From the NCBI GenBank assembly GCA_905178155.1, contig CAJINV010000011.1, positions 3,195,144-3,259,143 on the forward strand: a stretch of 64,000 nt of DNA, read 5' to 3'. Shown here one piece after another: positions 1 to 64,000 of this stretch. The notes under the pieces were generated by a model, which was not told the origin of the DNA, did not search any database, and worked only from the letters and a program-made list of their open reading frames with translations. The number at the start of each line of letters is the position of its first letter. Positions within the stretch are counted from its first letter, which is position 1. Position numbers and translations under genes: made by a program. This DNA is from Amoebophrya sp. A120 (lineage: Eukaryota; Protista; Dinoflagellata).

Positions 1-3000
1 ACGCCTTGCCTTGTCCACCAGGTTTGTTCCCCGCATTGTTCGCCGAGGTGACGTAGACAAACATCTCTATGGGATAGGGCGGGGAGAGACACGAATCTAA
101 AATGTGAAACACGTCCGTTCCACTATTCGTAAACGCCTTGTAGACCGCAAGCAAGAGTTTCCTGAACTTCGTCCTCTGTTCTAGCTCGTATCAAATGTAA
201 AAATGTCTGGGTCTGGAAGATTCTGAAACTTGTCATGGGCCACGATGTCTGTGATGCATGCCCTAGCATCACAGACTTTTTGAGGGCTTCGTGACGCGTA
301 TTCCGCATGACAAATGCCCTCGCCGCGTAGCCAAAATTGCATTCCCTTTGCTGGTCATGCAATACAAATTTTTTTAGAATCCAAATGCAGCATCACAAGT
401 TCGGATTCTTCCAGACCCAGACATTTTTACGTTTGATAGCTCGCCGAATACCACCACGCAAAGACTGTCCCCGTCGTGGTTCGCGGAGTACTGGTAAAAA
501 TGGGAATCCGACAACTTTCCCCCTTTTCCAGCGGCCCGCATGCCCCCATTCGCCGAGGGAGAGACGGAGCTAGCCGTTGGGGAGTGACTTGTGCTGTTCC
601 CACTATTATTCCCTGTTAGTGCCACCACTGCGGAATCCGTAACCCCGGTCGCCTTCTCGAGAATCTTTTTTCGTTGCTGGAACCAGTCGACCAGATCCGT
701 CGCGGACAGAGCAGGAGTCGATCCCGGGTTGTTCGGAGAGGCCGGAGGTATGGGTTGATGCAGTTGATGTTGTTCCCCTATTGCTGCTGCACTTTGGTTA
801 GTACCACTGCTATTGCCCGAAGCTCCTGTTGATCCACCACCTGGTGCTCCTCCCGGCGCACTACCAGAACCCGCTGCTGACGTCGCTCCCGTGGGTGTCC
901 TGGCAGTAGTTGTACTGCTGGAAGATATTAAACCTCTGTCGGAATTTGCGTTTACAGGAGTGACGTTTCCCGCCCCAGAAGTTGTTGTGTTAGAGTTCTG
1001 TGCTTGCTGTGTCGCACCGCCGCTGTTGCTGGACCCTTTGGAAGATGAACTAGAGCTGGACCCTCCGCCGGTGTTGTTACCACCACCAGTGATGCACTGC
1101 AGATGGAAAATATCTACTGCTTTTCCCTCGCACTGAGAAATGAACCTCCGATCCAACGGCCTGCCCTCGTCGTACGTGAGTCTTTTCAAGTCCTTCAACT
1201 ATCGTAAGCAAAAACGTCCCCACCCCATAGTCAAGTTGGCAAATCTGCAACACAAATCCCCAACCTTTGGGAGTTGTGCATGACAAGTTCTTTCCGTCTC
1301 TAGTATAGTGGTGCTTAGCAAGGCAAGCCGCATGAGAAAGCCAATTTCTCATCCTGTTTACAGCATTACAAATGCCAAATCACGATTAGAAATAGAAATG
1401 CCTCTCATGGGGATGCGCATTACAAATGTTCCTGTCATTGCGCATTTGCATTACAGCTCTGGGGTGGGGACGTTTTTGCTGAGGATATCAACTTCCGTGA
1501 AATCATGGCGTCATCCCCCACGGCTTTGGCAGAGACGCCGAGCCGCTCCACCCCGTTCCCCAGCAGGGTTTCGATCTCCTTGGGGGACTATCAAATGCAA
1601 AAATGTCTGGGTCTGGAAGGTTCTAGACTTGTAATGCTGTCGCTGGATTGTAAAAAATTTGTATTGCATGACCAGCCAGAGAACTCCAGTTTGTGGCACG
1701 CGGAGAGGGCATTTCTCATGCGGCAGAGGCATCGCAAAGTCCTCTAAAAATCTATGATGCTAGGGCATGCATCACAGACATCATGGGCCATTCCAAATAT
1801 GCATGACAAACCTGGTAATCTTCTAGACCCAGACATTTTTGCATTTGATAGGGATAGCGCGAGCTTCGTGCGGCTGTCGCCCTTCCGGCAAGGGTTCGGG
1901 GGCTCCGCGGCCATCCGCCCATTCACCGACTGCGCGGCAAAATGAACTTTGATGTAGGCGGCGAGCTGTGATGATTTTCATCAATCTTGAGTAGAATCTT
2001 GACTAAGTACGTATTTTTTTCAATACTTCTTTTTTCGAAGCACATAACGAACATCTTCCAAAAGACAAGAGGACACGTCCCAAACGTCGAAACCTCATAC
2101 TGATACACAAGAAAAAAACAGGTACTAAGTGGTCAAGTATACGTTTTCATCCGTTACGCAGGCAGTCCCGTCGTTGCTATGATTTTGGTGGTTTCCAGGC
2201 CCCGGCGGGAGCGGTTTGTGGTCCCTTGCGCGCATGATGTAGAAGAAAAACTCGCGCTTGTCCGTGCTCCCGGGCGTGGCCTTCGCACAGGGAAACACGC
2301 AGAGCTGTGGTTTGATAGTGACAGTTTTGGAGGCACGTAGTTCCGGGTTTTTTGAAATGGACAAGTACGCGCAAAAAAACATGGGGTAGGTATGCTCAAC
2401 ATCAAGCGCTGACCTTTACAACGTTGCAACATTCAAACCGTACCATGTCTCGAAAATCTTCGACATTCAAGCTGAAGCACCAATCGGTGCACGACCTTCT
2501 GAACTACACGACCAACAGCAAAAATAGCCGCTTATTTTTGGAAAGAAACTTCTATACCTGCTTTTTGAAGTGGTGTTCCAGATCGTAAATTTTTCTCTGC
2601 GGAAACGCTTCCGTGGTTTGCAGCCGGATTAACTCCGGGCGGTCCCACACGGGAAGCGCTTGCACCTCCGGCAGCCCGAGCAAATCCGTCACGTCCAAAA
2701 TGGCCCGCTTCCCCTGCCGCGGGGAGCTGCCTTCCGCTACGGTGAACATTTTGGCCTGCAACCGCCAGAGCGCGACCAGGCACCGGGCGCGCTTCCGGTC
2801 CGTCTTGTTTCCCATGATCGCCGCGGGGAAAAGATTCGCCTTCTTCTTCCAGTCTGTGTGGCTGCCGGGACAAATCAACTTCGCGCCCGTAACCGTCTGG
2901 CACACGTCGGCCTGAGGAATGGTGTGTTCATCAGTTTCAAAGTACTACTTATCTCAATCTATCAGCGATGTTGAATTCTGCGGCGAGGACAACTTCTACA

Positions 3001-6000
3001 CATCGATCTTCTTCGATTTCAAACGAATGAACTCATATTCAAAGGTACCCGCTCATGGCCGGTTTTGTACTCCGCCCTGCTTCGTGAGAATAGGAAGTCG
3101 ACTTCGTCAAAAGTGAGCGCCACGCGATCGATTCCATACGGCTCAACGCTGGACTCGAAGTCTGTCGCACACCGCTTCAGGTCCTCTGGGTTCTCGAATC
3201 GGCAGTCTGTTTTTATATCATAATTCTTGGGTGAAGATAACAATGAGCAAGATGGTCAAACTCAGAATGAAAAATTGCACGCCGTGGCGAAGAACTCAGA
3301 ATTCTTCGACTGGTGAGGGGGAAAGAACCTCCAACATTCCGCGAAGATTGGTACTAGCAGCTTGCCAAGACGAGCCGCCCTGCAGTCAACTTAAAACTAA
3401 CAGGAGCATGTAGATGAAATAAAAATTATTCATTTCTTATACTCTGTATGTGATTCGGGACTTTTCTTTCCGCCAGGAATGCCCACTTGTCTCTCCGGAG
3501 GCTGAGATCTCGGGCGTTGTTGCCCCCGCCTCCCCCGCCGCGCGGGTTCCTCGACTGGTCATCGGAAACTTGGAAAATGATGCTGTCCGGTATCGTGCGC
3601 CAGGGCATGAAGCCCATAGGTTCCAACAGCCCCACCGTCGCCTTCGCAAACAGGTCATCGCGAAATGTGTCGAGGCTGACCTCCTGACTCGCCTCTTTCT
3701 TCCGGTTGCCCTGTCTAGGACCAGTTTGGCTGCTACTGGTATTGGAGGCTGCTGCTCCTGCACTCTGCTGGTTCATAGTCGCGGCCCCGTTGCTTATTTG
3801 GCTACTATTACTCAACCCGGTTGTGTTGTGCAGCTGATGTTGTGCCGGGAGTGAACTACCTCCCCCACCACCTAGCCTTGGATCTACCACCGTTTTCATC
3901 GTAGACGAACTTGTCGTGGTGTTTTTGCTACTGGACGCGGATTTAGGCTTGTTGGAGGCAAGAAACACGTTAGGGTTCTGTTCGTCCACCATCCCCGAGC
4001 TCAGTGTGTCCTCCTGCCCAGAGGACTGCAGACTACCACTCCGCGCGTCCGGCGCGGCACCAACGGAGGTCTGCGGAACGGTCGTGGTCGAGGACGCTGA
4101 CATTGTGGATCTGTTCTGCTCTACGTTATTTCTCTGCAGCTGCACAAGGCCAGCACTGTCGTGTTTATTTGTAGAAGTTCCTGCTGCACCAGTGCTACTA
4201 CTCGAAGACCTGTTGGTCGCGGACGTGATAGTACCAACAACACCTCCACCCAGACCCGCCTCCGGACTACCCGGGTCTCCGGTGATAGCCTGTGCGCCTC
4301 CCAAAGGCGGAAAGGATAAGGTTTTCCCCGCTGCCGTCGCCGGGTTCATATCGTGTCGCTGCTGCTGCTGGGATTGATTTGTTCCTGAATTACTGCCGCC
4401 CCCAGGAGCCCCTACAGCAGCTTCTGGACTGTTTCCCGGATCCCCCCCGCCGGGGCCCTTGTTTCGGTTCAAATTTGCCCAAGGCGCAATGCTGTGGGTC
4501 GCTTTTTTCTTGTCGCTGGTGGAAGTGGAGGAAGATAATACGGCGCCCTTGTTCCGCTGCAAAACGATTGGGGAAACTACGCAATCCGCACCCTCCTTAC
4601 TGTGCGAGGAAGAGCTGTCGCCATGATGCTGTTGTTGGACTGAAGCAGCAACAGTTCCTCCTGCGGAGGATGATACAACAGTTCCTGCTGCTGCACCTCC
4701 TGCTGCCCCAGTTGTACTGGTTTTGGTGCTGTTGTAGAGACTGCTATAACTACTTTCGTGCTGGTTACTTTGCGCGTTACGTTGGTCGAGGGAAGTGGAG
4801 GATGACTCTTTTGTAGTTCCTTCTTGCTGAAGTGAAGATGAAGCAGGTATTATCAATGCTGCGGTCGCGGTCGTTCCTGTCGCTGCGGTCGTGGTCGATA
4901 CAGCCATGTCGCTTGGGGTTACGAGGGGCGTCTGTTAATCGTTGTAGAGTGGTTTGGTGTGCCTCAGATGGTTGACAAAGCTTCAGCAGTACACAATTCC
5001 TTCCGGAATCACAATCATACGCAACAAACTCATTACATTTTCGCGAGCGATTAGGCACCTTGTGGAAATGTTGTAAATACAACAGAAAATACAGAAAGAA
5101 AAAGACTATAAGTACCTCCTCAACTGGCACTTCTAGACTCTGTTCGGTTTTTTCCTTGGCGGGCATATCATCTTCTCCGGCGGTAGCAGGCTCCTTGGGT
5201 TTTGGACCTGAAAATAAACCAGCATTTACTTGGACACGAAGATCGTCAAGATGCCGACTTCGACATGGTATGAAAATCAAGATCATGCATCTGCGCGGCC
5301 AGCAATTGAAAAATTTTAAAAAAGTTCATTTGCGATTATAATTTTCCCACATTTCATACCTTCCATCGCCGCGATTAGGGGTCCCAGGTTTGCAAAGGAC
5401 GGCAGCTCCTCTTCGGGATCGGCCCCTGCCTCGGTCTCGGGTTGTCGCCAAGAACCACTGCCGTGTCTTCTACCTGTAAAGATTTTTGGTCATTTGATAT
5501 GCTGCTGTTCCTATTCATCTCCAGTACAAGAACTTCTCGTAGTACTACTACATCGCGAGTGCTGTTCATGGCTACGGTTGAAAAAAATCCTCCGGTACTA
5601 TATTAACAGGCACCCACACAAATAATCCATGTAACCTGATCAACCACAACCACAAAAAGGACCTCTTTCAGTTGTATGCAACATGATACCTGCTCCCTTC
5701 CCCACTCCTGCCGCGCCTTTCTTGCCCTGCAAAACTGACCCGTCTTGTTGTTCAGGCAAGGGCGGCGGCAAGAAGCTCGGCTTGGGCGTCGCGGAGGAGG
5801 TCTGAGTATTATTGTTGTGTGGTCCACCTCCTTCTTCTCCGTCGGTTGCGCCCGCGTCCGTGCCGCCCCGCGAGCTGGGCTTGTTCGGTTCCACGGGGGG
5901 CATGGCGGCAACGCGACGCGCCAGATCCTGGATGTTGGCGACACCCGGTCCGTCGTTTTCCAAAGCGTTGTTCCGCGCGTCCGCGCCGTACCCCTTGGAG

Positions 6001-7872
6001 GCGTTGGACGTGTACCCGCTGCTGTCGTAGTGCTGACTCGCATTATGGTGCGAATTGTCGGCGTTAGTGTTGTTGTTACCGTAGTACCCCGAGCCCGCTT
6101 TGCTCCGCCCGTAGCTGTTATCCTTGCTGTAGTAGTTTTGGTTGTTCCCGTACTGACTAGATTCCCCCTGGGAATACGTACGGGAGTTCCGGCCCTGGTT
6201 GGGGTCCCAGTTGCTGTGGCTGTTCCAGTTGCCTTGCTGGTTGTTCGTCCAGGAGTTGGGGCCCTGTAGTTTCGAATTTCGCGATAAATGCGATCGTTGA
6301 AAGAATTTTAACTTTGGATAGTAAGTAAGCTGCTTTGTACAATAAAACAAGAGAAGAGGCGCAGTAGACTTCATCCCCCGTATGATGGAAAATAAATACT
6401 TTAAACACAAAAAATCCATATCGAAAAAATCCATACGTGCGCTTGCGGCGATATGGTGCTGGCCCCGCCGAGCTGCTGCCTTTGCTTCCCGGCGTGGTAG
6501 CCTCCCTTGCTCGCCGCCGGATAAGCACCCGTGGGCGTGTGCCTCGGCCCTGACCGCCAGTCGTCCTGTAAGTTGCGGTTGTAGTCAGTGTTTTGCATCT
6601 GCTGCGAGTTGTTCCCCGAAATAGCCCCGTGCATTTGGCTACTACTAGAATGGCTGCCCCCGTACTGTTGGCTGTTGCCGTGCTGGCTGTTATGGTAGCC
6701 ACCTCCGTGATGCTGGTTCTGACCCCCGTGATGCTGGGTATTAGCATTGTTTGTGCCAGCATTGCCTCCGTACGAGGTGTGCTGGTTCCAATTATTCTGC
6801 TGCTGACGACCTTGATTCGTCGTGTGCTGGTGGTGCTGCTGCTGCTGTTGGTGCTGCTGCTGTTGTGCGGCTAACTGCTGCGACACTTGGCGCTCCCGGT
6901 CTACTGCGGACCTCTGCTGGAACTCGGCTCCCCCCTGACGCTGGTTGAACAACGACGCATTAGCATCCGCTGCCCCGGGGTTATTCTGCTGCTGCTGCTG
7001 CGCAAGAGCCGCGTGCTGTTGCTGCTGCTGCCCCAGTTGTTGCTCCACGGTGCCCGGATGCCCGCCCATGGAACCTGAATGAGAGAAAGAGAACGAATAA
7101 TTGATTGCTCGTTTAGCTACAAAAATCTCTACTAGCGGCCTCCTAGCGTCGAGCTGCAATTACTATTATACTTTACTTCTAGATCAGCGAGCAAATGCCA
7201 ATCTATCATCTCCAGGGTCGTGTTAGCGAAGCACAAAAACAAAGCAGGAAAATCTAAATCAAAAAACAAAAATCTCTGTACCGACTCCGACCGCACCGAC
7301 GCCCTGCTGCAGTGCGTGTTGCTGTGGCACCACGCCCACTTGTCTTTGCTGGTTCTGGGTGACGAGCATCTCTTTTTGTTTCATCTGAATCAGCCTGATC
7401 TGATGCAAAACATTTTTGAAGACTTCCTCGCTGATCCCCTTGTCCGAGATCCAGGCTCTTCTCCTCACCTCTTGACTTGCCAGCTCCTGCTCGGTCATGG
7501 GCCGCCCGTCCTGGTGCGTGTACACGTGCGAATCACACATGTCCGTGCCGTAGGCGACGAGGTAGGCCTTCCAGTTTGGGTCCTGCTCCAACGAAATCTG
7601 GGTAAACACGTACTGAATCATCTGCAGCTCGGGCGCGGCGATTCCGTAGTTTTCGTAGATCAGCTTCTGCTGCATGGCCACCTTCTGCATCTGCTGCGGG
7701 TCAGTCGGGTCGGTCTGTTGCTGCAATAACGGGTGTTGCTGCTGCCCGTACTGTTGTTGCACAGCCGCGGCCTGCTGTTGGTGCTGCGTAGTCATAGCTC
7801 CAGCGGTCTGCTGCATTCTGTTGAACTGTCCTCCTGTCTGTTGCGATTGCGCAGCTGTAGACATGGAATGCA

Positions 7873-7910
<38 letters not shown>

Positions 7911-10900
7911 AATTGCCCAAAGGCAGCTTGCTGCTGTTGAGTTGTTTGGTGCTGCTGCTGACCCATCAACGTTGCAGCAGCATTCATGGCTGTTGTAGTG
8001 CCGGCAGCTCCATGATACGGATTGTTCTGTAACTGTTGCTGTTGCTGTGCTGCGAGTAGCTGCTGCTGCTGCTGGAATGTGTGCTGCTGTAGCTGCTGCA
8101 TTTGCTGCCCTTGCATGGCCGTCAGCTGCTGTTGATGCTGGAACGACGCCATTTGCGGTTGCTGCATTTGCGATTGCTGCTGCATTCCTCCCATCGCCGC
8201 ATTTCCCATTTGGGCCGCTTGTTGCATTGCGTTCTGCACGACGGGGTTATTTGATGTAGTTCCTGCAGCTCCACCAAATTGCGTCTGCTGCATCGCATTG
8301 TTCTGTTGCTGCTGCTGACCACCACTAGTATTATTATTCTGTCCGCCTAGCCCAATCGTGTGGATGTGCTGGTTGGGCTGGAAGTGTTCCGCGCTCGAAT
8401 TCAAGCTGCTCGTGGTGCCGGTTAAGAAAGGGGAACTTTGCGGCTGCATTTGTTGTTGAACGCCTTGCTGCGAAAACTGCTGCTGCAAATGTTGTTGATT
8501 CGTCGACAGTTGCTGCTGTTGCATGTTCGCCACAGCACCGTGTTGTTGCGCCGCCACCATATTCCCGCGCTGCTGTTGCGTTTGCTGTTGTGCACCGGCA
8601 CTGTTTAAATTATGCTGGTGTTGCTGCATAGTAGACATCGGGTTGTTGTTCATCTGCTGGACCTGGTTTGCTCGCTGGTTGCCCTGTTGCAAATGCTGGT
8701 GATGCGGCGTCAGAAAGTTGCCGTTCCCCACATTAACACCAGAAGTGGTATTATTCGACACAGCAGGAGCAGCAGCGTTGAAACTTGTTTGCTGCTGCGA
8801 TAGTGGATTATTACTGTTGCCCACAATCTGTTGCTGCCCTGACTGCTGCTGTTGTTGCCCTGATTGCTGCTGCTGCTGAGTACTAGCGACCCCCATAGAA
8901 GCTGCCCATCCCACCACGCCAGGCGTGCTGCCCATCTGGGCGGTAGCTGGATTCGTGGCGTTTGAGGTTGTCGGGGCCCCCTGCTGTACCACCGTGTTAC
9001 TAGCGGTGCCTGTCGCAGTTGCAACGTTGGTCGTGTTTGCCTGCTGCAGCTGTTGCTGCCCAGCACCGAGCTGCTGTTGATGTTGAGACACAACTAGGCC
9101 ACTACGCATGGCACCAGTATTCCCCGCTTGCTGGTTCCCCGCCAGCTGCTCCAACGCAGAAACCTGGGGCGGCATCTGCTGCGGGATTTGCATCAGGCTG
9201 TTTTCCGTCGGAGTTAAAGACTGCTTCGATCCCTGCAAGCTCTGACTCTGGCTCTGCTGCAGCGCGTCGACAGTACCACCTGTTGTGGTGGCCATTGCAT
9301 TAGTACCCTGTTGCACCACAACCTGCTGATGTTGTTGCGCGGAGATAGTTGTACTGTGATTATTGTTCGCGGCCCCCATCATGATGTGCTGTTGATTCAT
9401 TCCCTGTTGCTGCTGCTGATTTGGTTGCTGCTGGAGGTTGTTCTGCTGGTTTACCATTTGTTGCTGCGGTTGCTGCGCCACATGCTGCCCGACAACTCCA
9501 CCCTGTGCACCAGCAGTAGTTGCACCTCCCGACGCCGACCCAACAACATGATCCGGTCTACTGCTGTTCTGATTCTGCCCGCTGCTTGTCTGATTCGGAG
9601 CAATGGGCGGCTTTCCCAGGTGCTGGTTCTGCTGGTTGTTGTACCGATTGTAGCTGTGATTCGATGCCGTGGAATTTGCTCGGCTCTTGTTCTGTTCCCA
9701 TGGTGGTGGGTTTTGGATTTGGTTCAGGTTTTGCTGCTGGCTGCCTTGCTGCTGCTGCTGCGTCTGTTGTTCCCAGGGTTGTTGTTGTACAACTTGCGGG
9801 ATAGTACCGCCCAGATTATTGGCGTGCGCCCCCGGAAGATGTTGTCCCGGAGGGTTCTGCGATGTCCATTGCGGCGTAGGCTGCTGATTCGGCGGAACCG
9901 ATACCGGACCCATCTGCTGTTGCTGGCTATTATTTACCAAACCTGCCGCTGCGCCCAGCGGGTTGTTGCTGTTGTTCGTACCGTACACAGGAGCTGCACC
10001 AGCTGTACCAGAACCAGCACCACCTCCAACGGGTGCGTTCGCGACCCCGGCAGATGTTGTACCAACAGATATTATGTTCGCAGGAGGCAGGTTATGATTC
10101 ATAACATTGCCCCCGATATTGCCTTGTGCCTGCTGCTGTTGCTGTTCCACCAGTTGTTTCTGCTCCATGCTGCTCGTTCTCGGTGGCGGCAGGAATTGCT
10201 TGCTCACATTCGCAGAGACAATGGTCGGGTGCGAGCTGTCGGACAAAAGCTCTGGAGGCGGATTAGCGGTTTGCTGTGTGGGTGGTCCTTGATGTGAAGA
10301 TGTTCCGAGCACGACACCAGGCATAATTCCCAGACTATTCTGTTGTTCGACGTGGTGCTCACCAGCAACGCTGTTCGACGTTTGTGGCATCTGCATGTCG
10401 CTGGGTAAGTCCAAAGTAGCTGCCCCCGCAACTCCCGAGACTACAAAAGCCCCCGGTCCGTTGGAGGGCGTGCCCACACCGGAGGGGATGGTGGCGTCGC
10501 TGTACTGATCCAAGGGCCGCTCCATCAACCGCGAGGGGACAGTTCCGACGACCTGCGCCGGCGGTGGATTGTTTATTTCTGCGGAGGTTAACAGAGTGTT
10601 ATTCACCATCATCCCGGGTGGTCCGACTTGCTGCTGATGATTTTCTAACGTATTGGTGTCGGAACTGGACTTGAGCAAACCCGTGTCTTCGGACGGCGAC
10701 TGACTCGCGGTGGAAGAAACCACGTTCTCGGGGCTGGGGTCTCGCCTCTGGTTTTGGTGGACAATCTGCGGTGGCTGCTGTGCAGCGAGGTTTTCGGCCG
10801 GAGTGGTGGGCTGCTTCCACCGCTTCTCCGCCACAATCTTCACGTCGGGAAACGTTTTCAGGTACTCCTTCACCTGTATACGTTATTGTTTTATAGAGCA

Positions 10901-13724
10901 TAAGGTCCTGTGCTGTTAAGACGTATTGGTATAAAAATCTTTTTCTATATACGACACGACCAAGCCGCGGCGTGGTACAGTCATTTACGAGCCAAATCAA
11001 ACTACCCATGCAAATTATTCGCAAAAAAAAGAAACAAAACAGTATAGAAATTTATACCGCCCCTTCCAGCAGGTCCATGTTCAGCGCAGATATGCAGATG
11101 CACGTCGACTGCGCCTCCGACTCTTCCCTATTGGTGGTCGCGATCGCGATCCCGGCTGCCTGCGTCTCCTTCTCTTTCAGCGTGTTGGGGAAATTTTTAA
11201 GGCACCGCCCGTTGTTCACCTCCACCATGATGATTTCCGTCAACCAGTACGGCCTGAGCACCGCCGATTTGTAGCTGTGACACCGCTCCAGCGCTTTCAC
11301 GACCTTCTTCGCGTGTAACACCGCACTCATCGACTGTTCCCGAATGATCTCAATGCAGCAGATCGCCACCGCTCGTTCCCTCGGGGTGCCGATCACGATG
11401 CAGACCTGTTTCTCGTGCTTCCCCAGCAACTCCAAAATCGCCCCCGACCGGCGCTCGATCCCCTGCCGGGTCACCCGGTTCTTCCCGTTGATGAACTTCG
11501 CCTCGATCTTGTTCGCGAGGGTGATGCGGTCCGCACCCCAGTCCGCGTTGCAGAAATGCGTCGTGTAGAGGACCCGTTCATCAGTTTTCATGTTGTTTTT
11601 GTTGTTCTTCTGGTTCTGGTTATTGTTGTTCCCGCCTCGGTTATTGTTCCCCCGCTGGTCTCCTCGGCTGTTCGCGTTGTTGGCGTTATTGTTTCCGCTC
11701 GGCCCGTCCGCGAGCTGCTGAGCGAGGGCGCGGAGCTTCTCGACGAGCGTTTTCCTCCGCTCTTCCAATGGCATGCGAATTATCGTGTCGTCGTCCATTC
11801 CGAGTACGCCAAAACCAAGGGAGGGCTGAGTTTTGTGAAGTTTGATTGATGTTCCATCATGGAGTGGATTGGCTTTATGATTATGGGTCATAGACCGCTT
11901 ATGAGTACAACTATACTATAACCCTGACAGCATCATAATTATGATGTGCTGTGCTGCATACACACAATAAAGCAAATTTACCTTCGGAGCCTGTTTTATC
12001 GGACTCTGAATGTGTTTTGCGGAATTCGCTTTCGCCGCCCAACTGCCGGCCGCCGCCGCGGAGTGTTGGTTCCGCATGATGCTGCCCCAGGTTTTCACGT
12101 GCGCGCGGTGGTCCTCCTCGCTGGTGACAATTGCGGTTTGGCACAACGGACAGGTCTTCAATCCCTCCAGCTGCGGGGCGCACTGCTCGCAGAACCAGTG
12201 GAAGCAGTTCCCGTGCGAAAGGAGAACCCCCTTGCTTAAATCCGACACCTCCGTGCAGAAGGAACAGGGCGCCATGAGGCCATTGTACTTGTTCGCGTTC
12301 GTTTGGTCCTTTTTGTTGTTAGCTGTACCTGCTCCTGGGTTCTCCGACGTCGGCTCTTTCAAACTTCCACCGTCTGGGTTATTTTCTTTTGTTTCACCAG
12401 CATTTTTCTCTTGTTTCGCATTGTTCGCACCGTCCGCAGATTCCTGCAAGCTCGGACCGACACTAGAAGTACCGTTCATCATTCCCGAATTGTTCCCGGC
12501 TTTCGGCACAACTTTCGGGAAGGTGTGGGACACTTTGTCCTTGTACAGCAAGTCATAATGGCCCGGTTTGTACAAGAGAAAAAATTGCCCCCCCGGGCCT
12601 TGGAAATCTGCCGTCGGGTACTCGTGGGTTTTCGTGTGTTCCGGATTTTCCTCGTCCAAGGGGACGACATCCACTTTCGCTTCAAAAAAGTACGCCGCGG
12701 AAGTTAAAACCAAGGACTCCGCCTCCTTTCCCATGGCGAGCACCTCGGAATTGATGTAGTCCTCCAGATCCATGCCAAAGGAGAGCTTCGTCAGTTCCTG
12801 CAGCGTCCCGCCCCCAAACTCCCCGACGTTGTTATCTTTCTCCGCGCGCATGTGGCGGGAAATCCCGTGCCGCACCAGCCACACGACGAAAAGATCCATG
12901 TGCTGGGAGGTCATCAGGGTGAAGTGGAGTTTCTTGCTGTCCGTGACCAGATATCAAAAGTAAAAATCCCTGGAGGTCTGGAAACTTGTGATGCTGGGTG
13001 GCGTCTCATGATGAGGCTACAAATGCTGGCTCAGCATGACAGGTTTCTGAGCTCCTAGGTGTTGCCTATTCTGCATGACAAACTGCGCTTCTGCATCACA
13101 GAAAAGCGGAGCTCTTGGGCAACGTGCATGACAGATTCAAGAGTCATGCCAGACAAGCATGACAAACATGAATTCTTCCAGACCCAGACAATTTTGCACT
13201 TGATACCAGATCCCGAAGCTCTTTGAGCAGTTTCGAAAACTGCTGCACCGCTTTCTGCTCGATCTCCGTGACAAACGCGGGCGGGAGAAGGAACTTCTCC
13301 AACCGCTCGCGCTTCGCGGCCTTGGACTGTTGTATATGTGGAAATTCGGTGAATGAATTTGATCAAATTACATAGCGCACAAACCGTAGTACATTCTGTT
13401 CTCAATAGTTGAATATTTTCCTGTATCAAAAGTATATCCAAACACATCAATCTCAGCCTTTACCAGCGTGCTACAGGCCAGCGCCTCCAAGAAGGCGAAG
13501 CCCATGGCGCGGTAGAAGCAGTTGCCGTCCCCGCGGACCAGCCGCACCTGGTTGATGCCATCTTTCTGGATGGAATCCAACTGCTCCCGCCCGGAGGTGT
13601 TGGAGACGATCAAACTACTCACATCCTTCAGCTCAGACAGGGGGTACTTGGCCGGACTCGAGTCCGCCGCGGCCGCCTCCAGCACGGCCGACCCCCACTG
13701 CTCCACCTTCCGCGCATACGCCAT
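1..13724 (-). CDS. Large multi-exon gene (3' end runs off the window): otubain-type OTU deubiquitinase + RING finger + KH-like repeats + long Q/N/S-rich low-complexity region
   Basis: OTU motifs VRGDGNCFYRA (ORF 13368-13724) and LLYKPGHYDLLY (ORF 11916-12914). RING-like CSFC..GNCFHWFCEQC..CPLC at ~12135-12268. KH-like FINGKNRVTRQGIERRSGAIL..IVIGTPRERAVA at ~11340-11500. Most successive ORFs join in frame through GT-AG introns (e.g. APK|gtaaat..actcag|PSL; EGA|gtataa..tatacag|VKE; AH|gtatgg..ctacag|GPN; EE|gtactt..ttaacag|TPL) and four TIR introners; joins between ~1950 and ~3430 were not fully resolved. True start may lie upstream. Confidence 0.75.
189..438. mobile_element. Introner, TIR family A
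   Basis: TATCAAATGTAAAAATGTCTGGGTCTGGAAGA...TCTTCCAGACCCAGACATTTTTACGTTTGATA, flanked by GCTCG/GCTCG. Removal of element + 5 nt gives VFGE-LEQRTKFRKLL, open to the window edge. Confidence 0.92.
1200..1487. mobile_element. Introner, TIR family B
   Basis: TATCGTAAGCAAAAACGTCCCCACCCC...GGGGTGGGGACGTTTTTGCTGAGGATA, DR TCAAC/TCAAC. Join reads ISRKL-KDLKRL in frame. Confidence 0.92.
1589..1850. mobile_element. Introner, TIR family A
   Basis: TATCAAATGCAAAAATGTCTGGGTCT...AGACCCAGACATTTTTGCATTTGATA, DR GGGAC/GGGAT. Join reads KLALS-PKEIETLL. Confidence 0.92.
7874..7908 (-). repeat. (CAG)n polyglutamine tract within the Q-rich exon
   Basis: Perfect CTG run on the + strand, translated as poly-Q in ORF 7259-10873. 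Confidence 0.85.
12952..13205. mobile_element. Introner, TIR family A, inside the OTU domain
   Basis: TATCAAAAGTAAAAAT..GGTCTGGAA...TTCCAGACCCAGACAATTTTGCACTTGATA, DR CCAGA/CCAGA. Join reads KELRDL-VTDSKKLHFTLMTSQH. Confidence 0.9.
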
Positions 13725-14966
13725 AGGGTGCTACAATCGTGCCGGACGCTGCGGACCAAGAAGTAGCTCCGCGCGACGAATCCGCCAAGTAGCTCCTCAA
13801 AAGGGGGCTGTCTGGCGAAAACCTTTTTCGCGTTGTTCCAGCGTGTGGCTCCAGCATCCAACCGCCCAACCGCGCGCGCTCGGCGAGCCTTCAAGGGGTC
13901 TGTAGTCCTATCGATGGGGTTGGGGGGGTCCTACTCCTATCCAGGAATTAGATCTAGCACAAGTAGAAGTTAGTAGTACTACACGAGGGAAGTCGTGTTC
14001 TTAAAAAGCTCGTGACATTATCTTTATCCCAAAAATTTTCAATCACCTTCTCTTCGGAGATGCTTTGGGTAATTTGCAATGGGCATTGAAACTACAGAGT
14101 TTGTTTCTTCAAGAACTAGAATTAGAGATTGATTGTTTTTCGAGTTGAAAAGTTCGTTTTGAAAGAATGTAAATCATACAGCGTGAGGACACAAGGCAGT
14201 ATAATTCCAAGAACTTTGAATTCGAAAGTAGTTTTACCTTTAGTTATAGCTCACGAAAGTAACGATAAGCGATCCCTAGACGTCGGCGCTGCTACTAGTA
14301 CAAAATATTAGGGCAACAAGCCGGAAATTTTTGTACTGAACTACAGAAGCAGAATAGGGTAAGAAGAATGCTATTTCTGATCAGAAAAAAACTTTCTTCT
14401 ACAGGAGTTCTGTACTCGATAATTTCTGTCTTCACCTACTACTAGTCGCGGCGTAGTTGAAGCGCGGAGTGGCACAGCCGACCGTGAGGACAGACTCACG
14501 AAGAGCTCAAAATCAAAAGAAGTGACTTACATATCTACTGTCGCGGCATATCAGCTTTTCTGGGTGAGACAAGGTAATTCGACAGCGCAAATCGATCAAA
14601 TAGCTAATTTCTCATTGTGTGTGTTTATCTGAAGAGTCCTATCACAGGAGGCTCTTCAAATATGCTGTGACCGTGACGCGCACGCCTACCTGGTGTTTTT
14701 GATTGCAAATAATTCTTCAATATTGAAATGAATCGAGATCTTTTTACCCGCAAAAGCTCAGAGATTTAATTTTATCACAATGACGTAGTAACTTACTCCA
14801 TTTACTTGTTTACGAATTTCGATCACGATCTATCAAAGTATTTATTTACAAAATTTTTAGCGAAAGTGTTAAAAATGTGTGGTCAACATATCAAAAACTT
14901 TTTCTCAGGAGCTGTAGTGGCAGAACAATTCTTTTTTTCCAGCCGCTGAATATTAAAAGTACTCTG

Positions 14967-17247
14967 TCAGATGACCCAGCCTACAAAAGGATGAGAAAAA
15001 ACTGTCAGCAGCGGCCGGCGCGGACAAAAGAGGACAATGTCGTCATTGCCCCCACCGCGCGCCCGCGGCGACATGTCTTTCTTTCCAATTTTGTTCTCGA
15101 CGAGCATGAACCTGGAGCAGGGAGGAACAACGACCTTCAGGGACTTTTGATGCGCATTTTTGATTTTTCCAAGAGTGACTACGGATTTCTTTTTCACAGA
15201 GACATCTTCTTTCCTCTGAGCCAGCCCTTTCAGGACCTATAGTAACGTGTTGGAGACAGTTGTAGCGTTGCTTTTTCGTTTCATACAGTTATACTTCCGA
15301 ATGTGGCATCTTCTTTGAACTTGCATAAAAATGCGGACGCTGTGTTAACATGGATCTTTCTGTCGAGATTTTACATCATTTTGTTCGCGGAGAGACCAGA
15401 TCTGGATGGTGAAGATGATGAAGCATTCATCAGGAAGGGACAGTGCAAAAACAAAACCCCGCAGTTGTAGCGATGGTTCTATTGCTAAAGAAGCCACGGG
15501 GCCTCCTTCTGTTGCGCATGGAACACCCAAGTAATCCACAGAAAATGTTGAAGTTTGTGTTTGTCCTGGACAAAAAATCTCAGCAAAATGTGACCCATTT
15601 TCATGTATAATATTTTCCACTACTTTGTACGTCCGAAGTATTGATTCAGTGTTCATTATCTATACAGTATTTCTTTTTCTTCCGAGGAAAAGACAGGTTC
15701 TCGTGGTCACGCCAACATCAAATCAGGCAATTTTTATCAGAAGCACATCTGCTAAAACACTTTCAGCAAACCACCTGCCTCGCGAAGTCTTCGCACATCG
15801 GGCCGAGCACCTCCCCGTCGTCTTCGTTCCCTTCCCCGACCTGCTTGCCGTCGGTGGCGCCCCGGTAGGGGTACCGCGTTTTCCCGGTGCGCGAGTCGTT
15901 TACCTGGTTGAAGTACACGTCGTAGGTCCTCCCCTGCTTAATCTGCTGCTCCGTCTGTTCCTGTTTTTCCCGGGCCCGCTTTGCCCGGTATCCCAAGAAA
16001 AAAACTGTTGGTGAAACACTCTTGGAGTGCCAGCATGACAAATTTGCTCTGCATGGCAGAAAAAGCCTGTCATGCGCAGGCAGCACGTCAAAACACATAA
16101 TAAAAGAGGACTTTATGGCTGGCTAGCATGACAAGTGTACACTGTGTTGCATGTGTTTGCATCACAGACTTACACTTACACAGTTGTTTTCTTGCATACC
16201 CGGACCTTCTCATCCAGTACTTCCTCCTGGTGCACCATCTTCATCACCATCCCCTCCAGCAGGTCCACTCGCCGAACCAAGTCCTCGTGCTTTTGCTGCA
16301 AAATCTCGTCCTCCCAGTCTTCGGCGAGCGTCGCTTCGGGGATCCGCGGGGACGGAGGCTCGGCCGCCGCGGAGACGTTGCCCGCCGACGGTTTACTATT
16401 CCGGAACCCCGGGTGGGACGCTGGGTCGGTCGGGAAGACACGCTGTGTGTGATGATAATAGTGGGATCTTCATCTTTTTTCGCATTCTTTCATCTTCACT
16501 TGAACGCCTCTCTTCCCGAGGTGAAGATAGAGATCATGGATGGAAATAAAACCAACTTGAACATTAAAAGAAACGTTGCAGATCTCCCGCTGGTCTAATT
16601 TATTAGGTGTTGAGTACTTTATTTCCCTGCTCGTCGTAGTACAAGAAGTAGCTTCTGCCCTCCTCGTCGTGCGCAAGTTTCTGCGCCAGCTTTTCCTGCG
16701 GCTCCCGGTCTGTGTAATCCTCGTCTGTATCTTGTACTTCCTCCTGCCGCGCACCTTGATGAAACATCGTCGTAGTTCCGCCGGCTTTCATGTTAATAAT
16801 CCCTGCTGCGGGTTGGAAACTCGTGTAGCCAGCACCGGCGGCGGAAACTCCGACGGGTTGATGTTGAACCTCGGCTGCGGACATCGGCGGTGCGATCATT
16901 CCCGGGGGTATGGTCTCCACCGTTCCCGGGTTGTTGTACAAATTGTTCTGACCTCCTCCTGTCGCTAAAGTTTCGATGCTGGGCGACATGACGCTGTACA
17001 CCGGCGGCCGCTCGGGTTGGGAAAATTGTGCCTGCGCAAGCAGTTCCTGCTGCGTCACCGGGGCGGAAGCGGCGCCGGATGTTGGAAGCCCAGCGAGGCC
17101 GCTGTTAGGCTGTGGTCCTCCTGCTGCGTTTGCAAGATCTGTGTTGCTCTGGTAAACGTGGTTTTCGGAGATTCGGCGCATGCGACTCTTCAACGCTTGC
17201 TTATCAAGCATCACCTGGCCCGGGGGGCCGAGGGTAGGGGCTTGCAT
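14967..17247 (-). CDS. Multi-exon hypothetical protein
   Basis: ORF 16603-17247 plus exons ~16199-16445 and ~15775-15983, joined in frame across introner 15989-16198 (VLDEKVR-AKRAREKQ). The last exon (~14967-15120) is inferred. No family recognised. Confidence 0.55.
15989..16198. mobile_element. Introner, distinct TIR family C
   Basis: TATCCCAAGAAAAAAACTGT...ACAGTTGTTTTCTTGCATA, DR CCCGG/CCCGG. Internal GCATGACA/GCATCACA motifs; frame restored on removal. Confidence 0.85.
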
Positions 17248-17613
17248 TGTTGATGATTTTTTTCGGTTTTGATGTCTATAGCAAAAGCGGTTTGATGCGA
17301 ATTGTCTAAATAACTCAATCAGTCGACGAGTACATCCGAAGAACTAAGTGTTTGTGCTCAAATTTTGTTCTCTCCTGCTCTCGTCCACCAACACGCTTCT
17401 CCGACTATATTCCCGGTAAAATGGGCTCCTCTTGAAGAGAGCGGATATTAAGCATAAAAGAGTGCTAACGCTGGCGCAACAACTCCCCCACAGTTCTACT
17501 GATCGCGCCACTCATTATTGCTGTTGAACAGCCACACTCAATCATCCCGCAAAAGATCATTCACGTTGCCGCAAAATCAAAATGTTCTCTATTCAACCAC
17601 GCTTGAAATAAAA

Positions 17614-19962
17614 TTACTTCGCAGTGAGCAAATGCGCGACCAACGCAACCACGATGCAAACTGCCGACACCAGGGGCCCAAGTTTCGTTTCGAACCATCT
17701 TGCGTCCAAGAAATTGGTCCGAATCGCCTCCGCCCGTTTGTAGTACAAAAATAAGCCGCCCCACAACTGGCAAAACGCCAGCACGATCAACATGTGCCCA
17801 ATTAAATAGTCCCAAAACCGCTCCCCGTGTTTCTCCGCGTGGCTGCGCCCGAAGATCTGCTCCGCTAAGGACTCCGGGGCGCCGGGGGCGGGGGGTAGAC
17901 TATTTTCGCCCAAGTCGTCCGCCGTCGATAGAAGTAAACAGCCCGATCCGAGTACCAGAACCGACAACTCGATCCACTGTACGAGATTCCGCTCGTTGGC
18001 GAGGTAGCTCTTCGGCTCCAGACTTTGCACCAGGGAATTGGACGCGTCTCGGAGGGTCTGCGGCAATTCCACATTGTCGTGAATCCGCACGAACTCGTCC
18101 ATCGCCTTCTGGCGCTCGCTGCGCTCCTTGTTCGCCCGCTCCTCCAATTTTTTCAAGTGGCTCTCCGTGTACAGGTGCCGTTGCCGAAGCTCCTGCGCGG
18201 ATTCCTCCAGCGAATCACGATCGGCGGCCGTTATTGCAGCACCTGCTCCGGTTGCTTTATTGTTCCCCGTGGCGGCTTGGTGGAGCCGAAGCGTCGGGGA
18301 AATTATACCGTTGTCTGCGTAGTTCTTGTTGAAAAGTCGCTGCAACACGTGCGTCCCCGTCTGCGGACTGAGGTCGCTGTCATCGGGAAAGTCGTCCAGC
18401 GCCTGGTCATCTACTTCGTGGGGATGAGCTACGTTATTTGCCAGGAAGTCTAGCATCAGGGGTCGTTCCCCACCCTGCTCCTGCGGCGTTGCTAATATCC
18501 GTGCGCCGTCGGGTCGTGCGTCTGGTAAAAGTAGAGATTCCGCTGGTTCCAAGCCGAGCGCACGACGGAAGGCGATCTGGAAGAGAGAAGGAAGGGTCCT
18601 TGAGAAAGATGCTGAATCCTCTAGTGCTTCTTCACCTGTCGCTACTGCAACGACCGCGTGCTTGCCGACGCCGATCTCTTGCTCAAGGGTGGTACTACTT
18701 GAAGATCGATCTGTATCACGTGTCGTTCTGCACTCCAGCAAGTTCAAGTTACTCAGTGGGTACGGAACCAGCTCGAGGTCCGGGTTCGCGAAGGCGTCCA
18801 GCATCGAGTATTCCGGGGTTGCATCCGAAACCTGCACTTTCTCGTGGATGACAAGGAGGATATTATATTGCGTTGCATTTGGATTTTCAATGCTTTTCCT
18901 CAGGTACAGAACCAGGGACCTCGCAAAGCAACACTTCCTACTCGCAAAAGGGTTTTGGGCGGTAAGAAAAGCTTCGCGGGAGTAGACGAGTTCTCCAGCA
19001 TCTGATTTGGCTGGTGCTGTGGATGAGGTTGCCCCCGCAGGTTGATTTGATGTAGTCCCATTCTGCCGCGAGGCAGATGAGACGCTAAACGTTTTCACGC
19101 TGGCAAAACTGCAGTAGTTGCTTTCGTCTCCGACAATTTGCTCCTGCTCCCATCGCACAGCAAAGTCCTCCCCGGTCGCTTCCCACAGCCAGACGCGAAA
19201 AGAAATCGCCTCCGTGTCCGGAATGGTGCAAGGGGTTAGGACATTCGCCTGGATTACGTCCCCCGGAGGGGACGACCAGCACGGAAAGTGCTTCGCCAAG
19301 TCCGTCAGGAACGGAACCCGCTCGGTCTCTTCAAACGCATACCACGACGACGACGACGTCTTTTGGAACGCAGGACGATGTTGAATTTCTCTGCTGGAGG
19401 GGGGTAAGAAGCTGCCTCTCCGAAGGTTCAGTCTCGACCATAGAAGTGCGAGCGCGGCGAGCAGCCAATCTAGATCCGCGACGAGGAAGGAAGAGCGGTT
19501 GAGATCTTGTTTTTCAAAATCCGCAACACTCACTTCGGATTTCTTCTGCAGCTTTTTCAAAATTTTCCGGAAACCCGTATAATTGATCCGCCGGTAGCAA
19601 TCCAAGTCGACGAGGCGCTGCCCCAGGTTGCGCAAAAGCTCTTCTGTTTGCTCTCCGGTACTGTCGAATCGCACTTGGCGCACCGGACTGGTTGGCGAGG
19701 CTGCTTGCTCGCCGGTGATTTGCAGGAACAGTTCGCGGGTCTCCTGGAGCCATATCTGCAGTTGCACCTCGGTGTAGCGGTTTACCTTTCGCAATTCCTG
19801 GCGCACGAGCTGCAGAACGGTATCGGCGACCAACTCCTTGTCCTTCACGCCGTCGGCAATAAGCTGCTCCAGCCGCTTCTTCAACGACTTGTAGGCCAGC
19901 ACGTGACTGTTGTAAGCCACCTCCTTGGCGATGCTTTCGAGCTTTTTAGCGAATTTGACCAT
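17614..19962 (-). CDS. SPX-domain + DUF202 membrane protein (vacuolar transporter chaperone VTC-like, polyphosphate metabolism)
   Basis: N-terminal SPX signatures MVKFAKKL..LAYKSLKK and INYTGFRKILKK. C-terminal EPKSYLANERNLVQW followed by three hydrophobic segments. Single ORF. Confidence 0.85.
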   Translation of the reverse strand: MVKFAKKLESIAKEVAYNSHVLAYKSLKKRLEQLIADGVKDKELVADTVLQLVRQELRKVNRYTEVQLQIWLQETRELFLQITGEQAASPTSPVRQVRFDSTGEQTEELLRNLGQRLVDLDCYRRINYTGFRKILKKLQKKSEVSVADFEKQDLNRSSFLVADLDWLLAALALLWSRLNLRRGSFLPPSSREIQHRPAFQKTSSSSWYAFEETERVPFLTDLAKHFPCWSSPPGDVIQANVLTPCTIPDTEAISFRVWLWEATGEDFAVRWEQEQIVGDESNYCSFASVKTFSVSSASRQNGTTSNQPAGATSSTAPAKSDAGELVYSREAFLTAQNPFASRKCCFARSLVLYLRKSIENPNATQYNILLVIHEKVQVSDATPEYSMLDAFANPDLELVPYPLSNLNLLECRTTRDTDRSSSSTTLEQEIGVGKHAVVAVATGEEALEDSASFSRTLPSLFQIAFRRALGLEPAESLLLPDARPDGARILATPQEQGGERPLMLDFLANNVAHPHEVDDQALDDFPDDSDLSPQTGTHVLQRLFNKNYADNGIISPTLRLHQAATGNNKATGAGAAITAADRDSLEESAQELRQRHLYTESHLKKLEERANKERSERQKAMDEFVRIHDNVELPQTLRDASNSLVQSLEPKSYLANERNLVQWIELSVLVLGSGCLLLSTADDLGENSLPPAPGAPESLAEQIFGRSHAEKHGERFWDYLIGHMLIVLAFCQLWGGLFLYYKRAEAIRTNFLDARWFETKLGPLVSAVCIVVALVAHLLTAK

Positions 19963-20559
19963 GAGGGGGTGTTGGAAATGGACACGGCTCGTCACCTAAC
20001 CAAGCACAAGACCGCGAAGACAGAGTGAGGGCATCCCGGTAAGGCGAAAAAGAATAGTTATACAGAAGTTCCCATCAGACGAAACGACCGAACGGCACGA
20101 ACACAGACTGCTCCTGCTCGCACTAGACCAACGGCACGACACACAGCAGCGCGGTGTCCGCTGTTCTGGGACATACTTTTCAACTCACGCAAGGCCAACA
20201 AAGGAACGGCGCGCGCCTCCAGGATCGATAGCGATCGCGAAAACAGCCCCCACCCCAACGAGCGGCGGCGCCCGGTTTTGGAGCGGCGCTGCGATTTGCG
20301 ACCGCCGAAGCAACCGGCGGCCCGCGCAACGCGGCGGGGCCACGTCCGCCCTTGCTCGGGCCCGGGCCCGGGCGCAGGAAGGCGCGGGGCGAAAGAACGG
20401 GCGCGCGCCCCTGCGAAATTCACGAAGCCGAGGCGGCGGCGGCAGGCGCCCGGCCCCCGCCCCAAATTCCAAACGCGCCCGCCGCTGGTAAGCAGGGCGC
20501 GAAGCGCCGCGCGCTTCTTGCAGGCGGCTGCGAGGAGGCTGCGGGCGTCTTTCGCAGAA

Positions 20560-21450
20560 GCTGAGAAACCGCGTTGAACGCGCTGTAATCTGTGCGGGAG
20601 CTGTTCGCTGCCCGTCGCTGCTTTGCCTTGGGCGCGCCCCCTGCTGCTGTTCCCGGCCGTCCTTGCTCCTGCTTGGCCAGGTGGAATCCGCGGGGGCGGC
20701 AAAGCGCGCGCAGTGCAGCGCGCCCCGCCCTTCTGCCCCCGCTAGCGCCGCGAGCGATTCGCGCCCGCGCTAGCACTTCGGCCGGCTGCTGCGGCAGGGC
20801 CCCCGCGATCCGAGCGGCGGGGCCGCGCACATCCTCCATCGGCTGGCGCCCGGCCGGCCGGCGGGCCGCCTTGTGCCCCTCTGCCCCTTCGTAGTCGCAC
20901 CCGCCGCCGCCACGCCCTAACCCCGCTGCCCACGCCGGAAGGACGCCGCCGCCGCCTCCTGCCCCCGGTCGCAATAGTATGGGCACAGCGCAGCGCCCGC
21001 GTTTTCTACGGCCTGCGCAGCGTGTGCGCCGGCATCCTCCGCGGCCCGGGCGGCAGCCCGCGCACTGCTCCCCCACCGGTTGGCGAGGTGCTTCCCCGAG
21101 TCCATCCGCAGAATGCGGCCCGCCCGCCGCCACAGTAGGCCGCCCGCGCGTCTGCGCCACAGTCAGCGCCTCCGGGCCGTTGCCGGGGGTCGTCTGGTAT
21201 TCCCGGGGCAGCAAGGTGGGGCCAAAAGTAGAGCGATGGCCTTCCGCGCATAGCTTCGCCTTCAACTTGCCCTTGTCCTGGCTGCCGGCCTCATCAACGG
21301 GCACCGCCTTGCAAGGCTCAAGCGTCAGCCCCTTGGTGAAGGCCCGAGCAAGAGGCGCCAACACTTCCCGCGACCGGGCGAAAGCCGCCCGCGCGCGGGC
21401 TGCGTGCCTTGACCTGGCTGCCCACCGGGAAGGGCCGGGGCCGGTCGGCG
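20560..21450 (-). pseudogene. GC-rich degenerate DDE transposase remnant (pogo/Tigger-like)
   Basis: Spaced motifs across two minus frames: KAVPVDEAG (cf. xNxDETG), EALTVAQ (cf. ERxTV), MDSGKH (cf. LDxxxxH), CPYYCDRG..SFR (cf. QPLDxG..FK). Frameshifted, Ala/Arg/Gly-biased. Recognised by eye only. Confidence 0.35.
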
Positions 21451-21798
21451 ATCGATTCCCCCGGGCCTTCTTAAGTTTGCGCCCACGCGCCCTCGCCGCC
21501 CCCGTCGCCCGTTCGTTTGCGGCGTCTCGCACCGCTGCCAGCGCGCGGGCGGGCCCCACTCATCTCCATCGCCGCAGCCTGGGCAAGACGCGGGCAGGCT
21601 GCTAACCACAGTGCGCGCAAAGTGCATAAGCGTCAGCCACGACGGTGCCGCAAACTGATCCACCAGCAAAACCAAACCAAACCTTTCTTCGTACAATTCG
21701 AGAACAACAACACACGGCATACCAGCAGTCCGCAAAAATTTGCGCCTCACGACTCGAGGCTGTATCATGTTTCAGAAGCTCTTTGGCTTTTCGATTAT

Positions 21799-24177
21799 TC
21801 ATTCGCGCGTCACGTTCGTGACATCTTTCACAGCTTCCAATGCTAATCTCAGATAAACAGGCAATGCACTGCCTTTCTTTGTTCCATCTACTTCTGTACA
21901 CGCTTCACTAGTAGAGGCCTTCGCCCTCTTCTCCACAAACCCACCAGCTGGCAGCACCACCTTCTCTGCCAGCCACGCGATGATTGGCGGGCACACTGCA
22001 TTCCCGATGATGTGGTAGCAGGACTTCTTTATTAGCGGCTTGGAAGACGGAAACTTCACCGCACCGGGGACCCAGTCCGTTTCCATCTTCGGCAGAAAGT
22101 CCTTCGGGTTGATGCCCATCACTCGCAAACACTCCGCCGCAGAGAGCAGTCGCGGAACGCCGCCTTCCACTGAGTCACAGGGCCGCGCCACGAGCTGACA
22201 GTTCCCGTGACCCGGCGAATGCCCGTAGTGAGACACCACCGGCCCGAGCTTCTTTGTCGTGGGGTAGAGGAACAGGTTTTTTCCTTGTCGCTGGAGGGAG
22301 GGGAGTTTGTGCCAGAGTTTCTCGAACTGGCTCGGGGAGAGACGCAGGGATCTACCGGGGTCGTGGTTTGTCGGCGTCTTTCCGCTTTGCTTTCCGAAAC
22401 CTTTGCCGCCACCGCCTGTCGTTTCCGCGTCGCCGGCCGTGCGCACAGCGGGTGAAGGCTCCTCAAACTCGATCGCGTCCTCGGCGATCAACCCTAGGTC
22501 CGGAAGGATTTCTTCTGGAAACCGAATCTTTCGCTTCTTCTTCCCCTCTTCGCGCAGCACGCCGACGAAGTAGACGCGCTTTCGCTGCTGGACCGTTAAT
22601 GGGGCCGAGGAATAAATCTTCGCTTGAACGTTATACAGACCACCAAGCTTCAGGTCAGAGAGAATGATGTCCAGGGGCGATGACTTTTGCTGAGAACAAG
22701 AAGACTGCACTTTATTACTGGATGAAGTGGTCTTGTCCTGGTCCCCAAACGCCATCGCGTCTTTCTTCGCCCGCTTCGCCGGAAGTTCTTGTTCCACTGC
22801 AGCAACGTCGGTACTAATATTTTCGCAAAATTCAACCTCAGTATCTTCCTTCCCATCCGCAATCCCCGGTACATTTTCGAGCAGGAACATTTTTGGTTTT
22901 TTCTCCTGCAAAATCCGTAAAATTTCCAAGTACAAAACGCCTCTCCCCCGCTTCTCGTCAAACGCGTCTTGGTTGCCCAACCGAGAGAACGGCTGGCACG
23001 GGAAGCCGCCAACCAGCAAGTCGTGGCTCGGTATTGCGGAGCAGGGCACTTTCGTGATATCCCCGTGCAAGAGGGCCGGGCCGAGAACAGGAATGCTATC
23101 CGCTTTTGCCGCTGCGGGGCCGGGTACGTAATTGTTGTTGTTCGGAGGTTTTGTATTAGAAGCTGCTGAGCCCATTGTAGATTTTATTGTATTGTCGTTG
23201 CCTCTCGATGCTACGCTTTTCGCTTCCTCCTCATCGCCCGGCTTCCTCTCGTTCCACCTGCCGGCATACACTGCCTGGCATACCGGGTTGATCTCGGACG
23301 CAAAAACGCACTTTCCGCCGAGCGCCTCGAGCCCGATCCGGAAGCCGCCCAAGCCTGCGAACAGCTCGCAAAATGTGAAAGGCTTGATGACCCGCTCACA
23401 ACATTCGTCCCCTGTGCCGTTCGGCTTGTCGAGAGCCTCTAGGAATCTCCGGAGGTGCAGCTCCTGGTCCGCACCGCCGGCGTCAGTTTCCTCACTTATC
23501 TTGACTGCACCAGCTTGCGAAGATTCGTCGCCGTTTTTTCTTTTTGCCCGCGTGGAAGTTGGCCACTGCAGTTTCACCAAGCGAATGTACCGCGAAGCCT
23601 CAGACAGCACTTCGCTTCTCGTGTTCAGAAGGCACCTTTCCAACGCGCTCTTTACCCCGCTGCTTTGCTCCAGCACTGCTGCAGCACCCGCGTTCGTCAG
23701 TCGTAGAAGCCGGCGATTGGAAGGCATTTCATGGTCCGATTGCTCTTCCTCAAGGGATAAGACCTTTATTCCCGAGGAAGAAGCAGAAGGTGCCCGGATA
23801 ACGAGAATCTCCTCCACTTCAGTCTCTACCATGCCCGCCTCCCGTATACCCTCAACCACCTTTATCCACGTCCGCACATTGTCGGTATCCACCCCGTTCT
23901 GGCGCGGCCCGCAATCGAGGTGATAAGCTTGCGGCAACAGCGGCCGGCCCCCTGCGTCGCTCCAGTACGTGGTGGAAAGGAGATTTTGCACCTTCTTTAA
24001 AATCTCCGCATTTGGCAGCGAGAGTGCGTGCGAGCAGCAGGTGGCAGAAGTCGTGGCGCCCCGCTCGTTTGTCCCCTGTCCTCGGGCTGCTTGTTTGGCC
24101 AAAAGCCGCTGCAGGGTGGACAGGTGATCGCAGCATTTTTCATCGGCGGAAGAAGTCATTGTCATGACTTTTACCAT
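21799..24177 (-). CDS. C5-cytosine DNA methyltransferase with N-terminal extension
   Basis: Motif I FCELFAGLGGF, IV DLLVGGFPCQPFS, VI FLLENV, VIII QQRKRVYFV, X IGNAV, in a single 792-aa ORF. Confidence 0.93.
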   Translation of the reverse strand: MVKVMTMTSSADEKCCDHLSTLQRLLAKQAARGQGTNERGATTSATCCSHALSLPNAEILKKVQNLLSTTYWSDAGGRPLLPQAYHLDCGPRQNGVDTDNVRTWIKVVEGIREAGMVETEVEEILVIRAPSASSSGIKVLSLEEEQSDHEMPSNRRLLRLTNAGAAAVLEQSSGVKSALERCLLNTRSEVLSEASRYIRLVKLQWPTSTRAKRKNGDESSQAGAVKISEETDAGGADQELHLRRFLEALDKPNGTGDECCERVIKPFTFCELFAGLGGFRIGLEALGGKCVFASEINPVCQAVYAGRWNERKPGDEEEAKSVASRGNDNTIKSTMGSAASNTKPPNNNNYVPGPAAAKADSIPVLGPALLHGDITKVPCSAIPSHDLLVGGFPCQPFSRLGNQDAFDEKRGRGVLYLEILRILQEKKPKMFLLENVPGIADGKEDTEVEFCENISTDVAAVEQELPAKRAKKDAMAFGDQDKTTSSSNKVQSSCSQQKSSPLDIILSDLKLGGLYNVQAKIYSSAPLTVQQRKRVYFVGVLREEGKKKRKIRFPEEILPDLGLIAEDAIEFEEPSPAVRTAGDAETTGGGGKGFGKQSGKTPTNHDPGRSLRLSPSQFEKLWHKLPSLQRQGKNLFLYPTTKKLGPVVSHYGHSPGHGNCQLVARPCDSVEGGVPRLLSAAECLRVMGINPKDFLPKMETDWVPGAVKFPSSKPLIKKSCYHIIGNAVCPPIIAWLAEKVVLPAGGFVEKRAKASTSEACTEVDGTKKGSALPVYLRLALEAVKDVTNVTRE

Positions 24178-24781
24178 ACGAGCTGCAAATAATAGCCGTC
24201 GACGCCTACATCAAGAACAAAAAGCTTGATAATCTGCACAACATGTCTGGCTAGGGCGACCAGCTTCTCTTACTAAAAAATGGTGGTTATAATGATAAAG
24301 TAAAGACGAGCCGCAGCCTGGCTGACGTGATGTGAGGACATCAGAGGGGTCACGCTTACAACTGAGCGACTACAAGAATAAGCAGTAGCACGGACCAGTC
24401 GTGTGGATTTTCTGACTTGCTCGGGACCGTATTTTCAGCGAGCCACAATTTTTTTTCGCGTTGTTTCCGATCCCGTTCTACTAGCGGCAGATCGTCGTGG
24501 GAGATCCCTGCCTAAGAACTTTTGGCCCGACACGAAGCACGAACGGCTTGTACTTCTAGAGCCGTTACTTTTAATCGACCGGGCCTGATCCGAGCATTTG
24601 AAGATCCACAACTCGATCAGAACTTCACCAAACCACAGCTTGCCTCAGCAAAACACTCCATCACGGTTTCAGAGCGACCAGATGCACGCTCTTAATATCG
24701 CAGGACATTTTATTACAGTGCAACGAATTTTTTAGACTAGTGCAGGAACAAAGGCACGCACCTCCTCATACGAAAAACAAC

Positions 24782-26243
24782 TCAATTTGAATTTACGAAC
24801 GTCGCGGCCCCCGAGCCTCCGACGATCAATTGCTTCGCTATCCCCCCGCCTCCCGCCGAGGCTGCGCCCCCCGAGCCCAGCACGTCATTCCAGATGTAAT
24901 TCAATAACCCCGGCCCGTCCAGCCCCAGCGCCTCCCGCACTTTCCCGTACCCCGTGGCGTCGGCGTCGATGTAGGCTGCCTCGATCGCCGCCCGCGCACT
25001 CCCCTCCTGCTGAATCTGCGCCGCCGTGCCCAAGGCGAGCGTGACCGTTTGGTTGGCCCGAGACGCGGCTTGGAGCAACCGCGTGGACAGCGTCACCTGC
25101 TTCGCCTGCAAAACTTTCTCCATTTTCGTGATGTTCTGCTTCGTGGTCGCAGCTTGTAATACTGCGTTGTAGAAGGCGGGGGGGAGGTCGTCCTCGTTGA
25201 TTTGAAACGACTCTACCAGGGCGAACAAATGTTTTATCAAATGTAAAAATGTCTGGGTTCTGGAAGGTTGGCGCTTGTGATGCTAATTCTGGATCATGCA
25301 AAAATCTGTGTTGCATGAATGCCAAAAGTTGCCCACTTTTGACGAAGTTGAGAGGAAGTTTCTCATGCAGGATAGGCATGATAGGGATCCCGCAGAATCT
25401 GTCATGCTAGGTCCTGCATTCCAGATGACATGGATCATGGAAAATCTGCATGACAAGTCTCGGAATCTTCCAGACCCAGACACTTTTGCATTTGATGTGT
25501 TTCTGGAAATACTCGTCGAGAACTGCTCGCATCTGGGTCGCGATGGCCTGCTTCTCGTTGAAGAACTGGCACTATGCGTTGCAAATATGTCTGGGTCTGG
25601 AAGATTGAGAGATTTGTATTGCTGAACTCGCATGTCCGTGAACTCTGTGATGCAGGTTGTGCAATAGCGCCACTCCTCTGTCAAGCAAAAAGGCGATTTC
25701 TCATGCGGGTTACGCACGACCTAAGCGCTCAATAATTTCTCATGCGTGGCTGCGTATTGGAATCAGTTGGTGATGCATGTATTAGCATCACAAGTTTCCA
25801 GACCCCGACATATTTGCATTCAATAGGTACGCGGTAAATTTCGTCGCCTGCTCGGTCACTAAATGGGCCGCGACGCGCCGGTAAATCCGCAGATAGTCCT
25901 CCCCGAATCTATGGTAGAGCAAGTACAAATTCATCGGGTCTAGCCGGTACTGAAAGCTGGCCCCGAGAATCAACGGTAACCCGTCGGACGTGCGCCCATC
26001 CAGAATATCCGCGTCGTCAAATTGTAGCGTTTGGATGGTCTTCGGAAACCGCTTCAGCGTCGCGAACGGGAGCACGTAGAGCCCGTTCGTCGTGTAGGGC
26101 TTGGGGTCCACGGTCTCGAGGATGTAGTTGTATTTCAAACCCATCTCGATGGGGGATAACTGCGTTACACTCGCGACGAGAATGCAAGCCGCGATGATGA
26201 GAAACGCGATGATCGCGCCGAAAGCACAGGCGAGGAGGCCCAT
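24782..26243 (-). CDS. SPFH/Band-7 (prohibitin/stomatin-like) membrane protein, three exons
   Basis: N-terminal TM segment, then EMGLKYN..GLY..FPKTIQTL..RTSDGLPL..SFQYRL. Exons join across two introners: KFTAY-QFFNEKQAIATQMRAVLDEYFQK-HLFALVESFQI. Confidence 0.85.
25235..25497. mobile_element. Introner, TIR family A
   Basis: TATCAAATGTAAAAATGTCTGGGT...CCAGACCCAGACACTTTTGCATTTGATG (terminal TA changed to TG), DR TGTTT/TGTTT. Frame restored. Confidence 0.9.
25573..25825. mobile_element. Introner, TIR family A
   Basis: TATGCGTTGCAAATATGTCTGGGTCTGGAA...TTCCAGACCCCGACATATTTGCATTCAATA, DR GGCAC/GGTAC. Frame restored. Confidence 0.9.
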
Positions 26244-26817
26244 TTTTTTGAACTTCTTGTATGAAGAAGTTCTTTGGAGTATTTGTTAAGCTCTTTTTAC
26301 ATTAAAAGACTCAAACCTGGACTTGCTCTCAACATCGCTGCAGAACAAGAAGTCGGTTGTTGCCTACTAGTACACCAGTTGAGATCAAAAGAACCCGCCC
26401 TCTCCATCTCCCTGGCTGCTTCACTCAACACCTTGAAAACTATGGCTCTCACTCTGTCGTCCCTGCTCGTGGTGCAACACGTCCGTTAAGAGAATTGCTC
26501 GTCGTAGTCTATCGTCTTTTATTCCAGCAGTTGTGCAGCGGTCCTGTAAAATCCTATCACATGTTCTCACTTCACTTTACACCTCCTGAATTGTAAAAAA
26601 CCACCAGTTTGCCTGAAGTGTTGACATCCTCTGGAGTCTCTTCAACATCTTTATTTTCATATAGAAATAAACCACACGACAAAACATAAAGAGCTTCATT
26701 CTTTCACAGGAGCTGCATCTTCTTGTAAAATATCGGTATGCGTTTATAATTACGCTTCAAAAGATTTTTCATTTCTGCAAAAATAATGCGTTTCCACTTC
26801 TACAAAATCCGATTCGT

Positions 26818-29800
26818 TCAGTCGATCATGCCAGATCGTTCCCGCTGGTACTTCTTGAACCCGTCCACACCCCGGCGCGCCAGCACCTCGCAGTGTCGCC
26901 GCGTCATGTTCCCCTCGAGCGTCAAAGCCCGCAGCGCCACCCAGCAGCCCCAGGACAACGGCAAGTCCCGCAGGCTGTTGTTTTGTAGCAACAGCGTGTT
27001 TAACTTCGTCACGGCGAACACTTCTCCGTTGGTAATCTCCTGGATCTGGTTGTCCGATAAATCCAACACCGTCAACTTTCCCCCGAGCGGCAGCTTTTGC
27101 ACTGCTTCCTGGCCGCACAGGCGGGAAAAGCGGTTCTGCGACAACCGGAGCTCGTGGAGGTTCAGGCACGTGCTCACGTCAGGGAGTAAAGTGAACCGGT
27201 TGCGGCTCAAATCCAAAGATTGTAAGAACGGTAAGAACAGGTGAATCTGCGTGCCCCAGTTGCACCGGACGAAGGCCAGCTGGCGCAGGTGGCTAAAATC
27301 GAAACCCGGCAGCGGCGAGGAGGACAGAAACGCACAGATGCTGCCGGCGTCCTCCAGCGCGTAGCCACCGCAGTTTTCGAAGTGCAGAGCTTGCGGGCAC
27401 GTAGTTTCGGGGGCGTAGCCGTCGCACAAATTGTGCTCGAGCTCGCGAGCGAGCATGTCGATCGTGGAAATCACTTTATTTTTGAAAACGCCGCGGACCT
27501 GGATAATCGAAGCGGGGTCGCGCGTGGTTGTAGGAGCACCCGTCGAGTTATTATCGTAGTAGGCGTTGATCATGTTGTTGTTACCAGGAACTCGTCCACC
27601 TGCCGCTACGGAGGCGCCAGGGTAGGTGGGAGCTGCAGTAGAGCTAGAGCCCACGCCAATACGAATATTACCCATGTTCATGTTACTGTTTCGGGGACAA
27701 GGAGGTAACGATCCCGCAAAGTTCTGTTGGGGGATCTGCTCGTTATTATGGTGTCCTCCTCCAGAGGGGGGAAAGGGTCCTCGTGGGGGCGGGATTATAT
27801 TGTGATTATTTTGCATCCTCGCGTTCGTTCCCGTCGGAAAAATGCCGTTGCCCGAATAAGGCGGAGACGTGGTCGAGTAGTAGGGATTGTTGTCGTTGTT
27901 TCCACCGCCAAAAGCCTGCCCTCCAGGACAGACCTGCTGCTGCACACTTTGGACTGTCGAGAGCCGTCCCACGCCGGAATGATCGGGAGAAGATTCGAAT
28001 CCCCCACGACCGGAGTTGTGGCTCATCCTGGAGGACCTTGGCATGTTGTCGGTAGTTTGATGGTGCCCATTATTCGCGGCCAGTACCCCGGCGAGCGCGC
28101 CCAGGAGCACGGGCGTTTCCACATTTCGAAAAGAACTGCCGACTTCCGCCGCCGCGGGCGAAGTGACAGACGTGATCGAGGTCCGGTTCTTGTTCTGAAT
28201 AATATTGTTCCCAGTGCAACCGCCAATAGAAGTGGTATTCATCCCAGATGAACTTCTACCCGCGGGTAAGTACTGCTGCTGTCGCGAAGAAGAAGTGTCG
28301 GGCAGGTCGAATTGCGGTCCACCTCCAGAAGACTGAAAACTGCCATTATTACCTGGCTGCAGTTCTTGCTGGAAGGGGGACAGGTCAACGAACCCGTCTA
28401 CACCGGTTGGGATGTTGACGCTGTTGTCGCTAAAACTACACGACGACGACGAGGGACCAATATTGTTATTAACATGCGAGTTGTTGTATCCCGTGCAAGA
28501 AAAGCATCGCACTCTTAGTCGTACTGATTGCAATCGTATGACAGATTGCACTTTGCAGCGACGTCGCTGTTAATTGCAAATTCCATTTTTCATTGCGCAG
28601 CACACTTTACTTTCTATATGCAATTGATACTATTGAGTGCGATGCTTTTCTATTTAATGCATACGTTGTGCCGGTCTCGCAGATACTTTTTCAAATCCTC
28701 CACACCGCCGCGGAGCACTTGCGGCCGGATGGCCTTGATCGCGTTCCCGTCGGTGACGATTCGTTTCAGCTCGGGAGAGAAGCCCAAGCTGGTCGGCAGG
28801 CAGGTCAAGTCGTTGTTCTGAATATCTAACGTTTGGAGGTGCGGAAAATTCAGGGCCATGTGCTCCGGGAGCGATCTTAACTGGTTGTTGGAGAGAATCA
28901 AAACGGTCAAATTGCTCGGGGTTTGCTTCGGAAAGGGGGAAGCGGTGTTGTTTTTGGACTCATTTTGTAGTTCTTGGTCGAAGACTACGTGTTGGCCATG
29001 ACCACCGCCACCGCTGTTCAAAAAAATCCGGTCCTCCATGTCGCCGAGTGAATCCATAGGAAAATAAACAAACCTTGTTCCCCATGATCCGTTTTAGCAT
29101 GACAAATGCAGGCCATTTTTCATGTTTTGCATGACAAATTGAGGATGGGAATACATGGTATAATATTTTCCTGGATAGTGCAGCCGGTTGTATGCTAAGT
29201 TCAAAGTATCCAAGTTGAGCATCGCGGTCTATGAATTGCAAAAGTGTCTGGGTCTGGAAGGTTGGAACTTGTGATGCTAACTTTGGACTCTAACAAAATC
29301 TGTATTGCATGACTAGCAAGAGGAGTCTAGTTTGTGCTACCCGGGGAGGGCTTTTGTCATGCGGAGTAGGCATCAGGAAGCCCTCTAAGGATCTGTGATG
29401 CTAGGTCGTGCATTACAAACACATCCTGGGCCATGCAAAATATGCATGACAAACCTGGCAACATTCCAGACCCAGACATTTTTGCAATCCATACGGTCCC
29501 GGACTGCACGATCGAAATCTGGTTTTGCGACGCCGTCAGCGTTCGGAGTTTGTCCATCAGGGTCAGGTCCAGACCTGTCAGCCGGTTTTTGTCCACTTCC
29601 AGCTCCACCACATTTCGCAAGCAGTCGAAGGGGCCGAACGGCCCCGTCAGCGCATTCGCCTTCAAATTCACCCGCACGAGGTTCGGGAAGAACCGGAGAA
29701 AGTTCGGGCAGGGCAGGTTATTCTCGGCCGCTTGCAGAATCGCGAGCTGAGAACACGGGGTCGTGTTTTTCACGCCGTTGTCTTGTCCTCCACCTGGTGT

Positions 29801-31195
29801 ACTAACAGCTTTTGTTGTATCTTTCACCGGTTCAATTTTCTGCAACTGTTTGTTCCAGCTGCACAGAAGTTCCACAATGTTCAGCGGCAAATCCTCGAGG
29901 GATTCGATCGTGTTTTCCCGCACATCCAGAGTTTTCAGATTCTCCAGTCCCGAAATCGCTACATCCAGCTTGTGCTGGCACGGGAGCCCGAAAAATTGGT
30001 TTTCTTGCAGGGACAGCTTTTCCAGGTTGTGAAACAGCGGGGAGGCGGAAAGCAGGTGGGGAATAAACTGCAATTTGTTTTGACTCAGGTCCATCTGCCG
30101 GATTTCTTCCTCCTCCCACCATTTCACGTCTTTCGTCTGCTGCTTCTTCTCGTTGAAAAACGCCGGGTTGGGCTTCAGACGGAAGATATCCTGTGTAAAA
30201 ACGTCCCCACCTAGTACTTGTCATGCAAATCTGCAAGACTGAATTGTTCATCATGCGCAACTCCATGCGAAGTATTTTCTACTGGTGTTTTGGAACATGT
30301 CATGCTTGAATCAGGATGAGGCGCTCGATCTGTGATGCTGCTGCGATAGCTACATACGACTACACCGCAACCCCAAATTTACTTGTCATGCGCAACAAGA
30401 ACCAAGGCTTGTTCATTTGTCTAGCAGATATCCCATCTGGACTCTGGGAGGGAGGTGGAGACGTTTTTACACGGGATAGGAGAAGTTTTTCCCTTTACCC
30501 TTGCTGCTCGTGGTGGAGCTGACCGTCGAGTTGCGACCGGTGGAGGGATATCAAATGTAAAAGTGTCTGGGTCTGGAAGAATGCAACTTGTCATGCTAAA
30601 TCTGAAGCATGCAAAAATCTGTGTTGCATGGTTACCAAAGGTGGCCCAGTTTTGACCAACTCTGGAGGGAGTCTCTCATGCAGGATAGGCATGAGAGAGA
30701 TCGCACAGAATCTGTCACGCTAGGCCCTGCATTCCAGACCTCATGGGCCATCGAAAACCTGCATCACAAATCTTGCACTCTTCCAGACCCAGACCTAATT
30801 GCAATCCATAAGGGAGTGGTGGACAGTCGGTAGTTCTCCTCGCTCTTTTCCGACGCGCTGGTAGAAGACGAGGCTGGGCGGTTATTTTGGCTATCTTCGT
30901 TGTCCCAGCGTAAGTCGACGGGTTTGGTAGCACACTGCGAAGATCCTCCCCCTGCAGGCGTGGTCATGCTTGCGGAGTTGATGTCACTGGTATTGTGCGC
31001 GTTGTCGTAATCATATTCACTGCCCTTCTGAATCAACACAGCCGGAAATTCCGAGAGACCAAATCCCACCAGACTGAGCGCGCGCTCGTCCCCGCTCTGG
31101 GCTCGCTCCAGAGCGCGCTGCACACGCGCATTCAGGCCTTGCTGGTCCTTGCGCGCAACCTCCTCGGTGGAATGGATAGGAAGGAAACGAGCCAT
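26818..31195 (-). CDS. Leucine-rich repeat protein, multi-exon (four TIR introns plus at least one GT-AG intron)
   Basis: Many LxxLxLxxNxL repeats (LEKLSLQENQF, LKTLDVRENTI, LQTLDIQNNDL, LQSLDLSRNRF). In-frame joins STTP-STGRN, KNFS-RLKPN, QSGT-AMLNLDTLNLAYNRL. Confidence 0.88.
29051..29177. mobile_element. Short degenerate TIR intron
   Basis: ATCC(AT)AGGAAAATA...TATTTTCCTGGAT inverted ends and internal GCATGACAAA x2. No clear 5-bp DR, but removal of 126 or 132 nt keeps the LRR frame. Confidence 0.6.
29230..29493. mobile_element. Introner, TIR family A
   Basis: TATGAATTGCAAAAGTGTCTGGGTCTGGAA...TTCCAGACCCAGACATTTTTGCAATCCATA, DR CGGTC/CGGTC. Confidence 0.92.
30187..30478. mobile_element. Introner, TIR family B
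   Basis: TATCCTGTGTAAAAACGTCCCCACCT...AGGTGGAGACGTTTTTACACGGGATA, DR GAAGA/GGAGA. Confidence 0.9.
30549..30810. mobile_element. Introner, TIR family A
   Basis: TATCAAATGTAAAAGTGTCTGGGTCTGGAAGA...TCTTCCAGACCCAGACCTAATTGCAATCCATA, DR AGGGA/AGGGA. Confidence 0.92.
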
Positions 31196-31701
31196 AGTGC
31201 TTTAATTATATTTTTCGCGGTTTCTTCAAAAAATCTACTTTACATCACAAATCTTAATTCCCTTTACACCGATTTGTTTTTGTTCGTTTTCTTTCTGCTA
31301 AAAGATATAAAATAAGCAAGGCGCTAGTCTACTGCTCTTACGCAATTTTTTTACTTCTTCCCTTCTTCGCACTAACTGTCCTGCCGTACTTTCAATACAG
31401 TTGCTCGTCCTTGCTGCCTAAGTTTTTATGTGGTATTGTGAACAATAAAGCTGTCAGTACCTCAAAAATTGCTTGTCCTCGAGTTGTGCAGCCTCGAAGA
31501 GTTCTAGGAGGTGTGTCTTTGACTGTCTCTATGAACCTCTACCTTAACCTTTCTAAGCACGCCTTGTTTGTCCTGTTCGATTTTTTCAGCAGAAGATAAC
31601 CTGCTCGCACTGACAAAACGCAATAAAACCGAACTTCCATGAATCTGACAGAAAACGGGAAAAAACTGCCTCAGTAAGGGAGGCATCTATTCCCCTAGCG
31701 G

Positions 31702-32198
31702 CTGAAATTTCATATGCAAAAAGAAAAACTTGCAGCACAGAATACCGTCGGGAAATCAATTACCCCGCTGCGGGGTAATTATTTCCCCCAACTAAAATTT
31801 GATATGCCAAACCGGCAGCACAGAATACCGTCGGTGAATTAATTACCCCGCTGCGGGGTAATTATTTCCACCACCTGAAATTTGATATGCCAAACCGGCA
31901 GCACAGAATACCGTCGGGGAATCAATTACCCCGCTGCGGGGTAATTATTTCCACCACCTGAAATTTGATATGCCAAACCGGCAGCACAGAATACCGTCGG
32001 GGAATTAATTACCCCGCTGCGGGGTAATTATTCCCACCACCTGAAATTTGATATGCCAAACCGGCAGCACAGAATACCGCCGGTGAATTAATTACCCCGC
32101 TGCGGGGTAATTATTCCCACCACCTGAAATTTGATATGCCAAACCGGCAGCACAGAATACCGCCGGTGAATTAATTACCCCGCTGCGGGGTAATTATT
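31702..32198. repeat. Tandem repeat, 83-bp unit x ~6, each unit with palindrome AATTACCCCGC-T-GCGGGGTAATT
   Basis: AATACCG recurs at 31741, 31824, 31907, 31990, 32073 and 32156 (period 83). Intergenic. Confidence 0.95.
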
Positions 32199-32947
32199 CA
32201 CTACCAAACCAAAATCACGGACTTTCACCAAGCGAGTACGGCAATCATTATTAATCTTTTGCACATTGAGAATCGCTACGCCTGTTTCGCGCTTTCTCAA
32301 CATCCTCACAACATTCATCGAATCGAATCTTGCCCGTCTGATTGTCAAACTGATCTGAAAAACTGAGCCGCCACAAAGCAGAGAACGAAAAACATTAGAA
32401 GTGCCAGGCACACGGGTGCAAAAAAGGATCCGCGCTAACACCTCAAAGGCGTGCTTTTCTTCCTGATCGCGTATCACTGAGCTGACAAAACGAAAACGCT
32501 ATTATTAGCTGCAAGGACAATAAACCAGAACCTTTGCGCCGTACTTCTTCAACTGCGGAAAGCGAACATCAGAGAGCAAAGATTAGAGGCTTTGCTTTCC
32601 GACAAAAGTCCTTTATTATCCTGCTGTCGAGTACATTTCACATTTCTCTACATCTGGTTTTTACCTATGCATTGAACGCAGAGCTGTCAGTCATTTTCCA
32701 AGGTCGTGCAGAAATTACCTCCGAGTTAAAAGTTCATTAAAACGCACCTGAACCACTACAGCCGGTCAACACGTTGCAGAGGATCATACAGCAAACGACC
32801 GCGCCAGATGAATCTTCTGGCTAGTACCAATTATTTTGTGGGCCGCAGCTCCATTTATTTCTTGAGCATTCCTATTGATTCTCTAACTCTAGCGGACTGG
32901 TGTCAGTCTGCGCAATAAAAGGTACAACGAACCAGCTGCACCACTTC

Positions 32948-35707
32948 TCAGACCGCCCACGCATCCGTGCTTTTCCTCAATCCGAGTTGGGCGTCCCGGA
33001 CTTGTCGGGTGAAGACCCGCTGCAGACTTTCGTGCCACCTCCGACACCGAGGCAATTTTCTAGAAATCGCCACCAGCAGCCCCTTATCAACTGCAAATAT
33101 GTCTGGGTCTGGAAGGTTGCAACTTGTAATGCTAGCTCTCCATACTTAGGAAATCTGTATTGCATAGCCAACAAAAGTCGCAGCCTCTTTCGTACATGCA
33201 AAAACGTAGTTTCTCATGCGGATTTCCTATGAGAAAGCGTTCTCAAAAGTTGTCATGCTGTGTTGCATTCGGAACTGTTTCCAACATCCACATTTTAGCA
33301 TCACAAGTTTCCAGATCCAGACATTTTTGCAATGCATACCCCTCGCTCGGGTCTAGTCTTTCCTCGAAGTCGTTCAAGTTTGGCGGGAACTGGCTATCCT
33401 CTGTAAAAACGTCCCCACCCTAGAGTTGTCATGCAGAATTACAATCACAGAAAAACTTGTAATGCGCATTTCCATGAGAGGCATTTTCAATCGTGTTATG
33501 CAATTTGTGAAGCTGTAAACAGGATACCAGGATGGATTTGTGATGCGGTTGTCCTTGCTAACCCGCATTACAGTACAGAGAAAAACTTGTCATGCGTGAC
33601 TTCCGAAACTTCTGGATCTGTGTTGCAGAATTCCCAACTTGACTCTGGGGTGGGGACGTTTTTACACAGGATACCGGCGGAGCTTGATCTTGTCCACCAT
33701 GCGGTTCACCAGAAACTGCTCCGCGTTGCGCTGCTCCAGTTTGGTGACGTTTGCGATTTTCTGTTCCTGAATGTTGAACTCCGTCAGTCGCATCGGATCC
33801 TTCAGAAAAAGCGGATCGTCGACTAAATACAGCTCGTAGTTGTTCTCGAGTAGGTGCTTGTGCAGTACCTCGTGCAGCAATTTCCGCACCTGCGGCCGGG
33901 TTGCGTCGTCGAACTCCCGATCAATCTGCCGGTCCATGATTCTTTCCTTCTCCTCCTCTATTTTCTGCTGCGCCAGCTGCGCTTCCGAAAGCTTCTCGAC
34001 CGCATTTAGCGGGACGGGGTCAATCAGTTTTTTCGCCGCCGGCTTTGGAATTCTCTCCCCGTTGAGAATGATATCTGGCTCGGCAGGAGCGGTATCAGCG
34101 GCTTGCTCCTTTTCCAGTAGTTCTTCTCTTCGTTTCCGCCAAAATTTGTCCGCCGAAGAGAAAATCCGCTCCGTCGACATCATCGCGGGGCGCGCTAGCA
34201 CCACGCAGATCTCGTTTTTCTGCAGCAGCACCTTCGCACCTTTCAGCGCGTTGAGCTCGCAGAATTGGCAATGAAGTTTCAGAATGTCGATCTTCGGAAG
34301 GTGGTTCTGGTTCAATATTTTTACTGGTGCGTTTTTATTGTCCACGTCCTGCTCTTGTCCAGTAGTTCCACTTGTTCCACCATCGGCACTATACGTCCCT
34401 CTTCGAAAGTAGTAGTCCAAGGTCACACTGACCACATCGTGTTCGCAGTCCGTCCGGCCGCTGGCGCAACTGTTCTCCGTGTCCAGAAACGTTTCCGCGG
34501 TCCGCGTGGTGGGGAAATACAGCGACTTCTTCTGTCCCGGCTGCTCGTCGTTGCCGACCAACATGTGCTCCACCTTCATACTTTGCTCCGCCCCGTGGCC
34601 GAAGATGGACCGCTTGAACGTCTGCTGCGCCAGCCGGTTCGGCTCAAACCCGGTGACCTGTACCTGCTTCCCAAACTTCTGCCACGCGTAGAGCGTGCAG
34701 TCGCCGGTGTGCGTGCCAACCTCGACTATGTGGAGGGGCGCGGAAGTACTAGAAATGCTACCGTGCAGCTGCGGAGTTTTCGACGTTGGAGCAGTAGTAG
34801 TCACAACACCGTCTATTGCAGCAGAAGATGTTGTCCTTCCTCCTACTATTGAAATTCCTTCCTCACTTGTCTCCTCGTGCGGCCGCAGGCTGTCCCAGAA
34901 TTCCGGGGCGGTCAAGTCCGCCATCGTGCTGAGCCCGGGAAGATTGTGGCCGGCGGTGGCCTGTCGTCTACGTCGAAACGCTCTGCGGGCGGAAACTTGG
35001 TCTGCGACGGGCGCGAACTCGCGGCAGGCGCCGTGCAGTGCCGGCGTAGAAGAAATTGCATGTTTTGCTGCGCGACCGCAGTGGTGGCTCGCCGCAGATT
35101 TTGTTACAGCAGCTCCGGCACTGGATATAGAAGTATTAGAGGTCCTCTTTCTTGTCCCGGCTGGCGACTTTTGTACCAGCTGCGCGCTACTGCTTGTACC
35201 TATCCGTTCTGCTACTGCCTTGACGGTTGTTTTTCTTTCTTTCATCATCCCAGACGCGCCTAGTACCTGGCTGTCTGCACGACCTGTAGTTCCACCGCCT
35301 CCCAGCGGGTCTACCGCGGGCAGGCTCTCGACCAACCGGAGCCAAAACGGTTCGGTGCACATCAATTTCCCTGTCGCCCGCACCACGTTGCTCAGGCTGT
35401 CCGTTGCCGGGATGGTGTGCACGCGCTCGCGAAGCACGTTGGGCGTGCCGGTTTCGAGCAGGCCCAGGATCGCCGGAAAAATGAAGGGCGTTTCCAGCAA
35501 CTGCCGCAACCGCCGCTCGTAGGGCACAAAGGCGTCCCGCACGCACTCTTCTGCCATGGTAATCAGCCGCTGCCCCTCCTTGTGCAGCAGTTCCGCGTGC
35601 TCCGTGTCGACCACCCGAATGGTCGGCGCGTCAAAAAACAGCACACTGTAGGCCGCTGCCAGGTACAGCGTGGCCTGCCGGAACTTCTGCGACCGCAAGA
35701 TCCGCAT
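32948..35707 (-). CDS. FkbM-family SAM-dependent methyltransferase
   Basis: HIVEVGTHTGDCTL, VTGFEPN, VTLD, IDILKLHCQFCELNALKGA. The C-terminus continues across two introners (KLRR-FPPNLNDFEERLDPSEG-LLVAISRK) to TGA at 32948. Confidence 0.8.
33085..33338. mobile_element. Introner, TIR family A
   Basis: TATCAACTGCAAATATGTCTGGGTCTGGAA...TTCCAGATCCAGACATTTTTGCAATGCATA, DR CCCCT/CCCCT. Confidence 0.92.
33395..33673. mobile_element. Introner, TIR family B
   Basis: TATCCTCTGTAAAAACGTCCCCACCC...GGGTGGGGACGTTTTTACACAGGATA, DR CTGGC/CCGGC. Confidence 0.92.
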
Positions 35708-35948
35708 CTCACGCTTCAGTTTACTGTAACTTCTTGCCTCTTCTGAAGATACTATCGTGGCGAAACGTACAAATACCGTACGAAATAATGCAGAATGATT
35801 TTAGTACATGCGAATTCTGCAGCATAGCGTATTTTTCTTCTGACCTGCAGTTGTCCGGTGCATAGTGTTCCATTAGAGCTTGCTGCGAGCGGCTGTCAGC
35901 TACGCTGACAGATTTTCTTTATACCTGTATCGATTCTTTTCATATTTT

Positions 35949-36284
35949 TCACCATGGCACGGTAGTAGAAATTTTTTTCCGTGTGATATCATCTTCGTCC
36001 TTAGGCAGGTCGTTACTCAATCCAGCATTATCCGCCTCACGCGTCGCTGTTTCGATGCCGAGAAACGGGGAACCGGCTGCGTCCGAATCCGCGGCCTCGT
36101 CCCGCAGGTCGAAGATCAGGTTGTCCGTGACGCCCGGCCGCTGTCCTCGGAGCCTCTCCAGCCGGGCTTCGCGCTCGGTCTCCACGTTTTTCCCCTCAGG
36201 CATGGCCGGCATGCGTTTGCTGCACGCTCCCGGCCGCATGCGGGGGTCCGCTTCTCGGTCGTGGTGCAACAGGCGCATGACCAT
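35949..36284 (-). CDS. Probable upstream exon of the FkbM-like gene
   Basis: Coding-like 111-aa ORF ending near a GT donor (tg|gtgaaa) that can join ttacag|taaactg in frame. Not verified. Confidence 0.4.
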   Translation of the reverse strand: MVMRLLHHDREADPRMRPGACSKRMPAMPEGKNVETEREARLERLRGQRPGVTDNLIFDLRDEAADSDAAGSPFLGIETATREADNAGLSNDLPKDEDDITRKKISTTVPW

Positions 36285-36418
36285 GTCCGTGTGAATCCGT
36301 TTGCGGCATGCATGGCAAAAGTATTTCGGATCATTTTCTGCGCTTTAGCTTGTTCATTTAGGCCCTAACTTCCTTATGCAGATTTGCGAACCTCGCAGGA
36401 AGGAATTGACTTCTCGCC

Positions 36419-36988
36419 AAGCACTTAGCGCCCTAAAGTAGTGCGAAGCACTTAAGCAGCTAAAGTAGTGCGAAGCACTTAGTGCCCTAAAGTAGTGCGA
36501 AGCACTTAGGCAGCTAAAGTAGTGCGAAGCACTTAGTGCCCTAAAGTAGTGCGAAGCACTTAGGCAGCTAAAGTAGTGCGAAGCACTTAGTGCCCTAAAG
36601 TAGTGCGAAGCACTTAAGGAGCTAAAGTAGTGCGAAGCACTTAGCGCCCTAAAGTAGTGCGAAGTACTTAAGGAGCTAAAGTAGTGCGAGGCACTTAGCC
36701 CCCTGAAGTGGTGCGAAGCACTGAAGGAGCTAAAGTAGTGCGAAGCACTTAGCGCCCTAAAGTAGTGCGAAGCACTTAAGCAGCTAAACTAGTGCGAAGC
36801 ACTTAGCGCCCTAAAGTCGTACGAAGCACTTATGCGGCTAAAGTAGTGCGAAGCACTTAGCGCCCTAAAGTCGTGCGAAGCACTTAAGCAGCTTAAGTAG
36901 TGCGAAGCAGTTAGCGCCCTAAAGTAGTGCGCAGCACTTAAGCAGCTAAAGCAGTGCGAAGCACTTAGCGCTCTAACGTTGTGCGAAA
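36419..36988. repeat. Minisatellite, 27-bp unit x ~21 with alternating A/B variants (54-bp higher order)
   Basis: GCACTTAGCGCCCTAAAGTAGTGCGAA alternating with GCACTTA(A/G)GCAGCTAAAGTAGTGCGAA. Unit junctions form AGTGC-GAA-GCACT. Confidence 0.95.
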
Positions 36989-37086
36989 TATATACGACTG
37001 CAGCGTCGTGCGAAGCCCTTACTGCCCCCGGTGAACTGCACCGCACTTCAGACCGGAGCGTCGCACGCTGCCTTCGGACCGTAGCG

Positions 37087-38200
37087 TCATGCGGAGGCCT
37101 TGCCGTAGGCACCACCCGCAAATAATAAACGCAGAAAAAGAATGAATACTGTTGCGCCGGATATGCGGAGCGACAAGGCGATCTGCATTTCGTTCATATC
37201 GCGCTCATCCTCCTTGGTCCAATCCGGGGGAATCTGCAACTGGTACCCGATACTAAGCAGGTCCCCCTGAATGACGCTGCCCTGCGTGGAGCCGATGTTG
37301 GCGAAAAACGGCCACTGCGTCTGGATTAGGTCGAACAGGGCCGGCAGACCGCCCTTTGCCGCGTCGAACTTCAGCAGGGGCTCAAACGTATCCTCGGTGG
37401 CCCGCACAATCCAGGGAGTCGTCGGGAATAGCTTTTGGCTTTATTCTTTGGAAAAACGTCCACCTCGCCACGTAACCACAGGGAGGCCCTTTTCAACGCG
37501 CGTGCTCGAGAAGAACTGTGAAACCGAGTTTGTTGTTACTAGCGATGATTACAAAGTACCGGCGGAGCAGACATAGAAGACACACACGTCGCCTACCGAG
37601 CAGCAATTTATTTCTCTTTGATTTATACGGGGGCACGTTCTTCGCGGTTGTGTGCGAAGTTCATGATACGTGCGTGGGAGAATACAAAAATGTCTTGCTT
37701 ACGTGGTGGAAACGTTTTTTTTTTTGTTCGCAGGATAAGTTGTTGTAGAGGTTGGTATTCAGGACCACGCTGCGAAAGACCATGTACGACAGGAACGCGC
37801 TGGCGCCCCCGAGGCCGCACTGGTAAAAGGTGCTGTGTGTGATCAGCTGCGTGAGCCCCGCTTTGTACAGGTCCGTGCCGAAGGAAAGGTCGCGGCGCCA
37901 CTGGATCCATCGTCCGTTGGCCACATCGTCGCAGCTGAGCGTCTGCAGCAGGTCACGTTTGTCCCAGGCGGTCTGGTCGCAGCAGCGCTCGTCGCAGCCG
38001 TCGTTGCCGGACAAGATCGGCGGGAAAACGCAACAACTGTCGTAGGTTCCGTTGCGGCAGCTTTGCACCGCGAAGAACGTGGCTGGCGCCGCGGGCGGGA
38101 GCACCGACCGAGGCCCGCGAGGCTCGATCTCATCCTCGGCACCCGCTTCAAAACAACAAGCAAACGCCGAGAGAACGAAAGGCAGGCCGCGCATGATCAC
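37087..38200 (-). CDS. Hypothetical secreted/membrane protein, probably two or more exons
   Basis: ORF 37661-38200 has a signal-like start, a Cys-rich segment and a hydrophobic segment. ORF 37087-37407 is coding-like with a C-terminal TM. Junction not resolved. Confidence 0.5.
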
Positions 38201-40617
38201 TCACAAGGCTGGGAACCACTGCACGCGCCGAAAGCGATCAGCTTGAAAATTTGGCAGCTCCACATTTTTGGACGCACGGGGCCAATATTCGTAGACGTAG
38301 GCGACCGAGGGAGATCGGTGGAGGCGCGAACACGGCGGGCAAAGAAGCGGGGAGGCGGAACGCGAGGAGGGACGCCCTTGCGGAGCACAAAGTTGGTTGG
38401 CCGGCCTCGCCGAATGGCAGGCCGCTCCCGTTTCGCGGCCGCTCTACCGCTCGGACAACGACGCGACTCGGCACGAACACGCCCGCCCGATCATTGCGTG
38501 ACCACAGCACTCGTTTGCCCGACGTCCATCGCGCCTCTCCCGGCGGTCCGGCCCGCAGACCCCCGTGCGGGTGCGGGTAGTGCTTGCCTTTCCGGGTACC
38601 AGGCGGCGGCATTCCGCGCGACCGCGAAGGCCGCGCGGCCGAACACAGCTGAGGTGGCTTCCGCGAAGGGCGCAAGGGACGGCAATGCCCCAATGCCCAT
38701 ACCTGGACCGCGGAGGCGATTTCGCCACCCCGCCCCCCTGTACGGACCAATCGAGGCGGTGGGCCTTGCAAAGGACCCATGGGCCACCTGATTTACCGCC
38801 CGGAATCTACTAAAATAATCCCTATTGGACAGGATTCCACAGAAGGAGAAAGCTATGACCTCCATTGTAGAGCCTTAAAAAAACTGCAATTTTTGACAGT
38901 TTCAAGATTTCCCACGGACGTGAAAAACAGAGGCACTCTCTGACTATTGATCACCTCTTAGCTGTTTACAGCTGCTGTAGAGCATTTGGCATAGTGCATA
39001 TATGCACCCCACTGGTCAACTTCGTCTCATCAAAAAATTTTGATTTTTTTAAATTTTCAAAAAATTACACCCATTGCCCAACTTTGCACAGAGTGCCAGG
39101 TTTATATCAGTTAAACAACGTAAAAGGCTTAATATATTATATATAATCACGCTGCGTCTCTTATTTTCTTGGATTTTTCTTGGGATTTGGAAAAGTGTGA
39201 TTTTTTTTAGTTTTCTGGATTGATAGCATCTAATGACTTACAGGCACAATAAGTCTACTATATGGCAAATATATAGCAATACACTCAATATTTATAATAT
39301 ATTATGTCCATTTACCCGGCAACGTGTTCAAATCTTGCAAATGGGTAAAATCTTAATTTTTTAAATTTTTTTTTGAATTATGTGACAAATGATGAAAATT
39401 TAAAAAAATAGCCTATGTGTATAGCGTATGCATGTTCAGGTAACGTATTGAGGATGAGAGTGCTTTTATTTTTATACTTTTTTGCAGTTTTTTACTGCGG
39501 CAAAAAATTTTCAATTTTTCCAATTTTTTTAAAAATAAGGCGCCATCACATTTTTTATAAATTTAAGGAACCTAAAACAATCGGAAGCCCAAAAGTGATG
39601 ACATTTTATGTCTTTTTTTATGTATCTATTTCATCTGTTGACCATTTTTCCAGATTGCGCAATTTTTTATTTTCTTGGAATTTTTTGGAATTTGAGAAAC
39701 CTATAAGAATCAAGTCAAGTGCAGCAAGTTCAAATATTGAACATGCAACGTTGCGCGCTAAATAGCGTGGGACCTCCATGATTACGTGACGCCTAAGCAG
39801 CTGAATGGCAGGATGAAGGTTTCCGGGATCTGTAACTATTCAACTTTCTCACAGTTTTAACCTGGGGGCCAGACTATGTGAGGTTGCCTCCCTTTAATGG
39901 AAAGAGATGGGTCGCGTTCCCCCTATATGGCAGTGCATATACCCACGCTGTGCTTTATGTGTCCGCCCGCTGGTCGCTTAGGCCACCACTCTGATAAGGG
40001 GCCCCCTCTTGTTCCCCGTCCCCCTAATCCCGGAGGCCCGTCGCCCCCCCCCCCCCCCCCTTTCCGTTCGCGGGGGCTCGCCTGCGGCGCCGCTTTGGCC
40101 GCCGCGTGCCCCCTGCTTTCTTTGGGGCCTCTTCCGCCTCGCCGGGCGCGCGAGTTTCCGCGCTTTGCGGCGCCGCACCGGGTAGCCACTTCGGGTGCCC
40201 CGCGCCGCCGCCTGCGGGCCCTTCCGCGGCCGGAGGATCGCAGGCCGGCTGCCGCCCGAAGGACAGGTCTGGTTAGTAACTACTTACTTCCGCAGCGCGC
40301 GGCGCTATCGACAAAGCACGAGTCTGCGATGGGGCGTTTGCTGCCTTTAGAAGTGCCCGCATTTATTTATTGTTTCCCGGCGCATACGTACGTAGGTCTG
40401 TACTCTGTACAGGTTTAGAGCCAGCGCAGCTGAAGCCCTACTGTGTTGGACTTCCGGTTGGCCACTGGATTGTCCTTCATAGGCCGCCGAGAGACTCGCT
40501 CGCCTCGCTCGATTTTTTTTTTGCTTCATCCTTCTCTTTTTGCTTTTCTTTTCCAAAAAACTTTGCATGTAGGAATCGCGCTTGACAAGATGGGCGTCCG
40601 TCGCGGCAGGATCTCCC

Positions 40618-40649
40618 AGGGTTTGGTTTAGGTTTCAGGGTTTAGGGTT
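40618..40649 (+). repeat. Degenerate interstitial telomere-like (TTTAGGG) repeats
   Basis: AGGGTTT GGTTT AGGTTTC AGGGTTT AGGGTT. Confidence 0.5.
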
Positions 40650-41367
40650 CCCCATTAGGGGGCCCCAATTTATTGTTTCCCGGCTCTTGTTGCTTACTTT
40701 CAACCACGGACACAAGAAGTGGGCAACACTCCCATAGCGAGCCACTGCTGGATCACGCGATAGAATGAGAAAAATGCACCCAAAGGCGCACAGAAAATTG
40801 CGACTTAGCAAGGCGGATCTCAACATCAATTCTAGACAGAGTTATTCGATTGGCAAGCGCGCATTTCTATGCACGGTCTATGCGGTCGTCCTCGACATGG
40901 ACGCAGTACGAAGAGAATCCCTTCGCACTGCGAACCGGCGGAATCATTATTTTACACGCTGATTGATTCTTGACAGGTCGAGGCGGTAGGAACAGGAATT
41001 TCATGCTTCGCTGTGACACATAGTTTTTAGAAGAAGCTGCATAGACAGGACTTCAATTAGTACATAGCAGGTGCTCGCAAAAATTGTTTTCATTTTTACT
41101 TAGCGTCGTTGATCCATATTGATTCTCCCTCCTGCTCTTTGCAATTGCATCTGCAAGACTACGCGACTTACTTCGTTAAGGACATTCTAGTTCTACTAGC
41201 GTAAAAACTCAAAACACGAAAGCGCGAACTCCCCGACCTGGAACCTGGACACCGGCAAGAACCCGTTTTAAAACATCGGCGATTCCACACTATTTAGTTG
41301 TTGGCCCGACGAGTAAGTACTTTCTCGATTTTCGATCAGTTTATCTCGTCGAAAACAATCTGCAAAC

Positions 41368-44300
41368 ATGGCGCCTGGAGGTTTATGGGACGCAAGAAGA
41401 AAATCTTAAGTCAACCCAATTGGAATTTCGTTACCGCAGCACACGGGGCTGCGAAGTAGAAAATGTGAATTTCCAAAGAAGTCAACCTGATTCTTTCAAC
41501 TGTGCAAGAAATGCATATGGCAGCGGCACTAGAGCCACCACCACGTAGTACAATTGAGCCCCAGGGCAAGAAATTCCAATCCCCTGCAAGATTTTTTTCT
41601 CTCCCCTTTCCATACCTGCCTTCCCGCACCAAAAAGTCCGAAGCGGACAAGCAGCTCGAGCGGCACATGGTGCTACTCGACTACGCGAAATTGAAACCCA
41701 ACATGCCCGCGTTCCAGTACTTAAAGCGGATCGCGGGCAACTGCGGCAAGGACTGCATCGCGCCCAACCACGACCCGGCCACCAAGGCGCTGAAGCCGAT
41801 TCTGGTCCACGAGGACGCGTGTGCGGCCTGCATAACCCGGGCGAAGAAGTGCCCGGACGATGCGGTGAAACTGGTGAAATTGCCCAGCAACCTGTCGGCG
41901 GACTGCACGCACCGGTACGGCATGAACGAGTTCAAACTGCACCGCCTGCCCATGCCCGCGCCCAACTGCGTGGTGGGGATTCTGGGGCAGAACGGGGTCG
42001 GGAAATCCACCGCCTGCAAGGTACTCGCGGGGAGTTTGAAGCCTAACCTGGGGGTTTTGCCGGGACTGGAATCTGACGGGAATAGCAAAAAATTCGTGAC
42101 CAACCCCACCTGGCTGGACATCATAAAATACTACCGCGGCAGCGACCTACAGAGCTTTTTTCGGGACCAGGTGGAGGGGAAATTGATCGTTTCCATGAAG
42201 GCGCAAATGGACTCGCAGTACGCGAAAAGCCTGGCCGGCAGGAAAATGCGAGATATCATCGAGGAGGCGGCGGAGGAAACGCTTTTGCAAGATTTTGGTA
42301 CAATTTTTTATAAAGGAAATAAAAAGGACAAAGGACGCCGGAAGATTTTTCGTGGTTATTGTTCAAGAAGTCAGGCCGTTTGCTTCAGATCGGGACGATG
42401 AAAACCCGTCTTTCAAACACAAATCTCTGAATTGTTGAACATCATGATTACATAAACTCTAATCCCAGGCCTCGACAACTCCTACTCGGCGCGCACGCTG
42501 CACATTCTGCGGGAGATGGACCTGCTCCACCTCCTGGACCGGGAGGACTGCGGAAACTTATCCGGCGGTGAGATGCAGCGGCTGGCGATCGCGGTGGCCT
42601 TATGAATTGCACAAGTACTGTCGTACTGGTATAAATTGCAGGCCGACATGACACCTATCTTTACCAACTTGAATCAGCATCACAGACTCCTCTTTTCATC
42701 TTGTTATGCAAAAACTTGTCATGCGATTTATGCTAGTGCAATGCAATGCTTTTGCAATGCATACGCCTGTTTACCGAAGGAAGCGAACGTGTTTATTTTC
42801 GACGAGCCGTCCTCTTTCCTGGACGTAAAACAGCGGTTGGCGGCGACGCGGCTGATCCGCGGGTTAGTTGACGAGGAGAGCTGGAATTTTAGTACGGTTA
42901 ATTCCGAGCAGCGAACCAAGAAGAAGTTGAACTTGGAGCAACTGGAAGTGGATTCTATCGACCCGGACGCGTCGCCCTCGAATGTGATGAACGCGGATGG
43001 AAATAATCAGCCACCCATTCTCTCCGACGACACGGCGTCGCTGAGCAGCAGCGAGGCCGCCCCCGAGGACACCGACGTGGACGACCCGGAGCCGGCGCCG
43101 TCCGTGCGGGGCGACAATGCGAAGGCGAGTTCCCTGCAGACGCGGTACGTGCTCTGCATCGAGCACGACCTGGCCATTCTGGATTACATGTCCGACTACG
43201 TGCACTGCCTGTACGGCGAGCCCGGGTTTTACGGCGTTGTGACAAAACGCGCCGGCGTGCGCAACGGGATTAACAACTTCCTTTCCGGCTACCTCCCGGC
43301 CGAGAACATGCGGTTTCGCACCGAGGAATTGACCTTCAAAGTGTCCACGGCCGCCGGAATCGACGTGGTGGGGAAAGAGAAAGACGCGAAGGAGAAGGAC
43401 GAAAAAACAAGTTCCGCCATAAAAAATCTCTCGTCGCAGCTCGCGCGCACCGGGACGCACACCTTCCCGGGCATGACTAAGGTGTTGGGCGAGGGGGAGA
43501 ATTCGTTCACTTTGAAGATCGAGGAGGGAAGCTTTTCCACCGGGCAGATTGTCGGCATGCTCGGGCAGAACGGAACGGGGAAAAGTACCTACATGGAAGT
43601 CTTGGCGGGCCTGCACGACAAGAAGGTGGAAGACAGTGGAGAGGGTGGGGTAGCGAGTGGAACCTCTACGGAGGGTGTTGGTCAGGGAAGTGCCAGTGGT
43701 AATAAAAAAAGTGCAGTTGCCGAGAAGAACAAACCGAAATCTTCTACAGCAGCAGGTTCCTCCGAAGAGGACGCAAATACAACTTCTTCTAAACCTGACG
43801 CCACGAAATACATCTCCGACCCGACGTCTTTACCGGCCGCGGGGTTCTCCATGTCATACAAGAAGCAGGACTACGCGCCGAAATTCCGGCGGTACCCGGG
43901 CACCGTGCGCCAGCTGCTGGAGCGCAACATCACCAAGGCGTTCTGCAACGACAGCATGTTTCGCTTACTGGTGCTCCGCCCTCTCGGGTTCGACGACACC
44001 GCGAGTTTGACCAGCGGATCGGGCAACGACAGCATTCTGGACATGAACGTGAAAACGCTGTCCGGCGGGGAGCTGCAGCGTTTGGCGATCATCCTGTGTC
44101 TCGGCACACCCGCCGCGGTCTATCTACTGGACGAACCCAGCGCGGGGCTGGATTGCGAGCAGCGCGTCAAGGTCGCGCGCGCCATCAAGAAGTGGGTCCG
44201 GGACCACCTGCAGCGCACGGCGTTCATCATCGAGCACGACAGCGTCATGATGACGGCCTGCGCGGACAAGGTGATTCTGTTCACGGGGACCCCGGGGAGA

Positions 44301-44672
44301 AAAGCAAATGCCAGCACGCCGATGAACTTGGTGGACGGGTTTAACGCGTTTTTGAAGGAAATGAACGTCACCTTCCGTCGCGACCCCGTGAACCTGCGCC
44401 CGCGGATTAACAAACCCGGCAGCGTCAAGGACCGCGAGCAGCTATGCCTTTGCAAAAACATCGTAACGGTGGTGGTACAAATTGCAGTCATGTGCATGAC
44501 AAATTAATGTGGTATTTGAAGCTGGCTCAGCATTACAAATCCCAGGTTTTTTTTTTACTTGCCAAATTATTCTGTCATGCTCTTTCTACTAGCAACTACG
44601 ATGTACTTTTTCAGTGCATAGCAGAAGGCCAGCGGGAATTTCTACGAGTTCGACCCCGACGAAGAACACTAG
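41368..44672 (+). CDS. ABCE1: ABCE1/RLI1-like ribosome-recycling ATPase (divergent), five exons
   Basis: HRYGMNEFKLHRLP, GQNGVGKST, LSGGEMQR, FDEPSSFLDVKQRL, IEHDLAILDY, GQNGTGKST, LSGGELQR, DEPSA, TFRRDPVNLRPRINKPGSVKDREQ(K)ASGNFY. One GT-AG intron (42298-42468) and three TIR introns. The start ATG at 41368 depends on the first TIR intron. Confidence 0.9.
41384..41614. mobile_element. Degenerate introner (DR eroded)
   Basis: TATGGGACGCAAGAAGAAAATCTT...AAGATTTTTTTCTCTCCCCTTTCCATA. Flanks AGGTT/CCTGC do not match, but removing element + 5 nt links ATG 41368 in frame to SRTKKSE. Confidence 0.6.
42601..42763. mobile_element. Introner, short family
   Basis: TATGAATTGCACAAG...CTTTTGCAATGCATA, DR GGCCT/CGCCT. 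Join RLAIAVA-CLPKEANVFIFDEPS restores the ABC signature-to-Walker B segment. Confidence 0.9.
44443..44620. mobile_element. Introner, short family
   Basis: TATGCCTTTGCAAAAACATCGTA...TACGATGTACTTTTTCAGTGCATA, DR GCAGC/GCAGA. Join restores the conserved DREQKxSGNF tail. Confidence 0.88.
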
Positions 44673-45840
44673 GGCCTGCCTGGCGATGCTGCACTGCTGC
44701 GAACGGTGGAAATTTGTCCGAGGAAACCAGACGGCGAGGGCGGCTACGGGAATGACGAGGACGACGCGGGTGACGGGGACGACGACGATGAGGACGACGC
44801 CGATGAGGGCGACGCCGATGAGGACGACACGGAGTAGGACGACCAGGACAACACCGAGGATGATTGAGGGTGAGTGCAATAATTTACAGATGCAAAAGAG
44901 GTGCAAGAGTATGCGCATCAAAACCGCAAGTAGAAGAGGATGTTGTGAAAAAGCATTGCTGGAAGGTGATTGATAGGAGACCAGATGGTGAAAACAAAAC
45001 TCGGGATAGTTCAGCAACTGCATGCTGGAGCTGCGATTGATGAGGTTTTGTAGAAAAGGAACGGCTACAACTGCTAGTACCCACTTGAAACTTCGCCAGG
45101 TTGCTGTGATGTGGCTTGACAGCACGGAAATGAGAACTCTGTTTGCGAACGCGCAACAATCAAAATGGGATAGTCCCGCTTCAGATAAAGTATTGCAAGA
45201 ATTTTTGGAAGGCGCGATATCTAAATTCGAATGCAGTTATCGAGAAGCGTGCACAGGAAAAACACTGCTCACGAGTTTTGTTCTCGGTCGTGGCGTCTAG
45301 CGATATCAAGTAGGCAGGTCGTGGATGAAAAATTTCTAGACTTAATAGTTGAATCGTGAATGGGTATACTCATCTTCTTCTTGTCCCTTGCTTTTAGGTT
45401 TAAATCGGGAGTGAGTCCCCTGGGGAAACGTTGGCCTGTGGCCGCGTACCTAGCTGATTGTATTGCTCGTCCATCGTTATTATGTGATAGTTCAAGTTTC
45501 ACACTCACTAATATTGTGTCGTAGAAGTCGTGCTTCGGGTTCGGGTGTCAATCGCTGATGTTTTTTTTTGCGTTCGCGGGATTAATTATTGTTCGCCTTC
45601 CACATATCGTGTTTTGAGGAATGTTTTTTGCACGCAAGAGCCTCGGGTTGTGTAGAAATCGTTTTGGGATCAGGAATTTCTGAATTGATTTGGATGACTA
45701 GCATAAAGCCAGCCAGTGATCATAAGCGCAATCTGAAATTATTGATACCTACCACAGAGTCAAAAGTTGTTTGCAATTATCGGTTTTTTTTTTCAGCACA
45801 AATCACTTCGGGCAGTCTTTCAGGGAAGTAGCAGTAGAAA

Positions 45841-47208
45841 ATGTCGGCTGACGCGCTTCTAGGGTGGCTGCAAACACCGGAAGGCCCTGGCGATGACATA
45901 CTTGAGTTCTTGACGAACTACGATCTTCATCAACTGGGGCAAGTTTGCCGCGAAGCGCACGCAGCGGTTCGCAGGGACGGAAAGCTGCGTTGTCGCAACG
46001 TAGTGATCAACTTCTCTTGCAAGAAAACTGGCGCAATTGGTGGAACTCGAGAAGATCCAGACGATCTCACCCTAAGCGCCCAGCCCCGGGATGATCTCAC
46101 AACATTGCTAAGGCACGACCTGGCAGATGTGAAGACGCTGCGGATTGAGGTGCATGCAAAGATTCCGAAGTGTGGGGCGCCACATATTGTCATCGATCCG
46201 ATCCTTCCGCAGATAGCTTCTCTGTTGACCGCGACCACGCATCTGCAGCACTTCGTCCTGATTGTCCTCGATGTGGCCCCGGAGGGGAGTCGATACGCTG
46301 ACCCCGACCACTGGTTCCTGTACCAGAACCCGGTGGCACCAGCGCACCTCGATTCTCTCTTGAAGTTTCAGACAGCCTTGTCCGATTTAAAGAGCCTGGA
46401 AGTGCTGAGTATTCCCAGCGCCGTCGCCGTTTCGAGCCTCACTTTTCGCCCGGGGCCCGGTCTGAGCACGCAGCTACCCAAATTGAGTCAGCTGCACGTC
46501 ACGGGCTTTCTCAGTGCAAAGAAGGTCACGCGCGCTTCATTTCTGACTGCGATCGTTTTGGGACGGGGTGTCGGGGCACGGGCTCCAAGCCTCACCACGG
46601 TCTCGCTAGAAGGGTTCGACTGTGTCGCCGGTTCTGGAGACCACTTCCCAGCGCTTTGGCAGCAAGTGGCCGGCTCGTCGCTGCGGAGACTATCTGTTCG
46701 CGTCAATCAGTCAGCGGATTTGCAAGAAGACTTCTGCCAGCGCCTCCGGCAAGCGGACTGGTTCTGGTCGTGCTGCAGCGGTGTCACCCACCTCGAGTTA
46801 GACTTCCCGCCCAATGCGCCGGACTTATCGAAGCGTTTCCCAAGCCTGCAGGCGTTGCACCTGACTGGTTTTCGACGCGAAACTCCCCTCAAGAAGTGTT
46901 ACCGTCCCAAAGTTGTGGAGCTGCTGAAGACGTTTGACTTCACCAAGCGGCGGCTGGTGCTTCACGATACGGAACTTTTCGCAGCCGAGCTCGGTGCGAT
47001 GTCGATCATCCTGTCGCCATCTGTGGACACAGCGTCGGACCACGAGACGCTGCTGCACAGGGAGCAGTTGCGGAAAAAGCTCGAAGAGATAATGAATGAT
47101 GCGAAGCTTTTCAATTCGAAAACAACTTGGTGCAAAATCGCGACTGGTCTGCCGCTTTGTTGGCTTACGGAGCGTGATATTTCGGCCGGACGAAAAAAGT
47201 CAAAGTGA
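45841..47208 (+). CDS. F-box-like/LRR-like protein, tandem paralog 1
   Basis: 455-aa ORF; LQTPEGPGDDILEFL..LGQVCREAHAAV; C-terminal IATGLPLC. Confidence 0.8.
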   Translation: MSADALLGWLQTPEGPGDDILEFLTNYDLHQLGQVCREAHAAVRRDGKLRCRNVVINFSCKKTGAIGGTREDPDDLTLSAQPRDDLTTLLRHDLADVKTLRIEVHAKIPKCGAPHIVIDPILPQIASLLTATTHLQHFVLIVLDVAPEGSRYADPDHWFLYQNPVAPAHLDSLLKFQTALSDLKSLEVLSIPSAVAVSSLTFRPGPGLSTQLPKLSQLHVTGFLSAKKVTRASFLTAIVLGRGVGARAPSLTTVSLEGFDCVAGSGDHFPALWQQVAGSSLRRLSVRVNQSADLQEDFCQRLRQADWFWSCCSGVTHLELDFPPNAPDLSKRFPSLQALHLTGFRRETPLKKCYRPKVVELLKTFDFTKRRLVLHDTELFAAELGAMSIILSPSVDTASDHETLLHREQLRKKLEEIMNDAKLFNSKTTWCKIATGLPLCWLTERDISAGRKKSK

Positions 47209-47701
47209 TAAGTTGTTGAGACTGACGTTCAAATTTTTGCGCGGTTAGTTTCCAGGCGGCGCAGACTGCATGCCCGAAGTTGTACTCAGGAGCAAAGCGC
47301 TTATGTTTTGCGTTCGCAGTTATAGTCCAGGTCTGTGCGGCTGCGGACCTGCTTCGTGATCCAATGCTGGCGCTCTGTTCAGTAAGAAATCCAAATGCCA
47401 AGACTTCATCAGCGACGAAACAGAATATCATGAAAACGGGCTGTGGCAATCTACGTAGCCGAGCTTAGGCATAGAGTTGCAAAACTCTAAGATTTTAACT
47501 TTGATCACGACCGTATGAGTATGCTGTGTAGGAGGAGCTAAGAAAGGGAAAGAATAAAAGAGCAGTGCCGACCGTTAAACCAAAGCAAGCCCGTAAGTAG
47601 TTTTTCATATAAAGACAACTCTCTCTCTCTCTCTCTTTCTCACTTTCACACTAACAGTAACACTCATGCAGCCTCAACCCTCTGAGTAGCATTTTTGTAA
47701 A

Positions 47702-49093
47702 ATGGCACACACAACGACAACACTTGTGGACCTCCTTGAAAAGTGCGGCCCAGGTCACGAGATTTTGAGTTTCTTGCACGGTGGTGAAGTTGCTGGGCTT
47801 GCTTGCGTCTCGAAGACGGCGCGCGCTGCCGTCTCCCGGGATGATGGCACGCTGCGATGTGATCACCTGGTAATCCGGTTCGGGTGTAAGGCGCGGATGG
47901 ACGACTTTGGCAGTTTCATGATTGCCCAGCGACGCGACCTGGGGCACATATTCACGCGTGTCGATTTGCGGGGCGTTCAATCATTACTCGTTGAGGTTCG
48001 GGCGGACTACGGAGAACACCCGGAAGAGCCGCCAGTTGTCATTGATCACATCATTCCAGACATTCTTCCCTTGATGTGCGGGCAAAAGCTGAGACAGTTC
48101 GGCATGATCGTGCTCGATATAACTCCGATACCGCGTCGAGCCAGCGTCCCTGAAAATTGGAGAAGGCAGGAGGACCCGGAGCCCTGTGAGCAGTCAGCAT
48201 TCACTCGCTTCGCGCGCGCCTTGTCGTCGCTGAGGGGGTCTCTGGAGGTGCTGCACCTGCCCGGCTGCTTGGCAGAGCAGAGCATTGACCTCCCTCCGGA
48301 CGTCATCGTGCGCATGCGCAAGTTGAGGGAGTTACACATCACGAGCGTTTTCGATTTTGGACGTGTTTCTTCTGATTCCCTTTTGAGTGCTGTCCTTCCG
48401 GAGCCCGCTGGCGCTACCGGTCCCCGCGGCCTCGCTGTATTTTCCTGTCGTGGGTTCAGGGTCGGAAATTGGACAGCGTTTCAAACAGGAATGTCGGGTA
48501 AACACACGGAAATTTGGAGGAAGATCGCGACACCCTCGTTGCGAAAACTTTCCTTCCGTATTATTTGGAGCACCGCACAGAATTACTACGACGACGTTAT
48601 CAAGAAAGCCACTTGGTTCTGGCGCTGTTGCGAGAACGTTACGAGCCTTGAGGTTGACATCGTGCCATGCGACGAAGTGCTTGCGCTTCTTCCCAACTTA
48701 CGTTCGCTGACCCTTGCCGGTAGGGACTGGCTGGGGGGTGATGATTACAGAGAGAATAACGCCCGTGGATCGTTCGTCAACCTAGTACGCAACTTCAACT
48801 TCCGCAAATGTGCGCTGGTCCTCCACCGTGTCGAGCTCTCTCACCTTGAGTTCGGCATTCTATTCGGAATCTTAACGGGCGTGTACAAGGAGATTGTCGA
48901 ACACGAGGAAAACAGCGCAGCAGCGTCGCCGTTTCTGCACAACAGGAAGCTCTGGAAAGTGCTGTCCGATATATTAGACCAACAAACGGAGCAGGACCCG
49001 CCCAGGGAGGCCAAGATGATTGCGGTCACAAGTGGCCCGCCCTTGTGCCCCATGGTTGAGATGGAGGTTAATTCAGAAGAACAAGAAAAATAA
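47702..49093 (+). CDS. F-box-like/LRR-like protein, tandem paralog 2
   Basis: 463-aa ORF; GPGHEILSFLHGGEVAGLACVSK; C-terminal TSGPPLCPM. Confidence 0.82.
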   Translation: MAHTTTTLVDLLEKCGPGHEILSFLHGGEVAGLACVSKTARAAVSRDDGTLRCDHLVIRFGCKARMDDFGSFMIAQRRDLGHIFTRVDLRGVQSLLVEVRADYGEHPEEPPVVIDHIIPDILPLMCGQKLRQFGMIVLDITPIPRRASVPENWRRQEDPEPCEQSAFTRFARALSSLRGSLEVLHLPGCLAEQSIDLPPDVIVRMRKLRELHITSVFDFGRVSSDSLLSAVLPEPAGATGPRGLAVFSCRGFRVGNWTAFQTGMSGKHTEIWRKIATPSLRKLSFRIIWSTAQNYYDDVIKKATWFWRCCENVTSLEVDIVPCDEVLALLPNLRSLTLAGRDWLGGDDYRENNARGSFVNLVRNFNFRKCALVLHRVELSHLEFGILFGILTGVYKEIVEHEENSAAASPFLHNRKLWKVLSDILDQQTEQDPPREAKMIAVTSGPPLCPMVEMEVNSEEQEK

Positions 49094-49547
49094 ATCTGGT
49101 AAGCAGTAAAGTGGGCGTAAGCACTTGCAAGAACAGAAGGGAGCTGTATTTGGACGACTGAGAGCTCAGCAGGATGAATCCGCTTGGAACGAACGCACGC
49201 AATAAAGGTGGGCGCATTTGCTTGTATAACCGGTGTTCTTGTTCGTCGGATCATCCGACGAAAATGTCTACCAAGAAGCAAATCGACGCTGTTTTGAACT
49301 GCTGAGGGACATGCTCTCATGTAGTCGAGACCGAAGCAATTTTCTCGAAGCCTGGATAATGTGGCTTAATCACGTACTTACTCAGATGCCAGGAAATCAC
49401 GCTTCGCGAGCATTTGGTTCATTTTTCAGAAAGTTTTGTCTGTGCAATCTTGTTAGAGTCGTGATAAAACCATCGCTGACAGCACCTTGTTTCCGCAAAC
49501 GAGCTAAACGGGTCTGACGCTTTCACTTTTATACAGGAACTTCTAAA

Positions 49548-50936
49548 ATGGCGCACACGCTCATCGATCTGCTGGGAACGCCGGGTCCGGGGGACGAGAT
49601 TCTTGGCTTCCTCCACGGTGGCGAAGTGGCACGGCTTGCGTGCGTGTCGAAAACCACACGCGAGGCGGTTGCGCGGAAGGACGGAAAGTTGCGCTGTCGC
49701 AACTTGCTGCTGCAATTCGACTGCGAAGGGTCTCCGTATGACAAGCCAGAAGTGCGGCGCCGCGACCTAGGACACATTTTCGCGCGAATGGACACGCAGG
49801 GGCTTCAGTCGCTACTGGTGGAAGTGCGGGCGAGGCCCGCGGATCCGGATGAGGACCGGTTCCCGCCAATAATCATCGACCCGCTGCTGGGACATATCCA
49901 GTCGTTACTGGGTCCAGCATTGCGTGAATTCGGCCTGATCTTAATGTACGTGCATGATGATGATGATAGTGATGATGATGATAGTAACGATGATGCACCG
50001 GTGCCTGATCTCTACCACGACTGCGCGGCCCCGGAAAAAGCCACGCTCAATCATTTTGCGCGGTCTCTGGTGCTGCTGCCGCGACTAGAAAACGTCTTCT
50101 TACCTACGACATTAGCGCTGCAGCCGATTTATTTTCCCCCCGGAGTTTCCGCACGCGTGCCGACCTTGCGGGGAGTGCACCTGATGAGCGAGCTCAACCT
50201 TCTCGACGCCACTCATGAATCGCTGCTGTGTAGGATGCTTGCAATAACCGAAGAGAACTCCGAGCGGAACACTAGTGAGACCGAGGCGTCGACGACGTCC
50301 TCGGCTGATGGAGGCGGGATTGGGATCAGCAACCTCAAGGCTTTCTCCTGTCGGGGGGTCGACTGTAGCAGAATTCAACAGCTTGAAAACATGAAGTCCG
50401 ACGCTGGAGGCGCACTGCTGTGGAAAAAGTTGACCGGGCCTTCCTTGCGAAAGCTATCGCTGTTCGCTTACAGTAGCAATGCTTCGAGGCTCTGGTCCGT
50501 AGGTTGGATGTGGGTCTGCTGTCCCCGGCTTGCACATTTGGAAGTGGATTTCGTACCCCTGAACTGCGAGTGCGACTACCTGAAACGCTTCCCGAAGCTC
50601 GAGTCTCTCTCGCTTCGCGACCTGGATTACGATAAGTCCCAGTGTGGCCGTGCATCGCTGTTGAAACTCCTAACAGAGTTCGACTTTGACGAGCGGCGGC
50701 TGGTTTTTAGTTTGGCGAAGTTATCCGTTTTGGAAATCGGGGTGCTCTACGGCAGAGCGAGTGTCCGTCCGTCGCCTGCTCCTACACGGAGAAAGAATAC
50801 CTACTCGCTCCGGAAGGCGGTTCAGGCTTTTTTCACTTCAGAGGAAAATAGCATCGACACATCTACCTACGTCCTGACGAGTGGCCCGCCACTACTGCCA
50901 ATGATTCCTCACGAAGTTACAATGGAAGATTATTGA
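49548..50936 (+). CDS. F-box-like/LRR-like protein, tandem paralog 3
   Basis: 462-aa ORF with the shared N- and C-terminal motifs. Confidence 0.82.
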   Translation: MAHTLIDLLGTPGPGDEILGFLHGGEVARLACVSKTTREAVARKDGKLRCRNLLLQFDCEGSPYDKPEVRRRDLGHIFARMDTQGLQSLLVEVRARPADPDEDRFPPIIIDPLLGHIQSLLGPALREFGLILMYVHDDDDSDDDDSNDDAPVPDLYHDCAAPEKATLNHFARSLVLLPRLENVFLPTTLALQPIYFPPGVSARVPTLRGVHLMSELNLLDATHESLLCRMLAITEENSERNTSETEASTTSSADGGGIGISNLKAFSCRGVDCSRIQQLENMKSDAGGALLWKKLTGPSLRKLSLFAYSSNASRLWSVGWMWVCCPRLAHLEVDFVPLNCECDYLKRFPKLESLSLRDLDYDKSQCGRASLLKLLTEFDFDERRLVFSLAKLSVLEIGVLYGRASVRPSPAPTRRKNTYSLRKAVQAFFTSEENSIDTSTYVLTSGPPLLPMIPHEVTMEDY

Positions 50937-51569
50937 AGTACGTCGATCGATCATCTTCTTTGCACGGACCTCCTGTCCGGGAATCTAATGTCGCTGTCAT
51001 GTTTGCTCTCATCAGAGTTACGCTTAAAAAAGTAGTCGTGTCCTTCGTGGATGTTGTGTGTGCTTTCCGAATGAATCCATTGAGCCGAGATCTTCTGGTA
51101 CAAGAAGCCACTGCCGAAGTATTGGCGCGAGTCAGGAGGCCTTCACATCATGGGGGCGGTGGATCCATGTGCTGTTTTCGATGCTCCTTCCCTTTCAAAG
51201 GATCGACCTCCGTTCATATTGGACGAGACTCGATGCGATCTTGGCACCGCGTTCCAAAATGTGGGCAGTTTAGTAGATTCTGGCGTTGGAGATGAAATTA
51301 GTACTGGCTGCTTTCTGTTCCTTAGTATATCCTGGCGCTAAGTTAATACTGCTTTCTGTTGTTCCCGACCCTGTGGCTGAAAGATATACGTCGAACTACC
51401 ACGTGAGTTGTCTTTGATGCTCCATATAGGCGAGAGCAGCGGCAGGAAGTAGTTGCAGATGCAGTAGAACAGCGGCACTCTAGACGGAAGAAGGCAATCT
51501 CACCTCATAACTTACTTTCACACGATTCTTCACACATTTGCGTCGTATCTTTAGAACAGAACAAAAATC

Positions 51570-52934
51570 ATGGCGCCACAACACACTCTTGCCACCCTTC
51601 TCGAAACTCCCGGACCCGGTGATGAGGTCCTGAGCTTTCTCCACGGTGCCGAGGTTGCTGGTCTCGCCTGCGTGTCGAAGGAGACGCGCAAAGCCGTCTC
51701 GCGGAAAGACGGCAAGCTGCGGTGCGTGAACTTAGTGGTACGCTTCAAGTGCGCTGAGGAAGATGATGGAGCTACGCTTGTGGCGCAGCGCCGCGCCCTT
51801 GGGCACGTGTTCGCGCGAATGGATATCAATGCGGTCAGATCGCTCCTTGTCGAGGTCCGTACAGACTTCACGGAAAAAACCCGCAGAGTTCGCGCCGACC
51901 AGATCCTCGACCAAATTCAGTCGCTGATGGGGCCGAGGTTGCGGGAGTTTGGGTTGATGGTCGTGAAGAGCGCGAAACTGGATACAGATGAGCACGAGGG
52001 TGAAAGCATCTATGTTGACCCGGAGACTGCGGAGAGGGAGCCCTTCCAGCACTTTGCGCGGTCACTCGTCTCGCTCTCGCAGCTCGAAGTGCTTTACCTC
52101 CCCGGCTCTTGGGCATGCCACTCTGTTGATTTTCCTTCCGGTGTCGACGCGCGGCTGCCCGGGCTGAAGGAGTTGCACATCACCAGTTTCTTCGATTTTC
52201 ACGAGATTACCTCCGCGTCCCTGGTATGTGCAGTCCTTGGACAGACACAGACCGCGGGCAATGGAACAGCTTCTGAACCCCTTCCGCCTCCGGGCTCGTC
52301 CGACTGTTGCGGCCTCGCGGTTTTTTCCTGCCGGGCGTTGTCGTGCCAAAATATTAAAATGCGCGAAGCTCTGCCAGCTGTTGGGGCGAGGCTCTGGGAG
52401 AAATGTATCGCACCGTCGCTTCAAAAGCTCTCTCTCCGCGCGAACTGGGATGGGGACGACCTCATGGAGGCGGATTGGTTCTGGGGATGCTGCAAGGCCG
52501 TGATGCATCTCGAAGTAGACTTTTTGTCGGACGATGGAGGTGAAAATTTTTTCGGTGGGCGCAACTTTCCCGCGTTGAAGTCGCTGACACTTGCCGACCT
52601 GCAATACGCTAGCGACAATTGGGTTCGAACGGGGCTGTTAGAAGTTTTAGAGACGTTGAATTTTTCCAAGCAACAACTGGTTTTCTACAACGCGACAATA
52701 TCGGCGGTCGAACTCGGGTCGATGTACGCCCGTATGCACTGGGCGCCCCCCTCGCGAAAAGGATCAGCGTCGCTCCACAACTGGAAGCTGCGGGAGAAAT
52801 TAGGGGACATCGTGATGGGCGACGACGATATTCATTCAAGCCCCATTACTACGACAACCCCCAAGATTACGACCGGTCCACCGCTTTGCCCTATGTTGGA
52901 AATTGAAGCTACTGCCCACAGGATGAAAAATTGA
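51570..52934 (+). CDS. F-box-like/LRR-like protein, tandem paralog 4
   Basis: 454-aa ORF with the shared motifs. Confidence 0.82.
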   Translation: MAPQHTLATLLETPGPGDEVLSFLHGAEVAGLACVSKETRKAVSRKDGKLRCVNLVVRFKCAEEDDGATLVAQRRALGHVFARMDINAVRSLLVEVRTDFTEKTRRVRADQILDQIQSLMGPRLREFGLMVVKSAKLDTDEHEGESIYVDPETAEREPFQHFARSLVSLSQLEVLYLPGSWACHSVDFPSGVDARLPGLKELHITSFFDFHEITSASLVCAVLGQTQTAGNGTASEPLPPPGSSDCCGLAVFSCRALSCQNIKMREALPAVGARLWEKCIAPSLQKLSLRANWDGDDLMEADWFWGCCKAVMHLEVDFLSDDGGENFFGGRNFPALKSLTLADLQYASDNWVRTGLLEVLETLNFSKQQLVFYNATISAVELGSMYARMHWAPPSRKGSASLHNWKLREKLGDIVMGDDDIHSSPITTTTPKITTGPPLCPMLEIEATAHRMKN

Positions 52935-53546
52935 TCGAGTTGCAGATCCTCATAGCCTTCTCGCGCCCACGGTTCCCGATGTACGTACTGCAAGACTGAT
53001 TGCCAAGTGCAGATTCCTTTTACATATTCGAAAGATCCAGCTACCGCCCTAGTGGTCGCTTTGTCGAGCTACGAAGCGCGCCGGCTGGCAGTGTAGCGTG
53101 TCAAAAAAGATATGAAATGTTTTCGACCGCACAGAAAAGGAAGCGAGGCCATTGAGGTTATTGAGCGATATAAAAACGCTGTTTCGAATGCCGCAATAGC
53201 CTCGCCCACGAGCTTTGTTCGTCGTCGCCTTAATAGTGAGGGTTTGTGGTTGGCACAGGCCGTTCTTTGCGCTGCATTGCAAAAAGCTTGAATGAGTTTG
53301 CGCATTGTGCACCATCGTCTGACGTCGAAGATAAAGAGCCTTGTCTTACAACGAATGACCAATCAATCTACATTGCACGGCCTTATGCTAAAACACGAGC
53401 GAAAACTCCGAAAAGCAAAAATCTTCTCTCATGTAAATGACCAATCAATCAATCTTGTTCTTTAGTTTCAGTGACGGCGCTAAGCGTATTTATAGTGAAG
53501 TGGGATTGTTAACAGCACTTGTCATAATTCCCGCAGCCATCAAGTC

Positions 53547-54956
53547 ATGACATCGCAGCACACCCTCGTAGCTCTCCTGGAAACCTCCGGCCCCAGCGAT
53601 GAGGTGCTGAGCTTTCTCCACGGTGGGGATATTGCAGGCCTGGCCTGCGTGTCAAAGCAGACCCGCAAAGCCGTGCAGCGCGAGGACGGAAAGCTGAAGT
53701 GCATCAATTTGGTGATCCGCTTCAAGTGCGATGAGGTTCCAGGCTCATATGACCTCACCGCCCAGACCCGGGACTTAGGGCATATTTTTGCACGTGTCGA
53801 CGTCCGGGCGGTGAAGACCTTGTTTGTCGAAGTGCACGCAAAGTTTGTCGGCCCCGGAACTGCTGAAGAAAATGCACTTGACGTGAATATCGACCCAATT
53901 TTGCCCCAGGTCCAGTCTTTGATGTTTCCAGAAGTGCAGCACTTCGGCCTGGCTGTTTACGACGTAACGCCAGCGGGCACGCTGGGCTATGAGGATCTCG
54001 GTATGTATCTGGACCCTGAAAGGTGCGACGAGTCTGTTTTCAATCGGTTTGCGCGATCGCTGGTCGCCTTACGGAATTTGCGAACCCTTTTCCTTCCCGG
54101 AAAGATCGCAGAGCAGGGCATCAACTTCCCGGGTGGCGTCAGGACGCAGCTCCCCGAGTTACAGACGGTGCATATCATGAGCTACTTTAACCTCAGCGAT
54201 GTTGATACAGATTCTCTGCTTCACGCTGTCCTTGCGGATGAGGAAGCGAGTACGGGCGACGAAACAGACGACCACGCGGTCGTCGGGAGTGCAGCCGCAG
54301 CCGGTGGAGTAACTGCGCAAGGCGGTCTTGTCGCTTTTTCCTGCTTCGACTTTGATATGGATGGCGTGCGGCGTCTAGCGCCTGACTCCGCGGGCGCAGC
54401 GCTTTGGAGGAAAGCGGTGGGGCCGTCTCTGCGAAAGCTCTCGCTGCGCGGGAACCTGGAGTTCTCCAATGAGGATGGGGACGAAGGGGAATTAAAGTGG
54501 TTCTGGTCTCGGTGTAGCAACGTAACGCACATCGAATTGTCGGGGGCACCACCGAAAAAGTTTTGGCGGGAACGTCTCCCGAGCCTGCAGTCGATTACTT
54601 TTGCCGGCGCGGCTACGTGTGGCCGCAGGGCATTTCGACCCGACATCATAGGGGCTCTAATCAGCCTCGATTTGTCCAAAATTCGCCTGGCGTTTTACGA
54701 CTTCGGCCTGGCTGCCATAGAGTTTGGTGCTTTACTCTATAAGGTGGCGCATGAAAACAAGCAAGGTCATGGCTGGGACGCGAAGAAGTGCAGCGCGTCT
54801 CCGCTTCTTCACAACAAGACATTGCTCCACAGACTTAATATGCTTGCGAAGTCAACGTACAACAAGCCCGACATGTTGAAATATAGGCTCACGAGTGGAC
54901 CACCTTTGTGTCCTATGGCAGAACTGGAGGTTACTGCGGGAAGAGAAGCCGCGTGA
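53547..54956 (+). CDS. F-box-like/LRR-like protein, tandem paralog 5
   Basis: 469-aa ORF with the shared motifs. Confidence 0.82.
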   Translation: MTSQHTLVALLETSGPSDEVLSFLHGGDIAGLACVSKQTRKAVQREDGKLKCINLVIRFKCDEVPGSYDLTAQTRDLGHIFARVDVRAVKTLFVEVHAKFVGPGTAEENALDVNIDPILPQVQSLMFPEVQHFGLAVYDVTPAGTLGYEDLGMYLDPERCDESVFNRFARSLVALRNLRTLFLPGKIAEQGINFPGGVRTQLPELQTVHIMSYFNLSDVDTDSLLHAVLADEEASTGDETDDHAVVGSAAAAGGVTAQGGLVAFSCFDFDMDGVRRLAPDSAGAALWRKAVGPSLRKLSLRGNLEFSNEDGDEGELKWFWSRCSNVTHIELSGAPPKKFWRERLPSLQSITFAGAATCGRRAFRPDIIGALISLDLSKIRLAFYDFGLAAIEFGALLYKVAHENKQGHGWDAKKCSASPLLHNKTLLHRLNMLAKSTYNKPDMLKYRLTSGPPLCPMAELEVTAGREAA

Positions 54957-56316
54957 TGTGTTTTACTTGGTGTGAAGAACGAGTCGCTGCACAGCCTTCA
55001 GGTGTTTTTTTCACGAGGATTGCAATAAGCTGTCTAACAAGAATATGCGCGACCGCCACTCGCGAAAAGATACAAGGCTTCTGTTCAGTACTGCTGGTAC
55101 ATAAGTAGGACAACTTTGCTCATCAACTGCTTGGACGACTTCATCGATCCTGATTTCAGTATGTGATCTTCTGGTCGAACGGTGGCACAGACCAAGCTGC
55201 GAAAAAAGAATGGCATTGGGAAAGCAAAAGCTGAGTCGTTGTGCTTTTGTCAGATGTTTCCGATTATCCTCCTCGTCCAACTCAATTAGAAACGCTCTGT
55301 GAACTAGATCTGGTGGACTTGAATGGGTCTGGAGCTCGACACAGTGATTCTTTTTCAGCGGATCATCGAGATTGAGATTTTGCGATATCTGATGAGAACA
55401 CCGTTTTCCGAAGTCAGATCAGGTTGCTCGTTCTTGTGTCTAGCGTAGATGTCATCTTAGCGTTGGAACATCTGAGATAGATCCGCTTTTCCTACAATGC
55501 AGCTATCTGTGCTTCACACTTGTACTCAGTAGATAAACCTGCAGCTGCTTCACTCAGCAAGACGATTAAAAAATCAGAACGGTACGCGCTGAGGCCCAGA
55601 AAAATCCATCGTAGCACCCTGATTGGGGTCAAACCTTGCGTATATACCCGGGCGCGGTGCCCTCGTGGCACGGCTTTTGTTACACTGCGAAACTATAAGG
55701 ATTTCAGTAGCCTACGCGCGCCATACCATGCGGGTTGGCCCTTCAAAGTCTTCTGGTTTTTGCTTTTGTCTTTTACTCACGACTTTCCGGAATCCCGGGA
55801 TTTCCCGAATCCCGGGATTTGTCGTGAAACTGGTGAAAATCGTGCAAAAGTTGCTTTGTTTTCTATGCTAATCGCGATGGTAGGACCTCTTTTGCACGAG
55901 TTTTTGCACCGTGCAAAAAATCGCGCAAAAGCGTAACAATCGCGTCGCGAATCGCGGTGCTACGGGCCCTGTTTCCGGAGTTGCTTTGTCCTGGTTTTCC
56001 GCGATATTTCGCACAAGTCGCGCAGCCGATCGAATCACGACGGCGCGGCGTTTTTTTCACGATGTGCCCCGCCGTAACACAAATCGGAACAAGCGCTGCG
56101 ATTTTATCTCGAATCGCGATGGGACGCGCCGGCTTCCGACCGGAGTCGGTTTCCGTGGTTTGTCGGTCGCGACCGCCACGTTTGGGAATCGCGACCGGCA
56201 CCGCGGCGCATGTGGGCAGTATTCCCCACCACACTGCCGGCCTTTGCCTGTCGCGCGGAATGTCTCGCGGGTTCTTGTGGTTGTCAATGCGCCACATACT
56301 GTTCGTTGTCGTTGTT

Positions 56317-56405
56317 TTGGTTGTCAATACGCCAGAACGACAACGATACGCCAGAGCGACAACTCGCGACCCCGAGAGTTGTCGCTCTGGCGTATTGACA
56401 ACCAA
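56317..56405. repeat. Inverted repeat / hairpin
   Basis: Perfect 20-bp stem ATACGCCAGAGCGACAACTC (56346-56365) / GAGTTGTCGCTCTGGCGTAT (56376-56395), with further GGTTGTCAAT/ATTGACAACC copies nearby. Confidence 0.85.
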
Positions 56406-56654
56406 CTTGCCAACTGCCGTATTGACAACCAATCACCCAGCCCGCCTTCGCAATACAATATTGCCAACGCCCCTCTCTTTCCCTTCAACCCGCGCAACAA
56501 CACTACTGCTGGGCACGCTTTCACGCCCGTCGGCGCCGCGCGCGGGCGCCCCGCCCAGTGCGGTTGCGGCCCCCCGGGAGGACGAGCGGACCACTCCCAG
56601 AACAGTCACCAACGAGGGGACCGGCCAGCCGCCCAACAGAAGCAGGCAGTGCAA

Positions 56655-57690
56655 TGGTTAGGTCCGTGGTGAGGCCCGCGGGCGCAATAGCTGTGCCCAA
56701 CACACACAAGCCCCGCACTGGTTAGGTCCGTGCTGAGGCCCGCAGGCACAATAGCTGCAGTTCCCCCACCCCTTCGCGATAGCGGACCAGCGGGCAACCC
56801 ACAACACTCCCCCCCCCCCAACCACCCATGCGGGCGGGGCCCGAAAGCCGGGCGCGCCGCAAGTGGGCGGCCCCTTGCGTGCCCGCGGCGAAAAACGGGC
56901 GGAGTCGGCCAGCAAGGCAGCAACCATCCAAACGAACAGGACATCCAAACGAACAGGACAATGGGCCCCCCCCAAACTTTCCCCTTTCAGGCAGGTAACT
57001 AAGAAGGCGGAGGCCCGTTCCGGACCTGATACGGCGGAAGTGGGGGCCCCCTTCGGGCGGGGGCGGCAGGGAGGCGGGGCCCCCTTGTGGGCAAGAAGGG
57101 CCGCGGGGGCCCCCCGCGGGAGGGCAGGAGGCCGCTTTCGGCCGGCAGCCCGCAGGAGGCGGGGGGGCCTCCTGCGCGCAAGCAAGGAGGCGGGGGCTCC
57201 CTGCACGAGCGGTACCCAGCGGCCGGAAGGGCGGGAGCCGGGGGGCCTCCCTGGAGGCGGACCCCCAAAGGGCGAAAGGGTGTGAGGGGGGACGGGCAAG
57301 GAGGCGTCGGCCCCCTGCGCGTGAGCGGTGAAAGAAGGAAGCGGGGGCCCCCTGTAGGCGGGATACCCCCTGCGGGCGGGGGGGGGGCGGGAGCCGGGGA
57401 AGGGGGCCCCCCTGCAGGGGCGCGGGGAGTGAAAGAAGGAGGCAGGGGCCCCCCTGCAGGCGCGGTACCAGCGGTCGGCGCCCCGCGATGCCCAGCGGGC
57501 GAAAGGTTGTGCGGGGGGGCGATCAAGGAGGCGGGGGCCCCCTGTATAGTGGGCAGTGAAAGACGGAGGCGGGGCCCTCCCTGCGGGCGGGAGGGCGGGA
57601 GCCGGGGACGGGGGCCCCCCTGTGGGGAGGCTACCGAGCGGGCGAGAGGCGGGAGGGCGGGGGCCCCCTGTTTTCCCCGAGGGTATGCTC
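56655..57690. repeat. GC-rich degenerate tandem repeats (~63-bp duplication, then a GGGGCCCCC-containing array)
   Basis: TGGTTAGGTCCGTG.TGAGGCCCGC occurs twice; recurrent GGCGGGGCCCCC(C)TG and GTGAAAGA.GGA units at 57040-57670. Confidence 0.7.
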
Positions 57691-57814
57691 GACGCTAAAA
57701 GTCTAACCTTCACCGTGCCATCGTGTTTAAAAATCTGGGCCTCAGCACGTACCGGTCTCTAAAAAATACATACATAAAACCGCAGTTACGTAGCCCTAAT
57801 CTAGCAGAAAGACC

Positions 57815-59588
57815 ATGGCGCTCCAAACGCTTGCCGCCCTTCTGGAAACACCCGGACCCGGCGATGAAGTTCTGGGCTTCCTGCACGGCGCCGAGGTGGC
57901 CGCCCTTGCGTGCGTCTCCGCGGAGACGCGGAAAGCGGTGTCGCGGGAGCAGGATGGCAAACTGCGGTGCGCGAACTTGGTGATCCGCTTTAAATGCCGC
58001 AAGAGGAAGGACCACGGAATCGATCTGTGGGCCCAGCGCCGCGACCTGGCTCACGTGTTCGCGCTATCCAATGCAAATATGTCTGGGTCGTCTGGAAGGC
58101 TGCAACTTGTCATGCAAAGCCTGGATCGTGCAAAAATCTGTGTTGCGTGATAGCCAAAAGTTGTGGTCCAAGTTGCGCGGGCGCTTCTCATGCAGGGTAG
58201 GCATGAAAGAGATATCGCAGAATTTGTCATGCTGTGTCCTTGATTCCAGCACTCGTGGGTCATGGAGAACTGGCATGACAAACACACTTGGATTTTTTTG
58301 TTCCAGACCCAGATTTTGCAATGCATACGTGCGTGTGGATGTTGCCGCGGTCAAGTCCCTCCTCGTCGAGTTCCGTGCAGACACGGGCGCGGACGCCGAC
58401 CGTGTTTACGTCGACCGCGTATTGGACCAAGTGCAGTCACTGATGGGCCCGGAACTCCGACAGTTTGGCTTGATGGCCCCGCAGTTGGGCGCACCGACCG
58501 ACAATAACCGCCTAGAGTACCTCAGCGTGGTTCTTGCTAGCGACCGGGCCTTCAACCATTTCGCGCGTTCCCTGGTGTCGCTGTCGAAGCTCGAGACGCT
58601 TTTCATCCCCAGTGCGCTGGCCACGAGTCCCATAAACTTCCCGCCCGGGGTAAAAACGCATCTGCCCAGGCTGAAAGCGCTGCACGTGGTCGACGCGTTT
58701 CATCTCGATGAGGTCAAGCCGGCTAGCTTAGTGTGTGCAATGCTCGGTCATCGGAACAACAACAGCAACAATTTGGAGGAGAACAAGGATGTGCCTCTTG
58801 CTGCCCCTTCGGGTTGTAGTTCCTCGGGTGTAGTCGCATCTGCTTCTGTCCCCGACAAAAGAACTACCCGTCTTGCAGTTTTTTCCTGCCGGGAATTGGA
58901 CTGCGACGACATGGACGAAATGGGTACCTCTAACGACGGCGAGGAGCCGACGACAACTGCGGGCGTTGAACTGTGGAGAGAGACCATTGCGCCGGGACTA
59001 CAAAAACTTTCCTTAATCACAGATGACGAAGATGACCTTCTGGATGCGGATTGGTTCTGGTCCTGCTGCAAAAATGTGCGGCACCTCGAAACAAGCTTCA
59101 CAGGAGGCGACGAGTGGAAATGGGGGAAATACTTCCCCAACCTCGAGTCGCTGACCTTCACCCAACTGCGATACGATGGGCTAACCTGTGGATTTCGGAG
59201 ACCGCTAGTGGGATTGATGCACGAATTCGAGTTTTCGCGCCAGCGGCTCGTCTTTTGCGATTCGGAACTATCCGCGGTCGAGCTGGCGATGCTAACAGCC
59301 GCATGGAGCAAAACGTCAGTGCGCGGGCGGGGTGGGGGCAGCTCTGGACGGAAGGAGGGTAATGGAAGAGTGGTCGGACAACAAGAAGTTCTTGAGCAAT
59401 CTTCTCAGACGAGGGCATCACAATCTTCTGAAACTACTGCACCGCCGCCTCTGGTCCTCGATGCTACATCTTCGCGTCTCCTCGAGATGCTGCATGCGGA
59501 TATTAACCAAAGGACCTTCAAAATCACGACCGGACCGCCGCTTTGCCCCATGACGCAGACGGAAGTTGCGGCGTATCGGCAAGCGTGA
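57815..59588 (+). CDS. F-box-like/LRR-like protein, tandem paralog 6, interrupted by one introner
   Basis: ORFs 57815 and 58071 join as LAHVFA-RVDVAAVKSLLVE, collinear with paralogs 2-5 (GHIFARVDVRAVK). Confidence 0.88.
58065..58327. mobile_element. Introner, TIR family A
   Basis: TATCCAATGCAAATATGTCTGGGTC...TTCCAGACCCAGATTTTGCAATGCATA, DR CGCGC/CGTGC. Absent from the five paralogs. Confidence 0.93.
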
Positions 59589-60081
59589 CTGGTGACACAC
59601 GCGGGGGGTCGTAATGTCAAGCTCTGAGGAACTTGAACTACATGCGGTCGTGAAGAATAAATCCAGGAGGAGATTGATACCAACCGGAGAATTCTTTCGT
59701 GCTCCACCTTCAGTGCGTCTCGCAACTCCGTGGTGAAGATATGTGACTGCGTCGCTTGACGTTAGGGGAAGGGAACTTTATTCCGCTTGGATTTGCGCCA
59801 ACATCTTCTCGCCAGAGCTCGTTTGATTAGGAAGAATTGCTGATGTTGGTTCTCGAGGACCGGTGGAACAGATTTTCCGGAACTGCGAATTGATAGTGTT
59901 CCGATTTAATAATACACCCTTTTCGGTGCGATGTTAGTCGGTAGAAGGTTGGCTCTACGAAATTTATCGTGTAAAAATTTCACCGATGTCAATCTTTTCA
60001 ACGACAGGCTCTATCGGTAAGAACTCCACTAGAGAGGACGAACAAGCATTCGCAGATATAAGATAGCCATAAAGTACTCTC

Positions 60082-60693
60082 ATGTCTCTCGTTCTTTACC
60101 TCGTGCAGCACGGTTTGGCCGAGTCGGAGGATGTGAATCCTGAGCGTCCGCTGAGCAAAGAAGGTACCGAGGAAACCGCCCTGCTCGCGGAATTTTTCGC
60201 GACAAAGGAAATAATCATCGGTAATGAAAATCAAAATCTCACCCCGACCACCGCGACCTCACCTAGTACCGCCCCTCTCCAATTCTGGCACAGCGGGAAA
60301 CTGCGAGCGCGACAGACCGCAGAGATTTTGGCAGAAAAGACCGCGGAGCGGAAGCTGGAAGCAGTTGTAGCGGAGAAGGACGGGTTGAACCCAAAGGATT
60401 CTGCGGATGCCTTTTTCGAGAACAATCTCCTGCCCCTCCTTGCCGGCGAAACAGAGCAGTCCTCTTCGGTTGTGATCTGCGGCCACCTCCCGTTCCTGCA
60501 GGAGCTCGCGGCCACCATGGTTAGTCATGGAGGAACCACAGGGAGTAATGTTGGTGAACAAGCGTCGAGCGCACAAGTTCCGAAATTCTCGAACAGCTGC
60601 CTTTTTCGGTTTGATGGTAGCAAGGGGGAAGATAAATTCAAACTTGCTTTTGCGGAGAATGTGTCGGAAATGCGGGCGGAGTTGGTCGGATGA
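60082..60693 (+). CDS. sixA: SixA-like phosphohistidine phosphatase (histidine phosphatase superfamily)
   Basis: LYLVQHGLAESEDVNPERPLSKEG, HSGKLRARQTAEIL, GLNP, VICGHLPFL. Intronless. Confidence 0.85.
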   Translation: MSLVLYLVQHGLAESEDVNPERPLSKEGTEETALLAEFFATKEIIIGNENQNLTPTTATSPSTAPLQFWHSGKLRARQTAEILAEKTAERKLEAVVAEKDGLNPKDSADAFFENNLLPLLAGETEQSSSVVICGHLPFLQELAATMVSHGGTTGSNVGEQASSAQVPKFSNSCLFRFDGSKGEDKFKLAFAENVSEMRAELVG

Positions 60694-61118
60694 TTTATTG
60701 GTAGCTGATGGCAACGTAGAGTTGCTGTTTTTTTCCAATAAGAAGTTACTTACCTGTTCCGACCTCATTCGTATAGAAACTTAATTTCTTCTGCGCTCCA
60801 ATTGATGTTTAAGTTTAATATTTCGGTGTCGTCGCTGCTTCCTTATCCTTCCCCATCGTGGTACTAGCGGATCACGTTGTACCGGAATCGTGTGTCGTCA
60901 CTGTCGGGTTCTTGATGTACGTCGTACAAAGGGTGAAAATTCGCTTTTCGGCATAAACATAAAGACTTCGACGTGTGTACTAACGAGACACTAATTCTAC
61001 ATTTGTGTTTCATCCACTTAGCTTACCTGATTCATCTGGCGAATGACTGTATTCTCAAATTCAGATTTTTCAGCAACGCGAGAGGTTTTTTTTTTCGCAG
61101 ACTGTTGAGCAAGAAAAA

Positions 61119-63049
61119 ATGAGTCAACGGCTCTCCAGCACTACAGGGCGTGCAACAGTAGTTCAGCCGTACCGGCGGATTCAGGCAGCAGCACCAGGGC
61201 CAAGGAAAAGCTACAAAGCTGCAGCTGTCGCCTCTAGAAGAACGTTATGCGGGTTTCTCGCTTCGCTGGTGCCGCCTTCGGCTGTACTTGATGCACATGC
61301 TGAATTTTTACCAGGAACTGCTGGCGCAGAAGTCTTGAATAAAAACGAGGATGTTATCCCAGCGTCGGCGGTCCTCGTCCCAACATCATCGGACGGAGGT
61401 TCATCCGCAGCACCGGAAGACATCACAGCGAGCCCGTTTCTCGCTTTTTCCGAGGTGACGCCAGAAGGAGCGACGTCAACGTTCGAGCAACTGGACATCA
61501 GGCAGGCAACATCGAGTGGGCGCAGTGCGGATGTCGAGGTGCCGACTTCATCATCCGCAGGAGAAAGAAACTATGACGCCGACGAGGAAGCGAAAAAAGT
61601 CGTGCTCGCCATCGACAGAATGACCACCGCACTGCGAGGAGGAGGAGAGGGTGTGGAAGCAGGAGGAACCACGCATGAAGTAAACGTCTCGACGACGGCA
61701 GAGGCTCCTCGCGAGCTGAGCGCGATCATGGAGCGCTACGCACCGTTGATACACGCCGAGTTGCACGACGCCGCCACTGATGCTGAGGAGCATGGTGAAG
61801 CTCCTTCTTTTCGTGCCGAAACTATTTTCAGCTTCAAAAGAATTATCGAAGTGAAAAATCCCCCCTCCTTATATCCAGATGAAAATTTGTGTTTGTGATG
61901 CTGGAATTCCGTACACAAATCTTCAGATCTGTCTTGCAGTAAAGGAGTGCATGCATATGCCGGGCCTGAATCGAGAGCCTTTGGCGTAGGCACCTAGCAT
62001 GACAAATGTCTATGCTGCAAGCCCAACAGCATGACAAACCGCCTGCGCAATGCGGCGGACTTTCTGCGTTTGCCTTCTTTCAAGACAAACAGGATTTCTG
62101 GTTTTACAAATTTGCATCGCAAATCTTCAGATTGATGCGTTTTTTATATGGGGAGCGCGGATTTTTCCTCACCATAGAAAATGCTGTGCTGACCAAGAGA
62201 AGTACAGCTACAGCCGGCGTCTGCCGGGCGGTAATCGGGTATTTCTCTTCCCCAGCCGAGATTACCGAGTGCAGAAACTGCCGCACTTTGAAGCCCGGGA
62301 ACTTGAAGAGAAGCGTGCTGAGAGCGCTGCGGGAAGAACAGCGCGTCGAGAAGCAGATCCCGCCAGGAATGGTCATTTCTGCTTCATCGCCAGGTGTGCT
62401 GCCGCTGCCGGAAAGACAACTAGGAGAGCAGGGGGAGGGGAACCACGACATCAGCACGACGACAGCACGACTGGGCAAGAATTCCAATGCCTGTGCGGCA
62501 GACTCCGAGCAGTCCTGTGCCGGGCTCGTGCTGTCCCAGAGCGAACGGAAGTGCCGCAAGCAACGGCGGAGCGAGTGCTGCGCCTGGGTCCGGGAGGACG
62601 CACGGACGCTGCTGCAGGAATTTGAGGCGGTGGTGGAATTGGAAGAACATGATGAGCCGAAAGAAGAACGACCGTCGAGGAGTCGTGAAAAAAATCCGCT
62701 GCGTGTAGCGTTGAAGGAGTTGGAGGCGAAGTTCCAGCTACCGCTTTTCCGTTCAACTGGTCGTACTGCACGGGATGCTGTAGAAGTTCCGTCTACCACG
62801 ACTTCACACTATACGAGGTCCCCCTCGAGCTTGTTTCCCACTACGTTGCACAACCTCGCACTGTTTTACGCCTTGGCCTCGAACGGGGCGCCAGGGCCGG
62901 CGGCGCGGCTGTTGCAGGAGGTGGCGGAGAAGCTTGTGGCGGGAAACAACGGTTTGAAAAGCAGCACGAAAAAAATCATCGCGCATCAGGTCCTGCTCGA
63001 GCTCGGAGAGGTGGCGCAGCTCCAGCTACAAGAGGCGCTGTTGGGGTGA
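61119..63049 (+). CDS. Hypothetical protein, two exons split by an introner
   Basis: ORFs 61119-61898 and 62006-63049 join in frame (FSFKRI-AVLTKR) on removal of 61844-62176 + 5 nt. Confidence 0.65.
61844..62176. mobile_element. Introner, divergent family
   Basis: TATCGAAGTGAAAAATCCCCCTCCTTATAT...ATATGGGGAGCGCGGATTTTTCCTCACCATA, with internal GCATGACAAA x2 and TGTGATGC. DR eroded (AGAAT/GAAAA). Confidence 0.72.
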
Positions 63050-63658
63050 AAGTCGAAGTCTGCGGATTAGTGTCCTCTTTATCTGGGCCTGCAGAAGATG
63101 CCCATGAGGATAAATGGAAAAAAAATTATGAACGGCGCTTGATGAATTTTTGGGTGAATAGTTCTTGAAGCAGATGAAGCAACAAGGTTGCGCAGTGCTG
63201 TGAAATCTTGAATATGAGACCTTCTTGTACGGTGTTGGCACACGGACGCTGGGGCACCTCACACTCCCTGCAACTTCACAGACGAGGTCGCGACGCGCGG
63301 CGTTTTTCGTGTGTGTCAGTTTGGCTGTGCCCGTCGAAATTTGTATTCATCGAGCTGCGTTGTACGGGCCACCCCCGGAAGATCCACAGAAGTTTTTTTT
63401 AAACAATCTGCACACGACTTCTTGGCAGCTTCATAGCCGAGGTTTTTGATATATTACGATCCCCGACCAACATCTACGCTTTAAGTTTCTGTGGGAAGCC
63501 AATACTAGACAAACGTAAGTACTAGTACTTAAGGGAACATCACACGGGTCGTATCTACTCACTGTTACAGACTCTCACGAAGATCACGAAGGAACTTCTT
63601 TACTTCTTTTTGTCGAATGCGTGCGTTTGCAAATACATAATATCGTAGCAAAACCATC

Positions 63659-64000
63659 ATGCGGACGTTTCATCTTCCCGCAGCGCTGGGGGAACGGCAG
63701 TTCCTGGCGGCTCCTGGCGCTCGAAGAACAAGTGCTAGCCCGCGGCGTCCTCCAAGCAGCTTGTTTGCACAGCTCACTTTCGCTCTATTTCTCCTGCCTG
63801 GAAGCTTGGTTCTTCCGCAAGCCCGCGGCCGCACGCAAACGATTTTGAAGTGGAAGCAGCTGCTGCGGGGACGGTGTTTGGACGGGTCAGCGTCGGGCTA
63901 CTACGTAGAACAGGAGCCGGACCCCGTGCTACTCAAGCAAAAGCTGGAAAACGGCGTCTTGATCGACTTCCAAGGCGGAGGCTGGTGCTACGGGGACACG
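63659..64000 (+). CDS. Pectin acetylesterase / Notum-like hydrolase, 5' part (runs off the window)
   Basis: Open frame from ATG 63659 to the window end, not in the ORF track. Contains a hydrophobic segment, then CLDGSASGYY and VLIDFQGGGWCYG, the family signature. Confidence 0.85.
   Translation, partial: MRTFHLPAALGERQFLAAPGARRTSASPRRPPSSLFAQLTFALFLLPGSLVLPQARGRTQTILKWKQLLRGRCLDGSASGYYVEQEPDPVLLKQKLENGVLIDFQGGGWCYGDT

What the first reader, a model, noticed from the sequence alone, without database searches (positions are those of the whole stretch)
189..62176. Invasive non-GT-AG TIR introners: 17-18 MITE-like elements in exons, all removable by one 'TA...TA element + 5 nt' rule
Seen: every element lies inside coding sequence (none found intergenic), nearly all start TAT and end ATA, all have terminal inverted repeats, and most have a 5-bp flanking direct repeat. 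In each case, deleting the element plus 5 nt restores the frame. This holds even within conserved ABCE1, OTU and SPFH segments, so these genes must lose the elements at RNA (or DNA) level. No consistent GT/AG sits at the ends, although ordinary GT-AG introns occur in the same genes. Known: IR/DR-bounded non-canonical introners are described in Amoebophrya, and to my knowledge their excision machinery is unresolved. Inference: a second, structure-guided splicing system shared by several TIR families.
Basis: partly seen in the sequence, partly recalled or inferred. Interest (0 to 1): 0.9.

Follow-up and report, generated by a model that had tools for sequence, protein, structure and literature searches.

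The report
Transposon introns cut at fixed offset
These are the already described transposon-derived introns of the marine parasite Amoebophrya; the ones that could be checked leave the mRNA at one fixed offset from their inverted repeats without GT-AG ends, likely by a relaxed spliceosome, which makes their unsolved splicing mechanism testable.

Summary
Observation confirmed: 18 elements (127-333 nt), all in coding sequence, TAT at 34 of 36 ends, with inverted repeats and a 5-bp duplication. Two genes match database proteins labelled Amoebophrya sp. A120, and the termini match the published A120 introner motif (Farhat 2021), so the elements are known. Removal of element + 5 nt is shown by contig joints for 4 of 4 elements laid, and supported for 13 of 18 in all. 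New here: imperfect duplications fix the cut. All 9 informative elements fit one register in transcript direction: intron = N-TAT...ATA-NNNN. The paper called these borders variable or unknown, yet its 9 commonest A120 non-canonical site types all have T at +2. The register follows transcription, not DNA strand, and holds where the duplication has decayed, which argues against DNA excision and RT artefact. No G(+1) or AG preference was found in 120 related insertions. The catalyst is untested: I put a relaxed U2 spliceosome at about 0.5 and a separate Euglena-like machine at about 0.33. RNA evidence is contigs from one sample.

The parts
189..438 (-). Introner e1, family A; inferred intron 185-439
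   Evidence: TIR, perfect 5-bp repeat; frame logic only
1200..1487 (-). Introner e2, family B; inferred intron 1196-1488
   Evidence: frame logic only
1589..1850 (-). Introner e3, family A, opposite orientation to e1 in the same gene; inferred intron 1585-1851
   Evidence: frame logic only
12952..13205 (-). Introner e4, family A, in otubain (Peptidase_C65) gene; inferred intron 12948-13206
   Evidence: frame logic only
15989..16198 (-). Introner e5, singleton; inferred intron 15985-16199
   Evidence: frame logic only
25235..25497 (-). Introner e6, family A, SPFH gene; transcript 5' end CAT instead of TAT; intron 25231-25498
   Evidence: spliced protein equals P0002
25573..25825 (-). Introner e7, family A, SPFH gene; intron 25569-25826; 3-5 nt of the 5' repeat copy kept
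   Evidence: contig edge at 25826; P0002 exact; Tyr in 38 of 39 homologues
28487..28663 (-). Introner e8, singleton, LRR gene; intron 28483-28664; at most 4 nt kept
   Evidence: contig edge at 28482 and gap sum; P0001 exact
29051..29177 (-). Introner e9, singleton, LRR gene; decayed repeat (2 of 5); intron 29047-29178; 4-5 nt kept
   Evidence: gap sum; P0001 exact
29230..29493 (-). Introner e10, family A, LRR gene; intron 29226-29494
   Evidence: gap sum; P0001 exact
30187..30478 (-). Introner e11, family B, LRR gene; intron 30183-30479; 4-5 nt kept
   Evidence: P0001 exact
30549..30810 (-). Introner e12, family A, LRR gene; intron 30545-30811
   Evidence: P0001 exact
33085..33338 (-). Introner e13, family A; intron 33081-33339
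   Evidence: contig gap sum 543 with e14
33395..33673 (-). Introner e14, family B; intron 33391-33674; 4-6 nt kept
   Evidence: contig edge at 33673 and gap sum
42601..42763 (+). Introner e15, singleton, just after the first ABC signature motif of ABCE1; intron 42600-42767; 1-5 nt kept
   Evidence: joint 42596>42765, 168 nt, runs X2 and X3
44443..44620 (+). Introner e16, singleton, ABCE1 C-terminus; intron 44442-44624; at most 4 nt kept
   Evidence: joint 44436>44620, 183 nt, runs X1-X4; ABCE1 identity
58065..58327 (+). Introner e17, family A, in one member of a local paralog family; intron 58064-58331; 3-5 nt kept
   Evidence: joint 58062>58331, 268 nt, runs X1-X4; three paralogs shown uninterrupted at this site
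61844..62176 (+). Introner e18, singleton; decayed repeat (2 of 5); intron 61843-62180; 2-4 nt kept
   Evidence: joint 61840>62179, 338 nt, run X1
42298..42468 (+). Ordinary GT-AG intron in ABCE1 (control: the contigs are spliced mRNA)
   Evidence: contig edge 42296; loose end at 42468 matching the upstream exon in X1-X3

Best explanation
These are non-autonomous terminal-inverted-repeat elements with 5-bp target duplications that sit in exons of Amoebophrya A120 genes and are missing from transcript contigs as element + 5 nt, cut 1 nt before the TAT and 4 nt after the ATA wherever the cut could be bounded, likely by the resident U2-type spliceosome with relaxed end recognition. Shown: element anatomy; presence in DNA-like contigs; absence from spliced contigs; removed length; a single register that fits all 9 informative elements and follows transcript direction. 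Inferred: insertion by a DDE transposase supplied in trans (none seen here). Inferred: because both ends carry the same TAT[C/G]nnnnGnAAA sequence, either orientation offers N-TAT at the 5' end and ATA-NNNN at the 3' end, and removing one duplication's worth of bases restores the original mRNA at any site. Inferred: the hairpin, or a protein bound to it, would stand in for U1 and U2AF in defining both ends; TAT would be read as donor +2 to +4; the 3' cut would be set by distance from ATA; G(+1) and AG are not needed. The shown part I hold at over 0.9; the confidence given is for the whole, including the catalyst.
For: Register bounds (nt of the 5' repeat copy kept): joints give 1-5, at most 4, 3-5 and 2-4; contig edges give 3-5, at most 4, and 4-6; database proteins give at most 4, 4-5, 4-5 and 3-5. 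Only 4 fits all. Table S4 of PMC7789003: 9 of 9 predominant A120 non-canonical sites have T at +2, and 9 of 9 in A25 begin TT where the repeat begins TTA, so both strains would have T+2 and A+3. Ten candidate canonical introns here all begin GTA (4 GTAT, 5 GTAC, 1 GTAA). U1 snRNA was undetected in A120 and A25 but other snRNAs and most proteins are present; U1 is found in a strain with GT-AG introns. Fritillaria shows a U2 spliceosome handling 95% non-GT/AG introns. In a second assembly 202 of 251 elements have an exact 5-bp repeat, and +5 removal gives a coding score over 5 in 102 of 251 against 14 and 10 for +3 and +4.
Against: No test of the catalyst was possible. No preference for G at +1 (43 seen, 38 expected) or AG at the end (15 seen, 11.3 expected) among 120 oriented insertions, and no covariation of +1 with -1 (P 0.43, n 137); a relaxed spliceosome might be expected to keep some. 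The donor-like TAT is predicted to be buried in a stable stem. I found no branch-point consensus. The match to donors is only 2-3 letters, and 9 of the 10 canonical introns are my own picks by eye, unverified by RNA. The lower bound of 4 rests on one contig edge and two annotated proteins, which may derive from the same RNA data. All four RNA-like runs are one sample, contigs only, RNA status guessed by the tool. Table S4 classes depend on the aligner's choice among slidable sites and cover about 20% of introns.
Confidence: 0.5

Rival explanations
1. A separate, spliceosome-independent machine (endonuclease plus ligase, or an unknown RNP) recognises the paired TAT/ATA stem end and cuts at fixed distances on either side, as proposed for Euglena nonconventional introns.
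For: Same logic as the Euglena code N3-CDG...CH'G-N5-6: a paired triplet at fixed offsets from both cuts, with the longer tail on the 3' side. Indifference to +1, -1 and -2. Stable hairpins, z at or below -2.6 in 16 of 18 (20 shuffles each). Euglena introns leave as non-lariat circles.
Against: It does not explain why both strains place T and A at +2 and +3, or why U1 is missing just where these introns occur. Triplet, offsets and the Euglena 3'-exon purine differ. No candidate enzyme was looked for; no genome was available.
Confidence: 0.33
2. The elements are self-splicing RNAs.
For: Strong predicted structure; an invariant A lies 7 nt before the 3' cut, the spacing of the group II branch A (recalled).
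Against: 127-333 nt, mostly unrelated interiors; no Rfam match in the window; both orientations of one family occur in one gene, which a ribozyme would not tolerate.
Confidence: 0.04
3. The elements are excised from DNA in the expressed life stage, like ciliate internal eliminated sequences.
For: TA ends and transposon anatomy. Only 15 of 441 joints were shown and the cross-run table was not given, so rare DNA excision is not excluded.
Against: The DNA-like run X5 has single contigs across 25791-29256 and 40638-44790 that keep four elements, at even depth. In + strand coordinates, plus-strand genes keep 3-4 nt of the left copy and minus-strand genes keep 1: the asymmetry follows transcription.
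Confidence: 0.04
4. The joints are reverse-transcriptase template switches across a hairpin at the direct repeat.
For: Hairpin plus short direct repeat is the textbook setting (recalled). The 2.2-kb piece at 55566-57770 shows four different joints.
Against: All 18 would put stops in frame if retained, two of them in ABCE1. Elements with only 2 of 5 repeat matches are still removed as element + 5. The register is constant.
Confidence: 0.03

Closest known systems
Introner elements of Amoebophrya sp. A120 (Farhat et al. 2021, PMC7789003; read: outline, sections 10, 11, 16, passages, supplement part 3 and figure legends; figures not seen)
   Same: TAT + 7 nt + AAA repeat start, 3-5 nt direct repeat, about 240 nt, hairpin, non-canonical ends; the window's proteins are identical to A120 database proteins.
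   Different: The paper calls splice sites variable relative to the hairpin and the border unknown. Here the duplication is 5 bp and one register fits. The shared internal motif is not in the passages I read.
Euglena nonconventional introns (PMC12501133, part 1 of 6 and passages; PMC11282704 section 6)
   Same: No GT-AG; paired terminal triplet at fixed offsets from both cuts; slidable direct repeats; coexist with ordinary introns; MITE origin proposed.
   Different: CAG/CTG at +4 and -8 to -6 against TAT/ATA at +2 and -7 to -5; Euglena needs a purine at the 3' exon start; circles shown there, untested here.
Fritillaria borealis non-canonical introns (PMC11282704 section 6; PMC13326754 passages; Henriet 2019 not read)
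   Same: MITE-derived, with TIR and TSD, most introns non-GT/AG.
   Different: Preferred ends (AG-AC, AG-AT) remain and U1 is kept; here the end bases are free and U1 snRNA is undetected.
Micromonas and Aureococcus introners (PMC11282704 and PMC9860276, passages)
   Same: TIR/TSD DNA transposons whose splicing restores the original mRNA.
   Different: They carry or co-opt GT/GC and AG; these do not.
IS3EU/GingerRoot DNA transposons (PMC10045372, passages)
   Same: TA..TA termini.
   Different: 6-bp duplication there, 5-bp here; no transposase seen.

Membership tests
Amoebophrya A120 introner elements | Inverted repeat starting TAT, seven variable bases, then at least three A | tested here: met
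   TAT at 34 of 36 ends; A at positions 11-13 in 35, 34 and 32 of 36 (definition)
Amoebophrya A120 introner elements | 3-5 nt direct repeat at the exon/intron border | tested here: met
   5 of 5 in 8, 4 of 5 in 8, 2 of 5 in 2
Amoebophrya A120 introner elements | Repeated, RNA-supported, non-GT-AG intron | tested here: met
   two families in the window; thousands of related contigs in X5; joints
Amoebophrya A120 introner elements | Host is strain A120 | tested here: met
   P0001 and P0002, named Amoebophrya sp. A120 by the source, equal the spliced window proteins
U2-type spliceosomal intron | GT/GC donor and AG acceptor | tested here: not met
   0 of 18 at the inferred register or at an equivalent slide; 6 of 137 in the second assembly
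U2-type spliceosomal intron | Branch point and lariat; dependence on U2/U6 | not testable with these tools
   contigs only; the raw-read runs X7 and X8 did not cover the exons
Euglena-type nonconventional intron | N3-CDG ... CH'G-N5-6 then purine | tested here: not met
   N1-TAT ... ATA-N4
Euglena-type nonconventional intron | Ends held by base pairing | tested here: inconclusive
   terminal pair predicted in 15 of 18; TIR position 4 not compensatory (0.51 against 0.52 expected), positions 8-10 in excess; prediction only
Euglena-type nonconventional intron | Released as a non-lariat circle | not testable with these tools
   no excised-product data
MITE (non-autonomous TIR DNA transposon) | Short, TIRs, constant-length TSD, many copies | tested here: met
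   exact 5-bp repeat in 202 of 251, exact 4-bp in 1 and 6-bp in 1
MITE (non-autonomous TIR DNA transposon) | Cognate autonomous transposase element | not tested
IS3EU/GingerRoot | TA..TA termini | tested here: met
   definition
IS3EU/GingerRoot | 6-bp TSD | tested here: not met
   5 bp
Group I/II or other described ribozyme | Rfam covariance-model match | tested here: not met
   0 matches at gathering threshold

The most novel reading that the evidence does not exclude
A120 has a splicing code in which a transposon end alone defines an intron: N-TAT...ATA-NNNN, blind to G+1, to AG and to the duplication, so any insertion in either orientation is erased from the mRNA. It is run by a machine other than the spliceosome, perhaps a domesticated end-binding protein that reads the shared internal CAT[G/C/T]ACA motif, convergent with the Euglena code, and able to remove even a 2.2-kb hairpin-bounded piece when the end signal has decayed.
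Probability: 0.3. Interest if true: 0.9.

Novelty: already known. Interest (0 to 1): 0.55.

Why it matters
About two thirds of A120 introns are non-canonical and their splicing has been unexplained since 2021, with borders reported as variable. A single register turns them into one defined class. It says where to look for a branch or a circle junction, allows re-annotation of tens of thousands of introns, and gives a minimal cassette for reporter tests. Either outcome matters: a spliceosome that ignores G+1 and AG, or a second nuclear splicing machine that arose apart from Euglena's. It also explains how a transposon can fill exons, even of ABCE1, at little cost.

Tried and rejected
Whole genome: none held. 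Run search: no holder is on record as RNA; X1-X4 are guessed RNA, supported by the spliced GT-AG intron and empty intergenic bins. In one search the joint table was swamped by repeats from X5 (15 of 441 shown), so minus-strand bounds come from contig edges. Homologue search for the first gene found nothing; the query was probably in the wrong frame. One search failed on a wrong start coordinate and was redone. Viral contigs: no match to the family A end. No similarity between the window outside elements and the 158 loci held from the second assembly, so no orthologous empty sites. Nearby GT-AG pairs with other in-frame lengths exist for 14 of 18 but none matches an observed joint. An apparent G excess at +1 (52 G against 23 C) vanished after codon-position correction. 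Branch-A idea (A at -7): 4 of 10 candidate canonical introns share it, about chance. Canonical intron search: 11 places tried, 9 gave an open frame. My strand model mis-called 2 of 18 window elements. The motif count outside elements in the second assembly (647) is not usable, because undetected elements remain. Invariance of AT and AAA in the 113-element table is partly built into the detection; the anchor-based check gave TAT in 175 of 181. Earlier-findings look-ups returned nothing. Paper searches showed no report of the register; Roy et al. 2023 (Curr Biol) and Henriet et al. 2019 did not appear in the listings and were not read, and supplementary figures S19-S25 of Farhat et al. could not be seen, so the register may be in print.
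Full report
Observation. A scan for inverted repeats with flanking direct repeats, a motif scan and end refinement gave 18 elements of 127-333 nt, e1-e18. A search for further TAT...ATA pairs 60-1500 nt apart found only these and cross-pairings between them. TAT stands at 34 of 36 ends, and the ends share TAT[C/G]nnnnGnAAA across family A (9 copies), family B (3) and six singletons. The 5-bp repeat is perfect in 8, 4 of 5 in 8, and 2 of 5 in 2. All 18 lie in reading frames and each carries an in-frame stop. With about 63% coding DNA by my hand models, 18 of 18 has P about 2e-4. Host genes include otubain, SPFH, an LRR protein and ABCE1.

Identity. Exon queries hit proteins that the source labels Amoebophrya sp. 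A120 at 100%. Farhat et al. 2021 (PMC7789003, sections 10, 11, 16) describe A120 introners with repeats starting TAT, seven variable bases and three or more A, with 3-5 nt direct repeats. The elements are therefore known. That paper states that splice sites are variable relative to the hairpin and that the border is unknown.

Removal from RNA. Four contig runs from one sample (X1-X4, RNA guessed by the tool) hold 50-57% of the words of 24700-34200. They lack several intergenic bins and have a GT-AG intron of ABCE1 spliced out, so they behave as mRNA. In one search all 4 elements in the stretch are skipped by exactly length + 5: 168, 183, 268 and 338 nt. In one search, two X1 contigs have gaps of 583 (269 + 132 + 182) and 543 (259 + 284) nt. 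In-silico removal of element + 5 reproduces P0001 (1076 aa, five elements) and P0002 (311 aa, two elements) letter for letter; these annotated proteins may rest on the same RNA data. In all, 13 of 18 are supported; e1-e5 rest on frame logic. Run X5, evenly covered across intergenic DNA, keeps e8, e9, e15 and e16 inside single contigs.

The register. Where the two repeat copies differ, the mRNA shows which copy it kept. Counting nt kept from the 5' copy in transcript direction: e15 1-5, e16 at most 4, e17 3-5, e18 2-4 (joints); e7 3-5, e8 at most 4, e14 4-6 (contig edges); e8 at most 4, e9 4-5, e11 4-5, e7 3-5 (proteins). At e7 the kept copy gives Tyr, found in 38 of 39 homologues, which is independent of the annotation. 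Only 4 satisfies all 9 elements, if one register holds. The intron is then N-TAT...ATA-NNNN. In + strand coordinates plus-strand genes keep 3-4 nt of the left copy and minus-strand genes keep 1, so the asymmetry follows transcription. e7 and e17 are probably in opposite element orientation (through e13) and both keep at least 3. e9 and e18, with decayed repeats, obey the same rule, so the repeat is a footprint of insertion, not the signal. Table S4 of the paper lists nine predominant A120 non-canonical site types, all with T at +2 (GT, CT, AT, TT), as the register predicts, and nine for A25, all starting TT where the repeat starts TTA. The table depends on aligner choices and covers about a fifth of introns.

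Wider sample. In the 158 loci held, 202 of 251 detected elements have an exact 5-bp repeat, against 1 for 4 bp and 1 for 6 bp. Removing element + 5 gives a coding score over 5 in 102 of 251, against 14 and 10 for +3 and +4, and 52 of 250 random sites. Among 120 confidently oriented sites with perfect repeats (of 303 detected by a broader rule), codon-corrected counts show no preference: G at +1 43 against 38, AG at the end 15 against 11.3, G at -1 50 against 40.

Structure. Sixteen of 18 fold better than shuffles (z at or below -2.6; 20 shuffles each). The terminal pair is predicted in 15 of 18, not in e8, e12 and e18. Position 4 of the repeat is C or G at each end without compensation, while positions 8-10 pair in excess. 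The terminal letters thus look conserved as sequence as well as pairing. An internal motif (GCAT[G/C/T]ACA, GCATGAGA and complements) gives 67 of 68 window hits inside elements, which make up 7% of the window, and occurs in 245 of 251 elements of the second assembly. I devised the pattern from these elements; its role is unknown.

Mechanism. Insertion is inferred to be by a DDE transposase in trans; TA..TA ends resemble IS3EU/GingerRoot but the duplication is 5, not 6 bp. For removal I favour the resident spliceosome (0.5). The cut places T and A at +2 and +3, as in ten candidate GTA donors of the window (nine picked by eye, one RNA-supported) and apparently in A25. U1 snRNA is undetected in A120 and A25 but present in a GT-AG strain. 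Fritillaria gives a precedent. From my own knowledge, G+1 and the terminal G pair with each other in the second step, so losing both together is coherent. Against: no residual G or AG preference, a donor buried in a stem, no branch consensus. A separate Euglena-like machine (0.33) fits the geometry (N3-CDG...CH'G-N5-6) and the indifference to end bases. Self-splicing, DNA excision and RT artefact are each under 0.05 for the reasons given under rivals.

Verdict. The finding is real and belongs to a published system. The claim of a second splicing system is open. Interest 0.55.

Noticed in passing
window 55566-57772: A GC-rich 2.2-kb piece upstream of the gene at 57816 is skipped in X2-X4 by four different non-GT-AG joints (2198-2207 nt). 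Three can share the 5' cut after 55565; 3' cuts vary. It has a 25-bp inverted repeat near its ends, no duplication, degenerate TAT/ATA, and no Pfam hit in four ORFs. It may show imprecise cutting when the end signal decays, or be an artefact; each joint is one low-depth contig.
   Followed up: partly
all elements; loci L001-L158: At the inferred register, phase 0 is in excess: 12 of 18 in the window and 64 of 120 in the second assembly, with no clear target-sequence preference. Unexplained.
   Followed up: partly
inside 17 of 18 elements: Internal motif CAT[G/C/T]ACA in both orientations, 2-6 copies per element, shared by unrelated families; candidate binding site for a transposase or a splicing factor.
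   Followed up: partly
window 45841-59588: Six tandem intron-poor paralogs of about 450-510 aa with no Pfam hit in the two tested; only the last carries an introner.
   Followed up: partly
window 31740-32200 and 36420-36990: Two intergenic tandem arrays: an 83-nt unit with a palindromic core, and a roughly 20-nt unit.
   Followed up: no
window 20000-21700 and 38200-40650: GC-rich non-coding-looking blocks; the second surrounds an AT-rich stretch and ends in telomere-like repeats near 40620, with raised depth in X5.
   Followed up: no
window 21802-24210 and 17617-19995 (minus): Uninterrupted ORFs for a C-5 cytosine DNA methylase and an SPX/DUF202 protein.
   Followed up: no
window 54674 and 60736: Loose ends in X1 and X2 contigs that continue into sequence not in the laid stretch.
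   Followed up: no
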